Of a DNA stretch of 64,000 nucleotides, positions 1 through 64,000 are shown one piece after another. The stretch's first letter is position 1. Each line of letters begins with the position of its first letter. Origin of the DNA: a virus; IMG/VR virus record IMGVR_UViG_3300032799_000664, positions 1 through 64,000 of that record; one strand, given 5' to 3'. Made by a program: the position numbers and the translations under genes. The notes under the pieces were generated by a model. That model was not told the origin of the DNA and ran no database searches. It saw only the letters and a list, made by a program, of their open reading frames with translations.

Positions 1-118
1 ACTTCCTCGCACTCGCTGCGCAGCCGCGCGTTCTCGGCTGCCAATCGTGGAACTTCGCGCAGGGCATTGCACCTCGGGCAGTCGCACCCCGGACGGCAGA
101 ACCATGCGGATACCTCGC

Positions 119-301
119 TCATCGCTTCTTCTCCAAGAAGACGTCGCGCAGGTACGTGACGTCGTACACCTTGAGGATACGGTGCTTGACGCCCCCTCTG
201 GCTTCACACTTTACGGCTGCACGGACCGCCGCCACTGCCGTTCGGTGCTTCGAGCACACCGTGTCGCCGTAGATGGTCCAGAACTCCAGCTTCGGTTTCA
301 T
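119..301 (-). CDS. small hypothetical protein
   Basis: 60-aa ORF; ATGA overlap with the 298..633 ORF. Confidence 0.55.
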   Translation of the reverse strand: MKPKLEFWTIYGDTVCSKHRTAVAAVRAAVKCEARGGVKHRILKVYDVTYLRDVFLEKKR

Positions 302-633
302 TTCGTGGGCTCCTTCGCTGACCCAGTGCGCTCACGTTCCCGTTCTCGTCGATGCGAAGCCCGATTCGCTTCACGCTCAACCTCAGCTTGGCGTTCGACG
401 TCTTCGTCGGTGTGCTGGTCGCAGACCGCGGCGTCGCCGAGCAGCCCCGAGAACCGCCAGCCCGACTTCGGCTGCAGTTGGCCATCGGGACCGACGATGT
501 GCACGACGCGAATGGCCGATGAGGTCATGCCGAAGATACCCGCCAAGCCGGGCGGCGCCAACACGATGAGGCACTGGGTGACCCGCTTGCAGCCGGGCAT
601 GTCGCAGCGCAAGACACCTTCGACGCTGATCAT
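298..633 (-). CDS. hypothetical protein with Cys motifs
   Basis: ATG preceded by AAGGAG; CDMPGC and CDQH motifs. Confidence 0.6.
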   Translation of the reverse strand: MISVEGVLRCDMPGCKRVTQCLIVLAPPGLAGIFGMTSSAIRVVHIVGPDGQLQPKSGWRFSGLLGDAAVCDQHTDEDVERQAEVEREANRASHRRERERERTGSAKEPTK

Positions 634-793
634 GTGAGCTCCTTCGTCGCAGCTACGCTGGTACGGAGATCGGGGAGATCCGCGCGTGACTACCTTACCC
701 CGTAGGGTGAGCTGGCCCAGTAAACGTCATCTGACTGAACCAGCGCTGTCGACGTGACGCCGACGGTCATGCTGAGACACCTGCGACGAACCG

Positions 794-1021
794 CTACCAC
801 AGATGCAAGGGCTGATGCGCGCGCTCGCCCACGACGTTCAAGTGGCGAATCTCTTCGGGCACGTGATGACTCTCGCTCTCGACGTGGCTGAAGCCGACGC
901 CGTCGGGCGTGTCGATCTTGTAGCAGAGGACCGGTCCCTCGAGCGGCTTCTTGCAGAAGTAGCAGTGCAGCTTCTCGATGACGACATGCCGCTTCTTCTT
1001 CTCTGCGGTGGGCTTTCCCAT
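794..1021 (-). CDS. small Zn-finger-like hypothetical protein
   Basis: CYFC motif, GC3-rich codons, purine-rich upstream sequence. Confidence 0.6.
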   Translation of the reverse strand: MGKPTAEKKKRHVVIEKLHCYFCKKPLEGPVLCYKIDTPDGVGFSHVESESHHVPEEIRHLNVVGERAHQPLHLW

Positions 1022-1167
1022 GATTGTTGCTTATCTCCCCTCCTGACCCAGCCACGGCGGTTCTCCGCCATGACCGCAGCATGCCAGCACCGGAACGCCA
1101 GCCACGTGTCCTCATCATAGGGCTCCATGGCAGGGCTCCTTTCAAGTTCTTGTACCGGAGACCGACG

Positions 1168-1494
1168 CTATTTCTCGAACACGTCGCGGTACGGCCCCAG
1201 CTTCTTCAGCTGGCGCAACCCCTCCACGCTCACGACACAGCCGCTGTCGAGGTCATCGATGAACAGCTCGCTCTGCCAGCGGAACGGGTCGCAGTAACAG
1301 CAGTGGTCACTGCGACCGCCGAAGAACGCCGCGCCGTTCGTGTTGGGACAGGCGAAGACGGTGAAGCTCGTCGTGGAGCCCGGCACCAGGAACGTCACCC
1401 GGTCACAGGAGATGCACCCCGCGCTGTGCGAAGGATGGTCCCGGTAGTGGCCGGCGAAGCACGACAGGCTGAGCGGGCAGCGGTCGCAGGTCAT
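1168..1494 (-). CDS. 8-Cys scaffold family member 1
   Basis: MTCDRCPLSLSCFAG...CISC...C...CCYC. Confidence 0.8.
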   Translation of the reverse strand: MTCDRCPLSLSCFAGHYRDHPSHSAGCISCDRVTFLVPGSTTSFTVFACPNTNGAAFFGGRSDHCCYCDPFRWQSELFIDDLDSGCVVSVEGLRQLKKLGPYRDVFEK

Positions 1495-1499
1495 CGCCA

Positions 1500-2240
1500 G
1501 CCTTGTACCACGACAACACGTGACGTTACGTAGCGCTGCACTACAACTCTACGACATAAAACTACAGGTAGGCAAGACCCGCCGCGCGCCCCCTCACCTG
1601 CACCGGCCCCCAGGTGTGCGAACAGTGGAGACTGATTGGCCCCTGACTTGCTGCGGTGAACTCCGCTGCGATGAGCTTAGCTGCCTAGAATCACTGAACA
1701 ACGACACTAACTCACACTGAGGCAATTTACCTACGTTTGCAGAGAATCAGCGTTCTCTTCGTTATTACTGTATGGCGTCCCCTACGAAATCTCCAATCCT
1801 AATTGCACTGCTTCTTCTATATTCATCTCATCTCTTATACTTATCTCTTAGAAGTTATTGTATAGCTGAGCTGCGCGGTGGGGAGACCTCACACACACGC
1901 GACCCTTTGCTTCACTGTGTTCCATCGGTCAGGTGCTATGATTCCTTATATTCACTTATCAATACAACCTCTTACTATCCCTTTGCTGTACGGTGTTCGG
2001 GCGGCGCGGTTGGTGAAAGTGGACGATACCTACACTGCATACATTTACCTCTATCTCCTACTCCGCTATGTCTTCGATTTCTCGTTTATAGGTCCTTCTA
2101 TATGTAGTCTCGCCACCGTTGAGCGCCCCCGAACGTCGTTTTTTACTCCTGTGACGTTGATTCTACTTTACTTTCGGTGTCCAATCGCTTTTAATGTTGG
2201 TGACCGCGATTCTCAACACCCTCAGATTCGTTGCCCAAGG
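1500..2240. other. AT-rich, pyrimidine-skewed non-coding gap between divergent genes (candidate origin or promoter region)
   Basis: Runs such as TATATTCATCTCATCTCTTATACTTATCTCTTAG in an otherwise GC-rich genome; no credible ORF. Confidence 0.5.
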
Positions 2241-2247
2241 AGTCCAG

Positions 2248-4998
2248 ATGCGTGATTATTCTCGCTTTCCCAGCGACACACTCACAAGTGTCTCCTCGCA
2301 CACGCGTGCATTGTACGGACTACTTCAGCACGTGCGCAACGCCAGCTACGCCATCCCTGAGACCGGGCCGACCGGACGCTGGCTCTCTGCCGAGCGCAAC
2401 CTGGGCCTCATCTACTGGCCCCACCTCCTCGAGAACCCGCGCAGCTGGCGCAAGCTCAGCGCGGCGCTCTACATGCCGGTCGAGATGGAGCGCGACCTGC
2501 TTCAGCAAGGCTTCCTGTTCGCGCCCACTGCCGCGCTGGCCGACGAAGCGCAGGCGTGGTGGCTCCAGCACCTCCGCAAGCGGGCTGAGGCGCTCCTGGG
2601 GCCGCTGCAGCTGCCGGGGAACGCGCCCGAGGCTATCAGTGCCATCCACACCTACTCCGCCCTGGACCCCGCGTTGCACGGCGACCCGGCGTTGCACGAC
2701 CCGGACAACTACACCGTCTTCCGCCGCATCTCCGATCACCAGGAGAAATTCCTCCAGCGGGTCATCGTCCGGCCGCCGCTCGATCTCAGCGAGTTCCTGC
2801 CACACAGCACGGCGCTGCCGGCGCCCCTGGTGGCGCTCTTCTACGCCTGGCACACTCTCTGCGAGCGGCACGTCTTGAACTTCGACCCGCACGAGATCGG
2901 CATCGACTTCGTGCGCACCGGCTGCTTCATCGTCAACTGGCGGCGTTTCGCCGCATCGCCGTACTGGCCCCGCCACCTGCGGCAGCTCGATGCGCTCGAA
3001 CGCAATGAGAGCGTCGAGATCGCTCGGCGCCGGCTGTACCAACGGCTGGGGTTGCGGGAAGGCCCGCTGCACCGGGGCCGCACCACGTCGTTCTTCACCG
3101 ACTGTGTGCCGGCGCCGTCGGACGTTGATCGCATGCTCCGCGAGTTGCCGAAGTACTGCAGCATCGCTGCGGGGCTGCCGGCGCTCGATGTAGTGCAAGT
3201 GCGGCGCCTCTTCGGTCGCGAGTTGCCGTCTCCGGGTCTCGAGTTGGCTCTCGAAAGCCGCTTGCTCGACTTCAACGAGCATGGGCTGCCCCAGAACTGC
3301 ACGCTTATCGATCCGCTGATGCTGTTGCGAGAACCGGGTCTCTTCAAAGGCGCCTGGCACCTCCAACATCTCCAGCTACAACAGCAGCGCGTGCGCCAGC
3401 GCATTCGCCGGCGGGTCGAGACTGAACAGCTCGGCCATCCCCCGACGCCGTCGCAGGTCCACGTACGGGTGCTGCGCTTCCGCCCCGCGGATTGGCTCGA
3501 TGACTTCGTCGAAGAGCCGTTGCGCACGCAGTTGAAGCTGCAGCGCAATCAACCCGGCACGGACCAGGCGCCGTGTCCGTGGTGGTTCGACAACGACCAC
3601 GTCGAGAACATCTACGCCGTGCGCAGCCGCGGGCAGTGGACTTTCACCCGCCCCCCGAGCTTGGCTGACGCCCCTGACTGTGAGCGCTTCGTCTGGCGCA
3701 AGGTGCTGCTCGAACGCCACCTCTTCGAGAGCGAGCATCTCATGGCGGCGCTGGGCAGTGACGCGGAGCGCGTCGCCTACGTGCGCCAGATGGACCGCGC
3801 TGAAGTACTGCAAGAAGCCACTGACCAGCAGCTGCTGGCCTACGCCAAGGCGGGCGTGCGCAGCGCCTATGAGGTCACGGGTAAGATCAGCACGTATCAG
3901 CGTCGATTGCTGGGTAAGCAGCGCGCTGATGCGCACAACCGTGAGACCGGCATGGACGGCCGCATGTGGTACCACCACGGGGTCGTGCGAGCGCCGGAGC
4001 AGCAGATGCCCAACCCCAACGACTACCGGCGCATCGTCCACGTGGTCATCCCCGACGGCAAAGAACAGACCTCGGACCCGACCATCGAAGAACGCCACTT
4101 CTTCACCGAGCTGGCCATCGCCAGCTTCGAACAGCACGCCCGTTCTAGCATGCGGGCGTTGCAGGACACCGAAGCTGATGGACTCCCCAGCGCGGGTGAC
4201 GCCGTCCAAGCTGCTGTGAACAGCACCGAGTCTGTGCATCGCGATGAAGATCGCGCCTATCGCGAGAACTATCAGGGCATGGCCGCCTACGTGCTGGCCT
4301 GGGCACGCTTCTGTCGCCACGTGCTGTGCTATCCCGAAACCGCTGATGAAGGCGGTGTCGGTCCGCTGGGAGTCTGGCCGTTGGCCGCAGCTACAGTGAC
4401 GCCGGAGCCAGAATGCGTCGTTCTCGGTGACCTGCCGGCCATGCCCGATGAAGAAGTCGAGCGTCAGCGTTGGACACCATGGCAAGACCACACGCTGCTG
4501 ACCAGCTACCAGCAGTTCCCAGCGCTGGACCCGACGATCCGCAGTAATCTGGCGCGCTACCTGGGCCGCGATGACGATACCTGGACCCCGCGGCTGCGGA
4601 CCTTGCGGCGCTACCTGGCACCGTTGTTCCCCCCGTCCCACGCGCTCATCGCCGGCCTGGAGCGTTGTCTCATCACCACCATCGGTGAAGTCCAGCACGT
4701 CGCCCACTCGCTGCCACTCGACGATGCCACGGCGCGCCGCTTGATTCTCAGCTACGGCCTCGCCCGGGCGCTGAAGCTGCACCAGCAGTTCGGCTTCAAT
4801 CCGCGGGTGCCGCCCCCGCCGCTGCGCTTCGCGCGGCGACTACCCGACGCCGCTTTGCTCGCGATCGAGCTGCCCCGCGACTACACCCGCCGCTCCTGGC
4901 GGCCCATCGTCATCGCCCTGGCCAAGGCGGCGGCGAAGCTGCCAGCTAAACAAACGCCGGCGTCTCGTGAAGACGACGCCGACGCCGCCACCAACTGA
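2248..4998 (+). CDS. large orphan protein (~916 aa), function unknown
   Basis: Long ORF; AAGGAG before ATG 2248 (MRDYSRFP); only substantial plus-strand gene in the left arm. Confidence 0.8.
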   Translation: MRDYSRFPSDTLTSVSSHTRALYGLLQHVRNASYAIPETGPTGRWLSAERNLGLIYWPHLLENPRSWRKLSAALYMPVEMERDLLQQGFLFAPTAALADEAQAWWLQHLRKRAEALLGPLQLPGNAPEAISAIHTYSALDPALHGDPALHDPDNYTVFRRISDHQEKFLQRVIVRPPLDLSEFLPHSTALPAPLVALFYAWHTLCERHVLNFDPHEIGIDFVRTGCFIVNWRRFAASPYWPRHLRQLDALERNESVEIARRRLYQRLGLREGPLHRGRTTSFFTDCVPAPSDVDRMLRELPKYCSIAAGLPALDVVQVRRLFGRELPSPGLELALESRLLDFNEHGLPQNCTLIDPLMLLREPGLFKGAWHLQHLQLQQQRVRQRIRRRVETEQLGHPPTPSQVHVRVLRFRPADWLDDFVEEPLRTQLKLQRNQPGTDQAPCPWWFDNDHVENIYAVRSRGQWTFTRPPSLADAPDCERFVWRKVLLERHLFESEHLMAALGSDAERVAYVRQMDRAEVLQEATDQQLLAYAKAGVRSAYEVTGKISTYQRRLLGKQRADAHNRETGMDGRMWYHHGVVRAPEQQMPNPNDYRRIVHVVIPDGKEQTSDPTIEERHFFTELAIASFEQHARSSMRALQDTEADGLPSAGDAVQAAVNSTESVHRDEDRAYRENYQGMAAYVLAWARFCRHVLCYPETADEGGVGPLGVWPLAAATVTPEPECVVLGDLPAMPDEEVERQRWTPWQDHTLLTSYQQFPALDPTIRSNLARYLGRDDDTWTPRLRTLRRYLAPLFPPSHALIAGLERCLITTIGEVQHVAHSLPLDDATARRLILSYGLARALKLHQQFGFNPRVPPPPLRFARRLPDAALLAIELPRDYTRRSWRPIVIALAKAAAKLPAKQTPASREDDADAATN

Positions 4999-5005
4999 AG
5001 CCCCG

Positions 5006-5248
5006 TCAGGCCGACGGCGTGTCGCGCGGCCGCACCGGGAACGGCCGCAGCTGCTCGAAATGCTGGGCGCTCGAGCGCAGCACCTCGCCGTTGGAGTAGC
5101 GCACCAGCACGTCGCCACCGATGCACAACTCGGGCTCACCCCGGTCGTCGACTTCGACGACTTCACCCTCGACGGTCATGACCTCGACGACCGCGGTGTC
5201 GCCGTCCCATTCTGTGATGCAGTACGTCCCACCTTGCCGCACCAGCAT
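5006..5248 (-). CDS. hypothetical protein
   Basis: AAAGGAG RBS before ATG; converges on the large plus-strand gene. Confidence 0.6.
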   Translation of the reverse strand: MLVRQGGTYCITEWDGDTAVVEVMTVEGEVVEVDDRGEPELCIGGDVLVRYSNGEVLRSSAQHFEQLRPFPVRPRDTPSA

Positions 5249-5310
5249 TGCGCGCTCCTTTCGTGAGCGTGGGGTTCGGGAACATCTTCTTATACCGAGA
5301 CTGCGGCGCG

Positions 5311-5325
5311 CTTTACGACGTAAAG
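5311..5325. promoter_or_regulatory. palindrome CTTTAC-GAC-GTAAAG (candidate operator)
   Basis: One of 7 near-identical copies; intergenic, next to a promoter-like motif. Confidence 0.6.
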
Positions 5326-5359
5326 AACACGCGTCGAGAGGGTCGACGCGCGTTGAGGT

Positions 5360-5575
5360 TCAGAAGCGCAGTGGCCGCCAGGGCTCGAGGTAGGGCACTT
5401 CGTGGAGTTCGCGGGGCTCATCTTCGCAGTGCCCTTCGTCGAGGCCATACTGCATGGCCTCTATCCAGGTGAGGGCATCGCTGCGCGACTCCCCGTAGGC
5501 CAGTCGATGATGCTGCAGCGGGCTGCCGAGATGATCGTAGCCGTAGCGGAAAAGAGGCACTTGATAGTAGGGCAT
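5360..5575 (-). CDS. hypothetical protein
   Basis: MPYYQVPL start placed just after the stop of the upstream gene. Confidence 0.5.
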   Translation of the reverse strand: MPYYQVPLFRYGYDHLGSPLQHHRLAYGESRSDALTWIEAMQYGLDEGHCEDEPRELHEVPYLEPWRPLRF

Positions 5576-5576
5576 C

Positions 5577-5969
5577 TCAGCTGCCCTGGCAGTTGTTGCA
5601 GCGTTCCCAACCGTCGTACTCGGTGTTGAAGCCATCGGTGGCGCCGCACCAGCTGCATCCCGCCACTCCGAAGAAGGCGTTGCACACCTGGCCGAAGTGC
5701 TCGAATGGCATCGTCTCGGGATCGACGCCCGCCGCGTTGCAGTACGCGATGTAGAACTCGATGGCGTTGTCGGGGTACTTCGCCACTTCGGAGTGGGCGA
5801 ACCAGTTGGCGAAGTTGGGCCGCAGTGGCACTTCGCGCAGCACCCACGCTGCGCCCATGAGTTTCTGGAACTCTCGGTACGCCTTCTCGAGATCGTCGGG
5901 GACGGGGGTCGCCAACGGAATCGAGTGCGGACCCGCGTGGAAGAAGTGCTTCAGCAATCGCACCTTCAT
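5577..5969 (-). CDS. hypothetical protein with C-terminal Zn ribbon
   Basis: AAGGAG RBS, MKVRLLKH start; CSWC...CNNC. Confidence 0.7.
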   Translation of the reverse strand: MKVRLLKHFFHAGPHSIPLATPVPDDLEKAYREFQKLMGAAWVLREVPLRPNFANWFAHSEVAKYPDNAIEFYIAYCNAAGVDPETMPFEHFGQVCNAFFGVAGCSWCGATDGFNTEYDGWERCNNCQGS

Positions 5970-6002
5970 GGCGTTCTCCTTTCTCTTCCTGATACCTAAA
6001 AA

Positions 6003-6640
6003 GCCGCGCGTCTTCGGCCCTCTCGTTCCAAAGGCGCGCGGCACCGCCACCCCGCGGTGAAAGGAGAAGCCCGCGGGGTAGCGGCCCTGCAACCGTTCCT
6101 GCGTTAGCGCGTAGCAGGAGCTCCTGCGGCCGGAAGCGGCAGCCCACTGGAGGCCGAAGGAGCTCCGCGCGGAGCGTTATAGGGCGCCCGACTCGAACCG
6201 CGGACCTCCACAGGAGGTCCGTAGGTTCGAGCCGGCGGACTTCAGCGCTGGCGGCGAAGCCAGAAGCTGCTGAAGTCCGAGCCCGGGCATGTCGTCAGGC
6301 AAGCGTGCAGCCGCCTGGTCGCTGTAGCAGCGACTGAGTGCGCACTTCAGGCACTCACGAACGGTGTGCGTTCCTACGTTTCCGACGGGTGACCCGGATG
6401 TAGAACGTGCTGCTCCTGCGTTGGTTGGCGCCCGTGAGACCGAGTCGGCGAGAGGCAGTACCCTCGCCGACTGGGTCTCGCAGGCAACCAGCCGGACTGG
6501 ATCTGGGGGTAGCGTAGCGGTCCCCCAGATCGAGTCTGGACTCGGCATCACGACGACGTCATGGTCGCCGCGTCGACGTGGCGTCGACACCGTCTTGGTG
6601 ATGCTCGAGCAGCGTTGTCGTTGTCAGCGATGTCCATCGC
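6003..6640. ncRNA. candidate large structured RNA (consecutive hairpins), family unknown
   Basis: At least 10 back-to-back inverted repeats, e.g. 6188-6209/6213-6235, 6236-6246/6269-6279, 6434-6452/6463-6481, 6500-6509/6522-6531; no convincing CDS. Confidence 0.55.
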
Positions 6641-6686
6641 CCACGCCCGCTCCGCGCTGCGTGGTCTGATGATCATCTCCGGTGAT

Positions 6687-6959
6687 TCAAGGCAGTACTA
6701 TGGGCCGTTGCCGCGACCGGGCATAGGCCGCGGGGTCACACTCGGGACAGGTCCACAGTTCATCGTACCAAGCTGATGTGGCAGTCCACGGGCCGTTCGG
6801 TGGACAGGTCAGCATGTAAGGCATCAGCTTCGTTTTGCGACGTTCAGCGATTGGCAGAAAGATGACACCTCGACCGCAACCACCTTGGCAGTAAGTGAAG
6901 CTGTGCAGAACTTCGCCGGCGAAGCAGGTGAGCGACAGCGGGCACTGGTCACAGGTCAT
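6687..6959 (-). CDS. 8-Cys scaffold family member 2
   Basis: MTCDQCPLSLTCFAG...CQGGC...C...CPEC. Confidence 0.8.
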   Translation of the reverse strand: MTCDQCPLSLTCFAGEVLHSFTYCQGGCGRGVIFLPIAERRKTKLMPYMLTCPPNGPWTATSAWYDELWTCPECDPAAYARSRQRPIVLP

Positions 6960-6965
6960 GGCTTG

Positions 6966-7637
6966 TCAACCGTGCCGCAACGTCATGGTCTGTTCGATGC
7001 GGTTAGCTTCACGTACGCCCCAAGCTAAGACTTGGCGCCACTTCTCTTCGCTGAGGGAATACGCGTCCATGAACGGTTCTCGGCGTATGTGTAACCGGTG
7101 GGCGACGTCCTGCAACGCGCGCCAATCATCGTTGACGGCGAACAGCAGCCGCTGTGGCATACGATAGGTACGCGGTCCGTGAGGACGAATCACGTAGTCG
7201 AAGACTGGTCCCAAGCGAAGATTGGTGACGGTCTCCACTGCCGGTGGCGCTACGCTCCGTGGAGTCCCCGCGGCGGTGCTGAGGGGTGCGCCAAGTCGCA
7301 CGCGCTCTTCCGCTGACATATCTGCTAGGGTTTTCACGTGCCCCGGCGCGCGCACCGGGTCCAGCGCCGCGGTGATGCGCTGGGCGATGACGAACGCCGG
7401 GTCGGCGCCGACTCCGAGACCTATCCCACGACGTTCAGACATGGTCGGCGGTCGAACCGCGATCTCGACATCAGTGAAGTGGCCCGTTTCCGGGTCGCGG
7501 GTATCTTCGCAGACCCGCACGTTGATTTTATTGCTCGGACCAACGCGTCCCAGGCTGGCACCACCGTGGTGCAATCGACCCCGTAGCTTTCGAATCGACT
7601 TTCGAGTCTTCGGTGTTCGTTTATACGTGCGCCTCAT
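6966..7637 (-). CDS. hypothetical protein, basic N-terminus
   Basis: MRRTYKRT start is ATGA-coupled to member 3. Confidence 0.65.
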   Translation of the reverse strand: MRRTYKRTPKTRKSIRKLRGRLHHGGASLGRVGPSNKINVRVCEDTRDPETGHFTDVEIAVRPPTMSERRGIGLGVGADPAFVIAQRITAALDPVRAPGHVKTLADMSAEERVRLGAPLSTAAGTPRSVAPPAVETVTNLRLGPVFDYVIRPHGPRTYRMPQRLLFAVNDDWRALQDVAHRLHIRREPFMDAYSLSEEKWRQVLAWGVREANRIEQTMTLRHG

Positions 7638-7939
7638 TTCGCTTCTTTCTCGAAGATGCGATCCATCGTTGAGCGTTGCCCTTGGGCGCGGCACTCCTGA
7701 CAGAGCACCGAGTACTCGTAGATCTCGTGCATCGGGTTCGGCATGACGGTGACCGACCCGTACGGCAGGTGCAGTGCCCGCTCCAGCTGTGCCAGATTGC
7801 CGCAGCCATGCCGCGTCACTTGATTCCAATTCTGGTCGTAGAGCACGACACTGCCGCAGTGGTAGCAGATCCCGAGATCGAGGAGCGCGACGTGACCACT
7901 GAAGCACGGCAGCGAGATGGGGCAGCGATCACAGGTCAT
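7634..7939 (-). CDS. 8-Cys scaffold family member 3
   Basis: MTCDRCPISLPCFSG...CYHC...C...CQEC; start reassigned to ATG 7939 (ATGA overlap). Confidence 0.8.
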   Translation of the reverse strand: MTCDRCPISLPCFSGHVALLDLGICYHCGSVVLYDQNWNQVTRHGCGNLAQLERALHLPYGSVTVMPNPMHEIYEYSVLCQECRAQGQRSTMDRIFEKEAK

Positions 7940-8232
7940 GGGGACGGCGAGAGCACCCGCACCTGCTTCGCGGGCACCACGAACGTCCCCTGATCGGGAC
8001 GCCAGTAGCCGGCGCAAGGGAAGTCGAGCAGCCAATGCGTGGCCCAGCGGTAGGAGACTGGGTCGCGATTCAAGTTCTCGCCGTTGATCGGGCCGGGCGC
8101 GCGGACTACGGCAGCGCCGGCGACCAGCAGGATGTCGGCGACGAACGTTCCCTCGTGGCCGCAGTAGCGCACGATGGCGCCGACGGCGCCCTGCTTCAGC
8201 CGCGGGGAGAACTTGGGTTTCTTAGCGGTCAT
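7936..8232 (-). CDS. hypothetical protein
   Basis: 98-aa ORF in the coupled chain. Confidence 0.65.
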   Translation of the reverse strand: MTAKKPKFSPRLKQGAVGAIVRYCGHEGTFVADILLVAGAAVVRAPGPINGENLNRDPVSYRWATHWLLDFPCAGYWRPDQGTFVVPAKQVRVLSPSP

Positions 8233-8238
8233 GAATCG

Positions 8239-8499
8239 TCACTCCAGTACTTCGACGTGGTTCTTCTCCCAGCCGAAGAGCTCGCTGGGGTGACAACAGA
8301 CTGGGCACGCCGTCAGCTCATTGATACAGTTCCGGCGCAGAACGTCACAGCGCAGCACCAGGTAGTCGCCATAGGGCGGGTGGGCGCGAATCTGGTCGTG
8401 GAGCTGGATGACCACGCGGTGACAGTTGACACAGACGCTGTAGAGGTGCAGCCGGTCACCGAAGCAGCACAGGCTCACCGGACAGCGATCACAGGTCAC
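8239..8499 (-). CDS. 8-Cys scaffold family member 4
   Basis: GTG start, TCDRCPVSLCCFG...CVNC...C...CPVC; GAGGA RBS. Confidence 0.75.
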   Translation of the reverse strand: MTCDRCPVSLCCFGDRLHLYSVCVNCHRVVIQLHDQIRAHPPYGDYLVLRCDVLRRNCINELTACPVCCHPSELFGWEKNHVEVLE

Positions 8500-8761
8500 G
8501 GAGATCCTCGATGTCGGTTTGATCGACGTGGAGCAGCCACTTCTGCCGCACGTCCATGCACCGGTGACAACCGTTCCAAGCGTCGCCCAGCTCAGCGTCG
8601 CGCTCCGGTGGACAGCGCAGCAGTACGACGCGACCTCGGCCCGTCTCGGGGTTGTCCGGCAATACCACCACCGTGCAACCGCAGACGCGGCACTTTCCCC
8701 GGGAGGTAGGCAGCTGGTCACCCAAGCAGAGCAGTGCGATGGGACACTGGTCGCAGGTCAC
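8489..8761 (-). CDS. 8-Cys scaffold family member 5
   Basis: GTG start, TCDQCPIALLCLG...CRVC...C...CHRC. Confidence 0.75.
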   Translation of the reverse strand: MTCDQCPIALLCLGDQLPTSRGKCRVCGCTVVVLPDNPETGRGRVVLLRCPPERDAELGDAWNGCHRCMDVRQKWLLHVDQTDIEDLRDL

Positions 8762-9033
8762 GACGCGGGCACCGCCGTGAACTCGTAGTCCGCGCCGCGG
8801 CCTTCCTTCTGGGCCATCGCCAGGAACTTGGTGAGGCAGGCGGGGCACAGGCTCATCGCGCCGCACTGCCCACCTTTCTCGCTGGGTTTCAGCTCCTTGA
8901 CGATGACGACCGGTGGGTCTTCGCAGCGCTCCATCTGTCGAGGTCCGAGAGTCATGAAAGACCCGCCGCGCCACTCGGCCTGGCAGCGCTTGGGGTCAGG
9001 CGGCGTCAGCTTGGCCTTCTTGGTTTTGGTCAT
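8758..9033 (-). CDS. hypothetical Cys-containing protein
   Basis: MTKTKKAK start, AGGAG RBS, ATGA-coupled. Confidence 0.65.
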   Translation of the reverse strand: MTKTKKAKLTPPDPKRCQAEWRGGSFMTLGPRQMERCEDPPVVIVKELKPSEKGGQCGAMSLCPACLTKFLAMAQKEGRGADYEFTAVPAS

Positions 9034-9317
9034 CGCTTCTCCTTGGGCTGCAACCGTCGCTGGCGTTGCGCTTGGTGCCGTCGCTGGCGGCGTTGTCCTC
9101 GACAGATGTGACACGGGACGTGCATCAGGTGCAACTGCGCCGCCTCCTCGCGACAAGGGAAGCGTCGGTCGACGATGCTCAGGGGTTCGTTATGTCCGTG
9201 GGCGTAGTTGAAGCGGCGCACCACGACGCACTTGCAGACGTTACAGTAGGTCGCAGCGTGGCGGGAGATCGGACCCCCGAGACAGAGCAGTGAGATGGGG
9301 CATTCTTCACACGTCAC
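9030..9317 (-). CDS. 8-Cys scaffold family member 6
   Basis: GTG start, TCEECPISLLCLGG...CNVC...C...CHIC; Arg/Gln-rich tail. Confidence 0.75.
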   Translation of the reverse strand: MTCEECPISLLCLGGPISRHAATYCNVCKCVVVRRFNYAHGHNEPLSIVDRRFPCREEAAQLHLMHVPCHICRGQRRQRRHQAQRQRRLQPKEKR

Positions 9318-9657
9318 AGAGATCCTCGACGTCGGTATCGTCCCAGACGTGTCGGTCGTTTTCGTCGATGCGGTTCCCCAGCGAGACGATGCAGTGGGGG
9401 CACCAGCGAAACTCAGCAACCGGGGCACGGCGTCCGTGGGGACAGTGCAGCAGCACCGCGTGTCCGCGAATGGTCTCGGGCACCAGCTCACCGATGGCCG
9501 CGAGCGTCAAGCCGCTCAGGTCACGTACCCGCCACTCGTTGAAGTGAAACGTCGAGATGCTGAGGATCAGCATGGTGCGCCCACAGAGTCCCTTGCAACG
9601 CCGGCGTGGCTGGCCGCGGAGGCAGAGCAGCGAGTAGGGGCACTCGGCGCAGGTCAT
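9307..9657 (-). CDS. 8-Cys scaffold family member 7
   Basis: MTCAECPYSLLCLRG...CKGLC...C...CPHC. Confidence 0.8.
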   Translation of the reverse strand: MTCAECPYSLLCLRGQPRRRCKGLCGRTMLILSISTFHFNEWRVRDLSGLTLAAIGELVPETIRGHAVLLHCPHGRRAPVAEFRWCPHCIVSLGNRIDENDRHVWDDTDVEDLCDV

Positions 9658-9935
9658 TCTGTAGTAGCCTCGCTTGCTAGTCGTCGCTTCTGGAAGCACT
9701 CCGAACAGACCCCGTGGAAACGATCACCAGAGCAGTTCGCCCGCAATTGCTCCAGCCGCTCGCAGTAGAACCACGTCACCCAGACCCGCAGAGTGTCAGG
9801 CAGAGGCGGAATGCCGTGTCCTTCGAGGTAGTGCTGTACCTGGCCGCAGGAGAGGCACACGGCCCGATTCTCGTCGTCCAGCTGTAGTTGCCCGCTGAAG
9901 CACAGCAACGAAGCCGGGCACTGCTCGCAGGTCAT
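9654..9935 (-). CDS. 8-Cys scaffold family member 8
   Basis: MTCEQCPASLLCFSG...CLSC...C...CSEC. Confidence 0.8.
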   Translation of the reverse strand: MTCEQCPASLLCFSGQLQLDDENRAVCLSCGQVQHYLEGHGIPPLPDTLRVWVTWFYCERLEQLRANCSGDRFHGVCSECFQKRRLASEATTE

Positions 9936-10252
9936 GCCTTGCCGACGGGTTTGTACAGCTGATCGAACGACACGGTATTGCCGAGCTTCTTGGCGATCTC
10001 GACGGCTTCTTCGGCCACCGTCTTCAGGCGCTCTTCGCGCGCTTTGCTCTCCTCGAGCAGCTTCTTGTAGCTTTCGATGATGTGGTTCGCGGTTTCGGCG
10101 AGATCCTTGGCCTGGTTGAAGTCCGCCGTTTGCCCCTGGATGACGCTGATGAGCGTCTCGAGATCATCCGGGCTGAGCACGATCGGCAGTTGCAGGCCAC
10201 GTGCTTCACCGATACGCCGAAAGAGATCGACGATCTTCGGATTGACGATCAC
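9932..10252 (-). CDS. coiled-coil hypothetical protein
   Basis: Heptad-like E/K-rich segment; GTGA/ATGA coupling. Confidence 0.7.
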   Translation of the reverse strand: MIVNPKIVDLFRRIGEARGLQLPIVLSPDDLETLISVIQGQTADFNQAKDLAETANHIIESYKKLLEESKAREERLKTVAEEAVEIAKKLGNTVSFDQLYKPVGKA

Positions 10253-10488
10253 GGCTCGACTCCATCCTTGGTCAGCATCACTGCGAGCGGCTCACGCACG
10301 GCGCCCATGGCGGCACAGGCCGAAATGCCGCCCAGGTACTCGGCGCTGATCTGCAACTCCCGGAGGAGCTGAAAGAACGTCTTCAGCGCGACCTCACGGG
10401 TCCGTGCCCGGAGTCCGCGCCGGGCGACCACGATGAGGTCTTCCATTTCGGCACGGAACGTCCCGGGGTCGAACTTCTGGTGGGCCAT
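10249..10488 (-). CDS. hypothetical protein
   Basis: GAGGAG RBS before MAHQKFDP. Confidence 0.6.
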   Translation of the reverse strand: MAHQKFDPGTFRAEMEDLIVVARRGLRARTREVALKTFFQLLRELQISAEYLGGISACAAMGAVREPLAVMLTKDGVEP

Positions 10489-10499
10489 CGTGTGCTCCT

Positions 10500-10733
10500 C
10501 TACGACGCGAAGACGTGCCCGGTCCAGGTGAACTGGGGGCAGTCGCACATCGTGGTGGCGTCCGCGGCGATGGCCATGGCGCACGAGCCGTGGCCGTAGG
10601 CCAGGGTGTCGTAGTGCTCCGAACGCAGATGGCCACAGGTGCACTTCTCGTCGATTGACACCTCTTCGTGGCCCCCGACGCGTGCCTTGAGCGTCATGGG
10701 GAACGGGGAGTCTTGCAGGTGCTGCAGCGGCAT
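10500..10733 (-). CDS. small Cys/His Zn-binding hypothetical protein
   Basis: CTCGHLRSEH...C...CDCPQF; AGGAGG RBS. Confidence 0.65.
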   Translation of the reverse strand: MPLQHLQDSPFPMTLKARVGGHEEVSIDEKCTCGHLRSEHYDTLAYGHGSCAMAIAADATTMCDCPQFTWTGHVFAS

Positions 10734-10743
10734 GGGAGGCCTC

Positions 10744-11034
10744 CTAGGCGCTGTGCAGATCGTGGTCATCCAGGTCGAAGTACACCGTCTTGATGATGGG
10801 CACACCGCTGCGCAGGGTCTGCCGGGCACCGGACTTGCAGACAGCGCAGTGCCGAATATCTCGCGGCGAGAGGTGTGCCAATGCACTATCCAGTTGCCGC
10901 ACATTGTCGCAGATGAAGACGTTCGGTCCTGGCAGCCAGACCCGACCACAGTGGAGGCACAGCTTCACCTGCTCAGAGGCGTCGATATGACTCATGAGGC
11001 AGGTCAGCGACAGTGGGCAACGGTCACAGGTCAT
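10744..11034 (-). CDS. 8-Cys scaffold family member 9
   Basis: MTCDRCPLSLTCLM...CLHC...C...CAVC. Confidence 0.8.
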   Translation of the reverse strand: MTCDRCPLSLTCLMSHIDASEQVKLCLHCGRVWLPGPNVFICDNVRQLDSALAHLSPRDIRHCAVCKSGARQTLRSGVPIIKTVYFDLDDHDLHSA

Positions 11035-11468
11035 AGGTGCTTGTACGTCCTCCCCGGGTGGTCGTGCTTCTTGGCTACGCGACGCGATGGCTGATACCCC
11101 CGTTGAGTATCTCGTGCTAGGTCTTTCAAGCGCTGCTTCTCTGTCTTCTCGGCTTCCCGCTCATGGCGCTGGTGCGTCGCCTGGCGCGCTAGCCGACTGC
11201 GCCACTTCTTGTGCCGCTGACTGTTGGTACAATCTCGGTTACGGACGACCATCAAACGACCGGGCCGTTCATCCCAGTGCAGCGGGTCGCATTCGACGCA
11301 GACTCCCGAGCACCCGCACGGCCGCTGTTTCTCGGGGCAGCGCCAGAAGTACCAGCGTCCGTAATCAGGCAGCATGACGCCGGTCTTGCACCTCTGGCAC
11401 GCGTAGATCTGACCGTCGAGTTCGCCAGCGAAGCAGACAAACGAGAGCGGGCACTGATCACAGGTCAT
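11031..11468 (-). CDS. 8-Cys scaffold family member 10 with basic C-terminal extension
   Basis: MTCDQCPLSFVCFAG...CQRC...C...CVEC; start at ATG 11468. Confidence 0.8.
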   Translation of the reverse strand: MTCDQCPLSFVCFAGELDGQIYACQRCKTGVMLPDYGRWYFWRCPEKQRPCGCSGVCVECDPLHWDERPGRLMVVRNRDCTNSQRHKKWRSRLARQATHQRHEREAEKTEKQRLKDLARDTQRGYQPSRRVAKKHDHPGRTYKHL

Positions 11469-11752
11469 TTCGTGTAGTCCGTGAACTTCACGCGGCGGTT
11501 GTTCGAGTTGCGCCACTCCTCGGGTTTGCAGTGAGGACAGCCCGCCGAATGGCGCCGACGCCCACATTGCCGGGGCGTCGGACACCAGACGACGTGAATC
11601 AGCGGACGTAGGTCGAAGTCCTCTTCCGCTTCGTACTTCTCATACGTCGGAAAATACTCGATGAACGACAAGCGGCCACACGAGCACTCGTAGGCGTGAA
11701 AAGTACCCGCCCCGAAGCAGATAAGTGCGACGGGGCAGGTCTCGCAGCTCAC
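11465..11752 (-). CDS. 8-Cys scaffold family member 11
   Basis: (GTG)SCETCPVALICFG...CSC...C...CPHC; AAGGAG RBS. Confidence 0.75.
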   Translation of the reverse strand: MSCETCPVALICFGAGTFHAYECSCGRLSFIEYFPTYEKYEAEEDFDLRPLIHVVWCPTPRQCGRRRHSAGCPHCKPEEWRNSNNRRVKFTDYTK

Positions 11753-11759
11753 GTGTTGG

Positions 11760-12434
11760 CTACTCCTTGGTGAGGACTTCGATCTTGCCGACGAGGATCT
11801 CGACGCTCGCCGCCACGAACGGTTCCTCGTTCTTCTTCTGCATCTCCTGCAGCACTGCGGGCCAGTTGTCGATGATGAGCTGGTAGGTCGGCGTGGTGCC
11901 GTGGCGTTCCTTCTGGATGCGCATGAGGAGCTTCGTGACTAGCCCGCCGCACAGGTTGACGGTGAGGTCGGTCTCGCCGCGGCCGCGCTTCTCCTGCAAC
12001 GTGACCGAGAAGTCGGTGTCATCGTCGGTATTCGAATCGTCGATCAACGTGGTCAGGTCGCTGATCTTGGTGCTGCGCAACCCTTTGATGGCGCCCGGGT
12101 CGACCTTGAGCTTCTTGAGCCAGTCGACGAATTCCTTCTTGCCGTTGGTGGCGGCGGTGCACCAGTCGCCTCCACTGGACCACTTGCCGCTGCGACGGCC
12201 GTAGTGGTTCTCGCCCGGCATGTACTGCGGGTTGAGGGCACGCTGGAGCTCGATGCCCTCAGGGTACTCCACATCGGCGACCAGGTAGGTCATGCTGGTC
12301 GGCTCGAGCGCGGTGTACGCTCCGCCGGCGTACGATGCATTGCTGTCTCGGAAGATGCGCTTGATGCCGAGCTTCTGCAGCTCCTTGATGAAATCGGCGA
12401 GGCTCTGGAAGGTGATGCGGGTCACGGGGTTCAT
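11760..12434 (-). CDS. hypothetical protein (224 aa)
   Basis: AAAGGA RBS, strong GC3 bias. Confidence 0.8.
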   Translation of the reverse strand: MNPVTRITFQSLADFIKELQKLGIKRIFRDSNASYAGGAYTALEPTSMTYLVADVEYPEGIELQRALNPQYMPGENHYGRRSGKWSSGGDWCTAATNGKKEFVDWLKKLKVDPGAIKGLRSTKISDLTTLIDDSNTDDDTDFSVTLQEKRGRGETDLTVNLCGGLVTKLLMRIQKERHGTTPTYQLIIDNWPAVLQEMQKKNEEPFVAASVEILVGKIEVLTKE

Positions 12435-12503
12435 GCGGGGTCCTTTCGTGGTGCTGCGTTGATCTGCGTGATTCTCTTCTCGCTCCTGAGTTCGTTACGA
12501 GCA

Positions 12504-12836
12504 GGCGCCTCCGGCCTGACCTCGAGATGAGGCAGCCCACATCTCGAGGTTGGCCGGAGGTCGCCAGTGAGCCGACGAGGTGCGGCCCAGATGAGGCAGC
12601 CACCTCAGAATGAGGTGGCAGCCTCATCGGGTGAGCTTGTCCCACGGGGGCAAGCTCAAGCACCGTCGATTCCTCATCTGCGAGCGTGAGCCCGCCATAG
12701 CGACGTGACGTCGCCTGCGTGCGCACGCTGTGGGCACGCTCGAGCGAGTTCTTTACGGGGTAAAGCAGAGCCGCGACGCCCGTAGCCCATGCCCACCGCC
12801 CCTCTTCCGCCGCGGTGAGCATGGACTACGTCGTCG
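12504..12836. ncRNA. candidate structured RNA or leader
   Basis: Long hairpin 12504-12565, branched stems 12571-12670, further stems to 12836; 13-nt direct repeat AGATGAGGCAGCC; contains palindrome copy 12751-12765. Confidence 0.5.
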
Positions 12837-12843
12837 TCCGTCA

Positions 12844-13653
12844 CTATGGGAGCACTGCGCACTGCGCGCTGGTACACACCCGACCCGGGCTGGACCAGTA
12901 GTTGTAGGCCTGGCACTGGCACCAGGCTTTCTGCGTCAGGATGAGCGGGTGCTCGGAGCTATGACTGATCAGCATCGTGTTGCGGTAGTCGGCGCCGCTG
13001 GGCGGGAATACGCGACAGTTACAACTGACCATCAGGTCAGCGGCGTTGAGGCAGTACACTGTGAGGACGCCCGGACCGGCACCGCTGGCGGGAATGTCGA
13101 CGCAACCACTGCCCGGGGCACCGTAGATGTCGTCGCGCGAGAACCCCGGGCCAGTGAGACCGATGGGTCCTTGGGGACCCGTCGGTCCCAGCGGTCCCGT
13201 CGGTCCCTGTGATCCCTGGGCGCCGGTGACGCCGGTGGCACCGGTGGCGCCGGTGGCCCCGGTGGCCCCGGTGACGCCGGTGTCGCCCTTCGGCCCAGCG
13301 GCGCCGGTGAGACCGATGGGTCCCACGGGACCCATCGGTCCCTGTGATCCCGGGGCGCCGGTGGCACCCACGGTCCCGGCGGGTCCCTGCAACCCTTGGG
13401 CGCCGGTAGCGCCGGTGGCGCCGTTGAGACCGACAGGTCCTTGCGGACCTGCCGGTCCTGTTGCTCCCGTCGGACCGGGGTCACCGACGCAGACGCAGTC
13501 GGCGCCGTTGCAGGTGACGACGATGCCACCGTCGCGGGTGGAGTTGCCCGCGTCGGTATCGGTGGGGCCGCCGGCGGTTTCACTGCCGCAGTTGGCGAAG
13601 AGGATGACCGTGAGCAGCGTCATCCAGCACTGCAGGACGTAGTTGCTGCGCAT
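12844..13653 (-). CDS. collagen-like (Gly-X-Y) putative lipoprotein with Cys-rich C-terminal domain
   Basis: AAAGGAG RBS; hydrophobic signal ending FANC; long uninterrupted G-X-Y run; C-terminal domain with 8 Cys. Confidence 0.85.
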
Positions 13654-13667
13654 GTATAGTTCTCCTT

Positions 13668-13820
13668 TCAGCCAGTGCAGGTGAGACCGTGGCACGACGC
13701 CACAGTGATCGGTGAGGGCGGGATGACGATGATGACTTCGAGGGTGGGCTCGGCCGCCAGGCCAAAGAGCACGGCGGCCATGACCAGCGCCCACGCCAGC
13801 AGAATCGCGCGGAGGCGCAT
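13668..13820 (-). CDS. 50-aa membrane or secreted peptide (not in ORF track)
   Basis: [23 protein letters not shown]...; AGGAG RBS; TGATG overlap with the XRE gene. Confidence 0.55.
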
Positions 13821-14047
13821 CAGGTCGACTCCTGGAAGAGCTGCGCCAGCCCGACGCCGAGGGCCTGGCTGATCTTCAGCAGGTGGTGGATGCGGAGGCT
13901 CGGATCACCGCGCTCCGCCTGGCGCACGGCGCCACAAGGGACCTTGGCGAGCCGTGCCAGCTGCGTCTGATCGAGGCCGCGGAGCTGACGCACACCAGCG
14001 ACATTGTCAGCGACGATGCGCAGCAGCGACGTCTGACGATTACGCAT
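13820..14047 (-). CDS. XRE-family HTH regulator
   Basis: [18 protein letters not shown]...QAERG...[16 protein letters not shown]. Confidence 0.85.
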
Positions 14048-14120
14048 GGACTACTCCTTTCCTGTGGCGCGGGTGGGGAGAGAGGGCCGCGTCACACTTC
14101 CTGATACCGGAAAGGAGGAG

Positions 14121-14499
14121 CTAGTTGCGGTCGCGCTGGCGGGGGCTGCCCAGCGGCTGCATGACCTGCCGCAGGTACGGCAACTCGATCTCGTCGAGGG
14201 CATGGGCGAAGATGCCGGTCACCACTTCACGGGGGATGTGGTCGCTCTGCGCGATGCCCAGCGCCAGGTTGACCAACGCCTTGGTGACAAGGTAGCCCAT
14301 CCAGTGGCTGCGCTTTACCCCGGCGCGCCGCAGCCGATTCGTGACGCCATCGGCCAGGAGCGCCAGCAAAGCGTTGCCGCCGCTATTGACGATTTCAGCT
14401 TCGAGTCCGCTGGGCGCCACCAGTTGGGCCGGGGCATCCGGCGCCGGGAGGTGCCAGCACAGGGCTAAGGCTTCGAGTTTCTCGGCGAGCCCGGCGAAG
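14121..14499 (-). CDS. hypothetical protein, start uncertain
   Basis: Protein-like reading frame; the coupled ATG at 14503 is in another frame. Confidence 0.4.
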
Positions 14500-14844
14500 T
14501 CATAGGCCCGGTTCGAGGTCGCAGTCGATGATGCGCCAGCGCCGGCGCGCTTTCTGGGTGCCGTCGTCCCACTGCCACGACCAGTAGAGCGGCGAACACC
14601 GCGGGCACGAGTTGCGGGTTGCGCCGATTTGTGCCCGCGCGATGATGAGCTCCGTGTGGGGGTCTTCGTCCGCGAAGTCTTCCGGCCACCTCTTGTCGCC
14701 ATGGGGGTATCCTATCAGGTGCAGGTCCACGGAGTACACGAACAGCCGCTGACAGTTGCGGCAGCGCGTCAGCGGCAGATACTCGCCGAGGCACAGTAGC
14801 GACAGGGGACAGCGCGCACACTGGTTCGAGTTAGTGGATGACAC
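14500..14844 (-). CDS. 8-Cys scaffold family member 12 (lacks the single middle Cys)
   Basis: (GTG)SSTNSNQCARCPLSLLCLG...CRNC...CPRC; GGGAG RBS. Confidence 0.7.
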   Translation of the reverse strand: MSSTNSNQCARCPLSLLCLGEYLPLTRCRNCQRLFVYSVDLHLIGYPHGDKRWPEDFADEDPHTELIIARAQIGATRNSCPRCSPLYWSWQWDDGTQKARRRWRIIDCDLEPGL

Positions 14845-15055
14845 GCCAGATAGCTCCCCACGGTGGTGCCCAGCAACAGGGACCACGAACTTTTGCTAGT
14901 AGCTCGCCGGTGTGACGATCACAGGTCTCGAGCAACAATACGACGTTGTTCACGGTATCGATTGCGAGGGGCCGATCACACTCCATGCAACTCGCGAATA
15001 GCCAAGCACCGCCAAGGCACAGCAATGAATGCGGGCAGGCACCGCAGTCGTTCAT
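14831..15055 (-). CDS. 8-Cys scaffold family member 13
   Basis: MNDCGACPHSLLCLGG...CMEC...C...CC. Confidence 0.7.
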   Translation of the reverse strand: MNDCGACPHSLLCLGGAWLFASCMECDRPLAIDTVNNVVLLLETCDRHTGELLAKVRGPCCWAPPWGAIWRVIH

Positions 15056-15471
15056 GGGGCCTCCGCTGGTCGAGGCAAGTAGAACCCCGCCGGAGCTTCG
15101 TCGCAGTCGCGGTACAGCCACCAGCGCTCGCGCTTGCACCACTTGGCATGCGAGAAGATCAAGACGTTGCCGTCTCGACCATGGTGATAGTGGTCGACGC
15201 TGCGAGCGCATCCGGCCACGTTCCCATGCCCGATGGGATCACAGCGGATGCAGCCGCCGAAGTCCAGGTCGCTGATGTCCTTCACCGTCTTATCGGAGTG
15301 CATGAGACGGTATTGGGTGCAGCGCACGGTCACGATGACTCGCTCGTGCATGTTCGGAAACCCGTGGTAGTTGTTGATGCCGCAGACCAGGCCTTTGCAG
15401 CGGGTGCAGTACCGCACGTCGAGCGTGTCGGCGAAGCACAGCAGGGCGACTGGGCACTTCTCGCAGATCAT
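15052..15471 (-). CDS. 8-Cys scaffold family member 14
   Basis: MICEKCPVALLCFA...CTRC...C...CIRC. Confidence 0.8.
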   Translation of the reverse strand: MICEKCPVALLCFADTLDVRYCTRCKGLVCGINNYHGFPNMHERVIVTVRCTQYRLMHSDKTVKDISDLDFGGCIRCDPIGHGNVAGCARSVDHYHHGRDGNVLIFSHAKWCKRERWWLYRDCDEAPAGFYLPRPAEAP

Positions 15472-15662
15472 GGTCCGCCGCAGCGAATGCCGCCGATGCC
15501 GGGCTCCGGCCGGCGGCCCCGGAAGCTGCCGGCGCGCACCGTGACTTCACGCTGGCAGGTGGGGCACTGGTAGACGTACACGGTGTACCACGGTGGCTGG
15601 AAGCCCCGCCGCTTCTCGGAACGGACGGGTCGTCGCAGGTCGATGACCGCTTCGCAGGGCAT
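15468..15662 (-). CDS. small Zn-ribbon protein
   Basis: CPTC motif; coupled at both ends. Confidence 0.55.
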   Translation of the reverse strand: MPCEAVIDLRRPVRSEKRRGFQPPWYTVYVYQCPTCQREVTVRAGSFRGRRPEPGIGGIRCGGP

Positions 15663-15943
15663 CAGCGGTCCTCTTCGTCGGGCTCGCGATCGAAGAACGT
15701 CCCGTCGTTGCTGATCTTGATGAGCGCCCGCCGCACGCAGCGTGGATCGACGGTTTGCTGTTGGATGATCGCGGCTTCGCCGATGGAATCACCATCGGTG
15801 CAGTCAGCGATGACGTCGGCCAGGTCAGCGTGGCCGGAGATCTGGCGATTGCTGTAGGCGGTGAATGTGTAGACCGTCTTCCAGATCGGTAGGCGCAGCG
15901 TATCCTGGGCGCGTAGTCGCTTCCGCTTCTTGGGCTTCGTCAC
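15662..15943 (-). CDS. hypothetical protein
   Basis: ORF in the coupled chain. Confidence 0.6.
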   Translation of the reverse strand: MTKPKKRKRLRAQDTLRLPIWKTVYTFTAYSNRQISGHADLADVIADCTDGDSIGEAAIIQQQTVDPRCVRRALIKISNDGTFFDREPDEEDR

Positions 15944-16251
15944 AGTAGGTCCGCTTTCTCGAGGCGCTGGCGGGCTTTGTCCGCGTCGTCGTGGCAGTAC
16001 TGCTTGACGCTCTCGATGAGGTCGTCGTCATCAGGGCACTCCGGGTCGAAGATGACGTTGGGATCCATGAAAATGTACTCCCCGGAGGGGAACTTCAGCT
16101 CGATGTAGAGAAAGACCATCTCGAAGACGTCGTGCGAGTCGAGCCAGGCCTTGTGGATGACCCCCTGCGGCAGGTCGAAATGCTTGACGACGTCGTCGGC
16201 GAACTCGGCGATGAATCGTTCGCAGCGGTTGCCGCGAGAGATGCTACCCAT
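15940..16251 (-). CDS. acidic hypothetical protein
   Basis: AAGGAG RBS; coupled. Confidence 0.65.
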   Translation of the reverse strand: MGSISRGNRCERFIAEFADDVVKHFDLPQGVIHKAWLDSHDVFEMVFLYIELKFPSGEYIFMDPNVIFDPECPDDDDLIESVKQYCHDDADKARQRLEKADLL

Positions 16252-16424
16252 TAGAGCTCCTTTTCGATGCTTCGGTCTTCGATGCCCTCATCGCGTATGA
16301 ACTCTTCCTGCTCGGTTTCGCCGTTGTAGGCTTTTTCGCGCGCCTCTTTCAGCGAATCAGCTTTGACGGTGTAGATCTCCGTGCGGACCATGTGTGTGAT
16401 CATCTTGAACTTGAAGATCGGCAT
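16251..16424 (-). CDS. small hypothetical protein
   Basis: GGAGG RBS before MPIFKFK. Confidence 0.55.
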   Translation of the reverse strand: MPIFKFKMITHMVRTEIYTVKADSLKEAREKAYNGETEQEEFIRDEGIEDRSIEKEL

Positions 16425-16767
16425 GCAGCCTCCGTAAACGCCGGCAGTAGTCGTTGCCGGGCTTGAAGACGCGGCAGGCCCGCGGCCGCGCCGGATAGAC
16501 TCGGCAGCGACCTCCGGGCATGAGGAACGGACATGCGATGCGGCTGATCTGGATGAACGTCCGCAGTCCGTCCTGTCCCCGACCATCGATGGTCCGTGTG
16601 AGCAGGTCGAAAGAAGTCTCGTGCTCGAGGTAGCGGTGATCGAACGTACGCATCGACAACTTGAGGAACTTGGCGAGCCGAGAGGCATCCCCAGGCTCGA
16701 GGACGATGGCGTCGAAAGCCTTGCAGCACAGTCCCGGACAGTCCTGACAGCGAATGGCGCGCGTCAT
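16357..16767 (-). CDS. YkgJ / CxxCxxCC zinc- or iron-chelating family protein
   Basis: CQDCPGLCC...CPFL...CRVYPARPRACRVF signature. Confidence 0.85.
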   Translation of the reverse strand: MTRAIRCQDCPGLCCKAFDAIVLEPGDASRLAKFLKLSMRTFDHRYLEHETSFDLLTRTIDGRGQDGLRTFIQISRIACPFLMPGGRCRVYPARPRACRVFKPGNDYCRRLRRLHADLQVQDDHTHGPHGDLHRQS

Positions 16768-17120
16768 TGCCGCGGGCGGAGGCCGTAGTTGCAGAGCAGC
16801 TGCACGACCTCATCGAGCGTATCCATACTCCAGTCCTTGTCCTCCGGCACGTAGAGGATGTCGTAGAGATCGGAGGTCAGCGCGCGGAGCTGCGGCGCCG
16901 AGAGTCCTTGGATGTGCTCATGAACCAGAATCCGCGTGTGGTCCGCCGACTGCCAGGTCTGTTCGATGAGAACGTCGCTGCTGCCGCAGCTCATGCAGAA
17001 GTCGCGATCGGAGGAATAGTAGCCACTGTCGGGCGTCCCCACGACCGGCATCAGCTCATAAACGTGGCCGCAGGCCCCGCAGGTGACTTTGACGACATGC
17101 GGATCAGCGCCGTCGGGCAT
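16764..17120 (-). CDS. Zn-ribbon hypothetical protein
   Basis: CGAC...CMSC; AAAGGA before MPDGADPH. Confidence 0.6.
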   Translation of the reverse strand: MPDGADPHVVKVTCGACGHVYELMPVVGTPDSGYYSSDRDFCMSCGSSDVLIEQTWQSADHTRILVHEHIQGLSAPQLRALTSDLYDILYVPEDKDWSMDTLDEVVQLLCNYGLRPRQ

Positions 17121-17439
17121 GTCCTTTGGGCGCAGGGTCAGGTCGCTGGGCGGGGTTGGTGTGGAGCTCCCGCCGGAGGTCTTTGAAGATCTTCTCGAAC
17201 TGCGGCCCGTTGTACCCTTTGAAGAGATACTCGAGCTGCGCTTCGGGACCCGCGATGTTGACATTCTCGATCTCCACTTCGGCTCGTTCCTGCACCAGGG
17301 GCGCGAGGTACTCAGTCAGCCACTCCTCGGCGTCGTCGGGATCGAATGCCTCGTGCACGCACTTGAGGATGTCGTGCCGCAGATCTTCGATTTGAAGAAA
17401 CGTCAGTGGCTTGCGCCGTTTGCGTCGCTTGGTCTTCAT
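17104..17439 (-). CDS. hypothetical protein
   Basis: ATGA-coupled ORF. Confidence 0.6.
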   Translation of the reverse strand: MKTKRRKRRKPLTFLQIEDLRHDILKCVHEAFDPDDAEEWLTEYLAPLVQERAEVEIENVNIAGPEAQLEYLFKGYNGPQFEKIFKDLRRELHTNPAQRPDPAPKGHARRR

Positions 17440-17708
17440 CGTGGCACCAGTTGAACGCTGAACTTCTCGCTCAGCCCATCAGCGTGATTGAAGGCACAGT
17501 AGCCCTTCCCGTCGAGAAAGAGGCGATGTTCGATGTCGCCGTGGTGTTGCAGCATGTAAGCGATGTCCTCCTTGCCGTACTGTTCTTCGAGCTCAGAGCG
17601 GGCGTAGGCGATCGCCTGGTCGGGCGTCCAGTCTTCGGGCACCGGATGGACGAGGACGTCGGTGCCCGCGGAGTGCTCGAAGAGGAGAATGGCGAGCTTC
17701 ATCTTCAT
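17436..17708 (-). CDS. hypothetical protein
   Basis: MKMKLAILL start, ATGA-coupled. Confidence 0.6.
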   Translation of the reverse strand: MKMKLAILLFEHSAGTDVLVHPVPEDWTPDQAIAYARSELEEQYGKEDIAYMLQHHGDIEHRLFLDGKGYCAFNHADGLSEKFSVQLVPR

Positions 17709-17968
17709 CGGGACACCTTCTTGCGCCGGCGACGTTGGCGACGCATGATGTCGTCGAGGCGCGTCGGCGTGATGTAGAGGATGTCGCACTCCATCCCGTC
17801 GACGGTCACCCGCAGACTGATGCCCTTGTGACTACGTGTGGGCACGGTTTCGAGATGGAGACGTTCGCGCAGCGAGACCGCGACGCAATCGCCGCAGTAG
17901 CTGTCCAGTTTCTCGCCAAGGCAGGCGATCGTCATGCCGTGCTTGGGACAGGCGATGGCTACGGTCAT
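17705..17968 (-). CDS. hypothetical protein
   Basis: CPKH...CGDC; ATGA-coupled. Confidence 0.6.
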   Translation of the reverse strand: MTVAIACPKHGMTIACLGEKLDSYCGDCVAVSLRERLHLETVPTRSHKGISLRVTVDGMECDILYITPTRLDDIMRRQRRRRKKVSR

Positions 17969-18156
17969 AGCTTCCTCACGTAGGCTCTGGGATCGAAACG
18001 ATCGGAGGCGCGTAAACCGCGCCTCCTTACGAGATTCACCAGCTGTCGCACTCGTTCTTTACCTATGTGTGCGACCGCGGCAATCTCCGCCAGCGTCGCT
18101 CCGTCCCGGCGCATCTGCGCCATCACGGTGGGAGGGAGGGTGCGCCTGAGCTTCAT
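17965..18156 (-). CDS. small HTH protein (sigma region-4-like)
   Basis: TLAEIAAVAHIGKERVRQL; GAGGAGG RBS. Confidence 0.7.
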   Translation of the reverse strand: MKLRRTLPPTVMAQMRRDGATLAEIAAVAHIGKERVRQLVNLVRRRGLRASDRFDPRAYVRKL

Positions 18157-18165
18157 GAAACCTCC

Positions 18166-18507
18166 TCAGTCGTCGTAGACGTACGTAGCCACGTGGGTTA
18201 TCTCGCCAGGCGAAGCGTAGCGGTACTTCCGACGACACGCGCTACAGATGGTGCCCATCTGGTAAAACCTCGACGGATCGCCTTCAATCAGACTACGTGA
18301 AGCACCGACCGCGTCAGGGCAAGCGCGGACGTGGATGTGCCGATGAGCTGCGATTACGCTCGCCGTGGCACTACTGAGTCTGTCGGCGATCTTAGACCAC
18401 GGCTGATCGTAGGACGTCACCTCCCAGTGCTTGCAGTACCAACACTGCCGTCGACGAAGTTGATTCTGCCAGCACAGGATGGTGTCGGGGCAGGTCGCGC
18501 AGGTCAT
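18166..18507 (-). CDS. 8-Cys scaffold family member 15
   Basis: MTCATCPDTILCWQ...CWYC...C...CSAC. Confidence 0.75.
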   Translation of the reverse strand: MTCATCPDTILCWQNQLRRRQCWYCKHWEVTSYDQPWSKIADRLSSATASVIAAHRHIHVRACPDAVGASRSLIEGDPSRFYQMGTICSACRRKYRYASPGEITHVATYVYDD

Positions 18508-18773
18508 GGCGGGGTGGCAGGTTCAGCTTCACCTTCGAAGTCCACGAGGTAGTGCAGCTTCACGGGGCGCTTACCGTCGAGGATGCGCTCGATGACGATC
18601 TTCAGCTCAGGTGCGAACTCGACCGTGTCCTGGTTGGTGTCGTTGTAGGCGTCGATGAAGTAGTGGATGAGCTCGAGCTTCTTCTCTGCGGTGCTCAGTG
18701 TCTCGTCTTCGACGAAGAGCATCTTGGTCTGCATGAGCTCGATGAGTTCGTAGTCGCTACGGAGTCTAGCCAT
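18504..18773 (-). CDS. hypothetical protein
   Basis: Coupled ORF with GGAG RBS. Confidence 0.65.
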   Translation of the reverse strand: MARLRSDYELIELMQTKMLFVEDETLSTAEKKLELIHYFIDAYNDTNQDTVEFAPELKIVIERILDGKRPVKLHYLVDFEGEAEPATPP

Positions 18774-19170
18774 GGCGGCTCCGGTCGTACTTGGCGCGGC
18801 GTTTCAGCACCGTGCACGCCTTGAGGTACGCGCTGCCCAGATCGACCCACTCTTCGTCGCCACGGGGACAGATGCAGCCTTTACGATCGGCGAAGACGCC
18901 GCCCGTAGCATTGACGGTATCGACGAATTCTTCGAGAGCTTCGAGTGCCCGTGCGTACTCCTGCAATGGCGCCAGCTCATGGGGCGGGTCAGCAACGACT
19001 GCGGTGGTCCAGCGTGTGATTTCGGCCGGTGTTTCGCCGGTGATGAGGCCTTCGTCAAAGAGGTGTTTCGCGGCCGCTTCCAGTTCGGCGAGCATGTCGG
19101 CCGGCTTCAGGCCGTTCAGTTCCACGTCGACATCGAGGGTGAGACGAAACGGCGTCGCTTTCTTCGGCAT
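18766..19170 (-). CDS. hypothetical protein
   Basis: GGAGGAG RBS. Confidence 0.65.
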   Translation of the reverse strand: MPKKATPFRLTLDVDVELNGLKPADMLAELEAAAKHLFDEGLITGETPAEITRWTTAVVADPPHELAPLQEYARALEALEEFVDTVNATGGVFADRKGCICPRGDEEWVDLGSAYLKACTVLKRRAKYDRSRHG

Positions 19171-19171
19171 G

Positions 19172-19366
19172 TCACTCCTCCGGCGTCATGTCCTCCGCCG
19201 CGTCATCCGGTCCATAGCCCGAGGACCAGTAGTCCCACAGTGGCTGCTTCGCCAACAGCAGCGTCGTGCGGGCCTCGCCGATCTTGGCCGCGATCTTGGC
19301 ATGGACCTTCTCGAGCCACGTATCGAAGCTGTGGCCGTGACGGACACCGGCGTAGTTCAGAGGCAT
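19172..19366 (-). CDS. small hypothetical protein
   Basis: MPLNYAG start. Confidence 0.5.
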   Translation of the reverse strand: MPLNYAGVRHGHSFDTWLEKVHAKIAAKIGEARTTLLLAKQPLWDYWSSGYGPDDAAEDMTPEE

Positions 19367-19659
19367 CGAGTCTTGCCCCTTCCCCCGGTGCCGTTGCTGG
19401 GGTGCGCCCACTTCGGCATTGGGCGCTTCTTCTCCAGGACCGCGACGCCCAGGCGCCGGCCGCGGAGGTATTCCTTGGCCAGGATCTGACCGTTGCTGTC
19501 GAGGGTCACGGGTGGTTCGTCCTTGTCGAGGGTCTGATCGACGGTGTCGCCCGGCTTCTCCGTGCCTTCTCGGTAGCCGTGCACGAAGCCGGTCATGAAG
19601 GCCAACGGATCGTGCGAGAAGCCACGTAGTTTGCCGAGGTCAATGTTGAAAGCGATCAT
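19357..19659 (-). CDS. hypothetical protein
   Basis: AAGGA RBS. Confidence 0.6.
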   Translation of the reverse strand: MIAFNIDLGKLRGFSHDPLAFMTGFVHGYREGTEKPGDTVDQTLDKDEPPVTLDSNGQILAKEYLRGRRLGVAVLEKKRPMPKWAHPSNGTGGRGKTRCL

Positions 19660-19673
19660 CGGAGTTTCCTTCT

Positions 19674-19979
19674 CTAGGAGCGGGGTTTCTCCAAGTGGTC
19701 ACGGTAGAGCTCGAAGCAGTTCTCCGCGTAGATCCGGCCGTCACTACGACGACCGTGGCACCTCTGGGTAGTGATGTAGATGTGCTGTACCTCTGCATTG
19801 CGCTGCCGAAAAACACCACAGATGTACGTCCAGTGGCCGACGTTGAAGAACATGGCATGACAGCTCATGCACTGGCGCAGTCGCGCTTCACGGCGCATCG
19901 ACGGCGTCCACGCTTCACCGAGGCAGATCAGCGAGTAGGGGCAGTACTGGCAGTCAGCCGCGGTGCGTAGCGCGATCAT
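19674..19979 (-). CDS. 8-Cys scaffold family member 16 (divergent)
   Basis: MIALRTAADCQYCPYSLICLG...CMSC...C... Confidence 0.7.
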   Translation of the reverse strand: MIALRTAADCQYCPYSLICLGEAWTPSMRREARLRQCMSCHAMFFNVGHWTYICGVFRQRNAEVQHIYITTQRCHGRRSDGRIYAENCFELYRDHLEKPRS

Positions 19980-20167
19980 CAGAACGTCGTCGGCATCGCC
20001 GGCGGCGGGGACGCCGGTGCCTTCTTCGATACCTTCGGGGCCGCGCCGCCGTGGAAGAAGCGATGCACGATGTCCGCCACGAGCGCTGTGACGCTGACCC
20101 CCCGCTGCTTGGCTTCACGCTGCAGGCGTTGGTACGTCTCACCTTTCACCGAGATGTCCTTCTTCAT
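19979..20167 (-). CDS. ribbon-helix-helix (CopG-like) DNA-binding protein
   Basis: MKKDISVKGETYQRLQREAKQRGVSVTALVADIV; GGAGG RBS. Confidence 0.65.
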   Translation of the reverse strand: MKKDISVKGETYQRLQREAKQRGVSVTALVADIVHRFFHGGAAPKVSKKAPASPPPAMPTTF

Positions 20168-20583
20168 GCGTCCTCCAAGGCCGCCTGGGCGACTTCGTCG
20201 AGGTCGATGTACTTGCCGTTCCAGCGCGCCACCCAGCCGCTGCAGATGACGCATTCACCGAGGACCAAGCCCATGGGCAACCGGTTGACGGGGTCCTCCG
20301 TCGTTCGAGGAATTATGTGCGCTTGTTGACGGGTTCGTGCCATCTCTTCGCGTTGCTTCTTCATCAGCTGCTGCCAGCGCCGATTCATGGCCCGATCGAA
20401 CGGTCGTTGCTCGCACTTCAGGGCATACCACAGCCCAGCGATACCCTCGTCGATTTCGCCGTTCTCTGGTACCACTGCAACGACGAAGCGCTTGCAGCGC
20501 GGACACAGTTCTGGGCGGGCTCGAGTGACACCGAGGTGGCCACTCCAGCACGCCAGGCTCAGCGGACACTCGGCGCAGCGCAT
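20164..20583 (-). CDS. 8-Cys scaffold family member 17
   Basis: MRCAECPLSLACWSG...CPRC...C...CVIC. Confidence 0.8.
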   Translation of the reverse strand: MRCAECPLSLACWSGHLGVTRARPELCPRCKRFVVAVVPENGEIDEGIAGLWYALKCEQRPFDRAMNRRWQQLMKKQREEMARTRQQAHIIPRTTEDPVNRLPMGLVLGECVICSGWVARWNGKYIDLDEVAQAALEDA

Positions 20584-20584
20584 G

Positions 20585-20914
20585 TCACTTGATCAGCTGG
20601 CACAGCGCGCCGCACGCGGGGCATTGTCCGGCGGGCATCGGTTCACCGGGATGGACGCGCACGTCGAGGTGCTGGATTTCTTCCAGGTTCTCCTCGGCGA
20701 AGACTCGTGTGCAGTCCTGACAGCGTGCCAGCGAGATGGTCTTGGTTTCACTCGCAATGATCCCGAGCCCATCGACATCAGCAGCGCCGAACTCCAATGT
20801 GCTGACCAGTCGATTGAGGGCGGTGCCAATCTTCGTCAGATCGATGCGCTTCGGATCGTAGTGAACATCGAGCAAGAACGTTGTGGTGCACAGCTTACTG
20901 CGCTTCTTCCGCAT
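20585..20914 (-). CDS. hypothetical protein with Zn ribbon
   Basis: CQDC...MPAGQCPACG; GAGG RBS before MRKKRSK. Confidence 0.65.
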   Translation of the reverse strand: MRKKRSKLCTTTFLLDVHYDPKRIDLTKIGTALNRLVSTLEFGAADVDGLGIIASETKTISLARCQDCTRVFAEENLEEIQHLDVRVHPGEPMPAGQCPACGALCQLIK

Positions 20915-21131
20915 TGTACCTCTCTCCTCGATGACGTGTTCGATGAACACGCAGCTCTGCACTGTGATCCAGAGACGTCCGGGCGGCCGGGCAGAGCGTG
21001 AGCCGGGCCGGGCCGCCCGGAACGTCTCGAGATCCCGGTGTCGCAGCTAGTCCTACTGTACCGGCGTGGCGCCGGCGTGCGCGCGTAGCGGCACTCGAGA
21101 GAGGCGATGGCCAGCGTTCTACCTCCGACCA

Positions 21132-23126
21132 TCACCCAGACTTTGACGGGTCTGGGATGAGTGGACCTTCAGGCTTACGCACCGCAGGGACGTACGGCAA
21201 GTCCAGCCGGTTGTGCGGGATCTGCAGCTGCGCGTCGACGTGCGTCTTCTTGGTCGCCAGCCACTCGTCGGCCTTCATCTGCGGGACGCCCCGGCGCATG
21301 AGGATGGCCATGGCTTCGCCGGTGACTTGGCTGGGGTCAGTGAAGATGTCGAAGCCAGCTTCAGTGAGGTCACGTCGCTTTCGGTCACCTAGCGGCAGTG
21401 GTCCACGACGCACGTAGTGCCGGTAGTGAGCGTCGCGATCGAAGCGATGCGACCATTCGCGCGGGATGACCAGGCGAGGCAGCTTCCGAGCGTGGTCTTG
21501 TACCAGCTGCTCTTGGATGGTTACGGTGTAGTAGGGGCGGGGAAGGAACCGCTGCCGCGCCTTCTTCGAGGCCTTTTCGAACTGCAGTCGTTCGCGCAGT
21601 GGCGTCTTTTCTTGCCGCAGGACGATGGTCTGCTTGTCGTTGAGCGCCGCAATGAGCAACGTGAAGATCCAAGGCGTATCACAGTAGTCGTTGCCCGTGA
21701 GTCCTGTGTTGTCGTCCTGATGGGTCGTCCAACCTTGAATCGACTTTCGGAGGTAGAGCGTCGCGAACTTCTCTCCGATTTTCCCGGCTGGAGACTCGGT
21801 GAGGCAGTAGTCGATGATTTCACCGCTCTCAGCCAGCAGTGTGCCGACTAAGCGGTCCGATCCTTCGAACTTGACGCGCCCTTCATCGTCTAGCAGCGCG
21901 CCGCCTTCGCCCCAGCCCACGTAGATCACCGGGAAAGGCAACGGGCCAGGCATAGGTACTTGCGCGGTCAAGCTGCGCGCCGCTTCGCGTAGCACCGGAT
22001 AGTCCGTGGGATCAAAACCAGTGCACGTGGCGAGGTATGCTTGTGCCGCTGGCAGGAGGTGTTCCGTGAGGTCAGCCACCGTCAACTCGTAGATGCGTGC
22101 ATCACGTAGGAGTGCGTAGCTACGTCTCATGTCCTGCAGGGTAGTATTTGACCGAGGATTTCGCTGCCGATACACGTCCTCGGACAACGCCGCGTTGAGC
22201 TGAGCGCCTTCGAGCAGCGTCAGGTAGTTGCCGATGACCCAGTCGTGGTTGCTCTTCTTCGGCGCCGCGGGCTTCTCCTTGAACATCTCTGAGGCGCCCA
22301 GCTCATCGGCGCAATCCATGCACACGTTGTGCGTCCCACTGCCGACCTTCACCGAGTAGTGGTAGCGCGGACCCGTTTTGCCGCAGCGCTCACAGGGTCG
22401 CTTCAGTCGGTTATCGTTCTTCGACTTGACATCGCGGGGCTTGACCGTGACCTTCTCGAAGCGTGGCTTGCCCTGCGTAGCCCACATCGCATCGACGACA
22501 TCCGCCTGACTCAGTGCACCGTCGAGGAACTTCCGCCGGTCTACCTTGACCTGTGTTCCGGGTGGCGACGACAACACCGTCAGATGCGCGGGCAGTGGTC
22601 CGACGAGCGCTTCGTACTTCTCGATCTGCTCTTGGGCCACGGCGTCGCGTTGATCATCCGGTGGGTGCTGCAGCGCTGCCGTCAGGTGTCGGTGCAGTTC
22701 CGTACGCGACAGGTTCAAGTCGTTGAGCGCGGTCTCGATCGAGGCTTGCAAGGGGAACACCTTGCCCCCCACCTGCATCACCTGGAAATCGGAGTAGAAC
22801 ATCTGCCGATTCCGGTCCATCCAGGTGAGCCGCATGAACCACCAGCCCCAGTGGTGCGTCAGGCGCCGGAAAGTGTCGTGCGATTCTGGATCGACGGGCG
22901 CATCCCGGGTGAAGACGGCCTGCTGAGTATGCGCGTCGAGCACCTGATAGCGCCCGCCGGGCCAGATGAGGCGGATGTACTGCGGCAGAGCGACAATCGC
23001 TTCCGCGAGCGGCGAGTCGTAGTCGAGGCCGATGTAGAGCAACGGTTCGAGGGGAATGTCACCGCGGTCCTGGGTCGTAGCCGTGAGCCAGGTGACCCCC
23101 ATCACGTTCGGCGTGACGACTTTCAT
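21132..23126 (-). CDS. large multidomain hypothetical protein with central Zn finger
   Basis: MKVVTPN start (ATGA-coupled); CERC...CMDC; basic C-terminal SHRFDRDAHYRH segment. Confidence 0.75.
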   Translation of the reverse strand: MKVVTPNVMGVTWLTATTQDRGDIPLEPLLYIGLDYDSPLAEAIVALPQYIRLIWPGGRYQVLDAHTQQAVFTRDAPVDPESHDTFRRLTHHWGWWFMRLTWMDRNRQMFYSDFQVMQVGGKVFPLQASIETALNDLNLSRTELHRHLTAALQHPPDDQRDAVAQEQIEKYEALVGPLPAHLTVLSSPPGTQVKVDRRKFLDGALSQADVVDAMWATQGKPRFEKVTVKPRDVKSKNDNRLKRPCERCGKTGPRYHYSVKVGSGTHNVCMDCADELGASEMFKEKPAAPKKSNHDWVIGNYLTLLEGAQLNAALSEDVYRQRNPRSNTTLQDMRRSYALLRDARIYELTVADLTEHLLPAAQAYLATCTGFDPTDYPVLREAARSLTAQVPMPGPLPFPVIYVGWGEGGALLDDEGRVKFEGSDRLVGTLLAESGEIIDYCLTESPAGKIGEKFATLYLRKSIQGWTTHQDDNTGLTGNDYCDTPWIFTLLIAALNDKQTIVLRQEKTPLRERLQFEKASKKARQRFLPRPYYTVTIQEQLVQDHARKLPRLVIPREWSHRFDRDAHYRHYVRRGPLPLGDRKRRDLTEAGFDIFTDPSQVTGEAMAILMRRGVPQMKADEWLATKKTHVDAQLQIPHNRLDLPYVPAVRKPEGPLIPDPSKSG

Positions 23127-23947
23127 GTCCCGTTCTTCCGTACCTGTTCTTCGAGTTCCTCGACAGTGGATTTGGCGCCGGCGATGTACCCCGCGGTGTA
23201 GGCGGCTTCGAGGCACTGGCGCGTGCGCTCGGACGTGGTCAGCCGCAGTACCGGCGTGAGGTCCCCGTGCTTGATCTTGTCGACGGGCACGACGTTGATG
23301 CCCTTCTCGTGGAAGCGCGTGCGCGCGTTCGAGATGACGTTCTCCCGTGCCTTGGCCGCAAGCTGCAGGAACTTCGCAACCATTGTGAACGCAACGGCAC
23401 CCACACCCGCTGCTGCTGACGAGTCTGCCAACCCGCTGGCGCTCGGAACCAACGCCGGCGGTGGCACGACTGAGGGCGGCGTGCGGCGCTGCGCCCCAGC
23501 GCTCATGGCTGCCAAGCGCTGCTTGTCAGCTTCGCTCAGCTCGCCCAACATCTCGCGCGCCGTCGCTTCGAAATCAGCCGCTGACTCCGGGTTCATCTCG
23601 GCGGCCATGCCGACAGCTTCTTCGTCAGGTTCAGCCTCAGTCGTGGCGCGCGTGCCGCCACCGTTGGCCAGCTCCGTGATGGTATCCGCCAGCCCGTAGA
23701 AGAGATCGCTGTTGGCCTGCCCCCGGCGGTTCCACTTCTGCAGCCCCGTCCAGATATTCCGGATGGCACTGTCCATCTTCTCCGTGACGTAGTTGTACTG
23801 GGGCGTCTTCATGATGTACTCGAGGGTCGACTTGGTCCGGTCGTGCACCGAGCGGGAGTACTCCGCGGGCAGGATTTCGTCGAGTGCCTCGATGGCTTCG
23901 ATGGTGTTGCGACAAGCACAGACGGCTTCGGCGCGGGTCATCGGCAT
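23123..23947 (-). CDS. hypothetical protein
   Basis: AAAGGA RBS immediately after the palindrome. Confidence 0.75.
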   Translation of the reverse strand: MPMTRAEAVCACRNTIEAIEALDEILPAEYSRSVHDRTKSTLEYIMKTPQYNYVTEKMDSAIRNIWTGLQKWNRRGQANSDLFYGLADTITELANGGGTRATTEAEPDEEAVGMAAEMNPESAADFEATAREMLGELSEADKQRLAAMSAGAQRRTPPSVVPPPALVPSASGLADSSAAAGVGAVAFTMVAKFLQLAAKARENVISNARTRFHEKGINVVPVDKIKHGDLTPVLRLTTSERTRQCLEAAYTAGYIAGAKSTVEELEEQVRKNGT

Positions 23948-23960
23948 GGTCGGTTCCTTT

Positions 23961-23975
23961 CTTTACGCGGTAAAG
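23961..23975. promoter_or_regulatory. palindrome CTTTAC-GCG-GTAAAG
   Basis: Intergenic, abutting the RBS of the 23947 gene. Confidence 0.6.
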
Positions 23976-23976
23976 C

Positions 23977-24411
23977 CTAACCGGCCTTGCGCCGCTTCTC
24001 CTTCTTCTCCCGCTTGGTGACGCGTTCCTCGGTGAGGAGGTGCTCGTAGTACTCCTCGAAGTGCTTGAGCCCGACGAGGTTGATGCCCGCCTTCTTGGCG
24101 ATGTTGGCCAGCATGAGCGGGTTCCAGCGACCGCTCAGCCGGATCTGCAGCCAGAAGTAGCTGGTGTGGACGTGGTCCGGCATCCAGCACTTGGCTGAAC
24201 CGAGCAGCTCGCTGCGCTCCGCCTCGATGGGCTTGTAGCAGAAGCGCAGCTGGTCCTCGCCGAGGGACAGGAACATGACCGCTTCGCCCTGCTTGAGCTC
24301 GCGCACAATCTCGGCGTTACGTGGCGAGCCACCACGGAACTCCTCGAGCTGCGTCTGACAGCTCTTGTTGAACGAAACCGAAACGACCTGCTTGAGCCGG
24401 ACGTCGATCAC
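23977..24411 (-). CDS. hypothetical protein
   Basis: AGGAGG RBS, GTG start. Confidence 0.65.
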   Translation of the reverse strand: MIDVRLKQVVSVSFNKSCQTQLEEFRGGSPRNAEIVRELKQGEAVMFLSLGEDQLRFCYKPIEAERSELLGSAKCWMPDHVHTSYFWLQIRLSGRWNPLMLANIAKKAGINLVGLKHFEEYYEHLLTEERVTKREKKEKRRKAG

Positions 24412-24420
24412 GGTGCCCTC

Positions 24421-24912
24421 CTATGGCCACTTCTGGCGGTGCCGCTCCACCAGGTCGTAGGTCAACTCGACCTGACCGGCGGTGTCCTTGGTGATGGTGA
24501 CGCGGACGAGTTCGTTGTGCAGGAGTCCCTGCATCTGCCCGAGGTACTCCGCAGTGAGCCGCTGGATGGAGGTGTAGGGGTGCAGCATCGGCGGGGCCGT
24601 GGCCGCTGCTTGCAGCGCCGCGTTGGCCCGGGCTGCAGTCGCCTTGGCGTCGGGCGGACAGCGCCGATTGCCGTTCTTGTGTGGCTTGCCCATGAGCTTG
24701 GGGTTGCGCGGCTTGAGCTTGAACTGCTGCGCTGTGGCGGAGATGTCACCGGTGGTGCAGCCCAGCTCCTTTTCGATGGTGCTGTAGCTGTCGCCCAGCT
24801 GGTAGCGGTTGGCGATGATCACCCGGTCCTCGTCCATCAACTTCCGGCTCTTCATTGGCAGCCGGACAGTCTTCGGGATCGCCAGGCGAAGGACTTCCTT
24901 CGACTTGGTCAT
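24421..24912 (-). CDS. hypothetical protein, possible HTH
   Basis: GAGGAG RBS; SYSTIEKELGCTTGDIS segment. Confidence 0.65.
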   Translation of the reverse strand: MTKSKEVLRLAIPKTVRLPMKSRKLMDEDRVIIANRYQLGDSYSTIEKELGCTTGDISATAQQFKLKPRNPKLMGKPHKNGNRRCPPDAKATAARANAALQAAATAPPMLHPYTSIQRLTAEYLGQMQGLLHNELVRVTITKDTAGQVELTYDLVERHRQKWP

Positions 24913-24935
24913 GCGACTCCTCGTGTGACGGTGAA

Positions 24936-25208
24936 TCAGTGCACGCTACGGTAGGCACGGATGAAGCAGGAGAGTGCTTGCAGCCAGATGAGGATGGTCG
25001 CCGTGGCGCCGAGAACGTGCTGGTTGCCGGCGCACATGGCTGAGAAGACTTGACCACCGAGAAGCAAGACTGCGATTCCCAGGAGCAACCAGAGCACCCG
25101 GCGTCCCCAGCCACGGCGTGGCTGTGGGGTTTCTTCCAAGAGCATCGGCTCTTCACGGATGAGGTGCAGGCTCATTCGACGTTGCCCTTTGTTTCGCATG
25201 TGGTGCAC
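24936..25208 (-). CDS. two-TM membrane protein
   Basis: Two hydrophobic stretches; start uncertain. Confidence 0.55.
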   Translation of the reverse strand: MHHMRNKGQRRMSLHLIREEPMLLEETPQPRRGWGRRVLWLLLGIAVLLLGGQVFSAMCAGNQHVLGATATILIWLQALSCFIRAYRSVH

Positions 25209-25217
25209 GACGAGATC

Positions 25218-25847
25218 TTACAGCGTCTTCTCCGGATCCGTCAGCGTCTCTTCGAGCGTCTTGACAACGTCAACACCATGGACGATGAGCGAGAAGTCTT
25301 CGCCGGCGATCTTGCGCAGCTGCGCAGCAATGCGCTGCAGGCGCTGGTCGCCGAGGACTTGTCGCCGACGCTCGCGTTCTTCAGCTTCCGCGTCGGCCTT
25401 CTCTTGGCGACGTACCGCCCGTTCTTCTTCGAGGAACTGCTTGAGACCGGTGTCCATCATCTCCTGGATGTACTTGTCGAGCTTCTCGAGCTCTTCGTCG
25501 GTGAGCTCTTCATCGACGACGAACCAGCCACCGGAGCGCCCCGAGAAGCCGGAGTCAATCAGCGTACCGCCTTCTTCGAGCGGCTTGCGGCCGATGATGA
25601 ACGGCAGCGCATCGTAGCCGCACTTGCGGCCCTTCTTGTCCTGCGTGTACTCACCAAAGAAGAAACGCCGGGCGTCGTCGATCTCGTTTTCCCAGCTACC
25701 TTCTTCACCTTCGACGCCGAAGTCGTAGTACTTGCAGTTCCACTGGTACTGGCCGTAGGCGCGGTAGCCGCCCTGGAAGTACGAAGAGTGGCCAGGGTTA
25801 CCGCGAATCTGCTTCTGGCCATCGTTGCTGGTCATGACCTGCGTCAT
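25218..25847 (-). CDS. hypothetical protein
   Basis: 209-aa ORF, coupled. Confidence 0.75.
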   Translation of the reverse strand: MTQVMTSNDGQKQIRGNPGHSSYFQGGYRAYGQYQWNCKYYDFGVEGEEGSWENEIDDARRFFFGEYTQDKKGRKCGYDALPFIIGRKPLEEGGTLIDSGFSGRSGGWFVVDEELTDEELEKLDKYIQEMMDTGLKQFLEEERAVRRQEKADAEAEERERRRQVLGDQRLQRIAAQLRKIAGEDFSLIVHGVDVVKTLEETLTDPEKTL

Positions 25848-26308
25848 CAGTTCTTCTGCACGTCGCGCTTACGCATTGCGAAGACGAGCTCCTTGGTGAT
25901 GATGCGGCGCCACGCCTGGCACTTCGCATCTACCATCGTGATGTACTCGCCGAGCGCGTCGCGCTCCAAGCAACTTTTCATCTGTCCGAAGTAGTGCCGC
26001 GCAGTCTCCAGATTGTTCCAGTAGGGGTCGCGGCGATCGTAGGGCGGCGTACCGACGTACGGCTTATCGGCGCGCCAGTAGATGTGCCGGTGATTCAGCC
26101 CGCTGGGACCGAACACGAAGGCTTCCTCCCCGGGACGGATGTTGTGCTGATTGCAGAACTCCAAGCGATCGTCCAAAGCGCGCGTGAGCGTTGAGAGTGT
26201 GATCCCCACCAACATGTGGATAGTCATCTGCCCGTGGCGGAGTTTGACAGAAGCCGCCACACGGTAGTTGGGATTACGAAGGTCGTCGCGCGTTGCCGTC
26301 GTGATCAT
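25847..26308 (-). CDS. hypothetical protein
   Basis: GGAG RBS. Confidence 0.7.
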   Translation of the reverse strand: MITTATRDDLRNPNYRVAASVKLRHGQMTIHMLVGITLSTLTRALDDRLEFCNQHNIRPGEEAFVFGPSGLNHRHIYWRADKPYVGTPPYDRRDPYWNNLETARHYFGQMKSCLERDALGEYITMVDAKCQAWRRIITKELVFAMRKRDVQKN

Positions 26309-26321
26309 CGGATTCTCCGTT

Positions 26322-26362
26322 GTTGAGAGCGTTGAGAGCGTTGAGAGCGTTGAGAGCGTTGA
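26322..26362. repeat. 9-bp tandem repeat (GTTGAGAGC) x4.5
   Basis: Directly visible; fills the spacer between stop 26364 and the next RBS. Confidence 0.95.
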
Positions 26363-26363
26363 A

Positions 26364-26642
26364 CTACGGTTTCGTCGTAGTTGCTGCCATGCGTTCCTCG
26401 AGTCGCTTCTCGACGTATGTGACCAGCTTCTCGAGATACAGCGCGTAGGGCCGCAGCATCGGGTTGCGATGGATGGCTTCGCGGATGAGCTCGTGGAGCG
26501 CCATCAGCACGGCGACGCTCTCGAGCGTAGCGATGTGCAGGAGCGCGCTGGAAAGCTGCTCGAAGATGGCGCGTGCCCGCAGCTGCGCATCGTACTCGCC
26601 GAAGCGCAGCTGCAGCGCCCGCAGAACATCTCGGGCCGACAT
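26364..26642 (-). CDS. hypothetical protein
   Basis: MSARDVL start, TGATG overlap. Confidence 0.55.
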   Translation of the reverse strand: MSARDVLRALQLRFGEYDAQLRARAIFEQLSSALLHIATLESVAVLMALHELIREAIHRNPMLRPYALYLEKLVTYVEKRLEERMAATTTKP

Positions 26643-26875
26643 CAGCGGTTGCTGGCGGCCCTCGCGGCGCCGCGGCAGGGGGTGCACCACGGCTGCAACC
26701 GGACCACCGGTGCCGAGCCCGGCCGCGGTGTCATGGCTCGCAGCCCGAACTCCGAGATGGCCTTCTTGGTGCTGCAGTGCGGGCAGAGCTTCTTCAGCTC
26801 GTCGCCCTTCTCGTTCAACAGCACCAGCTGAATGCCGTTGATGGACATGCCGTCGATCTTGACCTTGATCTTCAC
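26642..26875 (-). CDS. small Zn-finger protein
   Basis: CPHC...QPWCTPC. Confidence 0.6.
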   Translation of the reverse strand: MKIKVKIDGMSINGIQLVLLNEKGDELKKLCPHCSTKKAISEFGLRAMTPRPGSAPVVRLQPWCTPCRGAARAASNR

Positions 26876-27180
26876 CGGGAGCCCCCTTCCTTGCGGGTGC
26901 GCATGAACAGCACCGTGCCGACGAGCATGTCACCTTCGAGGAGCTGGCTGCGCACGAGCCGCGTGGCCTTGGCGTTGATAGGCCGGGCCTTCATCTTCCC
27001 GTCCTCATCACACCACAGTTCGTTGTACTTTGTGCCGTTGTAGTCGAGCTTGATGGGCACGAGTTGCACCATGTCGCAGTCGAGTAGCGCATACATCTGC
27101 TCGAGAGTGAACTTGCCGCCCTTGCCTTCGCCCTGTACCTCACGGCGGGTGCCGTCCGTTTCGATGATGAGAGCCATCAT
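26872..27180 (-). CDS. DUF3846-like protein
   Basis: TLEQMYALL..DMVQLV...CDEDGKMKARPINAKAT...LVGTVL pattern. Confidence 0.7.
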   Translation of the reverse strand: MMALIIETDGTRREVQGEGKGGKFTLEQMYALLDCDMVQLVPIKLDYNGTKYNELWCDEDGKMKARPINAKATRLVRSQLLEGDMLVGTVLFMRTRKEGGSR

Positions 27181-28043
27181 TTCACCTCCGGGAACTGTTC
27201 GAGCAGCCAACACCCCAGCCAACGCATTTGTTCGATACGTGCGTAGTCCATGGTGTCGTAGTCCATGCCCCACTCGGTGTCGAAGAAGTCGGTGGTCATG
27301 TACTCCTTGAAGTGGTCACAGATATCCGCGTCCGCGTCGGCGTCGAGGTCGTCTGCCGCTTCCTGGACGAGGTTGTAGAGGTCGGTCGTGTTGGCGCAGG
27401 CGTTGGCGAGCAGGGCGTCGACGTTCTGACCGTACTGTCGCCAGTGCGCGAGCAGGGGCGCGTCTGGCTCTTCGGGGTCAGCACCGAACTCGTGTTCATG
27501 CTCCTTGAAGAACGTTACCATCTGCTCACGAGCCTTGCGCGCCTGGAACTCGGCCTTGTGCGTACCCTTGCTGAGCAGGTAATCGGGGTAGGAGTGTCCG
27601 AGCCATTTACCGAACTGCAACACGGTCATCACGTCGCTGGCCTTGTACGTATCGCAGCCACAGTCACCCATGATGTTGACCGCGAAGAGCTGGTTTTCAC
27701 TGTGACCGAGGAGCGTGGCGACGAAGTGGTAGAACCCGGTCTTCTCTTGGCGGAAGCAATAGGACTGGCTGTAGAACGGCGTGATGCGCGTGAAGGCCCA
27801 GTCCTTGGTCGTCTCGAGCAGGTTGTGCAGCTTGGTGCGGTCGGCACATATCTCAGCGAGATGATCGGGTAGCGACAGGACCGGCGTCTCCGTAGACTTC
27901 TCGATGGGGACAAGCTGCCCAACAGTGACTTGCGGCGCGTTGGCTGCTACACGCGTCAGAGACTCCGCGATCTTGTGCACATCCTGCAGCAGCGTTTGTC
28001 CTGCCTTGGATGCAATGAACTTGCCGAGGTGATCGTCGCTCAT
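27177..28043 (-). CDS. hypothetical protein (288 aa)
   Basis: Long coupled ORF. Confidence 0.8.
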   Translation of the reverse strand: MSDDHLGKFIASKAGQTLLQDVHKIAESLTRVAANAPQVTVGQLVPIEKSTETPVLSLPDHLAEICADRTKLHNLLETTKDWAFTRITPFYSQSYCFRQEKTGFYHFVATLLGHSENQLFAVNIMGDCGCDTYKASDVMTVLQFGKWLGHSYPDYLLSKGTHKAEFQARKAREQMVTFFKEHEHEFGADPEEPDAPLLAHWRQYGQNVDALLANACANTTDLYNLVQEAADDLDADADADICDHFKEYMTTDFFDTEWGMDYDTMDYARIEQMRWLGCWLLEQFPEVK

Positions 28044-28444
28044 GGCTTGGTCTCCGCTTCGAAGTCTTGGCGCTCTGACACCGTGGCCATCCAGTTACGC
28101 ATCCGTTCCGGAATGATTCCCGCCGTGATGGCGGCATCGATGACCTGCACCAGCGTCTTTTCGTAGGTAGTCTCGTCTCGGCCAGTCACCTTGGTGATGT
28201 CGCCGCCGTGCAAGAACAGAGCATATGCCTTGGCGCCCATGCGCTGTGCCACGACCGCCTCGAGCGCCTTGAGCCGATTGGCGAAGTCGCAGTCCTCGCA
28301 GTGCTCATTGGTGATGTGCAGCTGCAGGTAGTGAAGCCGCTGGCGGGCACCGGCAGGGTTGTCGTCGGTATTCTGGGCGAAGCGAACGGTGGCAATACAG
28401 TACCCCGCACGAAATATGTCACTCAGCTTCTCTCTCGAGAGCAC
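28040..28444 (-). CDS. hypothetical protein
   Basis: GGAGG RBS, GTG start. Confidence 0.65.
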   Translation of the reverse strand: MLSREKLSDIFRAGYCIATVRFAQNTDDNPAGARQRLHYLQLHITNEHCEDCDFANRLKALEAVVAQRMGAKAYALFLHGGDITKVTGRDETTYEKTLVQVIDAAITAGIIPERMRNWMATVSERQDFEAETKP

Positions 28445-28449
28445 TGGGA

Positions 28450-29205
28450 TTACCTCCGATGAAGAGGTGTTTCAAGGACTGCCGCGATAGACCAGTTGAG
28501 ACGCTTACGCCGGCTGTAGAGAGTGGCAGATTTGAAATGAAGACGACGCGCCCAACCCGCTAAGGTCAAGCGCACGTCTCGATACTCTACGTAGATTCCG
28601 CGCCGTGTATTGAAGCGCTGTTGTTGCTGCGTAGCCCAACGACAATTTTCGCGACTGTACGGTCCATCGTTGTTTCGTCGATCAAGCGTTGTATTTATTT
28701 CACCGTGACGGTGCACGTGGCGCAAGTAGCTTCGATACATGTCACGTTTGAACATTGTGAAACTGGTCCAAAGAACGTGTATCCCGCGTCCACCGTAGTT
28801 CTTGTAGGTCGAGTGCCGAGGATTGGTACAGCGAGTTTGCATGCTGGACCAAATACGCCAGAAACGAGTTTGACTCAACCCGTGTCGACGAGCACGGCGT
28901 CCTGTTTCTTCTCGTTGAAGACAGCCACAACTACGTGTGCAACTGTGTCGCAGATGTGCTCCTTGTACCCGTCGCAGAGTGCCGCAGCGACAACGACATT
29001 CCCAGTAGTACTGACCTGAGCCCCGTGCTTTGCCACAACAACGAAGCACGTACCAACGTCCGAAACGTCGACCGGTGAGGTCTTGAAATCGATGTGCTTT
29101 ACCTAGTGGTGTACCAAGGTGCGTTGGGATCAGTGCGGCCTTGTTGATTCTTGCGCATCTCTTTATAGATTTCTTCCCTCCGCTGCGGCGAGATGTAGCT
29201 CTCAT
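28450..29205 (-). CDS. free-standing HNH homing endonuclease
   Basis: DLTGRRFGRW...WECRCRCG...SCGCL...WSSMQTRC...YGGRGI...TLDRRNNDGPYSRENCRWAT; lower GC than flanks. Confidence 0.9.
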   Translation of the reverse strand: MRATSRRSGGKKSIKRCARINKAALIPTHLGTPLGKAHRFQDLTGRRFGRWYVLRCCGKARGSGQYYWECRCRCGTLRRVQGAHLRHSCTRSCGCLQREETGRRARRHGLSQTRFWRIWSSMQTRCTNPRHSTYKNYGGRGIHVLWTSFTMFKRDMYRSYLRHVHRHGEINTTLDRRNNDGPYSRENCRWATQQQQRFNTRRGIYVEYRDVRLTLAGWARRLHFKSATLYSRRKRLNWSIAAVLETPLHRR

Positions 29206-29647
29206 CGCACAGTGCTCCTAGATCCCAGCGAAGCGCCCGGCTAGTAGTGACACTCCAGCCATACGTACCGTGGTCCGTGACGCGTTGACTCTGTACGTCA
29301 TACGTCAGTATACACGTCCCGTGATAGTAGAAGCGGATGCGCCGAGTATAGCGGAGGCAGGGGTACTTCGCGATCTCCGCTTCCGTCGCAGACCCTTGGC
29401 TACTGAAGAGATGATCTGGTGGACGAGCTTCGCTGACAGCGTTACAAGCCAGCAACAGGGCGCACATTGCACATTTCTGGATGTCGGGATAGCCGTCCTG
29501 GGGCCACAGTGGCTCATCTATCTCGATGCGGTGGTTACCGTTGCTGCAGTGACCGTTCTGACTCCGTAGCGCTTTGCGCAAATCGCGCGTGCGCGGGGCT
29601 TCGCGCGGTTGGCGATAGCCCGCGTAGTACGACGCGGTGTTGAACAT
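29099..29647 (-). CDS. hypothetical protein with internal CxxCxxxLxC motif
   Basis: AGGAG RBS before MFNTASY; KCAMCALLLAC. Confidence 0.65.
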   Translation of the reverse strand: MFNTASYYAGYRQPREAPRTRDLRKALRSQNGHCSNGNHRIEIDEPLWPQDGYPDIQKCAMCALLLACNAVSEARPPDHLFSSQGSATEAEIAKYPCLRYTRRIRFYYHGTCILTYDVQSQRVTDHGTYGWSVTTSRALRWDLGALCDESYISPQRREEIYKEMRKNQQGRTDPNAPWYTTR

Positions 29648-29678
29648 TGGAGTCTCCTGGGAGAGGGGAGAGGGAGGA

Positions 29679-30350
29679 CTAGGCCTCAAGAGCGCGGACG
29701 ACGTGCAGCGCCATGTAAGCGTCGGCGAGCGCGGTGTGCGCCGCGCCGAACTTCAGGTGCAGCTCGTCACGGGCGGCCGGCGTCAGGACCTCTTCAGCGA
29801 TGGCTCCGAGCTTGTAGCCCTTGCGGCTGCGCCCGGCCCGCACGTCGAGGTAGCGGCATACCCCGATGAGATCGATGATGTGATAGTGCATAGGCCAGCC
29901 GTGACCTTTCAGCGGATGGTCGCGCAGCTGCGTCCATTTCTGGACGTTGAGTTTCAGCGATAACGTCATCAGATACTCACACCACAGCCGCTTGAGGAAG
30001 CCCACATCGAAGCCGACGTTCCAGCCGACGGCGATGACCTGCTTCGGGATTCCATCTTCGGCGAAGTGCTGGGCCAGCCAGTCGAAGAAGCGCTTCCAGG
30101 CTTCGTGCGGCTGGGGCGAAGCCAGGTAGGTCGCCGACGCCGGGTCCACCGCCCAGCCGTGACCGTTGATCTGGATGGCGGTGCCGTCGATGATGGCGCT
30201 TGGTCCGGGGCGAATGTAGCTGTGGAAGACCGCCTCGGGCACCAACTCGAACTTGTCGTCGAGGACTGCGGCTCCGATTTCGAGACAGGCGTGCCGGTTG
30301 GGGTCAAGCCCGGTGGTCTCCGTGTCGACGAGCAAGTAGCGCTGGGTCAT
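29679..30350 (-). CDS. DEDDh 3'-5' exonuclease (DnaQ-like)
   Basis: VDTETTGLD, GWNVGFD and HTALADA motifs. Confidence 0.9.
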   Translation of the reverse strand: MTQRYLLVDTETTGLDPNRHACLEIGAAVLDDKFELVPEAVFHSYIRPGPSAIIDGTAIQINGHGWAVDPASATYLASPQPHEAWKRFFDWLAQHFAEDGIPKQVIAVGWNVGFDVGFLKRLWCEYLMTLSLKLNVQKWTQLRDHPLKGHGWPMHYHIIDLIGVCRYLDVRAGRSRKGYKLGAIAEEVLTPAARDELHLKFGAAHTALADAYMALHVVRALEA

Positions 30351-30368
30351 GAAGGAGTCCTTTCTGTC

Positions 30369-31145
30369 TCAGTGATCGAGGCCATCCAGCAGGTCGTGGA
30401 CGACTCCGCGCAAGTCTTCGAGGGTGCCGTTATTCTCGATGATGCCGTCGACCGCGTCGTCCGGCACGCTACGTTGTTCCAGCTCGGACTGGTGGTTGGG
30501 AATGCCCGGCGCTAGCAGCGCCATAGCGTGTTTCCGCTTCATCCGGAAGACACGACCGCCGGCGTCGTGGATGCCGGCGATCTCGTTCTTCATGCGGACG
30601 TCGTTGATGACAACGTGCAGGGGGGCGTTGTCGAGGGAGTGCTGACGCCAGCGTTGGGCCATGACCACCGGCGGTAGGACGACCGCCAGTGGATCGGCTA
30701 GCGTGGTGCGGTACTCCCGCACAGCCGCGGCACGCTGCAGCGCGAATGTTACGTAGGCGTCAGCTCGGAAGCGCCGTGCCCAATCGCCCAGGTGCTGGAG
30801 CACGTAGCGTGGCGAAACGGGGACCATGACCTGCTCGAGGGGCGCTGCAGTCTTGCAGAAGGCGCAGACCCGCCAGGTAGCCGTGCCGATGTCGACCCCA
30901 TCTGGATCGCGGATGCCTTCGGTACGGCCGCACGTGGGACACTTCGGGAACTTGAAGCGTTCATCGAGTTCAGCGCGCCGTGCACTGGCGCCCCACAGGA
31001 CTTCAGCGTCCCAGCTGAACATCCAGCGAGCGTAGACCTTCATCGGGTCGGCAAAGGCGATGATGTAGCTACGCCCCTCTTGTACCAGAATCCGAGCGAC
31101 CTCGTCCTTGCCGGTGCCAGCCTCGCCGAGGATGCCGAGCAGCAC
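30369..31145 (-). CDS. deoxynucleoside monophosphate kinase
   Basis: GEAGTGKD P-loop, FADPMK, RYVLQHLG, DVRMKNE and HQSE motifs. Confidence 0.85.
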   Translation of the reverse strand: MLLGILGEAGTGKDEVARILVQEGRSYIIAFADPMKVYARWMFSWDAEVLWGASARRAELDERFKFPKCPTCGRTEGIRDPDGVDIGTATWRVCAFCKTAAPLEQVMVPVSPRYVLQHLGDWARRFRADAYVTFALQRAAAVREYRTTLADPLAVVLPPVVMAQRWRQHSLDNAPLHVVINDVRMKNEIAGIHDAGGRVFRMKRKHAMALLAPGIPNHQSELEQRSVPDDAVDGIIENNGTLEDLRGVVHDLLDGLDH

Positions 31146-31147
31146 GA

Positions 31148-31405
31148 CTACTTCTTCCCCGTCTTCGTCTTCATCGGGGTCTCCTCTTCCTTCTTCGCAA
31201 GGGGCAGGCCATCAGGACCGTAGAGCTGACCTTCGACGTCGAAGTTGACGATCACCTCTTCGTCCTTGGTGAGCCCGAGCGGCATGCCGGCCTTCATGCG
31301 GGCCTGGACGATGGCCAGTGCCCCCTCGTTCGAGAACTCCTCGTTGTTGCTCTCGACTTCGTAGACTTCGACGTGGTTCTTGACGATCTTCACGATCTTC
31401 TTCAT
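31148..31405 (-). CDS. hypothetical protein
   Basis: GGAGG RBS. Confidence 0.65.
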   Translation of the reverse strand: MKKIVKIVKNHVEVYEVESNNEEFSNEGALAIVQARMKAGMPLGLTKDEEVIVNFDVEGQLYGPDGLPLAKKEEETPMKTKTGKK

Positions 31406-31635
31406 ACGCGCCTCCCGCGTTCAGTGATCCGCCATTGACGACCGTCGTCGCTCCAGACCCGGTGCTGGCTCTTGAGCGTCATGAGTGTGCGATGGACCTC
31501 AGCGAGTCGCTGAGTCTCCCGCTGAAACGTGCTGTAGACCGGTGGCGGAAAGACGCGAGCATAGACCCCTGCGGTACTGGCCGAACCGCCACTCGCCAGA
31601 GCTTGCAGCACCTTCCCGGAAAGGTCCTCAGCCAC
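31402..31635 (-). CDS. small winged-helix-like protein
   Basis: VLQALASGG...WRITERGR pattern; start uncertain. Confidence 0.45.
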   Translation of the reverse strand: MAEDLSGKVLQALASGGSASTAGVYARVFPPPVYSTFQRETQRLAEVHRTLMTLKSQHRVWSDDGRQWRITERGRRV

Positions 31636-32239
31636 GGTTGAAGTACTCCCCCGCCTGTTTCGCGTACTGGTCGAAGGCGACGGGACCCCCATCCTCCGGC
31701 GGGAAGCAGATCCGCAGATTGTGGAAGGTCCGCCCCAGAGCGTAGGATGTTTGCGGGTTGCTGAGCCCGAGTTGGTGCTTCTTCATGGTCACGTAGCGTA
31801 CGAAGACTTCAGCGAAAGGCGCCGCGGCGAGAATGCTGGCTTCGTTGAGGCGAGTGGTGGCTGCGGCAGCTACCACCGGCGCCACCACCGGCGTCTTCTT
31901 TTTGGTCTCGACCTGCAGGTCTTCACCGCCCAGGTCGGCCAGTTCATCGAACTGCTCTCCACCGTTGGGATACTCGCTGCGCAGGTTGAGGACCCCGAGA
32001 GCGACGCCGAAGGCCCGATGTGCCAAAGGCACGTCGACATGTGAGCCGACGTAGTTGACGAGGATGTCGCCGAAGTCACACGCCTCGTGGGCCAGTTCCT
32101 GTTCGTAGAGCGCTTGCTGACGCTCGGGGTTCGCGGTTTGGCCCGGCATGACCTTGACGTCTGCGCTTTTGCTGACCCCAAGAAAATTCTTGGCCAGGTC
32201 GTCCATCGTGGGCAGCTTCGTAGGTGGCTTCGTAGTCAT
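31628..32239 (-). CDS. hypothetical protein with internally duplicated ~55-aa domain
   Basis: Two copies of F...V.YV...ALG...NLR...P..GG...FD..A...GE. Confidence 0.75.
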   Translation of the reverse strand: MTTKPPTKLPTMDDLAKNFLGVSKSADVKVMPGQTANPERQQALYEQELAHEACDFGDILVNYVGSHVDVPLAHRAFGVALGVLNLRSEYPNGGEQFDELADLGGEDLQVETKKKTPVVAPVVAAAATTRLNEASILAAAPFAEVFVRYVTMKKHQLGLSNPQTSYALGRTFHNLRICFPPEDGGPVAFDQYAKQAGEYFNRG

Positions 32240-32680
32240 GGAGTCCTCTTCGCGGCTTCACGCCGCTTCCACGCTTCCTGCAGGCTCTGTTGCGCCGTAT
32301 CCCAGTTGATGCCGCGCAGGAGATTGACGATGGGCTGGCAGCGCTTCACACATCGCCGCATGTAAAGGACGCATACCGAGGCGTAGCGATGATCACCCCG
32401 CTTGGCACAGCGCACCGACGTACTCAGCACGCGCAGTAGAGCGTCCTCGGCGCGCTGCCGTACCGCTGCTGACACTGCGAACGGCGCGTGGTAGGCGCAG
32501 TAGAACTTCAGCAGTTCAGCTTCGACCTCATGCAGTCGTTGGTCAGTGGCTTCGACTTCACCGGCGTCGTTGAACGGGCGCTGGTACTCGACCGTCGCCG
32601 CCGGGAGTCCGCAGGTATCGCAGTGCGGACTCAGAACTTCGAGCTCGAAGTCCGTCAGGGGACGCGCAGGGAAACGTAGC
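32236..32680 (-). CDS. hypothetical Cys-rich protein, start uncertain
   Basis: CDTC...CAYH; no clear start codon. Confidence 0.4.
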
Positions 32681-32681
32681 C

Positions 32682-32969
32682 CTACCCAGGCGTAGGCAGC
32701 TTCTGCTGGGTGCGCTTCCGCGCCACCAGGTCCTCGTTGGTTGGACGAACGAACGGGCATGCGCTCACGACCTGTCCCTTCTTGACGATGAACGGTTTCG
32801 CCAGCGCTTTCGATGCTACGCGCTCGACTCCCAGCGGAAAGACCTGGCCCGGTCCCTCCTGGAACGGATAGACCGAGCGTTTTGCACACCAGCCCATCTC
32901 GGTATCCTTCCCTCCGGAGCCCAACAGCGGATCGTAGAAGGCGCAACGGCCACACGGCGTGTCGTTCAT
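32682..32969 (-). CDS. small Cys-containing protein
   Basis: AAGGAG RBS; CGRC...WC...C. Confidence 0.65.
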   Translation of the reverse strand: MNDTPCGRCAFYDPLLGSGGKDTEMGWCAKRSVYPFQEGPGQVFPLGVERVASKALAKPFIVKKGQVVSACPFVRPTNEDLVARKRTQQKLPTPG

Positions 32970-33009
32970 CGGAGACTCCTTGGTTCGGTTGCATGATGTA
33001 TAGCTCAGG

Positions 33010-33498
33010 TTACGGAAGCAATGGCCTCAAGCCTAACTCGGCGAGCCGGTCTTTGAAGAGGCGATCACGCCGGCATTCCTGGAGCAGGGCTTGCACCAAT
33101 CGGCGAAAGCCATCAGCAGAGCCTTGCGCAGTGGAGCACCACAACACGCGCTCAGCATCGAACAACACGAAACCCAGTGGCTTGGCTTCAGCCCGGGTCG
33201 CCTGGGTGAAGCCAGCTTCGCGGAGCACCTGGTCAACGGCCGGGTTCTGGGCTACGCGTAGCAGTACGTGCACCGCGGCGTCTGCGTTGATGGCGTCGAG
33301 CACCAATAGGGTATAGTCCTGCCCTGGTGCCCGCAGCATGAATGGTACGGCCTGCTTCAGATCTTGATCGAGCGGGTGATCACTGGACGCGGTGCCGATA
33401 ACGACTTCATCAGCGTTGGCGGGTTCTTCACGAACCGGTCGCCGCTTCCACGGATCCGATTGTCCCGGCGGAATCTTCGGTTTTGCTTTCCGCGCCAT
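33010..33498 (-). CDS. hypothetical protein
   Basis: 162-aa ORF. Confidence 0.6.
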   Translation of the reverse strand: MARKAKPKIPPGQSDPWKRRPVREEPANADEVVIGTASSDHPLDQDLKQAVPFMLRAPGQDYTLLVLDAINADAAVHVLLRVAQNPAVDQVLREAGFTQATRAEAKPLGFVLFDAERVLWCSTAQGSADGFRRLVQALLQECRRDRLFKDRLAELGLRPLLP

Positions 33499-33500
33499 GC

Positions 33501-33764
33501 TTATCCCGGGATGGTGAGCTTTGCCGCCCGGCGACCGGTGAGCTGAGGGTCTTCACAATCGACGTGGACGAACTCCAGGTCGGTCCCCAGCATGATGCCG
33601 CGTTCGGTGATGCGCGTCGGATTGTAGGCGTGAGGATCGATCAGGATGTACGCACCCATGACCCGATCACCTACGTGAAACTTGCGCCGACAGCGTGCAC
33701 AGGTATCGTCGGGAACACGCTTCTGCACTAGCTGTTCTTCGGCGGGCGTCAGTCCCATTCCCAA
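33501..33764 (-). CDS. small Zn-finger-like protein
   Basis: CARC...HVDC; GGAGG RBS. Confidence 0.6.
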   Translation of the reverse strand: MGMGLTPAEEQLVQKRVPDDTCARCRRKFHVGDRVMGAYILIDPHAYNPTRITERGIMLGTDLEFVHVDCEDPQLTGRRAAKLTIPG

Positions 33765-34420
33765 CCTCCACCTACGATCTTACGGCGACAAGACAGGATC
33801 GCCGAGACGGGACCATAGCTGCGCCGATGGTACGGCGTCACGCCGAAGCGACGCAAGGCCGTCAGATGCGTCTCCGTAGGGTAGCCATGATTCCGGTTCC
33901 AGCCGTACTGCGGGAACTCCAGGTGTAGTCGCTGGATGGCTTCGAGCTGCGCACTCTTGGCTAACACGGATGCCGCGCTGACTTGCCAGACGGTGACGTC
34001 AGCACGTGGAATCGCGTCGTATTCGAAGTTGCACTCGCCGAACCGAACATGGCCATCGACAATGACTCTGTAGGCAACGGTGTCGCTGTGCAGAAAGCGC
34101 AACCGTTCCAACAGCCGCCTGACCACCATCTGCAACGCCTGGAACTTCGCTTGCTCTGGCCCCTGCCCATCGATAGTCGGTGCTGAGATGCGTTGAATCT
34201 CGTAGCCACAACAGTCGCCGGCCACCGTCTGTGCCATTGGCACGAGCAGCTCGTCCGGCAACTTCTTTGAATCCTTCACCGGCACGAGTCGACCTTTGGG
34301 CGTAGTGACCGTCGGTCGAGCTTGACCTTCGCGGAAAGCTACGGCGGCGGCGACGAGCGGGCCAGCGATGCAGCCATAGCCCGCCTCGTCGACGCCGATG
34401 ATGAAGCGCGGCAGATCCAC
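33749..34420 (-). CDS. rnhB: ribonuclease HII
   Basis: GVDEAGYG.IAGPLVAAA, KDSKKL, VDG, SAASVLAK, HGYPT..H and HRRSY motifs. Confidence 0.93.
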   Translation of the reverse strand: MDLPRFIIGVDEAGYGCIAGPLVAAAVAFREGQARPTVTTPKGRLVPVKDSKKLPDELLVPMAQTVAGDCCGYEIQRISAPTIDGQGPEQAKFQALQMVVRRLLERLRFLHSDTVAYRVIVDGHVRFGECNFEYDAIPRADVTVWQVSAASVLAKSAQLEAIQRLHLEFPQYGWNRNHGYPTETHLTALRRFGVTPYHRRSYGPVSAILSCRRKIVGGGWEWD

Positions 34421-34887
34421 TACGCGCTCTTCCCCCGCTTCTTCGACGCCGGCTTCTTCGGCGTCTTCTTCGCCGCCACCGGCTTGGCGGGGATCTTGTA
34501 GCTCCGCCCACAGCAGCTGCGGCGGTCACCAGGCATGCCCACGAGGCGTGCGTGGCACGAGTTGCAGACGATGACGCGGGAACCCTTCGGACGTGGCATT
34601 GCTCTCTCCTTGGCCAGACGGACCAGCACCGGCGGGAAGCGCACAGGTGCGATAGCGAGTAGTTTGGGAAGCGTCAGCTTGAACGCCAGCGCTAACTGGT
34701 AGAGCTGGGCGTAGGTTGCCAGGCTGTGGCCGTACTCGATCGCTGCGTACTGCGATCGTGAGCAGATCATCTGTACGGCCACCTGGCGTTGACTCCAGCC
34801 CCGTCGCAAGCGGAGCTTGCGCAGACCTTTCGCCCAGAGGCGATAGGCCGCCCAGGCGGCATTCCAAGCGCGCTTCTTGTAGTTCAT
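34420..34887 (-). CDS. XRE-family HTH protein with C-terminal Cys/basic extension
   Basis: LRLRRGWSQRQVA...SRSQYAAIEYG; an internal in-frame MPRPKG start with AAGGAG may be a second small gene. Confidence 0.75.
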   Translation of the reverse strand: MNYKKRAWNAAWAAYRLWAKGLRKLRLRRGWSQRQVAVQMICSRSQYAAIEYGHSLATYAQLYQLALAFKLTLPKLLAIAPVRFPPVLVRLAKERAMPRPKGSRVIVCNSCHARLVGMPGDRRSCCGRSYKIPAKPVAAKKTPKKPASKKRGKSA

Positions 34888-34893
34888 GCGTAC

Positions 34894-36966
34894 CTATGCC
34901 GCTGCTCGCAGCATCTTGAAGTACTCGAACACCAACTCGCGCCGGGGCGACCAGTTGGGGAATGGCAGTGACTTCACCAGCTGGTAGCCATAACCGCGCC
35001 ACAGCTTCTTCGTGCCGATGTCCTGTGGATCGATCTCGCGATTGCCTCCGACCCAGATACGCACGTCGAGGATAGCCACCACGCCCCGGTCATCTCGAGT
35101 GCGTACCAACCGCCCGGCGGCTTGCTGGACGTCCTGCTGCATCTGCGGGTAGCTCCAGCCCGCGAACCAACCGCTACCCAGGCGTTCGCTCTTGGCCTTA
35201 GTCAGCGGGTCATCCGGTGACGGGAACGGCAGCTTGGGGATGATGACCAGCGACAGTTTCTCGCCCTGGACATCGATGCCCTCGAAGAACGACTTCGAGC
35301 CGAAGAGCACGGCGCGGTCGGTGTGCATGAACTCGTCGAAGACTTCCGGCGCGCGGCGACCGTCACCTTGCGCCAGCAGCGGGTACTCGAGTTCGTACTC
35401 GGTGTCGACGATGCGCCGGATTTCACGCAGGTCGTTCATGGACGAGAAGAGCACCAGTGCGTTGCCCCCTGAAGCACGTACCAGCTGCACTACTTCGTCA
35501 GCTATGGCGTTGTGCCACTTGGGGTCGTCGGGACGTGGCAGATGCTTCGGCAGGTACACTAGCGAACGCTGATAGGGGAACGGCGAAGGTACGCGCACCT
35601 CGTGCTTCGGTTGAAGTCCCAACTCCGCAGCCAGGGCTTCTGTGCTGAGTGTGGCACTGGTGAACAGCACCTTGTTGATACCGGCGAACTTGGGACCAAC
35701 CAGTGGTGCCAGATTCACGGGTTGCCGGAGGATTCGCTTGCGCCCGGTGTTCGTGTCCTCTTGCGAGAGGATGTAGTTGTCGTCGGTTTCGTAGCTATCG
35801 AGAATGGTACGCCGCTTCTCGAAGAGCTTGTCGAGCTGCTTGGTGACCGCGTAGAAGTCATGCAGCGGTGCGGCGTCGCCGTGGTCCCGCTTGTTGAGCA
35901 GATCGATCTGGATAGCTTCGAGATCGACTTCTCCGTCATCTTGTACATGACCCCAACGCGAAGCCATGTAGTCATGCAGCTTGGCCTTCAGCGTCGCCAG
36001 ATCGACCAGGACGGTTTGTCCCGCGGCACCGAGGACACCCACCGGCAGCATCTTCGTCGCGGGCAACTGGGCGAACATCGTAGCCCAGTGATCCTCGATA
36101 GCATCGCGTTCCTTGTCAGCGAGATGCATCACCGCGTCGCGCTGCAACCGATTGATGTAGGAGCGCAGCCAGGTCTCGCTGAGGTCTTGTGAGAAAGCAT
36201 TGCGGATGAACCCCGGCGCGACGTGCGCTTCATCGACCACGAGGATGGTGAACGGACCGATGACTGCCGGTCCGTAGCGGAGCGCATAGCCGAGCAGTGC
36301 GTGGTTGACGACCACGACGTCAACGCCAGGAAGTTCATCGCGACGCCGGCGGTAGCCGCACAACCCTTTGGCACCGTAGCTGCACTTCACGCACTCTTCA
36401 GCGGTGCACGTCGAAGCGGGGAACTCCAGCTGACCCGGAAACGCGTCCAGGTCACCGGTGTGTGACCGGTCAGCCGCCCAGGCCGTCAGCGCACGATGCA
36501 GCTTCTCCTGCCCTTGGGCACGGAAGAGCCCTTCGTTCTTCTCGAGCATGTAGCGACAGACGTAGTTGCTCTTCCCCTTCATGGTGACGAACTGCTTGGG
36601 ACGACCGAGGATACGTTGCAGGAAGGGCAGATCCTTGTTGGCCAGCTGGTCCTGCAGGCTCTTCTTGCCGGTGGCGATGACGATGCGCGTCGGTCGCAGC
36701 ACGGCCGGCACGCCATAGGCGAACGTCTTGCCGATGCCACAGCCGGCCTGGAATACCCCACAAGAGTTGCCAGGTTCGTCCAGCATCTCCTCGAAGGCGC
36801 GAGCGTACTCGACCTGGCCGGGGCGAAGCTCGGCTACCAGTCCCAGCTCAGGTCGACTGAGCAGTTCGATGGCGTCGGGCTGGGCCGGACTGCCACAGCT
36901 CGCACAACGCCCTTCGTTCTGCGCCGCCAGTTCGGCGGGAGTTTCATAGCCGCAGGTACACTTCAC
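34894..36966 (-). CDS. dinG: DinG/YoaA-family ATP-dependent helicase
   Basis: Q motif RPGQ, GCGIGKT, KGKSNYVC, DEAH, TSATL, EGIDV, KLPF, QAAGRLVR; AGGAG before GTG 36966. Confidence 0.92.
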   Translation of the reverse strand: MKCTCGYETPAELAAQNEGRCASCGSPAQPDAIELLSRPELGLVAELRPGQVEYARAFEEMLDEPGNSCGVFQAGCGIGKTFAYGVPAVLRPTRIVIATGKKSLQDQLANKDLPFLQRILGRPKQFVTMKGKSNYVCRYMLEKNEGLFRAQGQEKLHRALTAWAADRSHTGDLDAFPGQLEFPASTCTAEECVKCSYGAKGLCGYRRRRDELPGVDVVVVNHALLGYALRYGPAVIGPFTILVVDEAHVAPGFIRNAFSQDLSETWLRSYINRLQRDAVMHLADKERDAIEDHWATMFAQLPATKMLPVGVLGAAGQTVLVDLATLKAKLHDYMASRWGHVQDDGEVDLEAIQIDLLNKRDHGDAAPLHDFYAVTKQLDKLFEKRRTILDSYETDDNYILSQEDTNTGRKRILRQPVNLAPLVGPKFAGINKVLFTSATLSTEALAAELGLQPKHEVRVPSPFPYQRSLVYLPKHLPRPDDPKWHNAIADEVVQLVRASGGNALVLFSSMNDLREIRRIVDTEYELEYPLLAQGDGRRAPEVFDEFMHTDRAVLFGSKSFFEGIDVQGEKLSLVIIPKLPFPSPDDPLTKAKSERLGSGWFAGWSYPQMQQDVQQAAGRLVRTRDDRGVVAILDVRIWVGGNREIDPQDIGTKKLWRGYGYQLVKSLPFPNWSPRRELVFEYFKMLRAAA

Positions 36967-37010
36967 AGGAAGCTCCTGGTGTTGTTTATGCCATGAGCAA
37001 CGGGAGAAAA

Positions 37011-37586
37011 TCAACCACGAAGAAGTAAATACGACTTCCGCGCCACTTCTAGGCCGTATAGCAAGCTGCGCGCCGCCCACTCACCGGAGCGGATGGCATA
37101 GGCAGGATGGTAGGCTGGAACGACGGTGAAGCCTTGTGGATGTATGAACGCGTGGTTCACTTCGTTCTTCACGCGCAGCTTCTCGATGATGTCCCAGGTG
37201 TAACCCTTGAACCAGCCGATGCTGTATCGCCCGAGCGCTACCACCACGAGCGGCGGATGTTCGCGCAGCTGTCGGTCCAGCCAAGGACAGGTCTTCGTCG
37301 AGATTTCATCGGGGGTGAGGATCTTCTCTCGATCGAGCGGATCGCGCCGCACGCACTGCACGGTGTTCATGATGAACGCGGCGGGCGGCGGCACCTGCGC
37401 CTTGATGAGCAAGGCGTCCAGCAAACGACCGGAGCGCCCGACGAAGGCCCGCCCCTCTTCGTCTTCGTCCTTGCCGGGCATCTCCCCGACGATGAGGAAC
37501 TGACTCTTCTCGTTGCCCCGTCCGAGCGCGACGTTCTTGCGCTGCTCATGCAGGGAGCAGAGGGTGCAGTAGCGCAGCGCGTTCAC
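37011..37586 (-). CDS. uracil-DNA glycosylase family 4
   Basis: CTLCSL, VGEMPGKDED..GRAFVGRSG..LD and YHPAY motifs. Confidence 0.9.
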   Translation of the reverse strand: MNALRYCTLCSLHEQRKNVALGRGNEKSQFLIVGEMPGKDEDEEGRAFVGRSGRLLDALLIKAQVPPPAAFIMNTVQCVRRDPLDREKILTPDEISTKTCPWLDRQLREHPPLVVVALGRYSIGWFKGYTWDIIEKLRVKNEVNHAFIHPQGFTVVPAYHPAYAIRSGEWAARSLLYGLEVARKSYLLLRG

Positions 37587-37837
37587 AGATCGCGCGCCTT
37601 TGCCCCGAGTGCCTCGAGAACCCGGTCCAGCTCGTCACGGCCGTTGGCGATGGCGTGGATGGCCTGCGCCAGCTGGTTCTCGTCGGTGCCGTCTTCGTCG
37701 TACGTCTCGATGATTTCGAAGGCGACGAAGCGTGCCAGACTGTCGCCGTGGTTCTTCTCCGGTTCGTTGAAGTACTGACGTACGAAACTGTCGGGGTACG
37801 CCTGGTCGGCGATGTCGATGAGTTCCTCGAGCTTCAT
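37583..37837 (-). CDS. hypothetical protein
   Basis: GAGGA RBS; GDSLARFVAFEI. Confidence 0.7.
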   Translation of the reverse strand: MKLEELIDIADQAYPDSFVRQYFNEPEKNHGDSLARFVAFEIIETYDEDGTDENQLAQAIHAIANGRDELDRVLEALGAKARDL

Positions 37838-38094
37838 TCGCTGTCCTCTTCCTTGAGCAGGTCGGGGTTGTCGCGGGCCGCGACGAGCGCATCGGCGAAG
37901 CCTTGCTTGTAGGCGCAGCCGGCGCAGACGTGCCGGAGTCGACCTTTCTGATTGGCGGGCAGGGTGGCAACAGTGCGCGGCACATCCGTATGCCGCTTGT
38001 CGCAGATGGTCGTGACGCCCCGCTGCGCCACCAGCAGGCAGTCGTCAGAGATGTGCGCCACCAGGCGCGGACCTAGTCGGGAACCATTGGCCAT
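37834..38094 (-). CDS. hypothetical protein
   Basis: AAGGAG RBS before MANGSRL; RHVCAGCAY..G. Confidence 0.6.
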   Translation of the reverse strand: MANGSRLGPRLVAHISDDCLLVAQRGVTTICDKRHTDVPRTVATLPANQKGRLRHVCAGCAYKQGFADALVAARDNPDLLKEEDSE

Positions 38095-38105
38095 GTGGAG
38101 CTCCT

Positions 38106-38684
38106 TCAGCTGTTCGGGGGATTCTGTTGCGCGAGAAGACGCGTTGGACGCGGCGAAGGAACGGGCAGTGGCGGCAAGCCGCCGAGGGTACGGAAGCGAT
38201 TCGTATGTTGCGTCACCATCATGACGAAGACTCGGACCCGCGCCTTGCAATTGCCGGTGTTGTAGGCCGACAACATGCGATCGGCGCCACACGTACGCCG
38301 TAGGTGCGCCAGGAGCTCAGCTGCGGCCGGGATCGCTTTCTCCGGATTGAGCGCGTCTTGCAACGTGAACGCGCGACATACCTTACGCAGGCACCGAACA
38401 TTGCGTACGCCGACGCGACCGCCGACTGTGAGCTGAGCGATCCCGGCGGCACCCTTCGGGTTGATCTTCCGCGGCTGAAAGCCGGATTCGTAGAAGAGCA
38501 GCCCCTTAAAGATGAAGGGATTGAGATCCCAGGTACGCGCTGCATCCAGGATGAGCACATCGTAACGGTCGGTCTGCGTGAGCCGGAAGGCGCGTTGCTC
38601 GAATGGTTCAGCGGAGATGACTTCCGTCGGCAACGGCGACGACAGGCGCAACAAGACTGTGAGCAGTTGGATGAGCTGTTGCAT
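38106..38684 (-). CDS. lytic transglycosylase (SLT domain)
   Basis: ESGFQP catalytic Glu, GAAGIAQL, SAYNTG; N-terminal hydrophobic segment. Confidence 0.88.
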   Translation of the reverse strand: MQQLIQLLTVLLRLSSPLPTEVISAEPFEQRAFRLTQTDRYDVLILDAARTWDLNPFIFKGLLFYESGFQPRKINPKGAAGIAQLTVGGRVGVRNVRCLRKVCRAFTLQDALNPEKAIPAAAELLAHLRRTCGADRMLSAYNTGNCKARVRVFVMMVTQHTNRFRTLGGLPPLPVPSPRPTRLLAQQNPPNS

Positions 38685-38748
38685 TCGTCCTCGGTCCCCC
38701 GGTACAGTGCGGTGTAGGTGTCCGTCTTCGCTGCTATGCTGAAGGCGT

Positions 38749-38763
38749 CTTTACGCCGTAAAG
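38749..38763. promoter_or_regulatory. palindrome CTTTAC-GCC-GTAAAG in the divergent promoter region
   Basis: Lies between the leftward arm and the rightward virion module. Confidence 0.6.
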
Positions 38764-38818
38764 ATGCGAGGGACCGTGACACTCAAGCTCATACCACAAA
38801 ACGGAGGACTCACACAAC

Positions 38819-39511
38819 ATGACAACGCCAGCATCCACACCCACACGCCCCAAGCTCGGTGATTACGTCCGCCCCGGTGATCAACCGCAGAAAGCGAAGA
38901 GCGCAGACGTCGCACCGAAGCCTGCGGAAACGCCACCACCGGCCACGACCGACGAAGACACAACGCAACTGCCCCCTGAAGCCGCGAAGCAGGAACAGGA
39001 AACGAAAAGCCGACTGTCACTCTACGAGGATATGAGTCAGGCGTTGCTGCCGGTGAAGGACTACGCCAAGTTCCTCGAGGAACAGAAGATCGAACAGTCC
39101 AAGGCGGCGGAGATCGTCGACGATCTGCTCACCAAGGGCTATCACGAAGAAGAGTACCCGCTGACGAAGCGCACCAACGTCGTCCTGCGCACGCGAGAGC
39201 ACCTCGACACGCTGCGCCTGCACGCCGCCATCCAAGCTCAGCAGCCGGTCTACCAGGATGTGCAGCAGGAGATCGTCATCCGCTACAACCTGGCCGCGTC
39301 GCTCGCTGCTATCACCGGACCCAACGGACGCCGCTTTTCATTCAGCACCACCGAGACTGAAGAGAAAGAAGCGCACAAGTTCTTCGATGAGCGGCTGCGC
39401 TACATCGAGCGCATGCCCGGAGCGCTGTTCGCCAAGATCAGCATCAAGCTGGCTGAATTCGACCGGCTCATCTTGGCGGTCATGCGTGAAGGAGTCGCCG
39501 AGCATTTCTAG
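38819..39511 (+). CDS. probable tail assembly chaperone (G-like)
   Basis: GGAGG RBS; two genes upstream of the tape-measure-like gene; ends CAT TTC TAG with an open -1 frame. Confidence 0.6.
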   Translation: MTTPASTPTRPKLGDYVRPGDQPQKAKSADVAPKPAETPPPATTDEDTTQLPPEAAKQEQETKSRLSLYEDMSQALLPVKDYAKFLEEQKIEQSKAAEIVDDLLTKGYHEEEYPLTKRTNVVLRTREHLDTLRLHAAIQAQQPVYQDVQQEIVIRYNLAASLAAITGPNGRRFSFSTTETEEKEAHKFFDERLRYIERMPGALFAKISIKLAEFDRLILAVMREGVAEHF

Positions 39512-39975
39512 CCCAGCCGTGGGGCTACGCACGGGCGTCCCTCCGCGCTCGGGGCCTCCCGTTGCCGCCTCGCGGCTCAGTGCAGGATCGCATCCTGCAA
39601 GAGACGATTGAGCGCGAGCGCATCGCGTCGTACTACACGACGGTGCACACGGGACGCATGCTGGTGGGGGTTCTGCGAGGGACCGATCTGCGTTTCGTTG
39701 GTCGGTTGGAGGAGGAGCTTGCGCTCGCCATCTTCGGGACCATCTTCAACCCGGAGGAGATCGAACGGCGGCTGCAAGACCTGCAACGAGAATCGCGGAT
39801 GCGACGCGAAGTGGCGCTGCGCGACGCCCGGCTGCTCGAGCGGGTTGCTTCCTTTACGGAGGAGGAGGACAATACGGAACAGCAGCGACGTGCTGCCGCC
39901 TTCGAACAACGGCTCCAAGCCCGTCGTCGAGCTGCCCGCAAGGGGATCGACAAGCCCTGGCAGAAGGATGAGTAG
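39505..39975 (+). CDS. -1 frame extension of the chaperone (GT-like)
   Basis: Frame open 39490-39975; no RBS-supported start near its 5' end. Confidence 0.55.
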   Translation, partial: FLAQPWGYARASLRARGLPLPPRGSVQDRILQETIERERIASYYTTVHTGRMLVGVLRGTDLRFVGRLEEELALAIFGTIFNPEEIERRLQDLQRESRMRREVALRDARLLERVASFTEEEDNTEQQRRAAAFEQRLQARRRAARKGIDKPWQKDE

Positions 39976-39978
39976 ACA

Positions 39979-42900
39979 GTGGCCGACGCGACCCAGAACC
40001 TGCGCGACATCATCTCCGGGTTCAACAGCATGGCTGCCCAGGTCGGGTTGCTGCCTACTCCCGGCGGTGCTCAAGGCTTCGGTGGACCAGTATCCCAAGC
40101 GTTCCAGCAGACGCCGACCAAGCACCCCGGTCAGGTCGCCCAGGAGATGGCTGACCAGATCCGGTCACAGGTTCAGGTAGCGCAGCAACACAGCCAGGTA
40201 CAGAACCAGTTCGCCGCAGACTTCTCGCAACGACTCCAGCAGATCCAGCAGAACTACCTGCCGCCCCAGATAGCGCAGTACATGGCACAGACGCAAGGGC
40301 GCGGCACGCCCACCATGGGCATGCCAGGTCCCGGCGGCATCCCCAGCCCCATCTACCAGACCCCGGCGGCGATGGCGATGTACCGGCCGGGACTGCCGGC
40401 GAATCAGCTCTTTGCTCCGGGTGGCTTGATGCAGCCCCAGGTTCCACCCGCGGGTTTCAACGCGCCCATGCCGGCGCCGTTCATCCCGCAGCCGTACATG
40501 CCGCTCTTCCCCGGTGGTCCACAGCTGGGTGGCATGCTGCCGCAGATCTTCGGTGGTCAGGCACCGATTGGTCGCTTCGGTGAACCCTGGGCACGCGAAC
40601 AGATGCAGCAGGAGACCATGGGGAACCGCGCCTTCGCTCAGGCGATGGCGGTGACCCCGACGCTCGCCGGTACGATCCCAGGCGCGCTCGGTGGCGCAGC
40701 TCTGGGAGCACGCATCGGTGCTCGCGGTGGTCTAGGCGGCGCGCTCATCGGCGGTGGCATTGGTCTAGTTGGCGGTGGTGTTGGTGGCGCCTTCGCAGCA
40801 GAGCCGCTGGGTCTGACCCGCATCGGTGAAGCTGCGATCGATCCCGCGGTTCGGCAACGCGCCTACGGTCAACAGCTCGAGGAGATGACGCGGCAGTTCG
40901 TAGTCACCGGACCGCAGTTGCATCCGCTGGGACGCGGCTTGACTCAGCGTGCTGCGGTGCAGACCGCCGGCCAGATGCAGCGCATGGTTGAGGGCGGTGA
41001 GATGAGCGAGTTCAACATGCGCGACGTCATGCGCATCACGAACATCGCGGGACAGCGCGGCATGCTCGACATGGCGCAATCAGGTGAGCAGATCTCCGGC
41101 CAGGTGCGCAACATCGCTCGGGCCGTGCGCCAGTTCATGATGATCGTCGAGTCGCCCGACGTGCAGCAAGCCATGCAATCGATGGCCAGCATGCGCGCGA
41201 TGGGACTCTCCATCCCTGAAACGATGGTCGCAGCCCGCAACGCGCAGATGTTCTCGCGCATGGCCGGAACTACGCCGCAAGCACTGATGGACACGGCAGG
41301 CCGGCACGGCGGCATGATGTTCCAGCAGGCCGGGCTCACAGCCGGTCTTGGGGCACAGGCCGGCATGGGCGCCTACGGCATGGCACGGCAAGCGGAAGCC
41401 GTCGGCGCCTACACCCCGCAGCAACTCGCACTCGCCGGTGGTCGCCAGGGCCTAGCCCAGACGATGATGGAAGGCCAAGCGGCGATGCTCAACATGCGCT
41501 ACCCGCTCATGTCGATGCTGACCCGCGGGGCCAAGGGCGAACTGACGATTGATCAGGAACGCATGGAGGCGCTGCAGTCCGGCCGCGTCTCGTTGTCTCA
41601 GCAAGCCTCCGGAGCTGCAACGAACATCTCACGGCTCGCGCAGATGGGCGGCGTTTCGCAGGAGCGGGTGATCTCCGAGTTCACTTCACGACAGCGCGAG
41701 CTGGCTGACGAGATGGGGCGGCGCCTGGGACCGATGGGCATGCAGATGATGCTCATCCGCCAGGGCATGAACGTGCAGCGCGAGTTCGGCGGCAATATCG
41801 GCCTCGGTTCTGCCTTGCAACAGTTGGGAATGGGTGCCCAGCAAGCGCGCGACCTCGAGCTCATGGCGGGGAACCGCGACGTCTGGCGAGCTGCAGCGCA
41901 GCAGGTTCGAGCTGACATCCCGCGCATGCGGCAGGAAGAGATGGAGCGTCGTCAGGGCGTCATCGACGCTGGCGCCGCAGCGACGCGGCGTGAGATGTTC
42001 CGTCCCGTCTACGAAGCTGGTGAACGTCTGGGACGTGTTGGTGGCGGTCTCAACGAGATGGCGCGTGGTTGGCGCACTGACGTCGCCTCATGGTGGACCG
42101 GTGGTGAACGTACAGCCACGGGTGCACAGGTAGTGCGGCCATCCGAGCGGCTGTCCATTGAAGATCAAGGCACTCAGCGTGCTCTCGAGCGCGGCATGAT
42201 GACCGACGAAGGTTACAGTCGCGCTCGCGGTGCTGCGCGGGGTCTTCGTCCTACCCGTGGTGATACACCGCTTACTGTTCGGGAAGAGATCTCAAGCGTC
42301 TACGGTGGCTTGAAAGACGTGCTTCCGCTGGCCGTTGGGGGTGGCTGGGGTAAGGCCATCGCCACTGGTGTCGGTGTATCGCTACTCCCTGAAGCCTCTG
42401 CGGCACAGCAGTCCAACGTGGCACAGTGGGCTAAGGCACGTGGTGGTACCTGGGGACAGGTCGCTGACTACGCTCCCTGGGCGGCCAACATGTTCGCCGC
42501 GGGTGGTCGTGGGAATCGTTGGTGGATGGGCGGTGGTATCAGCGCTGCCGGTAGCCTCATCGAAGAAGCTCGCGGTGAACCATTCGCTGATCAATTGCGG
42601 CGTGAAGCTGAAGATGTGACCAAGCTCGGCGCAGGCATCTCCAAAGGCGTAGGGATGGGCGCCACAGAGATGGCGCGTGCTGAGCAAGCCCAGATAGAAG
42701 GTCTTCGCGCAGGTGCGCGAGGTGGTGCGGGTGGCGGTGAGGTGAACGTCGACACCATGACTTCCATTGTGCAGCGGATGAGCGGTACGATCGCTGCGCG
42801 AGAACGCCTCGGGAAGGTTCAGGGGCTGGGCGCGATCATCCCCTTCGGGGGACGTGCAAAGACCTTGGGTGAAGACGAAGCCAAGCGGCACTTCATCGCT

Positions 42901-43917
42901 GCTGCGAAGCGTGAAGGCATCGATGAAGAAGTAGCGGCGAAGCAGTGGGACAAGGGTGGACGAGAAGTAGTGATGGGCCGCCTGGCAACCGAAGGCGGTG
43001 CTGAAGCACGCGGTGCTTTGACTACGACGCAAGAAGCATCCACCGGTAAACAAGCGCGCAACCTCGAAGAAGCCCAGAAGCAAGCAGAAGAGCAGGCCGA
43101 GACGACGCGCAAGTTCCTCGGTGAAACCGGCACGGCCACGGCTACAGGTGGCATGTTGGGTATGCTGGCCGGTGGTCCACTGGGAGCAGTCGCTGGTGCA
43201 GCGATTGGTCGCGCGACTCGAGTCTCTGCCAAAGGCGTGAAGGGCTTCGAAGAGTTCGCTATCCGTGTCGACGATGACAACCTCATGTTGCTGGCCGCGG
43301 CGCAAGCGCTCGACGATAAAGGCGGCGACGAAGAGTCAGTCACCGCAATTCGCGACGCGGTGAAAGCGCGCGTAGCCAGCAAGCCCGGTGAGTACACCCG
43401 CCTGTTGAAAGAAGCGCGGAAACCCGGGAACCGGCCTGGTGATCCAGACATCCAGCAAGCCTTGCGGCAGTACGGCAAGACGATGGCCAAGCTCGGTGGT
43501 GAAGAACAGCTTGCGGCCACGCGCAAAGTACGCGCCGGTAGTCGCGAAACTCGCGAAGCCGTGGCGCTGCACCGCGGTGCTGCTGCGATTGCAGCTGAAA
43601 CTGGATCGACTACCGAAGCTGTGTTGGAAGAAGCGCAAACCGACAAGACGGCACGGCAGAAGCTCATTCGGCGCGGCTTCGAAGCCGGTGGTGAAGGCAT
43701 TGGTGGCAAGGGTGCTGGTGGTGCGGGTGAACGAGCAGCGCGTGGCCAGGCTGAACGTCTGGAGAAATTTGGCGACGAAGCGGCCAAAGCCGCCGGACTC
43801 AGTGGTCGTGATGTCCAGAATTTCCGCGTCGCGACGGAAGCTCTGCTCAAGAGCACAGAGTACTTGAGTGCATCCGCAGTAGCCCATACAGTGGGTAGAG
43901 CGACTAGGGAGCCATGA
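39979..43917 (+). CDS. tape-measure-like protein (1312 aa)
   Basis: Long A/G/Q/M-rich helical protein with glycine-zipper hydrophobic segments; follows the chaperone pair and precedes baseplate genes. Confidence 0.7.
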   Translation: MADATQNLRDIISGFNSMAAQVGLLPTPGGAQGFGGPVSQAFQQTPTKHPGQVAQEMADQIRSQVQVAQQHSQVQNQFAADFSQRLQQIQQNYLPPQIAQYMAQTQGRGTPTMGMPGPGGIPSPIYQTPAAMAMYRPGLPANQLFAPGGLMQPQVPPAGFNAPMPAPFIPQPYMPLFPGGPQLGGMLPQIFGGQAPIGRFGEPWAREQMQQETMGNRAFAQAMAVTPTLAGTIPGALGGAALGARIGARGGLGGALIGGGIGLVGGGVGGAFAAEPLGLTRIGEAAIDPAVRQRAYGQQLEEMTRQFVVTGPQLHPLGRGLTQRAAVQTAGQMQRMVEGGEMSEFNMRDVMRITNIAGQRGMLDMAQSGEQISGQVRNIARAVRQFMMIVESPDVQQAMQSMASMRAMGLSIPETMVAARNAQMFSRMAGTTPQALMDTAGRHGGMMFQQAGLTAGLGAQAGMGAYGMARQAEAVGAYTPQQLALAGGRQGLAQTMMEGQAAMLNMRYPLMSMLTRGAKGELTIDQERMEALQSGRVSLSQQASGAATNISRLAQMGGVSQERVISEFTSRQRELADEMGRRLGPMGMQMMLIRQGMNVQREFGGNIGLGSALQQLGMGAQQARDLELMAGNRDVWRAAAQQVRADIPRMRQEEMERRQGVIDAGAAATRREMFRPVYEAGERLGRVGGGLNEMARGWRTDVASWWTGGERTATGAQVVRPSERLSIEDQGTQRALERGMMTDEGYSRARGAARGLRPTRGDTPLTVREEISSVYGGLKDVLPLAVGGGWGKAIATGVGVSLLPEASAAQQSNVAQWAKARGGTWGQVADYAPWAANMFAAGGRGNRWWMGGGISAAGSLIEEARGEPFADQLRREAEDVTKLGAGISKGVGMGATEMARAEQAQIEGLRAGARGGAGGGEVNVDTMTSIVQRMSGTIAARERLGKVQGLGAIIPFGGRAKTLGEDEAKRHFIAAAKREGIDEEVAAKQWDKGGREVVMGRLATEGGAEARGALTTTQEASTGKQARNLEEAQKQAEEQAETTRKFLGETGTATATGGMLGMLAGGPLGAVAGAAIGRATRVSAKGVKGFEEFAIRVDDDNLMLLAAAQALDDKGGDEESVTAIRDAVKARVASKPGEYTRLLKEARKPGNRPGDPDIQQALRQYGKTMAKLGGEEQLAATRKVRAGSRETREAVALHRGAAAIAAETGSTTEAVLEEAQTDKTARQKLIRRGFEAGGEGIGGKGAGGAGERAARGQAERLEKFGDEAAKAAGLSGRDVQNFRVATEALLKSTEYLSASAVAHTVGRATREP

Positions 43918-44123
43918 TGGCCACTTCGCCGCCTTCCCGCCAGCTCACGATGCCTACGCCGCGGAGCTTACTGCGGCTGGCCAACGACAACATCATGAAC
44001 AACTTGCGCCGGCGGCAAGACGCTGATCTGGCCTTGCCGTCGCTCTACAAGCTGGCGTTCGCTGTGGTCTACAACACCGGTGAGATGGCCATCGAGCTCG
44101 GCGACACGCCGCAGGAGCAGTAG
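43914..44123 (+). CDS. small virion-module protein
   Basis: ATGA-coupled. Confidence 0.6.
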   Translation: MMATSPPSRQLTMPTPRSLLRLANDNIMNNLRRRQDADLALPSLYKLAFAVVYNTGEMAIELGDTPQEQ

Positions 44124-44125
44124 GG

Positions 44126-45088
44126 ATGGGGCTTCCTGGCATCATCCCGGGTGGCGCTGACCTCGACGATTTCGCCGGGCTGCCCTACATCGACGAGAAC
44201 GGGCCACAGACTACCATCGGGGTTTTCTCGCAGTACCCCGGCGCCACGCCGAAGTACGCCATCAACAAGGGGCCACGCGACGCTGAGTACCGCGAGACGA
44301 TGGCACGGCTCTACATAGACATCGGCACCGCGCAAGAACGCCTCAACTTCGTCAAATCCTGCCCTGCGGAATCCCGCCAGCTGGCACAGGTTCTGTGTGG
44401 CGCAGCCAAAGGCGCCGCCGGCGGTACCGGTTTCATCGACTTCCTGTTGACGGATGTCCAAGAGTCCTTTCAGGAGAAAGTGCAAGTCATCGAGTCCCTC
44501 AGCGACAACTTCGTCGTCTACACCTTCGGGCAGAGAGCCCCAACGTTCTCCTACAGCGGTGTTCTCCTCAACACCTACCAGGACGACCAGCGCGTCTGGA
44601 TGTTGCGGATGTATCGCGACATCTTGCGCAGCACCCAACTGGCGCGACGACGCAAGTTGGCGCGGCTACGCTACGACAGCGTCATCGTCTCGGGCATCTT
44701 CACAATGCACAACCAGGGGCTGAGTGCACAGACTCAGACGATGGCATCGTTCCAGTTCCAATTCATCCCGATGCAGTACGTCATCTACACGCCGGCGGCA
44801 GGTACCCCGACGAAGTTGAAGACACCATTCACTGACGGTGGTCCCTACGGCTTGGCGTCGGCTGCGACGCCGGACACCAGCAAGTTGCAAGTCGCAGCAC
44901 CTGCGCCAGAGAAACCAGCGGCTCAGCCAGCTGCGACGCCCACAGCACCGACGCCGATGACGCCACCGACACCGCCGCCGAGTACCCCCAAGCAAGAGTT
45001 GAATCAGCGAACGCAACCGCCACTGAACCCCAGCACGACGATGGCGCCGCCATCTGTACGTGGTGGCAACCCGATGCGCAGGATGTGA
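44126..45088 (+). CDS. virion protein, possibly tail-tube/hub initiator-like
   Basis: Beta-rich core (QEKVQVIE...YTFGQR..TFSYSGVL), Pro-rich tail, position after the TMP. Confidence 0.5.
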   Translation: MGLPGIIPGGADLDDFAGLPYIDENGPQTTIGVFSQYPGATPKYAINKGPRDAEYRETMARLYIDIGTAQERLNFVKSCPAESRQLAQVLCGAAKGAAGGTGFIDFLLTDVQESFQEKVQVIESLSDNFVVYTFGQRAPTFSYSGVLLNTYQDDQRVWMLRMYRDILRSTQLARRRKLARLRYDSVIVSGIFTMHNQGLSAQTQTMASFQFQFIPMQYVIYTPAAGTPTKLKTPFTDGGPYGLASAATPDTSKLQVAAPAPEKPAAQPAATPTAPTPMTPPTPPPSTPKQELNQRTQPPLNPSTTMAPPSVRGGNPMRRM

Positions 45089-45091
45089 CGC

Positions 45092-45859
45092 GTGCCTGCA
45101 GTCGTTTCTGACTACGATCCAGTACCTGACCACTCAGTGGCGCCGACACAGGCAGTCAAGTTTACGCTGACCGGTGCGCCGCTCTTGTCGGCCGTGCTCA
45201 TCAGCGTCAACGACGTCATTATCTATCTCGACGAAGCAGCTCGCAGCGGTTACACCGTCACGCGGACGAGCTTGGGCGGTAGCAGCTATCGGTACGAAAT
45301 CTTGCCACCGGTGGCTTGGCCTTACGACGCGCAGTTGAACGTCAACGTCTTCAGCGATGCGGCGACGCGCTGGACCCTGTGGGTCGACGAAGACCCGACG
45401 TGTTTCGTTGGTCCCCTCAACAGCTTCGAACAGTCCCTGCTACTGCCCTACGATCACTGTGACTCAACGCTGCGTAGCACTGATCAGCTCCGTACCCTGT
45501 TGCTCGATCTGGCCATCGATCGACCCCAGGTGAATCGCGCAGTACGCTGGTTGTTCCTGCGCGCGCACAGCAACGACCTGGCGCCGGTGTTGCGCACACT
45601 GGTACCAACGCCCACGACCAGCGAAGCTACCGTTCGCCTGTGCCGGCAACGGTCGAACCTCGTCGTCGATACGACTTTACGAGGTAAAGCCGGTCTGTTG
45701 CGGGCGGTCATCGGGGAGCTGCAAACGCTGGGGTTGCCGACGATGCACGCTGATCTACTTCACCGCTACAACATCGATGATCCCAACCTGCGAGTACCGA
45801 TGAGCTGCCTGGCCGTCTGTCTCGCGAAAGTGCTCGAGACCGGCGTGCTCGCGGGGTAG
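45092..45859 (+). CDS. virion-module hypothetical protein
   Basis: 255-aa ORF in the operon; contains palindrome copy 45675-45689. Confidence 0.65.
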   Translation: MPAVVSDYDPVPDHSVAPTQAVKFTLTGAPLLSAVLISVNDVIIYLDEAARSGYTVTRTSLGGSSYRYEILPPVAWPYDAQLNVNVFSDAATRWTLWVDEDPTCFVGPLNSFEQSLLLPYDHCDSTLRSTDQLRTLLLDLAIDRPQVNRAVRWLFLRAHSNDLAPVLRTLVPTPTTSEATVRLCRQRSNLVVDTTLRGKAGLLRAVIGELQTLGLPTMHADLLHRYNIDDPNLRVPMSCLAVCLAKVLETGVLAG

Positions 45860-45868
45860 GCTAGGACC

Positions 45869-48811
45869 ATGGCGGCCTTCCCCGGTCAAGAGAAGTACGA
45901 CCCGCTCACCTACCGCAGTGGCAAGTCGGCGGGCATCCGCACCGTCTTCTCCAGCAACATGCCACACCGGGCACCGTTGCTCTTCTACATCGCAGGCATC
46001 GAGATCCCCATCACCTCAGCCACGGTGAGCTACGGCGTTTGGAAGATCCCCGAGTGTCGCGTCACGCTCTTCCCTGATCCACTTCTGCAACGTCTGGGCG
46101 CTGAAGACCGCGTCCCGGTCGTGCTCTTCTACCTGGACGAGTACCTCGAGCCGGAGAGGCCCACCTGGCGCATGCTTTTCGAAGGCGAGATCGTCGGTTG
46201 GGGCTACAGCAATACGGCGTTGGGTCGCAGCATCGTCATCGACTGCGTGGCTGACATCGCGCTCTACACGCAATTGTTCCTCTACTACATGAGCACCGTG
46301 GCCGGCATCGTCGAAGGTGTGCAGGAGACCGGTAAAGACGGGTCGCTGATCACACAAGCGGTGGCCACCTTTCCCTACGCGCTCTTCTGTCGGGGGCTGC
46401 TCCCGGAAGTCGGCAACGACAAGACGGCACAGGAACAGATCGTCACGCGACCCTACGACCTGATCTACAATTTCATTCGCGCACTGACGTCACCGAAGAT
46501 CCCCGACAAACTGCGATCGCTGCCAGCGATCAATTTCTTCGTACGTTGGATTCGCCGCAACCAGTTCCACAACAAGTTCGTGGCACTGCCCTTCCTCGAA
46601 GAGGTCTGTGACACCGTCGGTAACCAAACGCCGACGCCCAAGGCAGTACAGCCAGTGGGTCTGGCGCCTATCCTGCGGGCCGTGCGTTCGAACTTCGCCG
46701 TCAAAGCGCTGCGTGATCAGATGGCGGCCGAGGCCTCCAAGGTCGCCATCTTCGGGATGATCAAGCAGATCCTCGACATCATGCAGCTGGAGTTGGCCAT
46801 GTTACCGACGCCGGCCTACGTCAAGACCGGCCTGAACGGAGAAATCCTAGGTCCCGGCCCGACCCCGAAGAACTTCTTAGGACAACAGCTCACGGGCGCC
46901 GCCGCCGCACAAGCCGCTAACTCGAAGGCGCAAGGTTTACCCAGTACCTTCTCGACACCGTACTTCATGACGCCCATGGAACCCGGGCGCTTGACCAACT
47001 ACTTCGTCAAGCCGCAATGTCTCTTCTCGCTGGCCCCGGTGTGCAACGTTATCTTCCCCTCGATGGTGCACCAGCTCTCCTATCAGGAGAACTATGCGAC
47101 TCAACCGACGCGCCTCTACGTCGAAGACAACGAGCTGGCCGGCGTCGCGGGTGGGACCGACAAGCCGGAGAGTCTGTTGGTCAATGCAGTGACCGTCGGC
47201 TACCCCCCGGCGATCGACAAGCGCTTGCAGGCGCGCATCGTCAAGGACCCGTTCCTGACGGGGAAGAACATCCTGCTCTATCCCGAGGAGTTCTTCAAAG
47301 GACCAGTCACCTCAGTGGCAGCGGCGCCACCGTGGCTCTTCTACTTCCAAGCCCAGATCCAGAACGAGCCTCTTGGTCCCGAGGGCTTAGGGGCACCTGA
47401 TTCAAAAACCGTGTCACCGCCGAAGGGCGAGCTGTCCCTCACCGAGAAGGATCTCTACCGGTTGTACGCCCAGCACGAGTACTTCCGGCAGCGCTATGAG
47501 AAGCGGGGCGGCGTCATCGAGATCAGTGGCTTCGATCCCTACCCCGTTCCCGGATTCCCGTTGGTGGCGTTCGACGATTTCCAGTCACGACTGCATCTCG
47601 TCGGCTACCTCATGGCGGTCACTCACGCCATCTCCGCTGGGTCAGCGGCAACCTCGCTAAGCTTCAGTTACGGTCGCACGATCTACGAATTCCTGACGGA
47701 CGTCGCCAACGAGATGGATCAACCACAGAATCCAGACCGTAAGAATCTCGCCACAGCGGCTGCGCCACCAGAACCGATTCCGGAGATCCGCGACATTCTG
47801 CAACACGAGTGGCGCGCCGATCAATTCTACCAGCGGTTGCTGTGGCGGCGTACGGAGAGTAGCGCCGAAGGTTCGCGAGCCCAGCCCGCGCCCCGCGCCT
47901 ACCCTTCGGTGTGCCGCATCCGTGACTTGCTGGCATTCGTCAAGCCGGACGGCACCATCGAGCCCATCAAGATCGAGGGTACGAACGAAGAGACGTTGCG
48001 AGAGCAACGGGCCGCGCTGACTACTCAGAAAGCGGCACTGGCGCCGTTGAACAACGATGTGACGTTGGAAGCTCTGGCTCGAGCACGCACCGGTAGCTTG
48101 CAACTCGATCCAGAGAGCATCAAGAAGTCGTTCTCCGAGCTGCGCGGTCCGCTGAATGCGTTGGATCAGATCGAGAAGATAGCTGCGTCCCTGTACCGTC
48201 CAGCACTGGGTCAAGCTGTCACTGACCTCTACGAAGCGTCGTCACAAGGCTTCTTGAGTCTCAAAGACGCTGTGAAGACGCTGATGGCCGAAGTTGATGC
48301 CGCTATCGCAGCTCCACCGGTGACATCCCACAACCTGGCGGGCGCCGCGCAACGCGAGCTCACCCCTACGCCTGGCCTCGAGCCCCTCTTCGACAGTTTC
48401 GATGCCGGGATGAACTACGGTTCACGTCCCATCTGCACGCTGGACGAGTACGTCTCTTTCATCGGCGGCGTGCGTGAAGGCGCTAACGACGAATTCGCGT
48501 ACCAGAACGGCGGTGAAATTCCTTCGGCGCGCTACTACACTCGCATCCGCTACCTCAAAGGAGCAACGCCGGCCGATGTCGCTACGGCTGCGCAGCAGAA
48601 CCTGCCCCCGGATAGCCCCGCAACCCCCATGGGTGGTGCCGGAACCTCCTCGCAAACCGGCGAGAAGGTCCCGCCGGCGGGGGCGGTAGTCAAGAACGAG
48701 ACCGCGGGCGAAGGCGTGCCTCTAACGTTCCCAATGCTCCGAGCGCAGTGGGACGGCATCCTCCTGGCCCATCGAGCGAAGATCTACTCCACGTACAAGC
48801 TCTCCCGCTGA
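45869..48811 (+). CDS. putative baseplate hub protein
   Basis: N-terminal FYIAGIEIP...LFEGEIVG and later FDPYPVPGFP...VTHAIS pattern; gene position. Confidence 0.55.
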   Translation: MAAFPGQEKYDPLTYRSGKSAGIRTVFSSNMPHRAPLLFYIAGIEIPITSATVSYGVWKIPECRVTLFPDPLLQRLGAEDRVPVVLFYLDEYLEPERPTWRMLFEGEIVGWGYSNTALGRSIVIDCVADIALYTQLFLYYMSTVAGIVEGVQETGKDGSLITQAVATFPYALFCRGLLPEVGNDKTAQEQIVTRPYDLIYNFIRALTSPKIPDKLRSLPAINFFVRWIRRNQFHNKFVALPFLEEVCDTVGNQTPTPKAVQPVGLAPILRAVRSNFAVKALRDQMAAEASKVAIFGMIKQILDIMQLELAMLPTPAYVKTGLNGEILGPGPTPKNFLGQQLTGAAAAQAANSKAQGLPSTFSTPYFMTPMEPGRLTNYFVKPQCLFSLAPVCNVIFPSMVHQLSYQENYATQPTRLYVEDNELAGVAGGTDKPESLLVNAVTVGYPPAIDKRLQARIVKDPFLTGKNILLYPEEFFKGPVTSVAAAPPWLFYFQAQIQNEPLGPEGLGAPDSKTVSPPKGELSLTEKDLYRLYAQHEYFRQRYEKRGGVIEISGFDPYPVPGFPLVAFDDFQSRLHLVGYLMAVTHAISAGSAATSLSFSYGRTIYEFLTDVANEMDQPQNPDRKNLATAAAPPEPIPEIRDILQHEWRADQFYQRLLWRRTESSAEGSRAQPAPRAYPSVCRIRDLLAFVKPDGTIEPIKIEGTNEETLREQRAALTTQKAALAPLNNDVTLEALARARTGSLQLDPESIKKSFSELRGPLNALDQIEKIAASLYRPALGQAVTDLYEASSQGFLSLKDAVKTLMAEVDAAIAAPPVTSHNLAGAAQRELTPTPGLEPLFDSFDAGMNYGSRPICTLDEYVSFIGGVREGANDEFAYQNGGEIPSARYYTRIRYLKGATPADVATAAQQNLPPDSPATPMGGAGTSSQTGEKVPPAGAVVKNETAGEGVPLTFPMLRAQWDGILLAHRAKIYSTYKLSR

Positions 48812-48837
48812 CCCTCCAGTTGCAGTAAACTCGGAGC

Positions 48838-49551
48838 ATGGACCTCGGCGAAGTGGGCGGCCGCAAGGCCGAAGACCTGCGCCTGTGGAAGCAGTGGCAG
48901 AAGACCAAGTCAGGCAGCGATCTGCAGGCCCTGCTGAACCAATTGCAGCCGCTCATTGGTCAGCAAGTAGGGCGCTGGTCGGGGATGCTCTCGCGCGACC
49001 TACTGGAGACCCACGCCAAAGTGCTCGCTGTTGATGCGCTCCAGGACTACAACCCACGCATGGGTACGGCGCTGGCGACCCACGTCACCAACCGCCTGCA
49101 GAAGCTGTCACGCCTGACCTACAGCCACGCCCAGGCGGCGCGCCTGCCCGAGCACAAGGCGATCGGCATGGTGAGCTTCCACGCCGCGCAGGGACGCCTG
49201 AAGGACGAGCTCGGCCGAGAACCGACGGCGTCCGAACTCTCTGATCATCTGGGCTGGCCGGAACAGCGCATCACAGAATTTCAGCGTGCCTATGGTCGCC
49301 GAGAGTTGCTCGCTTCTGGCGAGTTCAACCCAGCCACTTTTCCGGTCGCTGACACACAGAATCCACTGGTCGGCTTCGTGTACCACGACATGTCGCCGCA
49401 CCAGCAGCGCCTCTTCGAACACATCACCGGCTATGGCGGCAAGGATGTCCTCTCGAACCAGGAGATCATGAAGAAGTTCGATCTCACACAAGGGCAGTTG
49501 TCGTATCAGAAGCGCAAGCTACTGACGCTCTTCCAGCAAGCCCAGCATTAA
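48838..49551 (+). CDS. sigma-70-family RNA polymerase sigma factor
   Basis: Region-2-like ALQDYNPRMGTALATHVTNRL, RLPE, region-3 ELGREPTASELSDHLG, C-terminal HTH. Confidence 0.85.
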   Translation: MDLGEVGGRKAEDLRLWKQWQKTKSGSDLQALLNQLQPLIGQQVGRWSGMLSRDLLETHAKVLAVDALQDYNPRMGTALATHVTNRLQKLSRLTYSHAQAARLPEHKAIGMVSFHAAQGRLKDELGREPTASELSDHLGWPEQRITEFQRAYGRRELLASGEFNPATFPVADTQNPLVGFVYHDMSPHQQRLFEHITGYGGKDVLSNQEIMKKFDLTQGQLSYQKRKLLTLFQQAQH

Positions 49552-49557
49552 CGAACG

Positions 49558-50721
49558 ATGCCTAGTCAGCCACCACCGGTTCCGTATCAGAACACCGCGC
49601 CGTCAGCGACGACGGCGGTGCAGCAGTACGCGCAGGAGTACCAGAACTACTTTCTGCAGAACCAAACGGCTTACCGCAACATCGTGCTTTCAGCCGACAG
49701 CAAGGCCAATCAGCACACGTGGAAGTTGGCGCAGGTTATGGCACGGGCCATCGAGAGGTACCGTGGCGTGATTCCGTTTGGTTCGCTCATGGCGCGTTGT
49801 CGACGCGAGAGTGGCTTTGACCCCGGGGTCACCGAGAAAGCGCGCTACTCGCAGGGTGAATACGGCGTTGGTCCCTGGGGCATTACGGGTGCGTGGGATA
49901 CCGGCGGCAAACCGTACGGCCTCACCAAGGCTCAAGCCTACGAGCCGAATGCGTCGACCAAAGCAGTCGTCCAACAGATGGTGCCTATTCACGAGTTCAT
50001 CATCACCGTGGCACCTGCGACGAAGCAAGACTTGGTGTTCTACTCGTGGATGCTCTTCTGTAACCACGCTTCGGGACCGGGATACTACGAAGCTGCACGG
50101 CAGTACGTAAAGACCAACGTTGAACCACGGGTACCGCGGAAGAAAGTGATGGTACTAGTTTCTGCAACCCCGGGCCTCGGTGGCAATGTTGCTCGTTGCT
50201 GGAAACGGTTCAACAAGATCACGCTGCAAGGCATGATGGCAACTGCCTGGATGGCCGCCTATGGCTACAGGCTTCCGATTGATCCTGCGACTGGCGAGAA
50301 GACCAAGTACACCATCTACTCTTCTCAGGACGGTGCTTGGCGTTTGATGGTTGGCGCGTTGGATGCTTGCGTCTGGGAACGGCGACGTGATGCTGTCCTC
50401 GCGGGTAAGGTACTGGTCTCTGAAACCCGAGCGATGCTTGCGCAGGCCATCGCGCAAGTGAACAACAGTGGTCAGGGTGCGATCCTCGAAGCTTTCAAAG
50501 CACATGGTGCTGGCTGGTCACGTGCCAATGATGCGGTTCAAGAGACCCGCCAGGACAAGTTCAAAGGTGCCGCACAAGCTGGGGTCGACGTCAAGAATCA
50601 GCAGATGCAGCAGAACGCCAACACCATTCGGCTAGCCAACGCCGCGGAACTCACTGGTCTCCTCGCCCCTGGGGGGACTATCATGGTCTACAACGAAAAG
50701 TCAGGCCTCTGGGAGCCGTGA
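49558..50721 (+). CDS. virion protein with divergent lysozyme/SLT-like domain
   Basis: RESGFDP, GPWGI and NHASGPG resemble SLT motifs I-III. Confidence 0.5.
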   Translation: MPSQPPPVPYQNTAPSATTAVQQYAQEYQNYFLQNQTAYRNIVLSADSKANQHTWKLAQVMARAIERYRGVIPFGSLMARCRRESGFDPGVTEKARYSQGEYGVGPWGITGAWDTGGKPYGLTKAQAYEPNASTKAVVQQMVPIHEFIITVAPATKQDLVFYSWMLFCNHASGPGYYEAARQYVKTNVEPRVPRKKVMVLVSATPGLGGNVARCWKRFNKITLQGMMATAWMAAYGYRLPIDPATGEKTKYTIYSSQDGAWRLMVGALDACVWERRRDAVLAGKVLVSETRAMLAQAIAQVNNSGQGAILEAFKAHGAGWSRANDAVQETRQDKFKGAAQAGVDVKNQQMQQNANTIRLANAAELTGLLAPGGTIMVYNEKSGLWEP

Positions 50722-50727
50722 GTGGCG

Positions 50728-51174
50728 ATGGCGACCTACGACATCTACCTGCAGGGGAAGACCGAAGAGCACATGACGGGCTTCTCGTCGTTGGTCTTCG
50801 GATTCAACCGTACGATCGCGGTGCGGGGTCCCTACAAGCTGGTGATACAGTGGCTGAAGCGCTTCCTCACAACGAAGGGCAGTGACCCGCTGCGTCCTGA
50901 TGATGGCACCACTTTCCCCAGCCTCATCGGGGCCAACGTCACTTCGATGACCGACGTACGCGACGTCGTCATGCTCTCGATCCAGGACTGCAACGAACAG
51001 ATCTTCGCCGTCCAGCAACTGGCGCCGCCGGATCTCGACGAACAGCTGCTCACGGCGACGCTGGACCGATTCGAAGCAAATGGCGCAGACGGCTTCGATG
51101 CGTGGGTGCGCATCAGCAACGCCGCCGGCCAAGAAATGGTGATCCGGTTGCCGGATCTGGCCGACGCCGCCTAG
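50728..51174 (+). CDS. baseplate wedge subunit, gp25/GPW-like
   Basis: FLTTKGSDPLRPDDGT motif; directly precedes the J-like gene. Confidence 0.7.
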   Translation: MATYDIYLQGKTEEHMTGFSSLVFGFNRTIAVRGPYKLVIQWLKRFLTTKGSDPLRPDDGTTFPSLIGANVTSMTDVRDVVMLSIQDCNEQIFAVQQLAPPDLDEQLLTATLDRFEANGADGFDAWVRISNAAGQEMVIRLPDLADAA

Positions 51175-51183
51175 AGGACCCCC

Positions 51184-53217
51184 ATGTCGACGACGGTGAA
51201 TGCACAGGACGTACGGGACGCGGAAACGTTCATCAAGGAGTACCTGGACGACGCCGTTCCCGAAGGCGACTATTCCGACGGCGCCGCGCTCCGCGACTTA
51301 GCCGTGAAGGCGATCGCGGGCACCGTGGCGCTGATGCGCGAGACGGGGCGGCAAATCGACATTCGACAGAGCATCAAGACGATCCTCGAAGTCGACACCA
51401 GTGACGATCCGACGGCCACCGATGACGCGGTCGATGCCTGGGCGGCGAACTGGTTCATTGGTCGTCGCGGCGGCGGCTACGCGCGCATCATGGGCTACGG
51501 TCTCGCCACACAGCGGGCCGATCTCACCATCAAGCGGACTACCCGGTTCTACAAGAGCTCGGACCTACCGTTCCTCCTCGACAACGGGGGCGTGGAGTTG
51601 AACATCCCGGCCGAGCAGCTGACGGCGCTCTTCGATTCCAGCGGCATTATCACCGGCTACCAGTTCAAGGTGCCGCTCGTCGCGCAGACCACCGGCACCG
51701 GGTTCAATGTCGAGCCAGGGCGCTTCTCGTCCTTCGACAACTTCAGCCCCTACGTCACCCAGATCGAGACGCTCACCCGGGCCACCGGGGGCAAGGACAT
51801 CGAGACCACCCCGGATCTCATCGACCGCAGTGGTACGATCGTGGCGACCCGCAACCTGATCAACGCGCGCTCTTGCGATGTGGTGCTCAAGGACGAATAC
51901 GTCGAGATCGCCGCGTTGTCGCTCATCGGGATGGGCGACGTCGAGATGATTCGTGACCGTGAAGTCGAAGCCACGAACGGCATCGAGGTGCACACCGGTG
52001 GCTGCCAGGACATCTTCGTCGCCACTAGTTTGATGGAGACGGCCGTCACCGGCACTGTTGGCGGCAAGTTCCAGCGCCCCGACAACGTCGCCAACGTGTT
52101 CCGCGACCTCACCTACGCACCCTACGACCCCGTCAACAATCCGACGGGGCACAAGTTCATTGACGCTGACCCGGTGACTGGCAAGACCATGACCGCAGGC
52201 ATGGTGCTGCGCGTCTGGGCCGGGCTGCCCGTCAGCGCTCGCGACTTCATCATCCGCGACGTGCAAGCGGCGCAGGTGCTCATCAGCGAACGGACTCCGT
52301 TCCCGGTGCCCACCGATGAGCAGCTGAGCTACGTGACCTGGTCGGTGGGACAGATGATGCCCGACTATCAGGACGTCGTTGGCCAGCAGCTGACCGGCGA
52401 GACTTCCCGGCGCTGGCAAGCCTCCGGCCGCATCACCCTGCCGGGTGGACCGGTCTACCGCATCAAGGACGTCGCTGTTCTGGACTCGACCGACCCCGAT
52501 GCTGACCCCACCGACGGCATGGTACATCTGAACGTCCGCATCAACACGACGCCGACGGAACAGGTGGCGCCGGACAACCAGTACCAGCTGATCGTTCACG
52601 AACCCGCCAACCACCAGTCTGCCCGAAGCTTCATGGAGATCCTGGCCGGACCTGTCGAGGACCTCGACAAGTACGATGGCAAGAGCCTCAAGGTCACCTA
52701 CGACACGCTCGCCATCTTCGACACGCTCGATTACCGCGTCGTGAACCGGCGGGAGAAGATCTCGGCGGCATCGCCACTGGTGAAGGGCTACCACCCACTG
52801 TACCTGAAGTTCGTCGTCGAGTTTTCTCGGCTCCGGAACGCCGACCCGAACGTCATCATCGATGTCGTCGAAGCGGGACGAGCACTGATGGCATTCATCA
52901 ACGCCTTCCCGCCCACCGAGGTCATCGACGTCTCGGTCATCTCGACGCAGCTGCGCACGCTGTATCCTACGGTCATCGGACAGGTCTATCCCTTCACCAT
53001 CGACTACGAAGTCTACATTCCCGATGGCCGCGTGGTCGTGTTCACGACTGCGGAGAAGGTCGAGCTCCCCAGCGACGTCACCAGGCTCCGCGCCCTGCAA
53101 GCGGCGCCGGATGATCTGATCGAGGGACTGTTGAACCCGCTCGAGTACGGTCTCAGTGACGCAGTGGCCGGCTACTACGCGGTCGAGGACGACATCGTTG
53201 TGCGGGAGCGCACCTGA
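51184..53217 (+). CDS. baseplate J/gp6-like wedge protein
   Basis: ANWFIGRRGG..A.I, G..FNVEPG and ATGGKDIET..DL..R motifs. Confidence 0.75.
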   Translation: MSTTVNAQDVRDAETFIKEYLDDAVPEGDYSDGAALRDLAVKAIAGTVALMRETGRQIDIRQSIKTILEVDTSDDPTATDDAVDAWAANWFIGRRGGGYARIMGYGLATQRADLTIKRTTRFYKSSDLPFLLDNGGVELNIPAEQLTALFDSSGIITGYQFKVPLVAQTTGTGFNVEPGRFSSFDNFSPYVTQIETLTRATGGKDIETTPDLIDRSGTIVATRNLINARSCDVVLKDEYVEIAALSLIGMGDVEMIRDREVEATNGIEVHTGGCQDIFVATSLMETAVTGTVGGKFQRPDNVANVFRDLTYAPYDPVNNPTGHKFIDADPVTGKTMTAGMVLRVWAGLPVSARDFIIRDVQAAQVLISERTPFPVPTDEQLSYVTWSVGQMMPDYQDVVGQQLTGETSRRWQASGRITLPGGPVYRIKDVAVLDSTDPDADPTDGMVHLNVRINTTPTEQVAPDNQYQLIVHEPANHQSARSFMEILAGPVEDLDKYDGKSLKVTYDTLAIFDTLDYRVVNRREKISAASPLVKGYHPLYLKFVVEFSRLRNADPNVIIDVVEAGRALMAFINAFPPTEVIDVSVISTQLRTLYPTVIGQVYPFTIDYEVYIPDGRVVVFTTAEKVELPSDVTRLRALQAAPDDLIEGLLNPLEYGLSDAVAGYYAVEDDIVVRERT

Positions 53218-56200
53218 TGCCGACGTCGCTTGACGATCGTTCCACCTCGTTGCTGCGTGGGCTCAGCGACTTCTGGACCCGCTTCTTCGCAGATACGCCC
53301 ACGCTGGAGGGGTTGTTCAACGCGTCTGAGATCCAGCTATCTCAGGCGTACTTCGACATCCTGCAGTCGTTCCTTGGTATCTCGGTCCAGGACGTACCCC
53401 TCTTTCGCAAGGAGCTGTTCAAGCTCCTGACCATCCGGGAAGATCACGTGACGTTCCGCGAAGCCGCTAACCCGGGCGCTTCTCGCTCCGTCTACGTATT
53501 GGCCGAGGCTATCACCGCGATTCCAGCCCTGCAGAACAAGGTCTTCGCGCCCACTGCCGCACTGGTGCCCAGCACCGACTACGATCTCAACGCGGGGAAC
53601 TACGAGCTGCAGCTGGCCGTGGATCCCACCGGTAGCGTCGGCCGTACGCTCGGAACCAGTGCCGCGGCTTCGCTGTTGACCTATGGCACCGGAGCACTGA
53701 CGCGCTGCTACGTGACCGAGGGAACACCATTCACTGACGCCAAACCCGGCCACTGGGTTCGCCTCCTCAATAGTTCCGCTGGCAACAACCGGACGTACCG
53801 GGTCGCAGAAGTCATCGATGCACAAGCTGTGTTGCTGGCAGGTACCATCACCCTGCCGGACCCCAGCAGCGGATCGCTGCAAGCCACGTTGCTCGATTCT
53901 GAGTTTGCCCCGGTAGCCGGTTTCGCCAAGCGTGCGTTGACCGTCGTCGTAGGCGGTAGTTTCGACGACGCGGCTCGACGACTACGTGACGCAGAGCAGA
54001 GTTCTTGGGCGGCCGACTGGCCGATCGGGCTGGGCATACGCAAGGGCGACATCTTGCGGGTGCTCGACCAGAGTGCGGTGCCGGTGGCGCCAGTCGACTA
54101 CAACATCATCCTGGTACGACACGAACGCTGCTACTTGTCGGCGCAGACCCCACTCTCCAGTAGCACTGGTCCTCAGCTGAACGACGCCGGTCGGACTGTG
54201 ACTGCGGACCCCATCACCGATCGCGTCACGTTGGCTACACACGGCTTTGCGATTGACACGCGGGTGATGTTGACCACGACGGGAACGATGCCCGGCGGGT
54301 TGATTGCAGGGCGCTTCTACTACGTGCGGGAACCGACCAGTGGTGACTTCAAGCTAGCTGCGAACGCGGGTAGCGGCGTCCTCATCGACATCACCAGTGT
54401 GGGCACCGGCACGCTCACCGTCTATGGCACCCAGGACGGCGTCACGCCCCGACTGGTGCGGGACTACGTCATCTTGCGACAACCGCCGAACGCGGAGATG
54501 ATCGAAGAACCGGTGATCTTCACTGAGACAGGCGTTCCTAAGACTGGTGGTGCAGGGCAGCTGATCAACGACTTGCTGTTGGGTCCCTGTCTCTTCGACA
54601 CGGGCGCGGCCTTCGACGCTGGTGACCGACAACGTTTCGTGACGATCTCCGGCAGTGCCACGATCACCTGCACGGCAGACTTGAGCTATGGCAACGTGTT
54701 GACCCGCACTGGCGGGATGCAACAACCGTTCGCCCGTTCGTCTGTCGGCGGTCAAGCAGAGATCACCACAGGTACACAGATCGGCATCTACTTCATTCAG
54801 TCCATCGCCGCAGACGGTAACAGCGTCGTACTCGATGGCAGTCCCTTCACACCAGAACCCGGTGTGTCGGTCGAGATTCAAGTCGTCACGAACAGCGGCA
54901 CGTACCGCATCCGCAAGGTGGGTGGTTCGGGTAAGCACTTGGTGTTGGACCAGCTGTTCGGGTATCCCGACGCCAACAACGGCACGCTCTCCTGGCGCGT
55001 TCACGACGGCTATCAGACTGCACTGGTGCACACCCGCGTGGTGCGTGGCAGTGCTCAGCTCGCTGCCAGCATCGGTGACGCAGACACGGGCGGGGTTCAC
55101 GAACCCCGCTTCAGTGAAGACTACACCGTCGATTACGAAGCCGGCATGCTTCTCCAGATAGGTCGATTGGCGGGGTTGTGGGGCCTCGACGCCACCGACA
55201 AGGTCTGCACGGCTGACGCCGCCACTGACCTCCTAACGGCCACCGGACATGGCTTCAGCGATACCAACGATGTTGTCTTCTGGACGCCAGGTGTCCTGCC
55301 GCAGGGTCTCACCGCCGGGACGAAATACGTGCGCGATGCGGCGCTCAACACGTTCCGCGTAGCTGATACCATCGGTGGTACCGCCATCGACTTGCTCGAC
55401 GCTGGCAGCAGCACGCTGCATGTCCGGCGCGCCGGTGGTCATGCCCTCGTGCTCGCCACGTACACCTGGCTGCAGGAGGTCATACCCGAAGTCACGGCCG
55501 CTACGGCCGCCCTGTACCCCGACGAAACCGAAACTGACGTCGCCGAGATTGCCTTCTGGATCCCTGACGCCCAGTTAGACCTGTTCCGGCTCTACGATAA
55601 CTTCGGCTACCTCATCGGTCGCTTCCAAGCTTCGAGCGAAGCCTACCGGCAGTTCATTCGCGGAGTCTTCCAGCTCTACCTACTGGGACCGACGCTCGAG
55701 CGTATCGAATCGGCACTCAACGTCATCTGTGCGCTGCCGGTAGTTCGTGATGACGGTGAAACGCTGGTGTCCTACGAAGCGGTGGGCACCATCAGTGACG
55801 ACCCCGACCACGCGCGAATCACCACCCGACGTCCCGACGGCAACCTGGCGCGTTACCTATTCCCGGCAGGAACCCCTATCCGGAGCGACATCAGCAGCTA
55901 CGTACCTGGCACCAGTGCAGCGATCTCCTTCTTGTCCTTCGAAGCCTTCACCGAGCTGTTCCAGGTTGTCGATTGGACGGAAGACGCGCTGTGGTGGGAC
56001 AGCATCATCGTGCCACAATCGCTCATGCCAGGTGAATCGACGGCTCGCCGCACAACGGTGCCGGTGCTCTACGAGAACACCATCGGGCAGATCGACGATC
56101 CACACATCGGCGACCCCGGGTTCTTCATCGGGGCTGACGATGATGGCATCGTACCGCCCTGGTCTGTAGCGGGAGGTTGGTCTTCGGGTACGGCGCTGGC

Positions 56201-56960
56201 GTTCCCATTCGCACCTTCATTCGGTGGCGTCGGCGTGTATGTCGCAGCGCCGGCGTTGCGGCGCAAGATGGCCAACGTCGTCGTCGACAAGTACATCAAG
56301 CGGAACTTCTTCTACGTCCACTTCGACGCGGCTCTCTCGGTGCTCTTCCCGTCGGACTTCATCAATGACCTGCGCGACCTGGTGCTGATTGCCAAGCCGG
56401 GCTACACGATGGTCTACGTCGAACCGGCCAGCCACTTTGTCGACGTAATGCAGATGAGCGAACAAGCGTTGATCTTCGCCGGCGATCTGTCGTTAGCAGA
56501 TGCCGCCCCGGTAGGTCCAGAGCGCCCACTCCTCATCGGGGGCCAGTGGAACATCGGTGACAGCTTCCGTCACGAAGCGGCACTGCTGAGCCAGGCGCTA
56601 CTAACGGCCGATGGCGCGAACATTCCGGCGCCGGTGACGCTCGCCCATGACCACCTGACGCTGCAACGCGTCGTCTGCCCCGGAGCCCCGGTTCTGGAAG
56701 ACACCGATTACACCGTGAACTACTTCACCGGAGTAGTCACCCCGATCACCGTCTGGCCCCTCGGCGTCTACACCATCGACTACAGCTACTGGACCATCAC
56801 GCCGGCCGCCAGTGCCGATCCGGCCGATGGTGACACCCCCTACATGATCGGGGGCCAAGAGCTCTGGTTCGGCAACCTCGGAGCCAAGCTCTACGGTGAC
56901 GTGAAGACGCCGGTGTTGACCGAGCAACCCCTACAGATCGCGGCGGTTCCAGCCCCATGA
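53217..56960 (+). CDS. large baseplate wedge/structural protein (1247 aa)
   Basis: TGATG-coupled to the J-like gene; NFGYL...GPTL..IESALN and AKPGYT motifs; two internal beta repeats. Confidence 0.65.
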   Translation: MPTSLDDRSTSLLRGLSDFWTRFFADTPTLEGLFNASEIQLSQAYFDILQSFLGISVQDVPLFRKELFKLLTIREDHVTFREAANPGASRSVYVLAEAITAIPALQNKVFAPTAALVPSTDYDLNAGNYELQLAVDPTGSVGRTLGTSAAASLLTYGTGALTRCYVTEGTPFTDAKPGHWVRLLNSSAGNNRTYRVAEVIDAQAVLLAGTITLPDPSSGSLQATLLDSEFAPVAGFAKRALTVVVGGSFDDAARRLRDAEQSSWAADWPIGLGIRKGDILRVLDQSAVPVAPVDYNIILVRHERCYLSAQTPLSSSTGPQLNDAGRTVTADPITDRVTLATHGFAIDTRVMLTTTGTMPGGLIAGRFYYVREPTSGDFKLAANAGSGVLIDITSVGTGTLTVYGTQDGVTPRLVRDYVILRQPPNAEMIEEPVIFTETGVPKTGGAGQLINDLLLGPCLFDTGAAFDAGDRQRFVTISGSATITCTADLSYGNVLTRTGGMQQPFARSSVGGQAEITTGTQIGIYFIQSIAADGNSVVLDGSPFTPEPGVSVEIQVVTNSGTYRIRKVGGSGKHLVLDQLFGYPDANNGTLSWRVHDGYQTALVHTRVVRGSAQLAASIGDADTGGVHEPRFSEDYTVDYEAGMLLQIGRLAGLWGLDATDKVCTADAATDLLTATGHGFSDTNDVVFWTPGVLPQGLTAGTKYVRDAALNTFRVADTIGGTAIDLLDAGSSTLHVRRAGGHALVLATYTWLQEVIPEVTAATAALYPDETETDVAEIAFWIPDAQLDLFRLYDNFGYLIGRFQASSEAYRQFIRGVFQLYLLGPTLERIESALNVICALPVVRDDGETLVSYEAVGTISDDPDHARITTRRPDGNLARYLFPAGTPIRSDISSYVPGTSAAISFLSFEAFTELFQVVDWTEDALWWDSIIVPQSLMPGESTARRTTVPVLYENTIGQIDDPHIGDPGFFIGADDDGIVPPWSVAGGWSSGTALAFPFAPSFGGVGVYVAAPALRRKMANVVVDKYIKRNFFYVHFDAALSVLFPSDFINDLRDLVLIAKPGYTMVYVEPASHFVDVMQMSEQALIFAGDLSLADAAPVGPERPLLIGGQWNIGDSFRHEAALLSQALLTADGANIPAPVTLAHDHLTLQRVVCPGAPVLEDTDYTVNYFTGVVTPITVWPLGVYTIDYSYWTITPAASADPADGDTPYMIGGQELWFGNLGAKLYGDVKTPVLTEQPLQIAAVPAP

Positions 56961-56996
56961 TCTTCTGTGGTAGCATCCTCATCCAGGAGCGCTGAC

Positions 56997-57533
56997 ATGC
57001 AGCCTCGTGCGCGTGCGCTGAACTTTCGATCGAGCTTGAAGATCATCGGTACGCTGACCATCCACGCTATCGACGTTCGCACCGGCAACGTCGTCTGGAC
57101 GTTCCACAAGCGGAACACCATCGTCTACGACGCCAGCAACATCGTGCGTTCGCTCCTAGCGCAGCGCACGCCGGTCACCGATCCGGCGCCCGCCGAGTAC
57201 TCCTGGGGTTCGATGCGGTTCGGGACCAGTGGTACGGTGCCGACGCGCTACGACACCAACCTGTTGGCCGAAGTTAGCAGCGCGCGCAAACAACTGACCG
57301 ACGCCAAGAAGGTCAACGGCATCACTGGCGAAATCACGTTGCAAGCGACGCTCGACACTGGTGACGCCAACGGCTACACCCTGCGAGAAGCGGGCGTCTT
57401 CACGCAGAGCACGCTGTGGAGTGCCGACGTGGGCGGCACGCTCAAGATGTTCTCCCGGCAGGTGCATCCGGCGTACGAAAAGACCTCCGCGCTCCGGCTG
57501 GAGTACGGCTGGACGATGCAATTTACGGCGTAA
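56997..57533 (+). CDS. tail fibre attachment / collar-like protein
   Basis: AGGAG RBS; NTIV...MRFGTSG.VPT..DT.L...ANGYTLREAGVF pattern. Confidence 0.65.
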   Translation: MQPRARALNFRSSLKIIGTLTIHAIDVRTGNVVWTFHKRNTIVYDASNIVRSLLAQRTPVTDPAPAEYSWGSMRFGTSGTVPTRYDTNLLAEVSSARKQLTDAKKVNGITGEITLQATLDTGDANGYTLREAGVFTQSTLWSADVGGTLKMFSRQVHPAYEKTSALRLEYGWTMQFTA

Positions 57534-57548
57534 AGAAAAGGGCGAGCA

Positions 57549-59630
57549 ATGCTCTACAACGACGTCGACTTCCGCAACGGCAGTGACACCGGTGAACCGG
57601 AGGCAGCTGCCATCCAGCCCTACAACGACGGCGAACCGGCCGGGCAGGGCATTTTTCGTCGGCCGGTAGAGAATACGCGCAGCCGCAGTGATTTGTTACG
57701 GCAAGTCTTGCGCGAGCATCTCGTCCTGCGCGACTTGCAGCAGGTCTTGCTGGTGGGCGGTGGAACCTTCACGTTCGGCGGGGCCAAGCCGACCTACACC
57801 GGCGTCTTCACGACCACTGCAGATCTCGAGGTTCGTCCGTTCGCCACGCCCGGTGCGGATGCTTCACCCTACACCGTTTCGACGAAGGCTTCAGTGCTCG
57901 TCGGTAGCGTCGACGTCATCAAGTTCGAGTCGAAGTACAAGCAGTGGCAGGACCCCGGTGCCGATCCCGACATCGCTGCCGAAGCGGACATGATCTCGGT
58001 GGAGATCGTGCACACGGGAGTCCTCTCCGTCGCAGTGCAGGGCGCGGCCGGACAGCAGAACAACGTCTACGTCACCATCAACTACGGCACGACCACCTGC
58101 CAGGAAGTCATCGACGCTGTCAACGTGCACACCGGCGCCAACAAGCTGGTCGTGGCTTCACTGGCCAGTGGCACCAACACGAACCCAGCGTCGAAGTTCA
58201 GCACCGCCGAGTGGGGCTCCGACTGGTCAGTGCGCTTCTTGCGCGGGGGCGCCCCAGGACTGCTCCACGTCATCACCTCGGCCGTGCTCGCCACGTTCTT
58301 CGCGGCGCACGTAGACAACCCGCTGCGAAAGGGCGACACCCTCGCGATCTGGTACGACCAGCTCATCGAGCTGAGCCCAGTCGCACCACCGCCCGGTGGC
58401 CGGCTGCAGAGCACCCCCGAGAACAGCAACTACTCGATCCCGGCGGGATCGCTGTTCAACACGCGGCGGGAGCCGGAGAAGATCCCGAACTGCGTTCCGA
58501 TCTGCAAGTGCGTTGACGACAACACCATCATCTTCGTCGACGGTTCGCGCATCACCCGCACGACGGCAGCGACGCTGTGGTGGGACAGCGCGCACCTCGT
58601 CGGTGGTAGCAGCTCGCTTATCAGCATCTCAGGTTGGGCGCGCTTACACACGACGCCATGTCCACACGTACCGCCAACGACGGTGCAGGACGCCCTCGAC
58701 AACGCCGACAAACTATTCGACGTTGCCCTGGATGAAATCGAAGCCGCTCGCGGTGGTGAGACGGACCTGCTCACCAACATCTCGAAGCGCATTCCGCGCG
58801 CTGGTGCCACGGACATCAGCGGTGCACTGATCTCGAACAACAGCAGTGACCTCGGTGGCAGCAGTACACGCTGGGGTACGGCCTACGCCAACAATCTGAA
58901 CTTCGACACCGATCTCACCCCCGGTGCCAGTGCCAAGGTCAACGGTCATCTCATCCCCAAGACCGACAACGCTGATGACTTGGGTGACGGAACCTACGGT
59001 TGGCGCAACTTCTACATCAAGGGCAACATCGTCGGCGGCGTCAACAGTCGTTTCGCTGGCAGCGTGTGGTCACCGAACAGCGACGGCCTCATTAACATGG
59101 GCAGCGGCGTCGCGAAGTGGGGAATCGGCTACTTCGCCAATCTCAAGTCATATCTGGCAACGCCCGCAGCTGACGAAGACGTCATCCGGCTTGCGACCTA
59201 TCGAGAAGGGGCGCAGCGCGTTGCCGATGCGGGCCTCAGTGTCGCTGACGACACGTATGTCAGTCTCGTCGCAGCTGATTGGAACGCGTCAAGTGTCGAC
59301 AAGTTCGACCACGGCAGCTACATCAGCGGGGATGGCATCGCGTTGCCCGCTGACAATCGACGCTGGAAGATTTCGTTGCTAGTCGCGTGGCTGGGAGCAG
59401 CACCAGGCGCCGACTATTTCTTCTCAGCTGCAGTCCGCTTCGCCGGTGCTTTGACACTCATGTCGGTAGTCATTCCGCCGGCCAACGGTGGCTACGGTGT
59501 CACGCTCTACGTGTCGAAAATCATAAAGGCTGCGGCGGCTGGTGAGCTTACAGTTCGCCTGCGCCAGAAGAGTGGCGCTAGCAATACTGCAACGAATGTA
59601 GTCCTCAGTGCAATTCCAACGCTCTACTGA
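57549..59630 (+). CDS. putative tail fibre protein
   Basis: Last gene of the tail module; three DLG....W...Y repeats (DLGGSSTRWG, DLGDGTYGWR, NMGSGVAKWG); beta-rich C-terminus. Confidence 0.65.
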   Translation: MLYNDVDFRNGSDTGEPEAAAIQPYNDGEPAGQGIFRRPVENTRSRSDLLRQVLREHLVLRDLQQVLLVGGGTFTFGGAKPTYTGVFTTTADLEVRPFATPGADASPYTVSTKASVLVGSVDVIKFESKYKQWQDPGADPDIAAEADMISVEIVHTGVLSVAVQGAAGQQNNVYVTINYGTTTCQEVIDAVNVHTGANKLVVASLASGTNTNPASKFSTAEWGSDWSVRFLRGGAPGLLHVITSAVLATFFAAHVDNPLRKGDTLAIWYDQLIELSPVAPPPGGRLQSTPENSNYSIPAGSLFNTRREPEKIPNCVPICKCVDDNTIIFVDGSRITRTTAATLWWDSAHLVGGSSSLISISGWARLHTTPCPHVPPTTVQDALDNADKLFDVALDEIEAARGGETDLLTNISKRIPRAGATDISGALISNNSSDLGGSSTRWGTAYANNLNFDTDLTPGASAKVNGHLIPKTDNADDLGDGTYGWRNFYIKGNIVGGVNSRFAGSVWSPNSDGLINMGSGVAKWGIGYFANLKSYLATPAADEDVIRLATYREGAQRVADAGLSVADDTYVSLVAADWNASSVDKFDHGSYISGDGIALPADNRRWKISLLVAWLGAAPGADYFFSAAVRFAGALTLMSVVIPPANGGYGVTLYVSKIIKAAAAGELTVRLRQKSGASNTATNVVLSAIPTLY

Positions 59631-59921
59631 TCAAGAGACGTTCTGAGCGACGCTCTCGCCTCCGCCCCCCACCACCTGACACCGGAACTCGACGAACTTC
59701 ATCCGCTGCTTTCCCTGGAAGAACTCGACGATCACGCCGGCCGCGCACTCGCCCTTGACGAGTGGGTTCTCCATGAACGGGTAGAGCTCACGCACGACGA
59801 CGCGATCGTAGAAGGGGTGATTCTCGGGACGGTACTCACCGTAGCCGAGCGAGAGGTAGTACTGCGCGATGTGCTTGAAGACGAAGGTGAGACCGAGACG
59901 CCGTTCCGCGGGGACTTTCAC
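59631..59921 (-). CDS. hypothetical protein
   Basis: GTGA-coupled to the amidase; GAGG RBS. Confidence 0.6.
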   Translation of the reverse strand: MKVPAERRLGLTFVFKHIAQYYLSLGYGEYRPENHPFYDRVVVRELYPFMENPLVKGECAAGVIVEFFQGKQRMKFVEFRCQVVGGGGESVAQNVS

Positions 59922-60928
59922 GCGACCTCGACGACCTGGCAGCCGGGCAGATTCTCGAGGACGTACTGCCAGACCGTGTACATCCCCGGGTCGCACTTAT
60001 TGTTGTCCTGGTGGTAGTGGCCGCAGATACCCTTGAAGCCGCCCACGTTCCACTTGTCGCCGGTCGGCGGGAAGTAGCTGTTGGCGACGCTCTTCCAGAT
60101 CTCTGGCGGGCCGAAGTCACCGAGCTTGCCCTTGTAGGCCGGGAGCTGGCGGGGGATGGGGGTGGCGTCGCAGACCCAGTCCAGCAGCTTGACCAAGCCC
60201 TGGAGCTGAACGGCATAGAAGTCGAGGATCTCGTGCGTGTCTCCGCGCACGAACATCTTGGTGAGCGGCCGGGGCGGCTGGCAGCGCTTGTTGCGCTCCG
60301 GCAGGACGGGGTTGGCGACCTCGACCCCCCAGGCGCGCCGGTTGACCCGGCCGGCGTGCCAACAGGTGGCGTGGGCTGGATCTACCGTCTGCCAGATGGT
60401 GGCGTCGCAGTCCTCCATGAAGAGGACCGAGAGCTTCCGCGAGCGTAGGACGTCGAAGCACTGGTGCGAGTCCATGCAGCCGTCCCAGTGCACGACGAAG
60501 AGGTCGGGGTTGAGCAGAGCCTCGTCGTAGAAGCCCTGGTCGAAGGCGAGGGCGCCCGGCTCATCCGGGGTCACCACTCGGAGCCCTTCGCTGTCGACCT
60601 TGATGCCGTTGATGAGGAAGTAGTCCTTGCCTGGGGGCGCCTCGAAGACGTCGGCCTGGATGGCCTTGTTGGTCTTCGGCCCACAGACGCCGTCCGGCTC
60701 GAACCCGGTGTTGGAGAGCTGCCACTGCCGGATGTCCTCGGCGAACTGAGCGGAGTCCGGGTCAGCCTTCGAGACCTGATCTCCGGCCCAGTCGTCGGCG
60801 AGCTGGTGCCACCAGTAGACGTTCTGGGTGGTGGCGGTGTTGAGCTGCTCCTGCGACAGCGAATCGTCGGAGAGCAGCTCAGCGCGTTTGTGGGAATCGG
60901 TGATGTACGAAGTGTCGAGCCAGCTCAT
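59918..60928 (-). CDS. N-acetylmuramoyl-L-alanine amidase (endolysin) with PG-binding domain
   Basis: WQ...G...DGVCGPKT; VVHWD, WHAG, GVEV, GHYH and KCDPG motifs; start MSWLDT. Confidence 0.85.
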   Translation of the reverse strand: MSWLDTSYITDSHKRAELLSDDSLSQEQLNTATTQNVYWWHQLADDWAGDQVSKADPDSAQFAEDIRQWQLSNTGFEPDGVCGPKTNKAIQADVFEAPPGKDYFLINGIKVDSEGLRVVTPDEPGALAFDQGFYDEALLNPDLFVVHWDGCMDSHQCFDVLRSRKLSVLFMEDCDATIWQTVDPAHATCWHAGRVNRRAWGVEVANPVLPERNKRCQPPRPLTKMFVRGDTHEILDFYAVQLQGLVKLLDWVCDATPIPRQLPAYKGKLGDFGPPEIWKSVANSYFPPTGDKWNVGGFKGICGHYHQDNNKCDPGMYTVWQYVLENLPGCQVVEVA

Positions 60929-60929
60929 G

Positions 60930-61688
60930 TCACACGCCCGTGGCCATGCGGACGGTCCAAAAATCGTCGGCCAGCCAGGTCTCGACGTACTTGTAGGGCA
61001 AGTAGCCGAAGCCCTTGTCGCCCCAGGCGGTGCCCCAGCTGTTCTCGAACTTGAGGAGCTTAGTGATGTCGCTGTAGCCGACGAAGAGGACGGCGTGGCC
61101 ACCAACGTAGCCCTCACCCGGCGCTGGGTACTTGACGATGCCGGTCCGGCTCGTCTCCTCGCTCTCGAGGCTCTCGGGACAGGTGAAGCCACCAAGGAGG
61201 GGAAAGCCCTGGGCCAGGCAGACCTTGATCGAGTACAGGCTAGGGCAGCGCCAGTACTGGGTGATGAGATGCTGCTTAGCTTCGGTGATCTGCTTGGGCT
61301 GTGGCGGCTTCTCGAAGTCCTCGGTCTTGTATGGCCAGGTTGCTTCGTGGCAGACCCCATACTTGGCCAGGGTCTTCATCACGTCGCGGTTCTGGGCGCC
61401 TACGTCACCCTCCACATGCTCCATCCAGTGGCGGACAGCGTAGTAGAGGAAGAGGCGGCTGAGCTCGGTCACCGGGCGGCCCAGCTTGATGGCCACGTAC
61501 TCCATCGCCGAGGTGCCGGCGTTGCAGGTACACGAGCCCAGGCTGCTCTGATCCTCGATGCGGGGCAACTTGCCCTTCGAGAGATCGACTTCGCGGGTGA
61601 GCTTGAACCAGGCCATGAGGCCCGGCTTGAACTCCTGGTCACGGAGGTCTCGTCGGTCCTTCTTCCAGCCGGTGAGGTTGTGCTTCAT
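60930..61688 (-). CDS. papain-like C1 family cysteine peptidase
   Basis: DQSSLGSC, LSRLFLYY, GGHAVLFVGY and ENSWG..WG..GFGYLPY motifs. Confidence 0.92.
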   Translation of the reverse strand: MKHNLTGWKKDRRDLRDQEFKPGLMAWFKLTREVDLSKGKLPRIEDQSSLGSCTCNAGTSAMEYVAIKLGRPVTELSRLFLYYAVRHWMEHVEGDVGAQNRDVMKTLAKYGVCHEATWPYKTEDFEKPPQPKQITEAKQHLITQYWRCPSLYSIKVCLAQGFPLLGGFTCPESLESEETSRTGIVKYPAPGEGYVGGHAVLFVGYSDITKLLKFENSWGTAWGDKGFGYLPYKYVETWLADDFWTVRMATGV

Positions 61689-61696
61689 GGCCGCCC

Positions 61697-62143
61697 CTAC
61701 TTCTTGAACTCGATGCGGTAGAGCTTCTTGCCGTCCTGGCTCTTGACCTCGCTCAGGTATTTCTGGATACGTATCTGGGCATCGGCCGGCGTGGTCTTCA
61801 TCTTGATGAGGTAGTGGGTGTCGACCGGTCCAGCCTTCATGCTCAGGTTCTGAACCTCTTGGCCGGTCTGCTGCAGGGCGCACGCCAAGGCATCGATGCC
61901 CATTCCCTTGAGCGTGTCGAGCAGGACCATCCAATTGGTGCCGCCGCTGGTGATGATGGCAATGACGGCGGGCAGCAACTCGACGGCCTGGGTCTTGACT
62001 GCCTCGATGGCGCAGTCGATGACCAGGGTGGCGATCTGGCCGGGCTTGCTCTTGCAGTCGCCGCGGAAGACGCAGCAAGAGCTGAGGGTGAGGCAGAAGA
62101 TCGGAACGATGAGCATCAGAGCGAGCTTGCGAATCGGACGCAT
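61697..62143 (-). CDS. putative lipoprotein
   Basis: MRPIRK, hydrophobic stretch, LSSC lipobox; GGAGG RBS. Confidence 0.7.
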   Translation of the reverse strand: MRPIRKLALMLIVPIFCLTLSSCCVFRGDCKSKPGQIATLVIDCAIEAVKTQAVELLPAVIAIITSGGTNWMVLLDTLKGMGIDALACALQQTGQEVQNLSMKAGPVDTHYLIKMKTTPADAQIRIQKYLSEVKSQDGKKLYRIEFKK

Positions 62144-62154
62144 GGTCAACCTCC

Positions 62155-62169
62155 CTTTACCAGGTAAAG
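62155..62169. promoter_or_regulatory. palindrome CTTTAC-CAG-GTAAAG
   Basis: Between the terminator and the RBS of the lipoprotein gene. Confidence 0.6.
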
Positions 62170-62204
62170 AAAAAAGGGGCGCGACGAATCGCATCAACGC
62201 CCCT
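62170..62204 (-). terminator. intrinsic terminator
   Basis: AGGGGCG/CGCCCCT stem followed by a T-run on the minus strand. Confidence 0.6.
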
Positions 62205-62235
62205 ATCCTAGTTGACGAGCTTATCTCATCGTCAA

Positions 62236-62469
62236 CTAGGTCTCAACCGGGAAGAACTGGAAATACTCCCACTGAGGACACATGACGGCGTCTTCGGTGG
62301 CCAGCCGGCGCAAGGTGAGTTGGATCTTCTTCGCCTGCTGCTGACACTTGACGCAGACCGTGGCGACGGTCTGCTCACCTTGCCGCATGATGAGTGCCTG
62401 GGAAGCGGCGCTCATGGGGATGGGTTCACGACAGTTGCTGCAATCGGCGTAGTTGTAGTCCTTGGCCAT
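62236..62469 (-). CDS. small Zn-binding protein
   Basis: GAGGA RBS; CSNC...CVKC. Confidence 0.65.
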   Translation of the reverse strand: MAKDYNYADCSNCREPIPMSAASQALIMRQGEQTVATVCVKCQQQAKKIQLTLRRLATEDAVMCPQWEYFQFFPVET

Positions 62470-62476
62470 GGTTTCC

Positions 62477-64000
62477 TCAACCGCAGCCCGCGGCGTAGCC
62501 GCAGGTGGGGCACTTGTGGCAGTTGGCGCCGCTGTGCACCGTGATGGCACCACAGACCGGGCAAGGTGGATTGGCGCCGATGCCGCCCTTCGTGGCGGGA
62601 CGCAGCTCGTGATTCGGCGCATCGGACAGTTCTTCCTTCGGCGTACCGTGGCCGTTGGTCACCGGGTGTTTCAGGAAGATCGCCGCGAGCTTGCGCACCA
62701 CGGCATCGTAGATGCTGTGCGCGTAGCCGATCTCCGGATCGTTGCAGAACCCCGACGGCGCGAACTTGGTGTACGCGAAGCTCTCGACCAGCTTCTCGAG
62801 CGGCACGTCAGCTTGGAGGCACTGCGAGAAGGCGATGGCCCAACCCTTGACTAGACCGCTGACGGTGGATCCCTCCTTGGCCAGCTCGATGAAAATCTCG
62901 CCGGGCATGTCGGTGTCTTCGAACGGCGTCACCAGTGCGTAGCCCTTGATGCCACCGAATTCGAAGCGAATGCGGTGCGCGTTGGACTGGTGATCCTTCA
63001 GTTTGCGCATTCGCTTGGTCCCGAGCACGACTCCGGGACCCTTAGCACCAGTGGTCAGCGGTTGTTCCAGCTTGGAACCATCTCGGTAGACGGTCACGGC
63101 CTTGAGCCCCAGCTTCCACGCATCGAGGAAAGCTTGGCCGACCTGTTCCACGGTGGTCGCGGCAGGAATGTTCATGGTCTTCGAGATGGATCCGGAGAGG
63201 AAAGGTTGCACCGCAGCCGTCATGCGCAGATGCGCATCGAGATTCAGCGTCCGCCCACTCGGAGTCGCGGCCATGGCACAGTCGAATACCGACAGATGCT
63301 TGGACGCTAGGTGCGGGCAACGGTCCAGGTTCTTGTGCTCGCCCAGCCAGGTCAGGATCTTCGCTTGAACCGCCACCGGGTAGTGCAAGGCCGTGAGCGC
63401 CTGGCCAACGCCATCGTTCTCCAGGACGATGATGCCGCCCCCGACAAGCTTCTTCTCCTTGTAGAGGCAGGCTTCCGGCTCCACGCCCGTGGTCTGGCAG
63501 TCCATGAGGAAGCCGATGGTGCCAGTAGGCGCCAGCAATGTCACCTGCGCGTTGCGGAAGCCGTACTCGTCGCCCCAGCTCGTCGCCTGTGACCAGCGCA
63601 TAGTGGATTCGAAGCCGTGTTCCTGTGCCGCTCGCAGGTGACGATCAACGACTTCAAGGTGCGAAGCGCGATTGCGAGCAAAAGCTTCGTAGGACCCGTG
63701 GGCCGCCGCTAGCTGCGCCGAAGTGGCGTAGGCCGTCGCGGTCATCAGCGACGTGATCTCAGCGGCGACGCGTCGTCCCGTGTCGCTGTCGTAGGGCACT
63801 CCGATCGACATGAGATAGGCGCCGAGATTGGCGTAGCCCAGCCCGAGCGGCCGATAGTGACGACTGTTCTCGGCGATCTTGGACGTCGGGTAGAACGCCG
63901 GTTCCACCATGACGTCCTGCGCGATGATGAAGGTCTGGACGGCATGACCGAAGGCGACGTGGTTGAAGGTGCCATCCTCGTTGCGAAACTTCATCAGGTT
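62477..64000 (-). CDS. nrdJ: class II (B12-dependent) ribonucleotide reductase, 3' part (5' end outside the window)
   Basis: RPLGLGYANLG, RNAQVTLLAPTGTI, SISKT.N, YRDGSK..QPL, C-terminal PGEIF..K.GS domain and Zn ribbon. Confidence 0.92.
   Translation of the reverse strand, partial: NLMKFRNEDGTFNHVAFGHAVQTFIIAQDVMVEPAFYPTSKIAENSRHYRPLGLGYANLGAYLMSIGVPYDSDTGRRVAAEITSLMTATAYATSAQLAAAHGSYEAFARNRASHLEVVDRHLRAAQEHGFESTMRWSQATSWGDEYGFRNAQVTLLAPTGTIGFLMDCQTTGVEPEACLYKEKKLVGGGIIVLENDGVGQALTALHYPVAVQAKILTWLGEHKNLDRCPHLASKHLSVFDCAMAATPSGRTLNLDAHLRMTAAVQPFLSGSISKTMNIPAATTVEQVGQAFLDAWKLGLKAVTVYRDGSKLEQPLTTGAKGPGVVLGTKRMRKLKDHQSNAHRIRFEFGGIKGYALVTPFEDTDMPGEIFIELAKEGSTVSGLVKGWAIAFSQCLQADVPLEKLVESFAYTKFAPSGFCNDPEIGYAHSIYDAVVRKLAAIFLKHPVTNGHGTPKEELSDAPNHELRPATKGGIGANPPCPVCGAITVHSGANCHKCPTCGYAAGCG

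Follow-up and report, generated by a model that had tools for sequence, protein, structure and literature searches.

A seventeen-member family of small eight-cysteine proteins in the accessory region of a large uncultured phage

The window, a stretch of 64,000 nucleotides (positions 1 to 64,000) of the IMG/VR virus record IMGVR_UViG_3300032799_000664, carries a series of small genes whose products share a Cys-rich motif at or near the N-terminus. It raises the question whether these genes form one protein family, how their diversity arose and what the proteins do. The orphan genes of large phages offer few points of access, and expanded paralogue families are one of them. The family described here is easy to work with: it has a sharp eight-Cys signature, and its 127 representatives are nameless in every library searched.

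Identification of the family

A six-frame scan of the whole 130,445-bp IMG/VR phage contig with the expression C..CP..[LFIVM].C[FLWIVM] gave exactly 17 matches, all on the minus strand between positions 1168 and 20583 and none outside this region; the number of matches in 50 base shuffles of the contig was 0. A profile built from the 17 members recovered the same 17 proteins from the contig and no others. These are the 17 minus-strand genes that the first-pass annotation had listed (Table 1), and eight of them (m03, m04, m05, m06, m07, m10, m12 and m13) indeed lie within longer ORFs called from the first start codon. The same proteins are also found in public databases, where they were predicted by independent gene callers. 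All 17 genes are genuine paralogues in translated frames, because 11 of them have syntenic orthologues in a 198-kb relative (G001) with a pooled dN/dS of 0.21; they encode a previously unnamed family of small (74-145 amino acids) single-domain proteins.

Table 1. Coordinates and features of the family members, with their counterparts in the relative G001
Gene	Position	Strand	Length (aa)	Features	Counterpart in G001
m01	1168..1494	-	108	ATG start; head MTCDRCPLSLSCF	collinear only at head end, remainder differs
m02	6687..6959	-	90		member in syntenic slot with only 44% identity
m03	7634..7939	-	101	within 133-aa ORF call	orthologue, 78% identity, dN/dS 0.33
m04	8239..8499	-	86	GTG start; 11-nt overlap with m05	orthologue, 70%, dN/dS 0.43
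m05	8489..8761	-	90	GTG start; acidic tail ...DIEDLRDL; AlphaFold pLDDT 80.8	orthologue, 87%, dN/dS 0.20
m06	9030..9317	-	95	GTG start; basic tail; 11-nt overlap with m07	orthologue, 92%
m07	9307..9657	-	116	tail ...DVEDLCDV	orthologue, 87%, dN/dS 0.13
m08	9654..9935	-	93		no orthologue, slot occupied by different member
m09	10744..11034	-	96	tail ...YFDLDDHDLHSA; mosaic relative in L091	
m10	11031..11468	-	145	long basic tail	orthologue, 76%, dN/dS 0.18
m11	11465..11752	-	95	GTG start	orthologue, 94%, dN/dS 0.17
m12	14500..14844	-	114	GTG start; head at residue 9	syntenic slot, only 36% identity
m13	14831..15055	-	74	final pair CC, not CxxC	syntenic slot, 41% identity
m14	15052..15471	-	139		orthologue, 73%, dN/dS 0.22
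m15	18166..18507	-	113		orthologue, 90%, dN/dS 0.13
m16	19674..19979	-	101	head at residue 10	orthologue, 94%, dN/dS 0.08
m17	20164..20583	-	139	long helical insert; tail YIDLDE...; AlphaFold pLDDT 90.5, pTM 0.84	orthologue, 97%, dN/dS 0.05

Sequence motifs

Among the 17 members M1, C3, C6, P7, C12, C27, C30 and C68 are invariant and C65 is conserved to at least 90%. In 14 members the first residue of the head is residue 3; the partial deviation ascribed earlier to members 12, 13 and 16 is seen in the position of their heads, at residues 9, 4 and 10, respectively. In addition, m12 is without the middle Cys but has a Cys in its tail, and the final CxxC of m16 is out of register. As had been described, 8-17 residues separate the third Cys from the second Cys pair. 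In a wider set of 135 members, all eight Cys anchors are in register in 129; exactly 8 Cys are present in 65 members and 9 in 47.

Between paralogues, the earlier description is accurate: the Cys frame is fixed, the segments between the Cys differ strongly, and little aligns between the anchors; the best matches within the genome are local, with 21-69% identity over 16-124 residues. The heads themselves differ at synonymous sites, with 39 TGC and 12 TGT codons for the head Cys residues and TCG (8), AGC (3) or TCA (2) at the Ser position. Their mean DNA identity is 0.63 over 136 pairs. Together with the dN/dS value, these differences support the proposal that selection acts on the protein and that the head is not a DNA repeat.

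Outside the Cys frame, the predicted charge of the proteins varies. The pI is below 6 in 26, between 6 and 8 in 58 and above 8 in 51 of the 135 members (ca. 38% basic), and both acidic and basic tails occur across the family, with Arg/Lys-rich tails in m06 and m10. Such basic members would equally fit nucleic-acid binding.

Homologs and distribution

The first-pass annotation did not recognize a named family, and Pfam, PHROGs, NCBIfam and the PDB indeed contain no significant match. With the 17 members as queries, Pfam, PHROGs and NCBIfam yielded no match with E below 0.009, and any given family was matched by one member at most; in Pfam, DZR (E 0.1) and zf-ChsH2 (E 0.52) were each weakly matched by a single member. 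A neighbouring gene (16357-16767) matches the YkgJ-type CxxCxxCC domain PF03692 (E 4.5e-9), but this domain was rejected as the identity of the family since it is matched by 0 of the 17 members. In the 10 longest representatives Pfam revealed no extra domain beyond one sub-threshold coiled-coil match, and a protein search for fused homologs of greater length found none, which is weak evidence. A near-length protein search with the A2 family profile returned only 4 matches, all unnamed, and tblastn of m05 against 50,697 phage records gave chance-level matches only (E>=0.6). Searches for related loci in viral contigs produced one 13-residue match for P0007 and none for P0033, and P0007 gave none in metagenome contigs. 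No published description of the motif or of a similar phage family was found in the main texts searched, including preprint 10.64898/2026.10.24.761521.

Searching 1.84 billion proteins yielded 131 cluster representatives, 127 of which are family members, i.e. small proteins with the same head (E<=1e-3); the first Cys is residue 3 in 87 of the representatives. Clustering of 167 sequences at 35% identity gave 71 subfamilies, and the m17 subtype comprises 13 members in this clustering, spanning 11 distinct 50%-identity representatives. The A2 profile detects 23 members in the complete genome of G001 as compared to 17 in the phage studied here (G000), and 46 members occur in 15 of 116 metagenome loci, on a single strand within every locus. 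The complete relatives G003, G005 and G006 harbor 0 members, with the positive control passed. The copy number is 17-23 within one lineage versus 0 in complete relatives.

Predicted structure and metal sites

Confident AlphaFold models were obtained for two divergent members, m05 and m17 (Table 1). In both models the structural elements follow one another in the same order, m17 having an additional insert, and the predicted core layout is shared. Both CxxC knuckles and their flanking strands, which are conserved across the family, are present in the two models, and 7 of the 12 weak VIA-align matches of m17 also appear in the list for m05. Foldseek against the PDB revealed no solved analogue (best E 1.8 for m05 and 1.1 for m17) and a BFVD fold search no viral structural analogue (best E 0.12, m05). 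A wide VIA-align search reached best Z values of 3.7 and 2.6 for m05 and m17, respectively, and no meaningful zinc-ribbon match emerged among the fold searches. Since fold searches have little power to tell small metal domains apart, the missing analogue is no proof of a new fold. The ESM Atlas gave weak leads only for m05 and m17, either unnamed or of the zinc-ribbon type (scores 0.86-0.91). The only sequence similarity to a PDB entry, with a best E of 0.028 in a profile search and thus not significant, aligned the CxxCGR...CPxC segment to the Zn region of the archaeal RNA polymerase A' subunit.

We infer that the eight Cys would form two tetra-Cys metal sites holding a small alpha/beta core. 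In the proposed assignment of Cys residues, site 1 would be zinc-ribbon-like and built from the second (CxxCGR) and last (CPxC) knuckles, and site 2 would combine the N-terminal C-x2-C-P-x4-C head with the single middle Cys. Because site 2 has WhiB-type [4Fe-4S] spacing, it could bind zinc, which is more likely, or an iron-sulfur cluster. If the head does bind an iron-sulfur cluster, the WhiB-type motif would be extended beyond the known family.

Sequence divergence and gene turnover

The 11 orthologue pairs with G001 cover 1218 codons, and the individual dN/dS values range from 0.05 to 0.43. Loop and tail codons have an omega of 0.24 versus 0.19 for the core, with a bootstrap interval of the difference of -0.05 to 0.14. 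For 19 neighbouring non-family genes dN/dS is 0.27 versus 0.21 for the family, and the retention of orthologues in G001 (11 of 17 members versus 19 of 22 neighbouring genes) is not clearly lower. The first-pass annotation had proposed hypervariable loops and, as an example, binders expanded in an arms race. The variability stands as a difference between paralogues, but ongoing diversification is not supported, as the loops are constrained like the core and the family evolves no faster than its neighbours. The paralogues are old and each type, loops included, is under purifying selection; with this and the low divergence of the orthologues there is no codon-level arms-race signal.

The diversity of the family is the result of old paralogy and of gain, loss and replacement of whole genes. 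Collinearity with G001 is interrupted at family members, and four slots (m02, m08, m12 and m13) are occupied in G001 by non-orthologous members within conserved flanks. At the m07->m06 junction, parts of two G001 junctions are joined in a chimera (43/45 and 46/51 matches), and at least one four-gene difference between two phages was produced when two paralogues recombined through their conserved 5' heads. Public contigs with long flanks provide further cases: 345 other letters stand in place of most of m06 in run X4, 339 other letters in place of m08 in runs X2 and X3, and in the same two runs the interior of m09 is replaced by 211 letters with head and tail retained. Gene orders also differ in loci L134 and L043. 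The short-flank joints 9651->10248 and 7939->8480, as well as rows in which the alignment 'goes back', were not counted as evidence on their own; the joint 7939->8480 is consistent with the gene order of L134.

Genomic context

The genes are co-oriented, often with overlaps of 4 or 11 nt. They are located in an accessory region that is lineage-specific and rich in orphans, in the genome of an uncultured tailed phage of large size (about 130-200 kb). This bears out the earlier placement of the family among phage orphan genes. The complete relative G003 shares the window from 30 to 64 kb and nothing in 1-30 kb. Member m15 is positioned 10 nt upstream of a gene for a sigma-70 region-4-like HTH protein (17965-18156, 23.0 bits at a cut-off of 24.1); a complex prediction for the two proteins had a score of 0.07 (mark 0.32), which speaks neither for binding nor against it. 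The phage encodes multisubunit-type RNA polymerase beta-like pieces and a reverse-transcriptase-like gene (phrog_2825 / phrog_1423) ca. 50 kb from the array, and no tRNAs were found in it.

Relation to known systems

In Bacillus phage G a zinc-ribbon family has expanded to about 35 copies, the closest precedent for the 17-member array; a role in transcription was suggested for it, the proteins being possible transcription factors (PMC7824862). Like the phage studied here, phage G has tens of paralogous small Cys-knuckle proteins with no assigned role and an expansion limited to one lineage (PMC7824862). Unlike the phage G proteins, members of the family described here contain eight Cys and are marked by a distinctive N-terminal head; the phages that carry them are uncultured, with a GC content of ca. 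62%. Homology to the phage G paralogues was rejected, as searching the 497,513-bp record JN638751 of phage G with the A2 profile gave 0 matches at E<=1, so that the precedent is conceptual only.

Similar to the present family, the Wbl proteins (including WhiB of phage TM4) are small, carry the C-x2-C-P-x4-C motif followed by a hydrophobic residue, occur as multiple paralogues per genome and have phage-encoded examples, according to PMC6282962. The same source lists four invariant Cys in Wbl proteins, the first one well upstream of C-x2-C-x5-C (C9, C37, C40 and C46 in WhiB1; PMC6282962). In our family 134 of the 135 members have C-x2-C-x5-C among their first 40 residues, and only 1 of the 135 has an upstream Cys because the head sits at the N-terminus. 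Unlike Wbl, the family has no G[V/I]WGG motif (0/135), and it has a predicted alpha/beta fold and four further Cys. Membership of Wbl (PF02467) was rejected: a search of the genome with the curated Pfam model gave a best score of 15.7 bits (m14 head) at a cut-off of 23.6, and hmmscan with the 17 members gave no Wbl match at E<=1.

Zinc ribbons, for example Rpb9 and the Zn site in the A' subunit of archaeal RNA polymerase, also possess CxxCGR and CPxC knuckles flanking beta-strands. Their similarity to the family is not significant (E about 0.03-0.1) and there is no fold match; unlike these ribbons, the family has four extra conserved Cys and a helix-bearing N-terminal head.

Tandem paralogue arrays with strain-variable copy number through recombination are found in the MGF110 family of African swine fever virus (ASFV) and the ankyrin and Kelch families of poxviruses, which are thought to be host-interaction factors. 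These belong to other viruses, hosts and folds and are not known to have a sequence relation to the family described here. The genes of the SPO1 host-takeover module are not known to be mutual paralogues or Cys-rich. This module is a cluster of 26 small early genes (PMC6873191). Like the present array it consists of co-oriented small, mostly orphan genes, and at least one SPO1 product is described as an adaptor-like binder of a host machine (PMC6873191). Early timing was shown for SPO1 (PMC6873191).

Possible functions

By analogy with these systems, the paralogues may differ in the host or phage macromolecule that they bind, each via its own conserved loops and tail. The constant eight-Cys frame would carry the paralogue-specific loops and tail as binding surfaces, and the array would represent a set of specialized adaptors or inhibitors for host takeover or counter-defence and no currently hypermutating library. 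This is the reading that we favor, with about evenly balanced confidence. Should the members bind host or defence proteins specifically, every conserved paralogue would lead to a target of its own, and head-to-head recombination would give phages a simple way to rearrange such repertoires.

It is possible, although we consider it somewhat unlikely, that the paralogues are specific transcription factors or other nucleic-acid binders that time or partition phage gene expression. Such a role was suggested for the zinc-ribbon expansion in the published account of phage G (PMC7824862), and it would suit the RNA polymerase beta-like pieces of the phage, the weak likeness to RNA-polymerase zinc ribbons and the 51 basic members with, in m06 and m10, their Arg/Lys-rich tails. 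Furthermore, 0 sigma-70-like promoters were found in 1-20 kb where 3.4 are expected, so that the phage may need its own factors, although the promoter and terminator scans taken as a whole were uninformative. However, 26 of the 135 members are acidic, many tails are acidic as well, and domain searches detected no HTH or known DNA-binding domain in the members. The family is also missing in complete relatives that have the same core genes, which is unexpected for essential regulators.

A more far-reaching proposal, unlikely on present evidence, is that the family represents a new two-metal fold with a doubly used head. As protein, the head would provide a WhiB-like, possibly iron-sulfur, site and as DNA it would serve as a homology handle for shuffling, deleting and swapping effector cassettes, giving a recombination-driven library of specialized host-interaction proteins in large uncultured phages.

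That the head binds a [4Fe-4S] cluster and that the members are Wbl-like redox-sensitive factors, docking on region 4 of a host or phage sigma factor to redirect transcription, appears quite improbable. The C-x2-C-P-x4-C-[LFW] head of 125 of the 135 members matches the Wbl motif of TM4 gp49 and of the Wbl consensus in its spacing and its Pro, and the best matches of the curated Wbl model in the genome are the heads of m14 and m09 (12.5 bits for the latter). These scores are under the Pfam cut-off, though, and weak matches also occur in 7 of 14 control genomes. The hhalign comparison gave E 0.002 over 18 columns, but with a probability of only 14% and coverage of the motif alone. Wbl proteins bind region 4 of SigA and WhiBTM4 antagonizes WhiB2, as outlined in PMC6282962, and m15 is adjacent to the sigma-70 region-4-like gene described above. 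Against this relation stand the missing G[V/I]WGG motif and, in 134 of 135 members, the lack of a Cys upstream of the head, as well as the beta-strands in the predicted fold as compared to the helical WhiB1 (PMC6282962). Moreover, Wbl proteins are reported in PMC13013590 only from Actinobacteria and their phages, which would count against the relation if the present phage infects a host of another group.

Rather than having a host-directed function, the genes could be selfish or neutral cassettes ('morons') that are spread and lost by recombination at the heads, which we regard as very improbable. Strains differ in which members are present or replaced, with breakpoints at the heads or next to them. 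This polymorphism, the different gene orders in L134 and L043 and the absence from complete relatives would all fit such cassettes. Yet purifying selection is found in every orthologue pair tested, loops and tails included, subtypes of the m17 kind persist across the 11 distinct representatives mentioned above, and Pfam, PHROGs and NCBIfam gave no nuclease, integrase or transposase motif or domain.

A diversity-generating retroelement as the source of variety, for which the distant reverse-transcriptase-like gene might speak, or a family that is a DNA repeat or ORF artefact, can be dismissed: whole-genome self-BLASTN (130 kb) revealed no template/variable repeat, and the synonymous differences between the heads, the dN/dS of 0.21 and the independent public gene calls refute such an origin. 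The repeats that were found by self-BLASTN are collagen repeats, one repeat near 112.5 kb and a single 48-bp pair of heads, the only heads alike at the DNA level.

Identification and distribution of the family

The eight-cysteine proteins constitute a real, unnamed and lineage-specific family. A search for the motif C..CP..[LFIVM].C[FLWIVM] in the six-frame translation of the whole contig (an IMG/VR virus record of 130,445 bp, linear, ca. 71% complete according to CheckV, whose first 64 kb form the window) returned exactly 17 matches, confined to positions 1168–20583 of the minus strand, with none elsewhere in the six frames; 50 shuffles of the contig gave 0 matches. A profile made from the 17 members recovered the same genes (m01 to m17, by ascending coordinate) and no extra ones. 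The first-pass annotation had listed 17 minus-strand genes here, each of which coincides with a motif match, and its claim that eight are hidden within longer ORF calls also holds, as eight lie inside longer first-start ORFs. Using the start codon closest to the motif, the first cysteine is residue 3 in 14 of the 17 proteins and residue 4, 9 and 10 in m13, m12 and m16, respectively. Public gene callers agree on these proteins and on their starts (e.g. the database proteins P0004, P0016, P0024 and P0012).

Searches of Pfam, PHROGs and NCBIfam with the 17 members gave no significant match and no family common to two of them. The profile of a 135-sequence family alignment likewise had no significant match among PDB sequences (best E 0.028, a non-significant alignment covering only CxxCGR...CPxC, onto the zinc region of archaeal RNA polymerase A′). 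An exhaustive profile search over 1.84 billion cluster representatives (E≤1e-3) yielded 131 proteins, 127 of which are small proteins carrying the same N-terminal head; the other four are long repeat proteins unrelated to the family. Ten representatives that were checked derive from JGI/IMG, ENA or Logan assemblies and are either without a name or labelled 'hypothetical protein'. In the searchable family libraries and literature, no description of the family, its head, its predicted fold or its mode of turnover was found. One family profile finds 17 members in this phage, 23 in the complete relative G001, and none in three other complete relatives found via their terminase (G003, G005 and G006; terminase identity 50%, 40% and 30%, respectively). 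In a tblastx comparison of G003 with the window, 30–64 kb is common to both and 1–30 kb gave no match.

Cysteine scaffold and comparison with WhiB-like proteins

In 129 of the 135 aligned members, every one of the eight cysteine anchors is in register; exactly eight cysteines are present in 65 of the 135 and nine in 47. The m12 type is without the middle cysteine and has one in the tail instead. The core would be held by two tetra-cysteine metal sites, a ribbon-like one composed of the second and last knuckles and another composed of the head and the middle cysteine.

The head, C-x2-C-P-x4-C-[LFW]-x-G (125/135 members have the form C..CP....C), shares its spacing and proline with the [4Fe-4S] motif of WhiB-like (Wbl) proteins, as confirmed in TM4 gp49 and in a six-sequence alignment of phage Wbl proteins. 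Several tests speak against Wbl membership: the two highest scores in Pfam, 15.7 and 12.5 bits, stay below the cut-off of 23.6, hhalign aligned 18 columns with a probability of 14%, G[V/I]WGG occurs in none of the 135 members, and one of them has a cysteine upstream of the head. The resemblance is therefore local; comparable weak Wbl matches in Pfam are found in 7 of 14 control genomes. Whereas WhiB1 is helical according to PMC6282962, the fold predicted for the present family has β-strands. Judged by its sequence, the head site could bind either zinc or an iron-sulfur cluster. A Wbl-like role of the members, as iron-sulfur proteins that bind sigma factors, is improbable.

Predicted structure

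AlphaFold2, supplied with the 135-sequence alignment, produced confident models of the two members modelled, m05 (90 aa; mean pLDDT 80.8, block means of 83–93 for residues 1–70; pTM 0.64) and m17 (139 aa; mean pLDDT 90.5; pTM 0.84). The order of elements is identical: a turn at C3/C6 is followed by a helix (9–13) ending at C12, strands follow the second cysteine pair, another strand stops just ahead of the single cysteine, and the last CxxC opens a helix. The m17 model additionally contains a long helix (64–84) and a C-terminal strand and helix. No match to either model was found with Foldseek in the PDB (best E 1.8 for m05 and 1.1 for m17), in BFVD (best E 0.12, for m05), or with VIA-align among 48,161 chains (best Z 3.7 and 2.6, respectively, under the chance level stated for the tool). 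A predicted core common to m05 and m17, with an insert in the latter, has indirect support, since 7 of the 12 weak VIA-align rows of m17 recur for m05, spanning ca. residues 1–63 of m05 and 1–110 of m17.

After the last CxxC, 35 of the 135 members, from several subtypes, carry an element hydrophobic-x-D-[LIV]-[DE] (YIDLDE, YFDLDD, YRDCDE and others); in m17 it corresponds to residues 124–129, modelled as a β-strand and then a helix.

Conservation of orthologues and divergence of paralogues

G001 (197,792 bp) is collinear with window positions 24000–515 at 77–98% nucleotide identity and has syntenic orthologues of 11 members (70–97% amino acid identity). Individual paralogues are conserved: Nei-Gojobori dN/dS values of these 11 pairs range from 0.05 to 0.43 and the pooled value is 0.21 (1218 codons), as compared to 0.27 for 19 neighbouring non-family genes (3664 codons; 19 of 22 neighbours have a G001 orthologue). 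Core columns give 0.19 (804 codons) and loops plus tails 0.24 (414 codons), with a bootstrap interval of −0.05 to 0.14 for the difference. The hypervariable loops proposed in the first-pass annotation are thus found between paralogues, but not between orthologues. Within the genome, the best matches between paralogues are local (21–69% identity across 16–124 residues), and clustering of 167 sequences at 35% identity and 70% length gave 71 groups. Subtypes persist; the m17 subtype has 13 members in this clustering, 11 of which are distinct 50%-identity representatives. A diversity-generating retroelement is excluded, as no template/variable repeat was found.

Gene turnover and recombination

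The family undergoes cassette-like turnover, partly via head-to-head recombination. Collinearity with G001 is interrupted at family members, and the slots of m02, m08, m12 and m13 are occupied there by non-orthologous members (ca. 30–44% identity) between conserved flanks. Public contigs compared over 7600–11800 contain replacements with long flanks, of m08 by 339 letters (two runs), of most of m06 by 345 letters, and of the m09 interior by 211 letters between a retained head and tail (two runs), as well as insertions of 360 and 1690 letters. At the m07→m06 junction the upstream part matches the left edge of a 4-gene block in G001 (43/45), and the part from the head onward matches its right edge (46/51). 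This chimeric junction shows that the 1.6-kb difference between the window and G001 is the product of recombination between two paralogue heads. Additional gene orders occur in metagenome contigs. Of the 116 loci matched by pattern, 15 contain 46 members in total, always on one strand within a locus; G001 itself accounts for two of these 15.

A relative of m09 (10744–11034) on the metagenome contig L091 (1924–2660) has the same last ca. 22 residues (...RSGVPIIKTVYFDLDDHDLHSA), a similar head and a strongly diverged interior. The pattern agrees with the 211-letter replacement and is that of a mosaic inside a single gene.

Genomic context and possible functions

The contig belongs to a tailed phage, with genes for a baseplate wedge, tail fibre, amidase, helicases and large terminase; no tRNA genes were found in the whole 130 kb. 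Fifteen of 20 non-family ORFs of the region have no Pfam match at E≤0.01, and one neighbouring ORF has a weak sub-threshold match to DUF745/ArlX.

Annotated features near the family genes and elsewhere in the phage genome (L011 and L013, further segments of it)
Feature	Location	Strand	Match	Remarks
Collagen triple-helix repeat protein	12844-13794	-	PF01391, E 1.7e-17	
XRE-type HTH protein	13820-14047	-	PF01381, E 4e-8	No orthologue found in G001
YkgJ-type CxxCxxCC 'zinc- or iron-chelating' domain protein	16357-16767	-	PF03692, E 4.5e-9	Among family genes, yet not a member
Sigma-70 region-4-like HTH protein, 63 aa	17965-18156	-	23.0 bits, cut-off 24.1	10 nt downstream of m15; G001 copy 90% identical
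RT-like polymerase	L011:5501-7069	-	phrog_2825, weak phrog_1423	
Large terminase, 886 aa	L011:12334-14994 (genome 76334-78994)	+	Family match limited to C-terminal part	Weak thymidylate-synthase-like match at residues 152-254
RNA polymerase beta-like protein, multisubunit-type	L013:6210-8024	+	phrog_25354, phrog_3015	

In tblastn searches with the terminase, G001 and some relatives matched over ca. 1.5 kb of DNA though query residues 1–886 were covered, so the gene may contain an insertion or be split in some genomes.

Each paralogue would bind its own partner. We give about even odds to the members being specialised adaptors or inhibitors that bind proteins and act in host takeover or counter-defence. 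This reading is based on the position of the genes in an accessory region, the lack of members in close complete relatives, the heterogeneity of charge and tails, and replacement at the strain level. It is rather unlikely that they are specific nucleic-acid-binding or transcription factors. One precedent has been described in which small zinc-knuckle proteins have expanded in a large phage, the zinc-ribbon expansion of Bacillus phage G, for which PMC7824862 suggests a transcription-factor-type role; this provides a parallel, but the two expansions are different sequence families. Selfish cassettes or an artefact take up the small probability that is left.

No sigma-70-type promoter-like sites were found in window 1–20000, as against 3.4 predicted by shuffling, and terminator-like sites occur there about as often as by chance. 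Adjacent members often overlap, by 4 nt (m07/m08, m09/m10, m10/m11 and m13/m14) or 11 nt (m04/m05 and m06/m07). In m05 and m07, the acidic tail (D-[IV]-E-D-L...) has the coding sequence ...GAC RTC GAG GAT CTC... (8489–8499 and 9307–9317), in which GAGGA forms a Shine-Dalgarno-like sequence a few bases ahead of the overlapping downstream GTG start (of m04 and m06, respectively). The 20 nt preceding these two starts are almost identical to each other, and conservation of the tails may therefore partly serve translational coupling.

Follow-up and report, generated by a model that had tools for sequence, protein, structure and literature searches.

Conserved tandem hairpins between minus-strand genes of a large uncultured sediment phage: a possible cis-acting control RNA

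In the early and late mRNAs of phage T7, hairpins for RNase III lie between genes, and the sib retroregulator of phage lambda is placed likewise; RNase III is not known to depend on a conserved apical loop. Ribosome-binding sites are masked on read-through transcripts of the phage T4 genes e, soc and I-TevI. The nut (boxA/boxB) and put elements are antitermination RNA sites of lambdoid phages, and REP/BIME elements are clustered intergenic palindromes of enterobacteria. tRNA genes are often found near GOLLD and ROOL. Large phage-borne RNAs such as these last two exist, as set out in bioRxiv 10.1101/2024.12.08.627333.

Here, we describe a gene-free stretch of 0.7 kb in a large uncultured sediment phage, which forms a non-coding run of hairpins at positions 5998–6679 of the window (the whole 64-kb stretch of DNA analysed, itself part of a 130,445-base record). 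This structured spacer lies on the minus strand and extends from ~8 nt past the stop codon (6687–6689) of the upstream minus-strand gene to a U-run. The next minus-strand gene, P0003 (130 aa), starts with an ATG at 5969. The window was compared with four relatives (L002, L004, L006 and L007), and the best-conserved 0.7 kb of this fast-evolving accessory region proved to be RNA structure, not protein. At a probability of roughly 45%, we take the spacer to be a cis-acting intercistronic control RNA of ~680 nt, encoded on the minus strand.

The spacer resembles GOLLD and ROOL (bioRxiv 10.1101/2024.12.08.627333) in that it is several hundred nucleotides long, non-coding, heavily paired and carried in a phage genome, but it differs from them in its beads-on-a-string hairpins with units gained and lost, in having no Rfam match and in the absence of tRNA genes from the window. 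Like the T7 RNase III hairpins and lambda sib, it presents long sense-strand hairpins between the genes of a polycistronic phage mRNA, and at 27–32 bp the predicted core stems satisfy the length that RNase III requires, about two turns or at least 20 bp; in contrast to them, it has several tandem hairpins over 680 nt and a conserved apical loop. It shares with T4 masking an exact upstream complement of the next gene's ribosome-binding site on the same predicted transcript. However, the complement in the spacer forms part of the loop of a stable hairpin placed 75 nt upstream, a terminator-like hairpin lies between the two, and a scan of 4800–8800 found no promoter-like site that could serve as an internal promoter. 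The nut and put sites offer a working analogy, namely a hairpin with a conserved loop plus a single-stranded motif upstream of a terminator at few sites per genome, although the spacer hairpins are six times longer and the order and sequences are unlike. As with REP/BIME elements, GC-rich hairpins are clustered past the 3′ end of a gene, but the spacer is not a dispersed high-copy element: its sequence was found at one place in its own 130-kb record, which holds three cores, and a BLAST search of the window and the relatives' loci with the element returned only itself and its orthologues. With no further copy found by BLAST, the spacer is not a dispersed repeat.

An earlier note on this DNA had described the stretch as a gap without a gene, folded almost end to end into hairpins, and both parts of that description were borne out. 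GC content by codon phase is flat in the gap (0.62–0.71 across the three phases), GC3 being 0.82–0.91 in three well-behaved nearby genes (P0003, a 934-aa gene and a 224-aa gene); the Cys-rich gene adjoining the spacer is also flat by codon phase (0.56/0.58/0.64). Indels of +1, +1, +2, −2, −28 and +244 nt separate the spacers of the relatives, and a 137-aa ORF at 6177–6590 on the minus strand is shortened to 72 aa by 1-nt indels in L002 and L004. Pfam gave no family for either ORF of the gap, and no conserved ORF was found to fit the region, a translated ORF being the finding that the note had held would speak against an RNA. Two further coding candidates were rejected: an in-frame extension of P0003 to 171 aa from a TTG at 6092, in which codon 2 is a stop in L004 and L007, and a 29-codon ORF from an ATG at 6640, which reads as 4 non-synonymous versus 2 synonymous changes in the alignment with L002 and is absent from L006.

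Folding of 5990–6660 (671 nt) was compared with shuffled sequence on both strands, as the note had proposed, and gave −390.1 kcal/mol on the minus strand (z −14.25) and −387.5 kcal/mol on the plus strand (z −9.2), with 0 of 20 shuffles as good on either. Thirteen hairpin segments, derived from the 11 features listed in the note by splitting apart three short hairpins and widening 6627–6640 to 6625–6662, were also folded at or near the original boundaries. Eight of the 13 reached z ≤ −4, none of 200 shuffles folding as well, and five were weak, with z from −0.7 to −2.9 (6086–6184, 6296–6317, 6335–6357, 6366–6410 and 6625–6662). When the whole 130,445-base record was folded in 200-nt sliding windows and regressed on GC, 6001–6600 emerged as one of three folding-outlier zones, the others being 12401–12750 and 13101–13400. 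A repeat search of 5900–6750 returned 12 inverted-repeat pairs, a cluster that includes long, near-perfect ones. Sequence differences in L004 and L007 abolish the long-range pairs seen in the single-sequence fold, whose long-range closing helices were rejected as not retained in those two relatives; nor did the comparison of relatives reveal any preserved multi-way junctions or long-range pairs.

Searches against known RNA families returned nothing above threshold. Rfam 15 gave no match at gathering score in the whole window or in the four relatives' loci, the families covered including GOLLD, ROOL, HEARO, OLE, RNase P, tmRNA, introns and riboswitches. At E ≤ 10, seven matches were returned for 5800–6900, all of them plain hairpin look-alikes far below gathering score, the best of the seven being mir-9456 at 23.2 bits versus a gathering score of 80. 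ARAGORN found no tRNA or tmRNA genes in the 64-kb window, which, together with the Rfam search that the note had suggested, agrees with its statement that tRNA, tmRNA, RNase P and intron motifs are absent. Judged against Rfam 15 alone, the element looks like an undescribed one. The proposal of a novel large non-coding RNA thus stands in part: the element is structured, non-coding and without an Rfam match, but it is composed of separable units and is not a single RNA of the GOLLD or ROOL type. The picture of one large RNA of that type is not supported: L006 lacks the 5′ half, one relative carries an additional 244-nt unit, one hairpin is trimmed by 28 nt in another, and the core of the unit recurs at a second locus.

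The same note had counted G–U pairs by hand (about 9 to 3) in favour of a plus-strand transcript antisense to the flanking genes, and here the data point the other way. Minimum-energy folds contain 16–19 G–U pairs on the plus strand and 21–22 on the minus strand. Across the window and four relatives, 98.2% of cells are paired on the minus strand, where pairing is kept by 13 one-sided and 3 two-sided changes and 10 pairs are broken in some relative; on the plus strand 96.5% are paired, with 3 one-sided changes, 3 two-sided changes and 18 broken pairs. The difference in one-sided changes kept versus pairs broken (13/10 on minus versus 3/18 on plus) is significant (Fisher p 0.005). The five sequences are 94–98% alike, so covariation within the element amounts to few events, and the three double changes all fall in one hairpin of one relative. 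Contigs from sequencing runs added 17 listed substitutions within pairs, of which 5 keep pairing only on the minus strand, 2 only on the plus strand (6053 and 6415) and 2 on both; 6 break pairing on both strands, and the remaining 2 make up one double change (6135/6148). In the version of hairpin 6188–6235 reconstructed by hand from a contig of run X8, one wobble keeps pairing only on the plus strand. Taken together, these substitutions favour an RNA made from the minus strand, which is the gene-sense strand. As judged from the alignments, pairing in the spacer is under selection.

By the same comparisons, the spacer is a string of separable units that includes two tandem copies of a repeated module. 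Unit 1 (6408..6679, minus strand), which is absent block-wise from L006, contains in order the hairpins 6664–6641 and 6640–6627, a three-way structure at 6610–6540, the hairpin 6539–6492, a core copy (c1) and its tail. Core c1 (6416..6494, minus strand) is formed by a hairpin at 6491–6425 with the apex GGGUACUGCC (z −7.46), followed by the tail AACGCAGGAGC at 6422–6412 with an apex-to-tail spacing of 31 nt. A linker or remnant (6366..6411, minus strand) with a weak predicted hairpin (z −1.45) carries a further tail motif, AACGUAGGAAC, at 6380–6370, and homology with L006 starts immediately 3′ of this motif. Unit 2 (6092..6365, minus strand) is present in all five sequences and is composed of hairpins at 6357–6335, 6334–6318, 6317–6296, 6279–6236 and 6235–6188, followed by core c2 (6093..6179, minus strand), a long hairpin with the apex GUGGGCUGCC, and the tail AACGCAGGAAC at 6105–6095. 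Hairpin 6235–6188 carries three double compensatory changes in L006 and retains its pairing in all three sequence versions seen, and hairpin 6279–6236 has lost 28 nt in L007, which leaves a mini-hairpin of 5 bp.

The repeated module consists of a hairpin of 27–32 bp with the apex GKGG(N)CUGCC, preceded in each unit by a few variable hairpins and followed by a single-stranded tail of the form AACG..AGGA; homology between copies was verified over the core of ~85 nt (hairpin plus tail), and stems of 27–32 pairs are predicted for five cores. A third core of the record, c3 (12484..12570, minus strand), again has the apex GUGGGCUGCC, with the tail 34 nt later, so that the spacings of the three cores are 31, 32 and 34 nt. 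It lies within a second structured gap (12435–12843, fold z −8.58), and the start of the 224-aa gene, at 12434, is ~45 nt downstream. A fourth copy of the module is the 244-nt insertion of one relative. Of 31 apex matches in the 130-kb record, only 4 are followed by a tail within 140 nt, and each of these maps to one of the two structured gaps, on the minus strand. A covariance model (R1) built from c2 only finds just the three cores in 130 kb; directly after c2 itself and its self-echo, it matches c4 (27.2 bits), c3 (20.6 bits; E 0.027–0.044, the best non-self match in the record), c1 (16.9 bits; weak at E 0.16, full length) and c5 (15.9 bits; weak at E 0.27), the last in the genome of a relative. 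Between core copies, 20 of 28 pairs are changed on both sides, in a model-fitted alignment that also contains two echoes of c2 from the reverse strand; 92.9% of cells pair, versus 67.6% in shuffles, and 0 of 500 shuffles reach this value. The apex GKGG(N)CUGCC is retained across the paralogous copies despite completely changed stems. Module loci number two in this record and three in a relative; at each of the loci examined, both of those in the record and one in the relative, the module has the orientation of the flanking genes.

Three further readings were considered and rejected. All three matches of AACGYAGGAAC in 130 kb lie inside the element, which speaks against a genome-wide promoter, and the count is not unusual for the window (1.76 expected; 30 of 100 shuffles reach 3). 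A CsrA-type sponge was dropped with four AGGA motifs in the spacer as counted by eye (six up to the P0003 start codon) versus about two expected, and a possible resemblance between the tail motif and the 16S rRNA 3′ end was likewise rejected; the Rfam search at E 10 gave no rRNA match.

Downstream of unit 2, the spacer closes with two hairpins directly before P0003. The first, H12 (6043..6085, minus strand; 15 bp, −33.5 kcal/mol, z −5.83), has a 13-nt loop (6070–6058) containing UUCUCCUUUC at 6068–6059, which is an exact 10-nt complement of the P0003 ribosome-binding site (inverted repeat I10, 100%); this 10-mer occurs nowhere else on the minus strand of the 130-kb record. The predicted duplex between loop and site has an energy of −17.3 kcal/mol, and the loop is predicted to be unpaired with a probability of 0.97 and the site with one of 0.72. 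Since the complement lies in the H12 loop, the pairing would be a loop-to-linear pseudoknot rather than a simple hairpin. In L007, a C-to-U change in the loop keeps pairing with the ribosome-binding site as G–U. The second hairpin, H13 (6042–6003; −27.8 kcal/mol, z −4.86), is followed by UUUUU at 6002–5998, so that the whole (5998..6042, minus strand) resembles an intrinsic terminator; the sequence fits the suggestion, already made in the note, that the leftmost hairpin and T-run could be a minus-strand terminator. A consensus terminator scan with a loop limit of 3–8 nt returned no terminators in 4800–8800. The foot of H13 and the U-run are invariant in 5 of 5 sequences. The P0003 ribosome-binding site, GAAAGGAGAA, lies at 5983–5974, 14 nt past the U-run, and is followed by the ATG at 5969–5967 (together 5967..5983, minus strand). 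No anti-ribosome-binding-site loop was found at the other module loci, which makes the device specific to P0003. The core hairpins lie 45–200 nt from the next start codon, farther than a simple translational operator would be.

Copy number of the unit varies among the five sequences: L006 has one, the window, L002 and L007 have two, and L004 has three, with the closing device unchanged throughout. Counting substitutions and small indels only, the spacer is 94–98% identical to its relatives; unit 1 is 94–96% identical where present, and unit 2 with the closing device carries 1–5% substitutions. Against the same relatives, P0003 is 78–81% identical and the upstream gene 59%. Conservation sets in at 6671. 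The distance from the upstream stop codon to this point is 15 nt in the window and 3 nt in each of L002, L004 and L007, and in L006 the conserved sequence begins within ~10 nt of the stop of a different gene. A contig of 11.7 kb from run X8 matches 5965–6648 at ~93% identity, with both flanks below the 85% threshold. The match to a contig of run X11 stops at 6001 and gives way to 187 nt of unlike sequence, indicating that P0003 is not always the neighbour and that the putative terminator marks the end of the unit. A coding block at 1451–5331 is also ~98% identical between the two phages, and the high identity of the spacer could partly reflect mosaic recombination.

On the reading as a cis-acting control RNA, the spacer RNA would most likely arise as the 3′ part of the upstream operon's transcript, and H13 would end most transcripts. 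In those that read through, the H12 loop would pair with the ribosome-binding site and hold back translation of P0003. The repeated core hairpins may serve in recognition or processing by a factor from the phage or its host; candidates are an antitermination factor of the nut/put type, RNase III or another RNA-binding protein, and once bound such a factor would decide between read-through, cleavage or stability. More speculatively, and with considerable doubt, the repeated unit may represent a new class of phage RNA signal: a hairpin of ~30 bp capped by GG-NCUR-CC with an AACG..AGGA tail and varying copy number, whose apex would dock a dedicated phage or host factor to form an antitermination or processing switch, or a protein sponge once hairpins are released, with units added or dropped to tune fast-evolving accessory genes in sediment phages of ~200 kb. 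Large uncultured phages are mostly read gene by gene, with their non-coding parts ignored. If the unit is a factor-binding signal, it would give a handle on how the expression of a hypervariable array of small proteins is timed or limited, and would supply a small natural element, a long hairpin under a conserved cap, for trial in reporters; should it prove to be a spacer for processing or stability only, the case would be tidy but ordinary.

The units could instead be genes for stable RNAs that act in trans, as one RNA of ~680 nt, two of ~300 nt or processed hairpins, with the apical loop as the working surface for a protein or target and H13 merely ending the RNA gene; we regard this as possible but somewhat unlikely. 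Conservation that covers loops and linkers and far exceeds that of either flanking protein gene would suit such RNAs, as would the mosaic pattern of the relatives, in which the halves act like separate genes, the end of the X11 match at 6001 with P0003 not always adjacent, and the constancy of the GKGG(N)CUGCC apex across paralogous copies with changed stems; large phage-borne RNAs also have precedent in GOLLD and ROOL (bioRxiv 10.1101/2024.12.08.627333). However, the first conserved base follows the upstream stop codon too closely to leave space for a promoter, and the scan detected none; multi-way junctions and long-range pairs are not kept in relatives; copies vary from 1 to 3 among close relatives; and the complementarity of the H12 loop to the ribosome-binding site suggests action in cis.

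It is improbable that the hairpins are functionless, a tolerated palindromic DNA spacer that changes by duplication and recombination and owes its identity to recent exchange. Gain and loss of units in close relatives, the likewise ~98% identical coding block at 1451–5331 and the few covariation events within the element are what this would predict, but 20 of 28 pairs in the paralogous copies keep pairing by two-sided changes, wobble changes are biased to one strand, and hairpin 6188–6235 pairs in all three of its versions. In addition, the element is ~93% identical in the X8 contig where both flanks have fallen below 85%, and the element is not a dispersed repeat, BLAST having found no other copy in the window or loci. 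More improbable still is a role of the hairpins in minus-strand single-stranded DNA, for example in priming, single-strand initiation, recombination or packaging. A hairpin in one DNA strand would also account for strand-biased G–T tolerance and for a cluster of long, near-perfect inverted repeats; against it, the orientation always follows the flanking genes at the loci examined, the U-run past the last hairpin and the anti-ribosome-binding-site loop are features of the RNA level, the spacer (GC 0.65–0.68) has no AT-rich unwinding region or iterons, and there are two loci here and three in a relative, not one origin-like site. Finally, a single large plus-strand antisense RNA of the GOLLD or ROOL kind, as the note had favoured, has very little left to recommend it: the plus strand also folds far below shuffles (z −9.2) and the substitutions at 6053 and 6415 and the X8 wobble in hairpin 6188–6235 pair only there, but it has 18 broken and 3 wobble-kept pairs versus 10 and 13 on the minus strand, the apex-plus-tail signature and the R1 matches c1, c3, c4 and c5 lie on the gene-sense strand only, no hairpin is followed by a plus-strand T-run, no promoter-like site was found, and Rfam gives no GOLLD or ROOL match up to E 10.

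As far as the collections were searched, the element is confined to one phage group. It had no blastn match among 50,697 phage records, two exact patterns were found in viral contigs only in the contig of L002, and exact 24- and 25-mers had no match in genome contigs. Pfam gave no family for 9 of 9 proteins, PHROGs no match for P0003, the Cys-rich gene or the 934-aa gene, and an ESM Atlas search with P0003 no match above 0.82. Of 19 listed sequencing runs, one is RNA (X9). This run and three DNA runs were compared with the sequence; X9 covers no part of the element and matches only 34 nt of the coding flank, in one piece at <90% identity. By tblastn, the phage's helicase is 30.5% identical to its best match, and the phage thus has no close cultured relative. 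Loci searched by means of P0003 comprised one viral locus and four metagenome loci out of 245 candidate stretches, one of these being the L002 contig again, and a protein homologue search returned only P0004 and P0005 in addition to the query. Within the spacer, hairpin 6664–6641 combines a conserved stem with a hypervariable loop, of which three versions were seen.

The stretch at 5998–6679, which lies between a 90-aa Cys-rich gene upstream (6687–6959, minus; the last of a paralogue array) and the 130-aa gene P0003 downstream (5577–5969, minus), is non-coding. Its frames are flat in GC (0.62–0.71, versus GC3 of 0.82–0.91 in P0003, a 934-aa gene and a 224-aa gene), and its longest ORF is shortened by 1-nt indels in relatives, in which spacer indels of +1, +1, +2, −2, −28 and +244 nt were seen; the upstream Cys-rich gene is also flat in codon-phase GC (0.56/0.58/0.64). 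The gene-free run of hairpins that the earlier note had described at 6003–6640 is real, since folds of 5990–6660 beat shuffles on both strands (minus −390.1 kcal/mol, z −14.25; plus −387.5 kcal/mol, z −9.2; 0/20 shuffles as good for either). When 13 hairpin segments were cut at or near the boundaries first proposed, eight had z ≤ −4 (0/200 shuffles as good) and the other five were weak. Sliding-window folding of the entire record, with regression on GC, left three outlier zones: 6001–6600, an intergenic gap at 12.4–12.85 kb and a collagen-like repeat gene. ARAGORN found no tRNA gene, and the element belongs to no Rfam family at gathering score; relaxing the cut-off to E 10 brought up nothing but hairpin look-alikes.

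The source record (130,445 bases, estimated 71% complete) contributes its first 64 kb as the window, and the region of the element is also present in its nearest relative, G001 (197,792 bases, rated 100% complete), at loci L002, L003 and L005. Four distinct versions of the element besides that of the window were compared (L002, L004, L006 and L007), along with difference tables for three contigs assembled from DNA runs. This comparison shows a unit that is repeated and differs in copy number among the versions. A covariance model (R1) built from the core copy of unit 2 alone (c2; 6179–6093 with its four orthologues) was searched unfiltered over 76 kb. Directly after the self matches and an opposite-strand self-echo came c4 in the L004 insertion (27.2 bits, E 0.001), c3 at 12570–12484 (20.6 bits, E 0.027), c1 in unit 1 at 6494–6416 (16.9 bits, E 0.16) and c5 at ~101.1 kb of G001, where a third non-coding gap precedes a gene (15.9 bits, E 0.27). 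All four are full-length matches in gene-sense orientation. Across core copies, in an alignment that is fitted to R1, leans towards that model and includes two echo rows, two-sided changes occurred at 20/28 pairs and 92.9% of cells paired, versus 67.6% in shuffles (reached by 0/500). Folded singly, the five cores form hairpins of 27–32 bp with the apex GKGG(N)CU(G/A)CC. The tail motif AACGYAGGAAC (11 nt, ≤1 mismatch) has three matches in the whole record, all on the minus strand and inside the element (6095–6105, 6370–6380 and 6412–6422), and a fourth copy ends the L004 insertion. Searched loosely as G[TG]G[GT], 0–2 bases, CTGCC, the apex matched 31 times in the record; the tail AACG..AGGA, required within 140 nt, accompanied four of these, all on the minus strand within two structured gaps, and apex-to-tail spacings in three cores are 31, 32 and 34 nt. 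From these comparisons we conclude that a core of ~85 nt recurs, recurrence being established for the core only and not for whole units of 200–280 nt. The tail may resemble the helix-45 region near the 16S rRNA 3′ end; the Rfam list at E 10 held no rRNA match for the element.

Copy c3 lies in a 409-nt non-coding gap (12435–12843, minus) between the collagen-like gene (ending at 12844) and the 224-aa gene (ATG at 12434); this gap is the strongest fold outlier of the record (z −8.58). The gap with c5, a weak match with apex GUGGUCUACC, spans ~550 nt before a 127-aa gene (L014:1246–1802; G001 ~100.9–101.4 kb), and no counterpart was found in the window's own, incomplete record.

Unit 2 is followed by hairpin H12 (6085–6043, minus; 15 bp, z −5.8), whose 13-nt loop contains UUCUCCUUUC, the exact complement of GAAAGGAGAA, the P0003 ribosome-binding site 75 nt downstream of the loop. 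This loop 10-mer is the sole copy on the record's minus strand, and prediction leaves loop and site each largely unpaired, with a duplex energy of −17.3 kcal/mol; a C-to-U change in the L007 loop keeps the pairing as G-U. The loop may resemble the anti-Shine–Dalgarno tail. Hairpin H13 (6042–6003, minus; z −4.9), followed by five U, separates the loop from the ribosome-binding site and is terminator-like in form, with no call from a simple terminator scanner. In a contig of run X11, the match stops at 6001 and is followed by 187 nt of unlike sequence, so H13 marks the end of the element.

We give a probability of roughly 45% to the spacer being a cis-acting control RNA. Since neither space nor signal for a promoter was found, the spacer would form the end of a transcript that comes from the upstream operon. 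Most transcripts would then stop at H13, the H12 loop would mask the P0003 ribosome-binding site in read-through RNA, and a factor that determines read-through, cleavage or stability may dock at, or cut, the conserved core hairpins. In its working, such control would come closest to two systems known in phages: intercistronic control hairpins, as in the RNase III sites of T7 and sib and nut of lambda, and the masking of ribosome sites on read-through transcripts, as in T4. That the spacer instead yields free-standing trans-acting RNAs is possible but doubtful. The element was absent from the one RNA run found.

Unit 1 (6366–6679) is 94–96% identical to the window in relatives, and unit 2 with the closing device (5995–6365) differs by 1–5% substitutions; nucleotide identity is 78–81% in P0003 and 59% in the Cys-rich gene. 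An 11.7-kb contig of run X8 matches 5965–6648 at ~93% identity (45 differences, 5 gaps), with both flanks below the 85% threshold. The coding block 1451–5331 is likewise ~98% identical between the phages, so this pattern is partly one of mosaic exchange. Both flanking genes are fast-evolving, and the mosaic borders coincide exactly with the spacer ends.

Whole parts of the element come and go. In L006 the entire 5′ half is absent, and homology begins at the equivalent of 6365, within ~10 nt of an unrelated gene's stop; L004 carries 244 additional nt between 6092 and H12, which fold alone at z −3.5; and in L007 the hairpin 6279–6236 has lost 28 nt, leaving a 5-bp mini-hairpin. An expanding spacer without function is an improbable account of these changes, set beside hairpin 6235–6188, which exists in window, L006 and X8 types. 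The L006 type has three double compensatory changes and one G-U, and the X8 type, with at least 19 substitutions and at least four single-base indels among the differences listed, provisionally still forms ~20 pairs by hand check. In hairpin 6664–6641 (minus), the 6-bp stem (CCACGC/GCGUGG) does not vary, and the loop of 12–14 nt is wholly unlike across three versions from relatives and run contigs.

Each strand's own fold (pair span ≤150 nt) was mapped on the five-sequence alignment, giving 242 counted pairs on the minus strand (98.2% of cells paired) and 249 on the plus strand (96.5%). One-sided, wobble changes kept 13 pairs on minus and three on plus, and 10 and 18 pairs, respectively, were broken in some relative (13/10 versus 3/18, Fisher p 0.005); three pairs changed on both sides on either strand, and further pair types numbered 16 and six. 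The 17 listed run-contig substitutions in pairs agree in direction: pairing was kept only on minus in five, only on plus in two and on both in two, one double change (6135/6148) accounted for two, and six broke both. The G-U excess by which the earlier note had favoured a plus-strand transcript was not reproduced (16–19 G-U pairs on plus versus 21–22 on minus). The gene-sense strand is therefore most likely the working one, and the comparison shows a gene-sense, non-coding stretch whose pairing is under selection. As a minus-strand DNA hairpin would yield the same wobble bias, a single-stranded DNA element is kept as a minor and quite improbable rival. The giant plus-strand RNA of the GOLLD/ROOL kind first proposed is very improbable, given the wobble contrast, and the spacer lacks those GOLLD and ROOL features that were checked.

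Within reach of the searches made, the element was found in no phages beyond one group from sediment; no close relative was found among cultured phages, the helicase's best match being 30.5% identical. No known family was found for P0003, and Pfam likewise gave none for the two further small ORFan genes that follow it (91 aa and 80 aa; 5006–5635, minus) or for the 934-aa gene. This last is a lone plus-strand gene, which the minus-strand block containing P0003 meets head-on.
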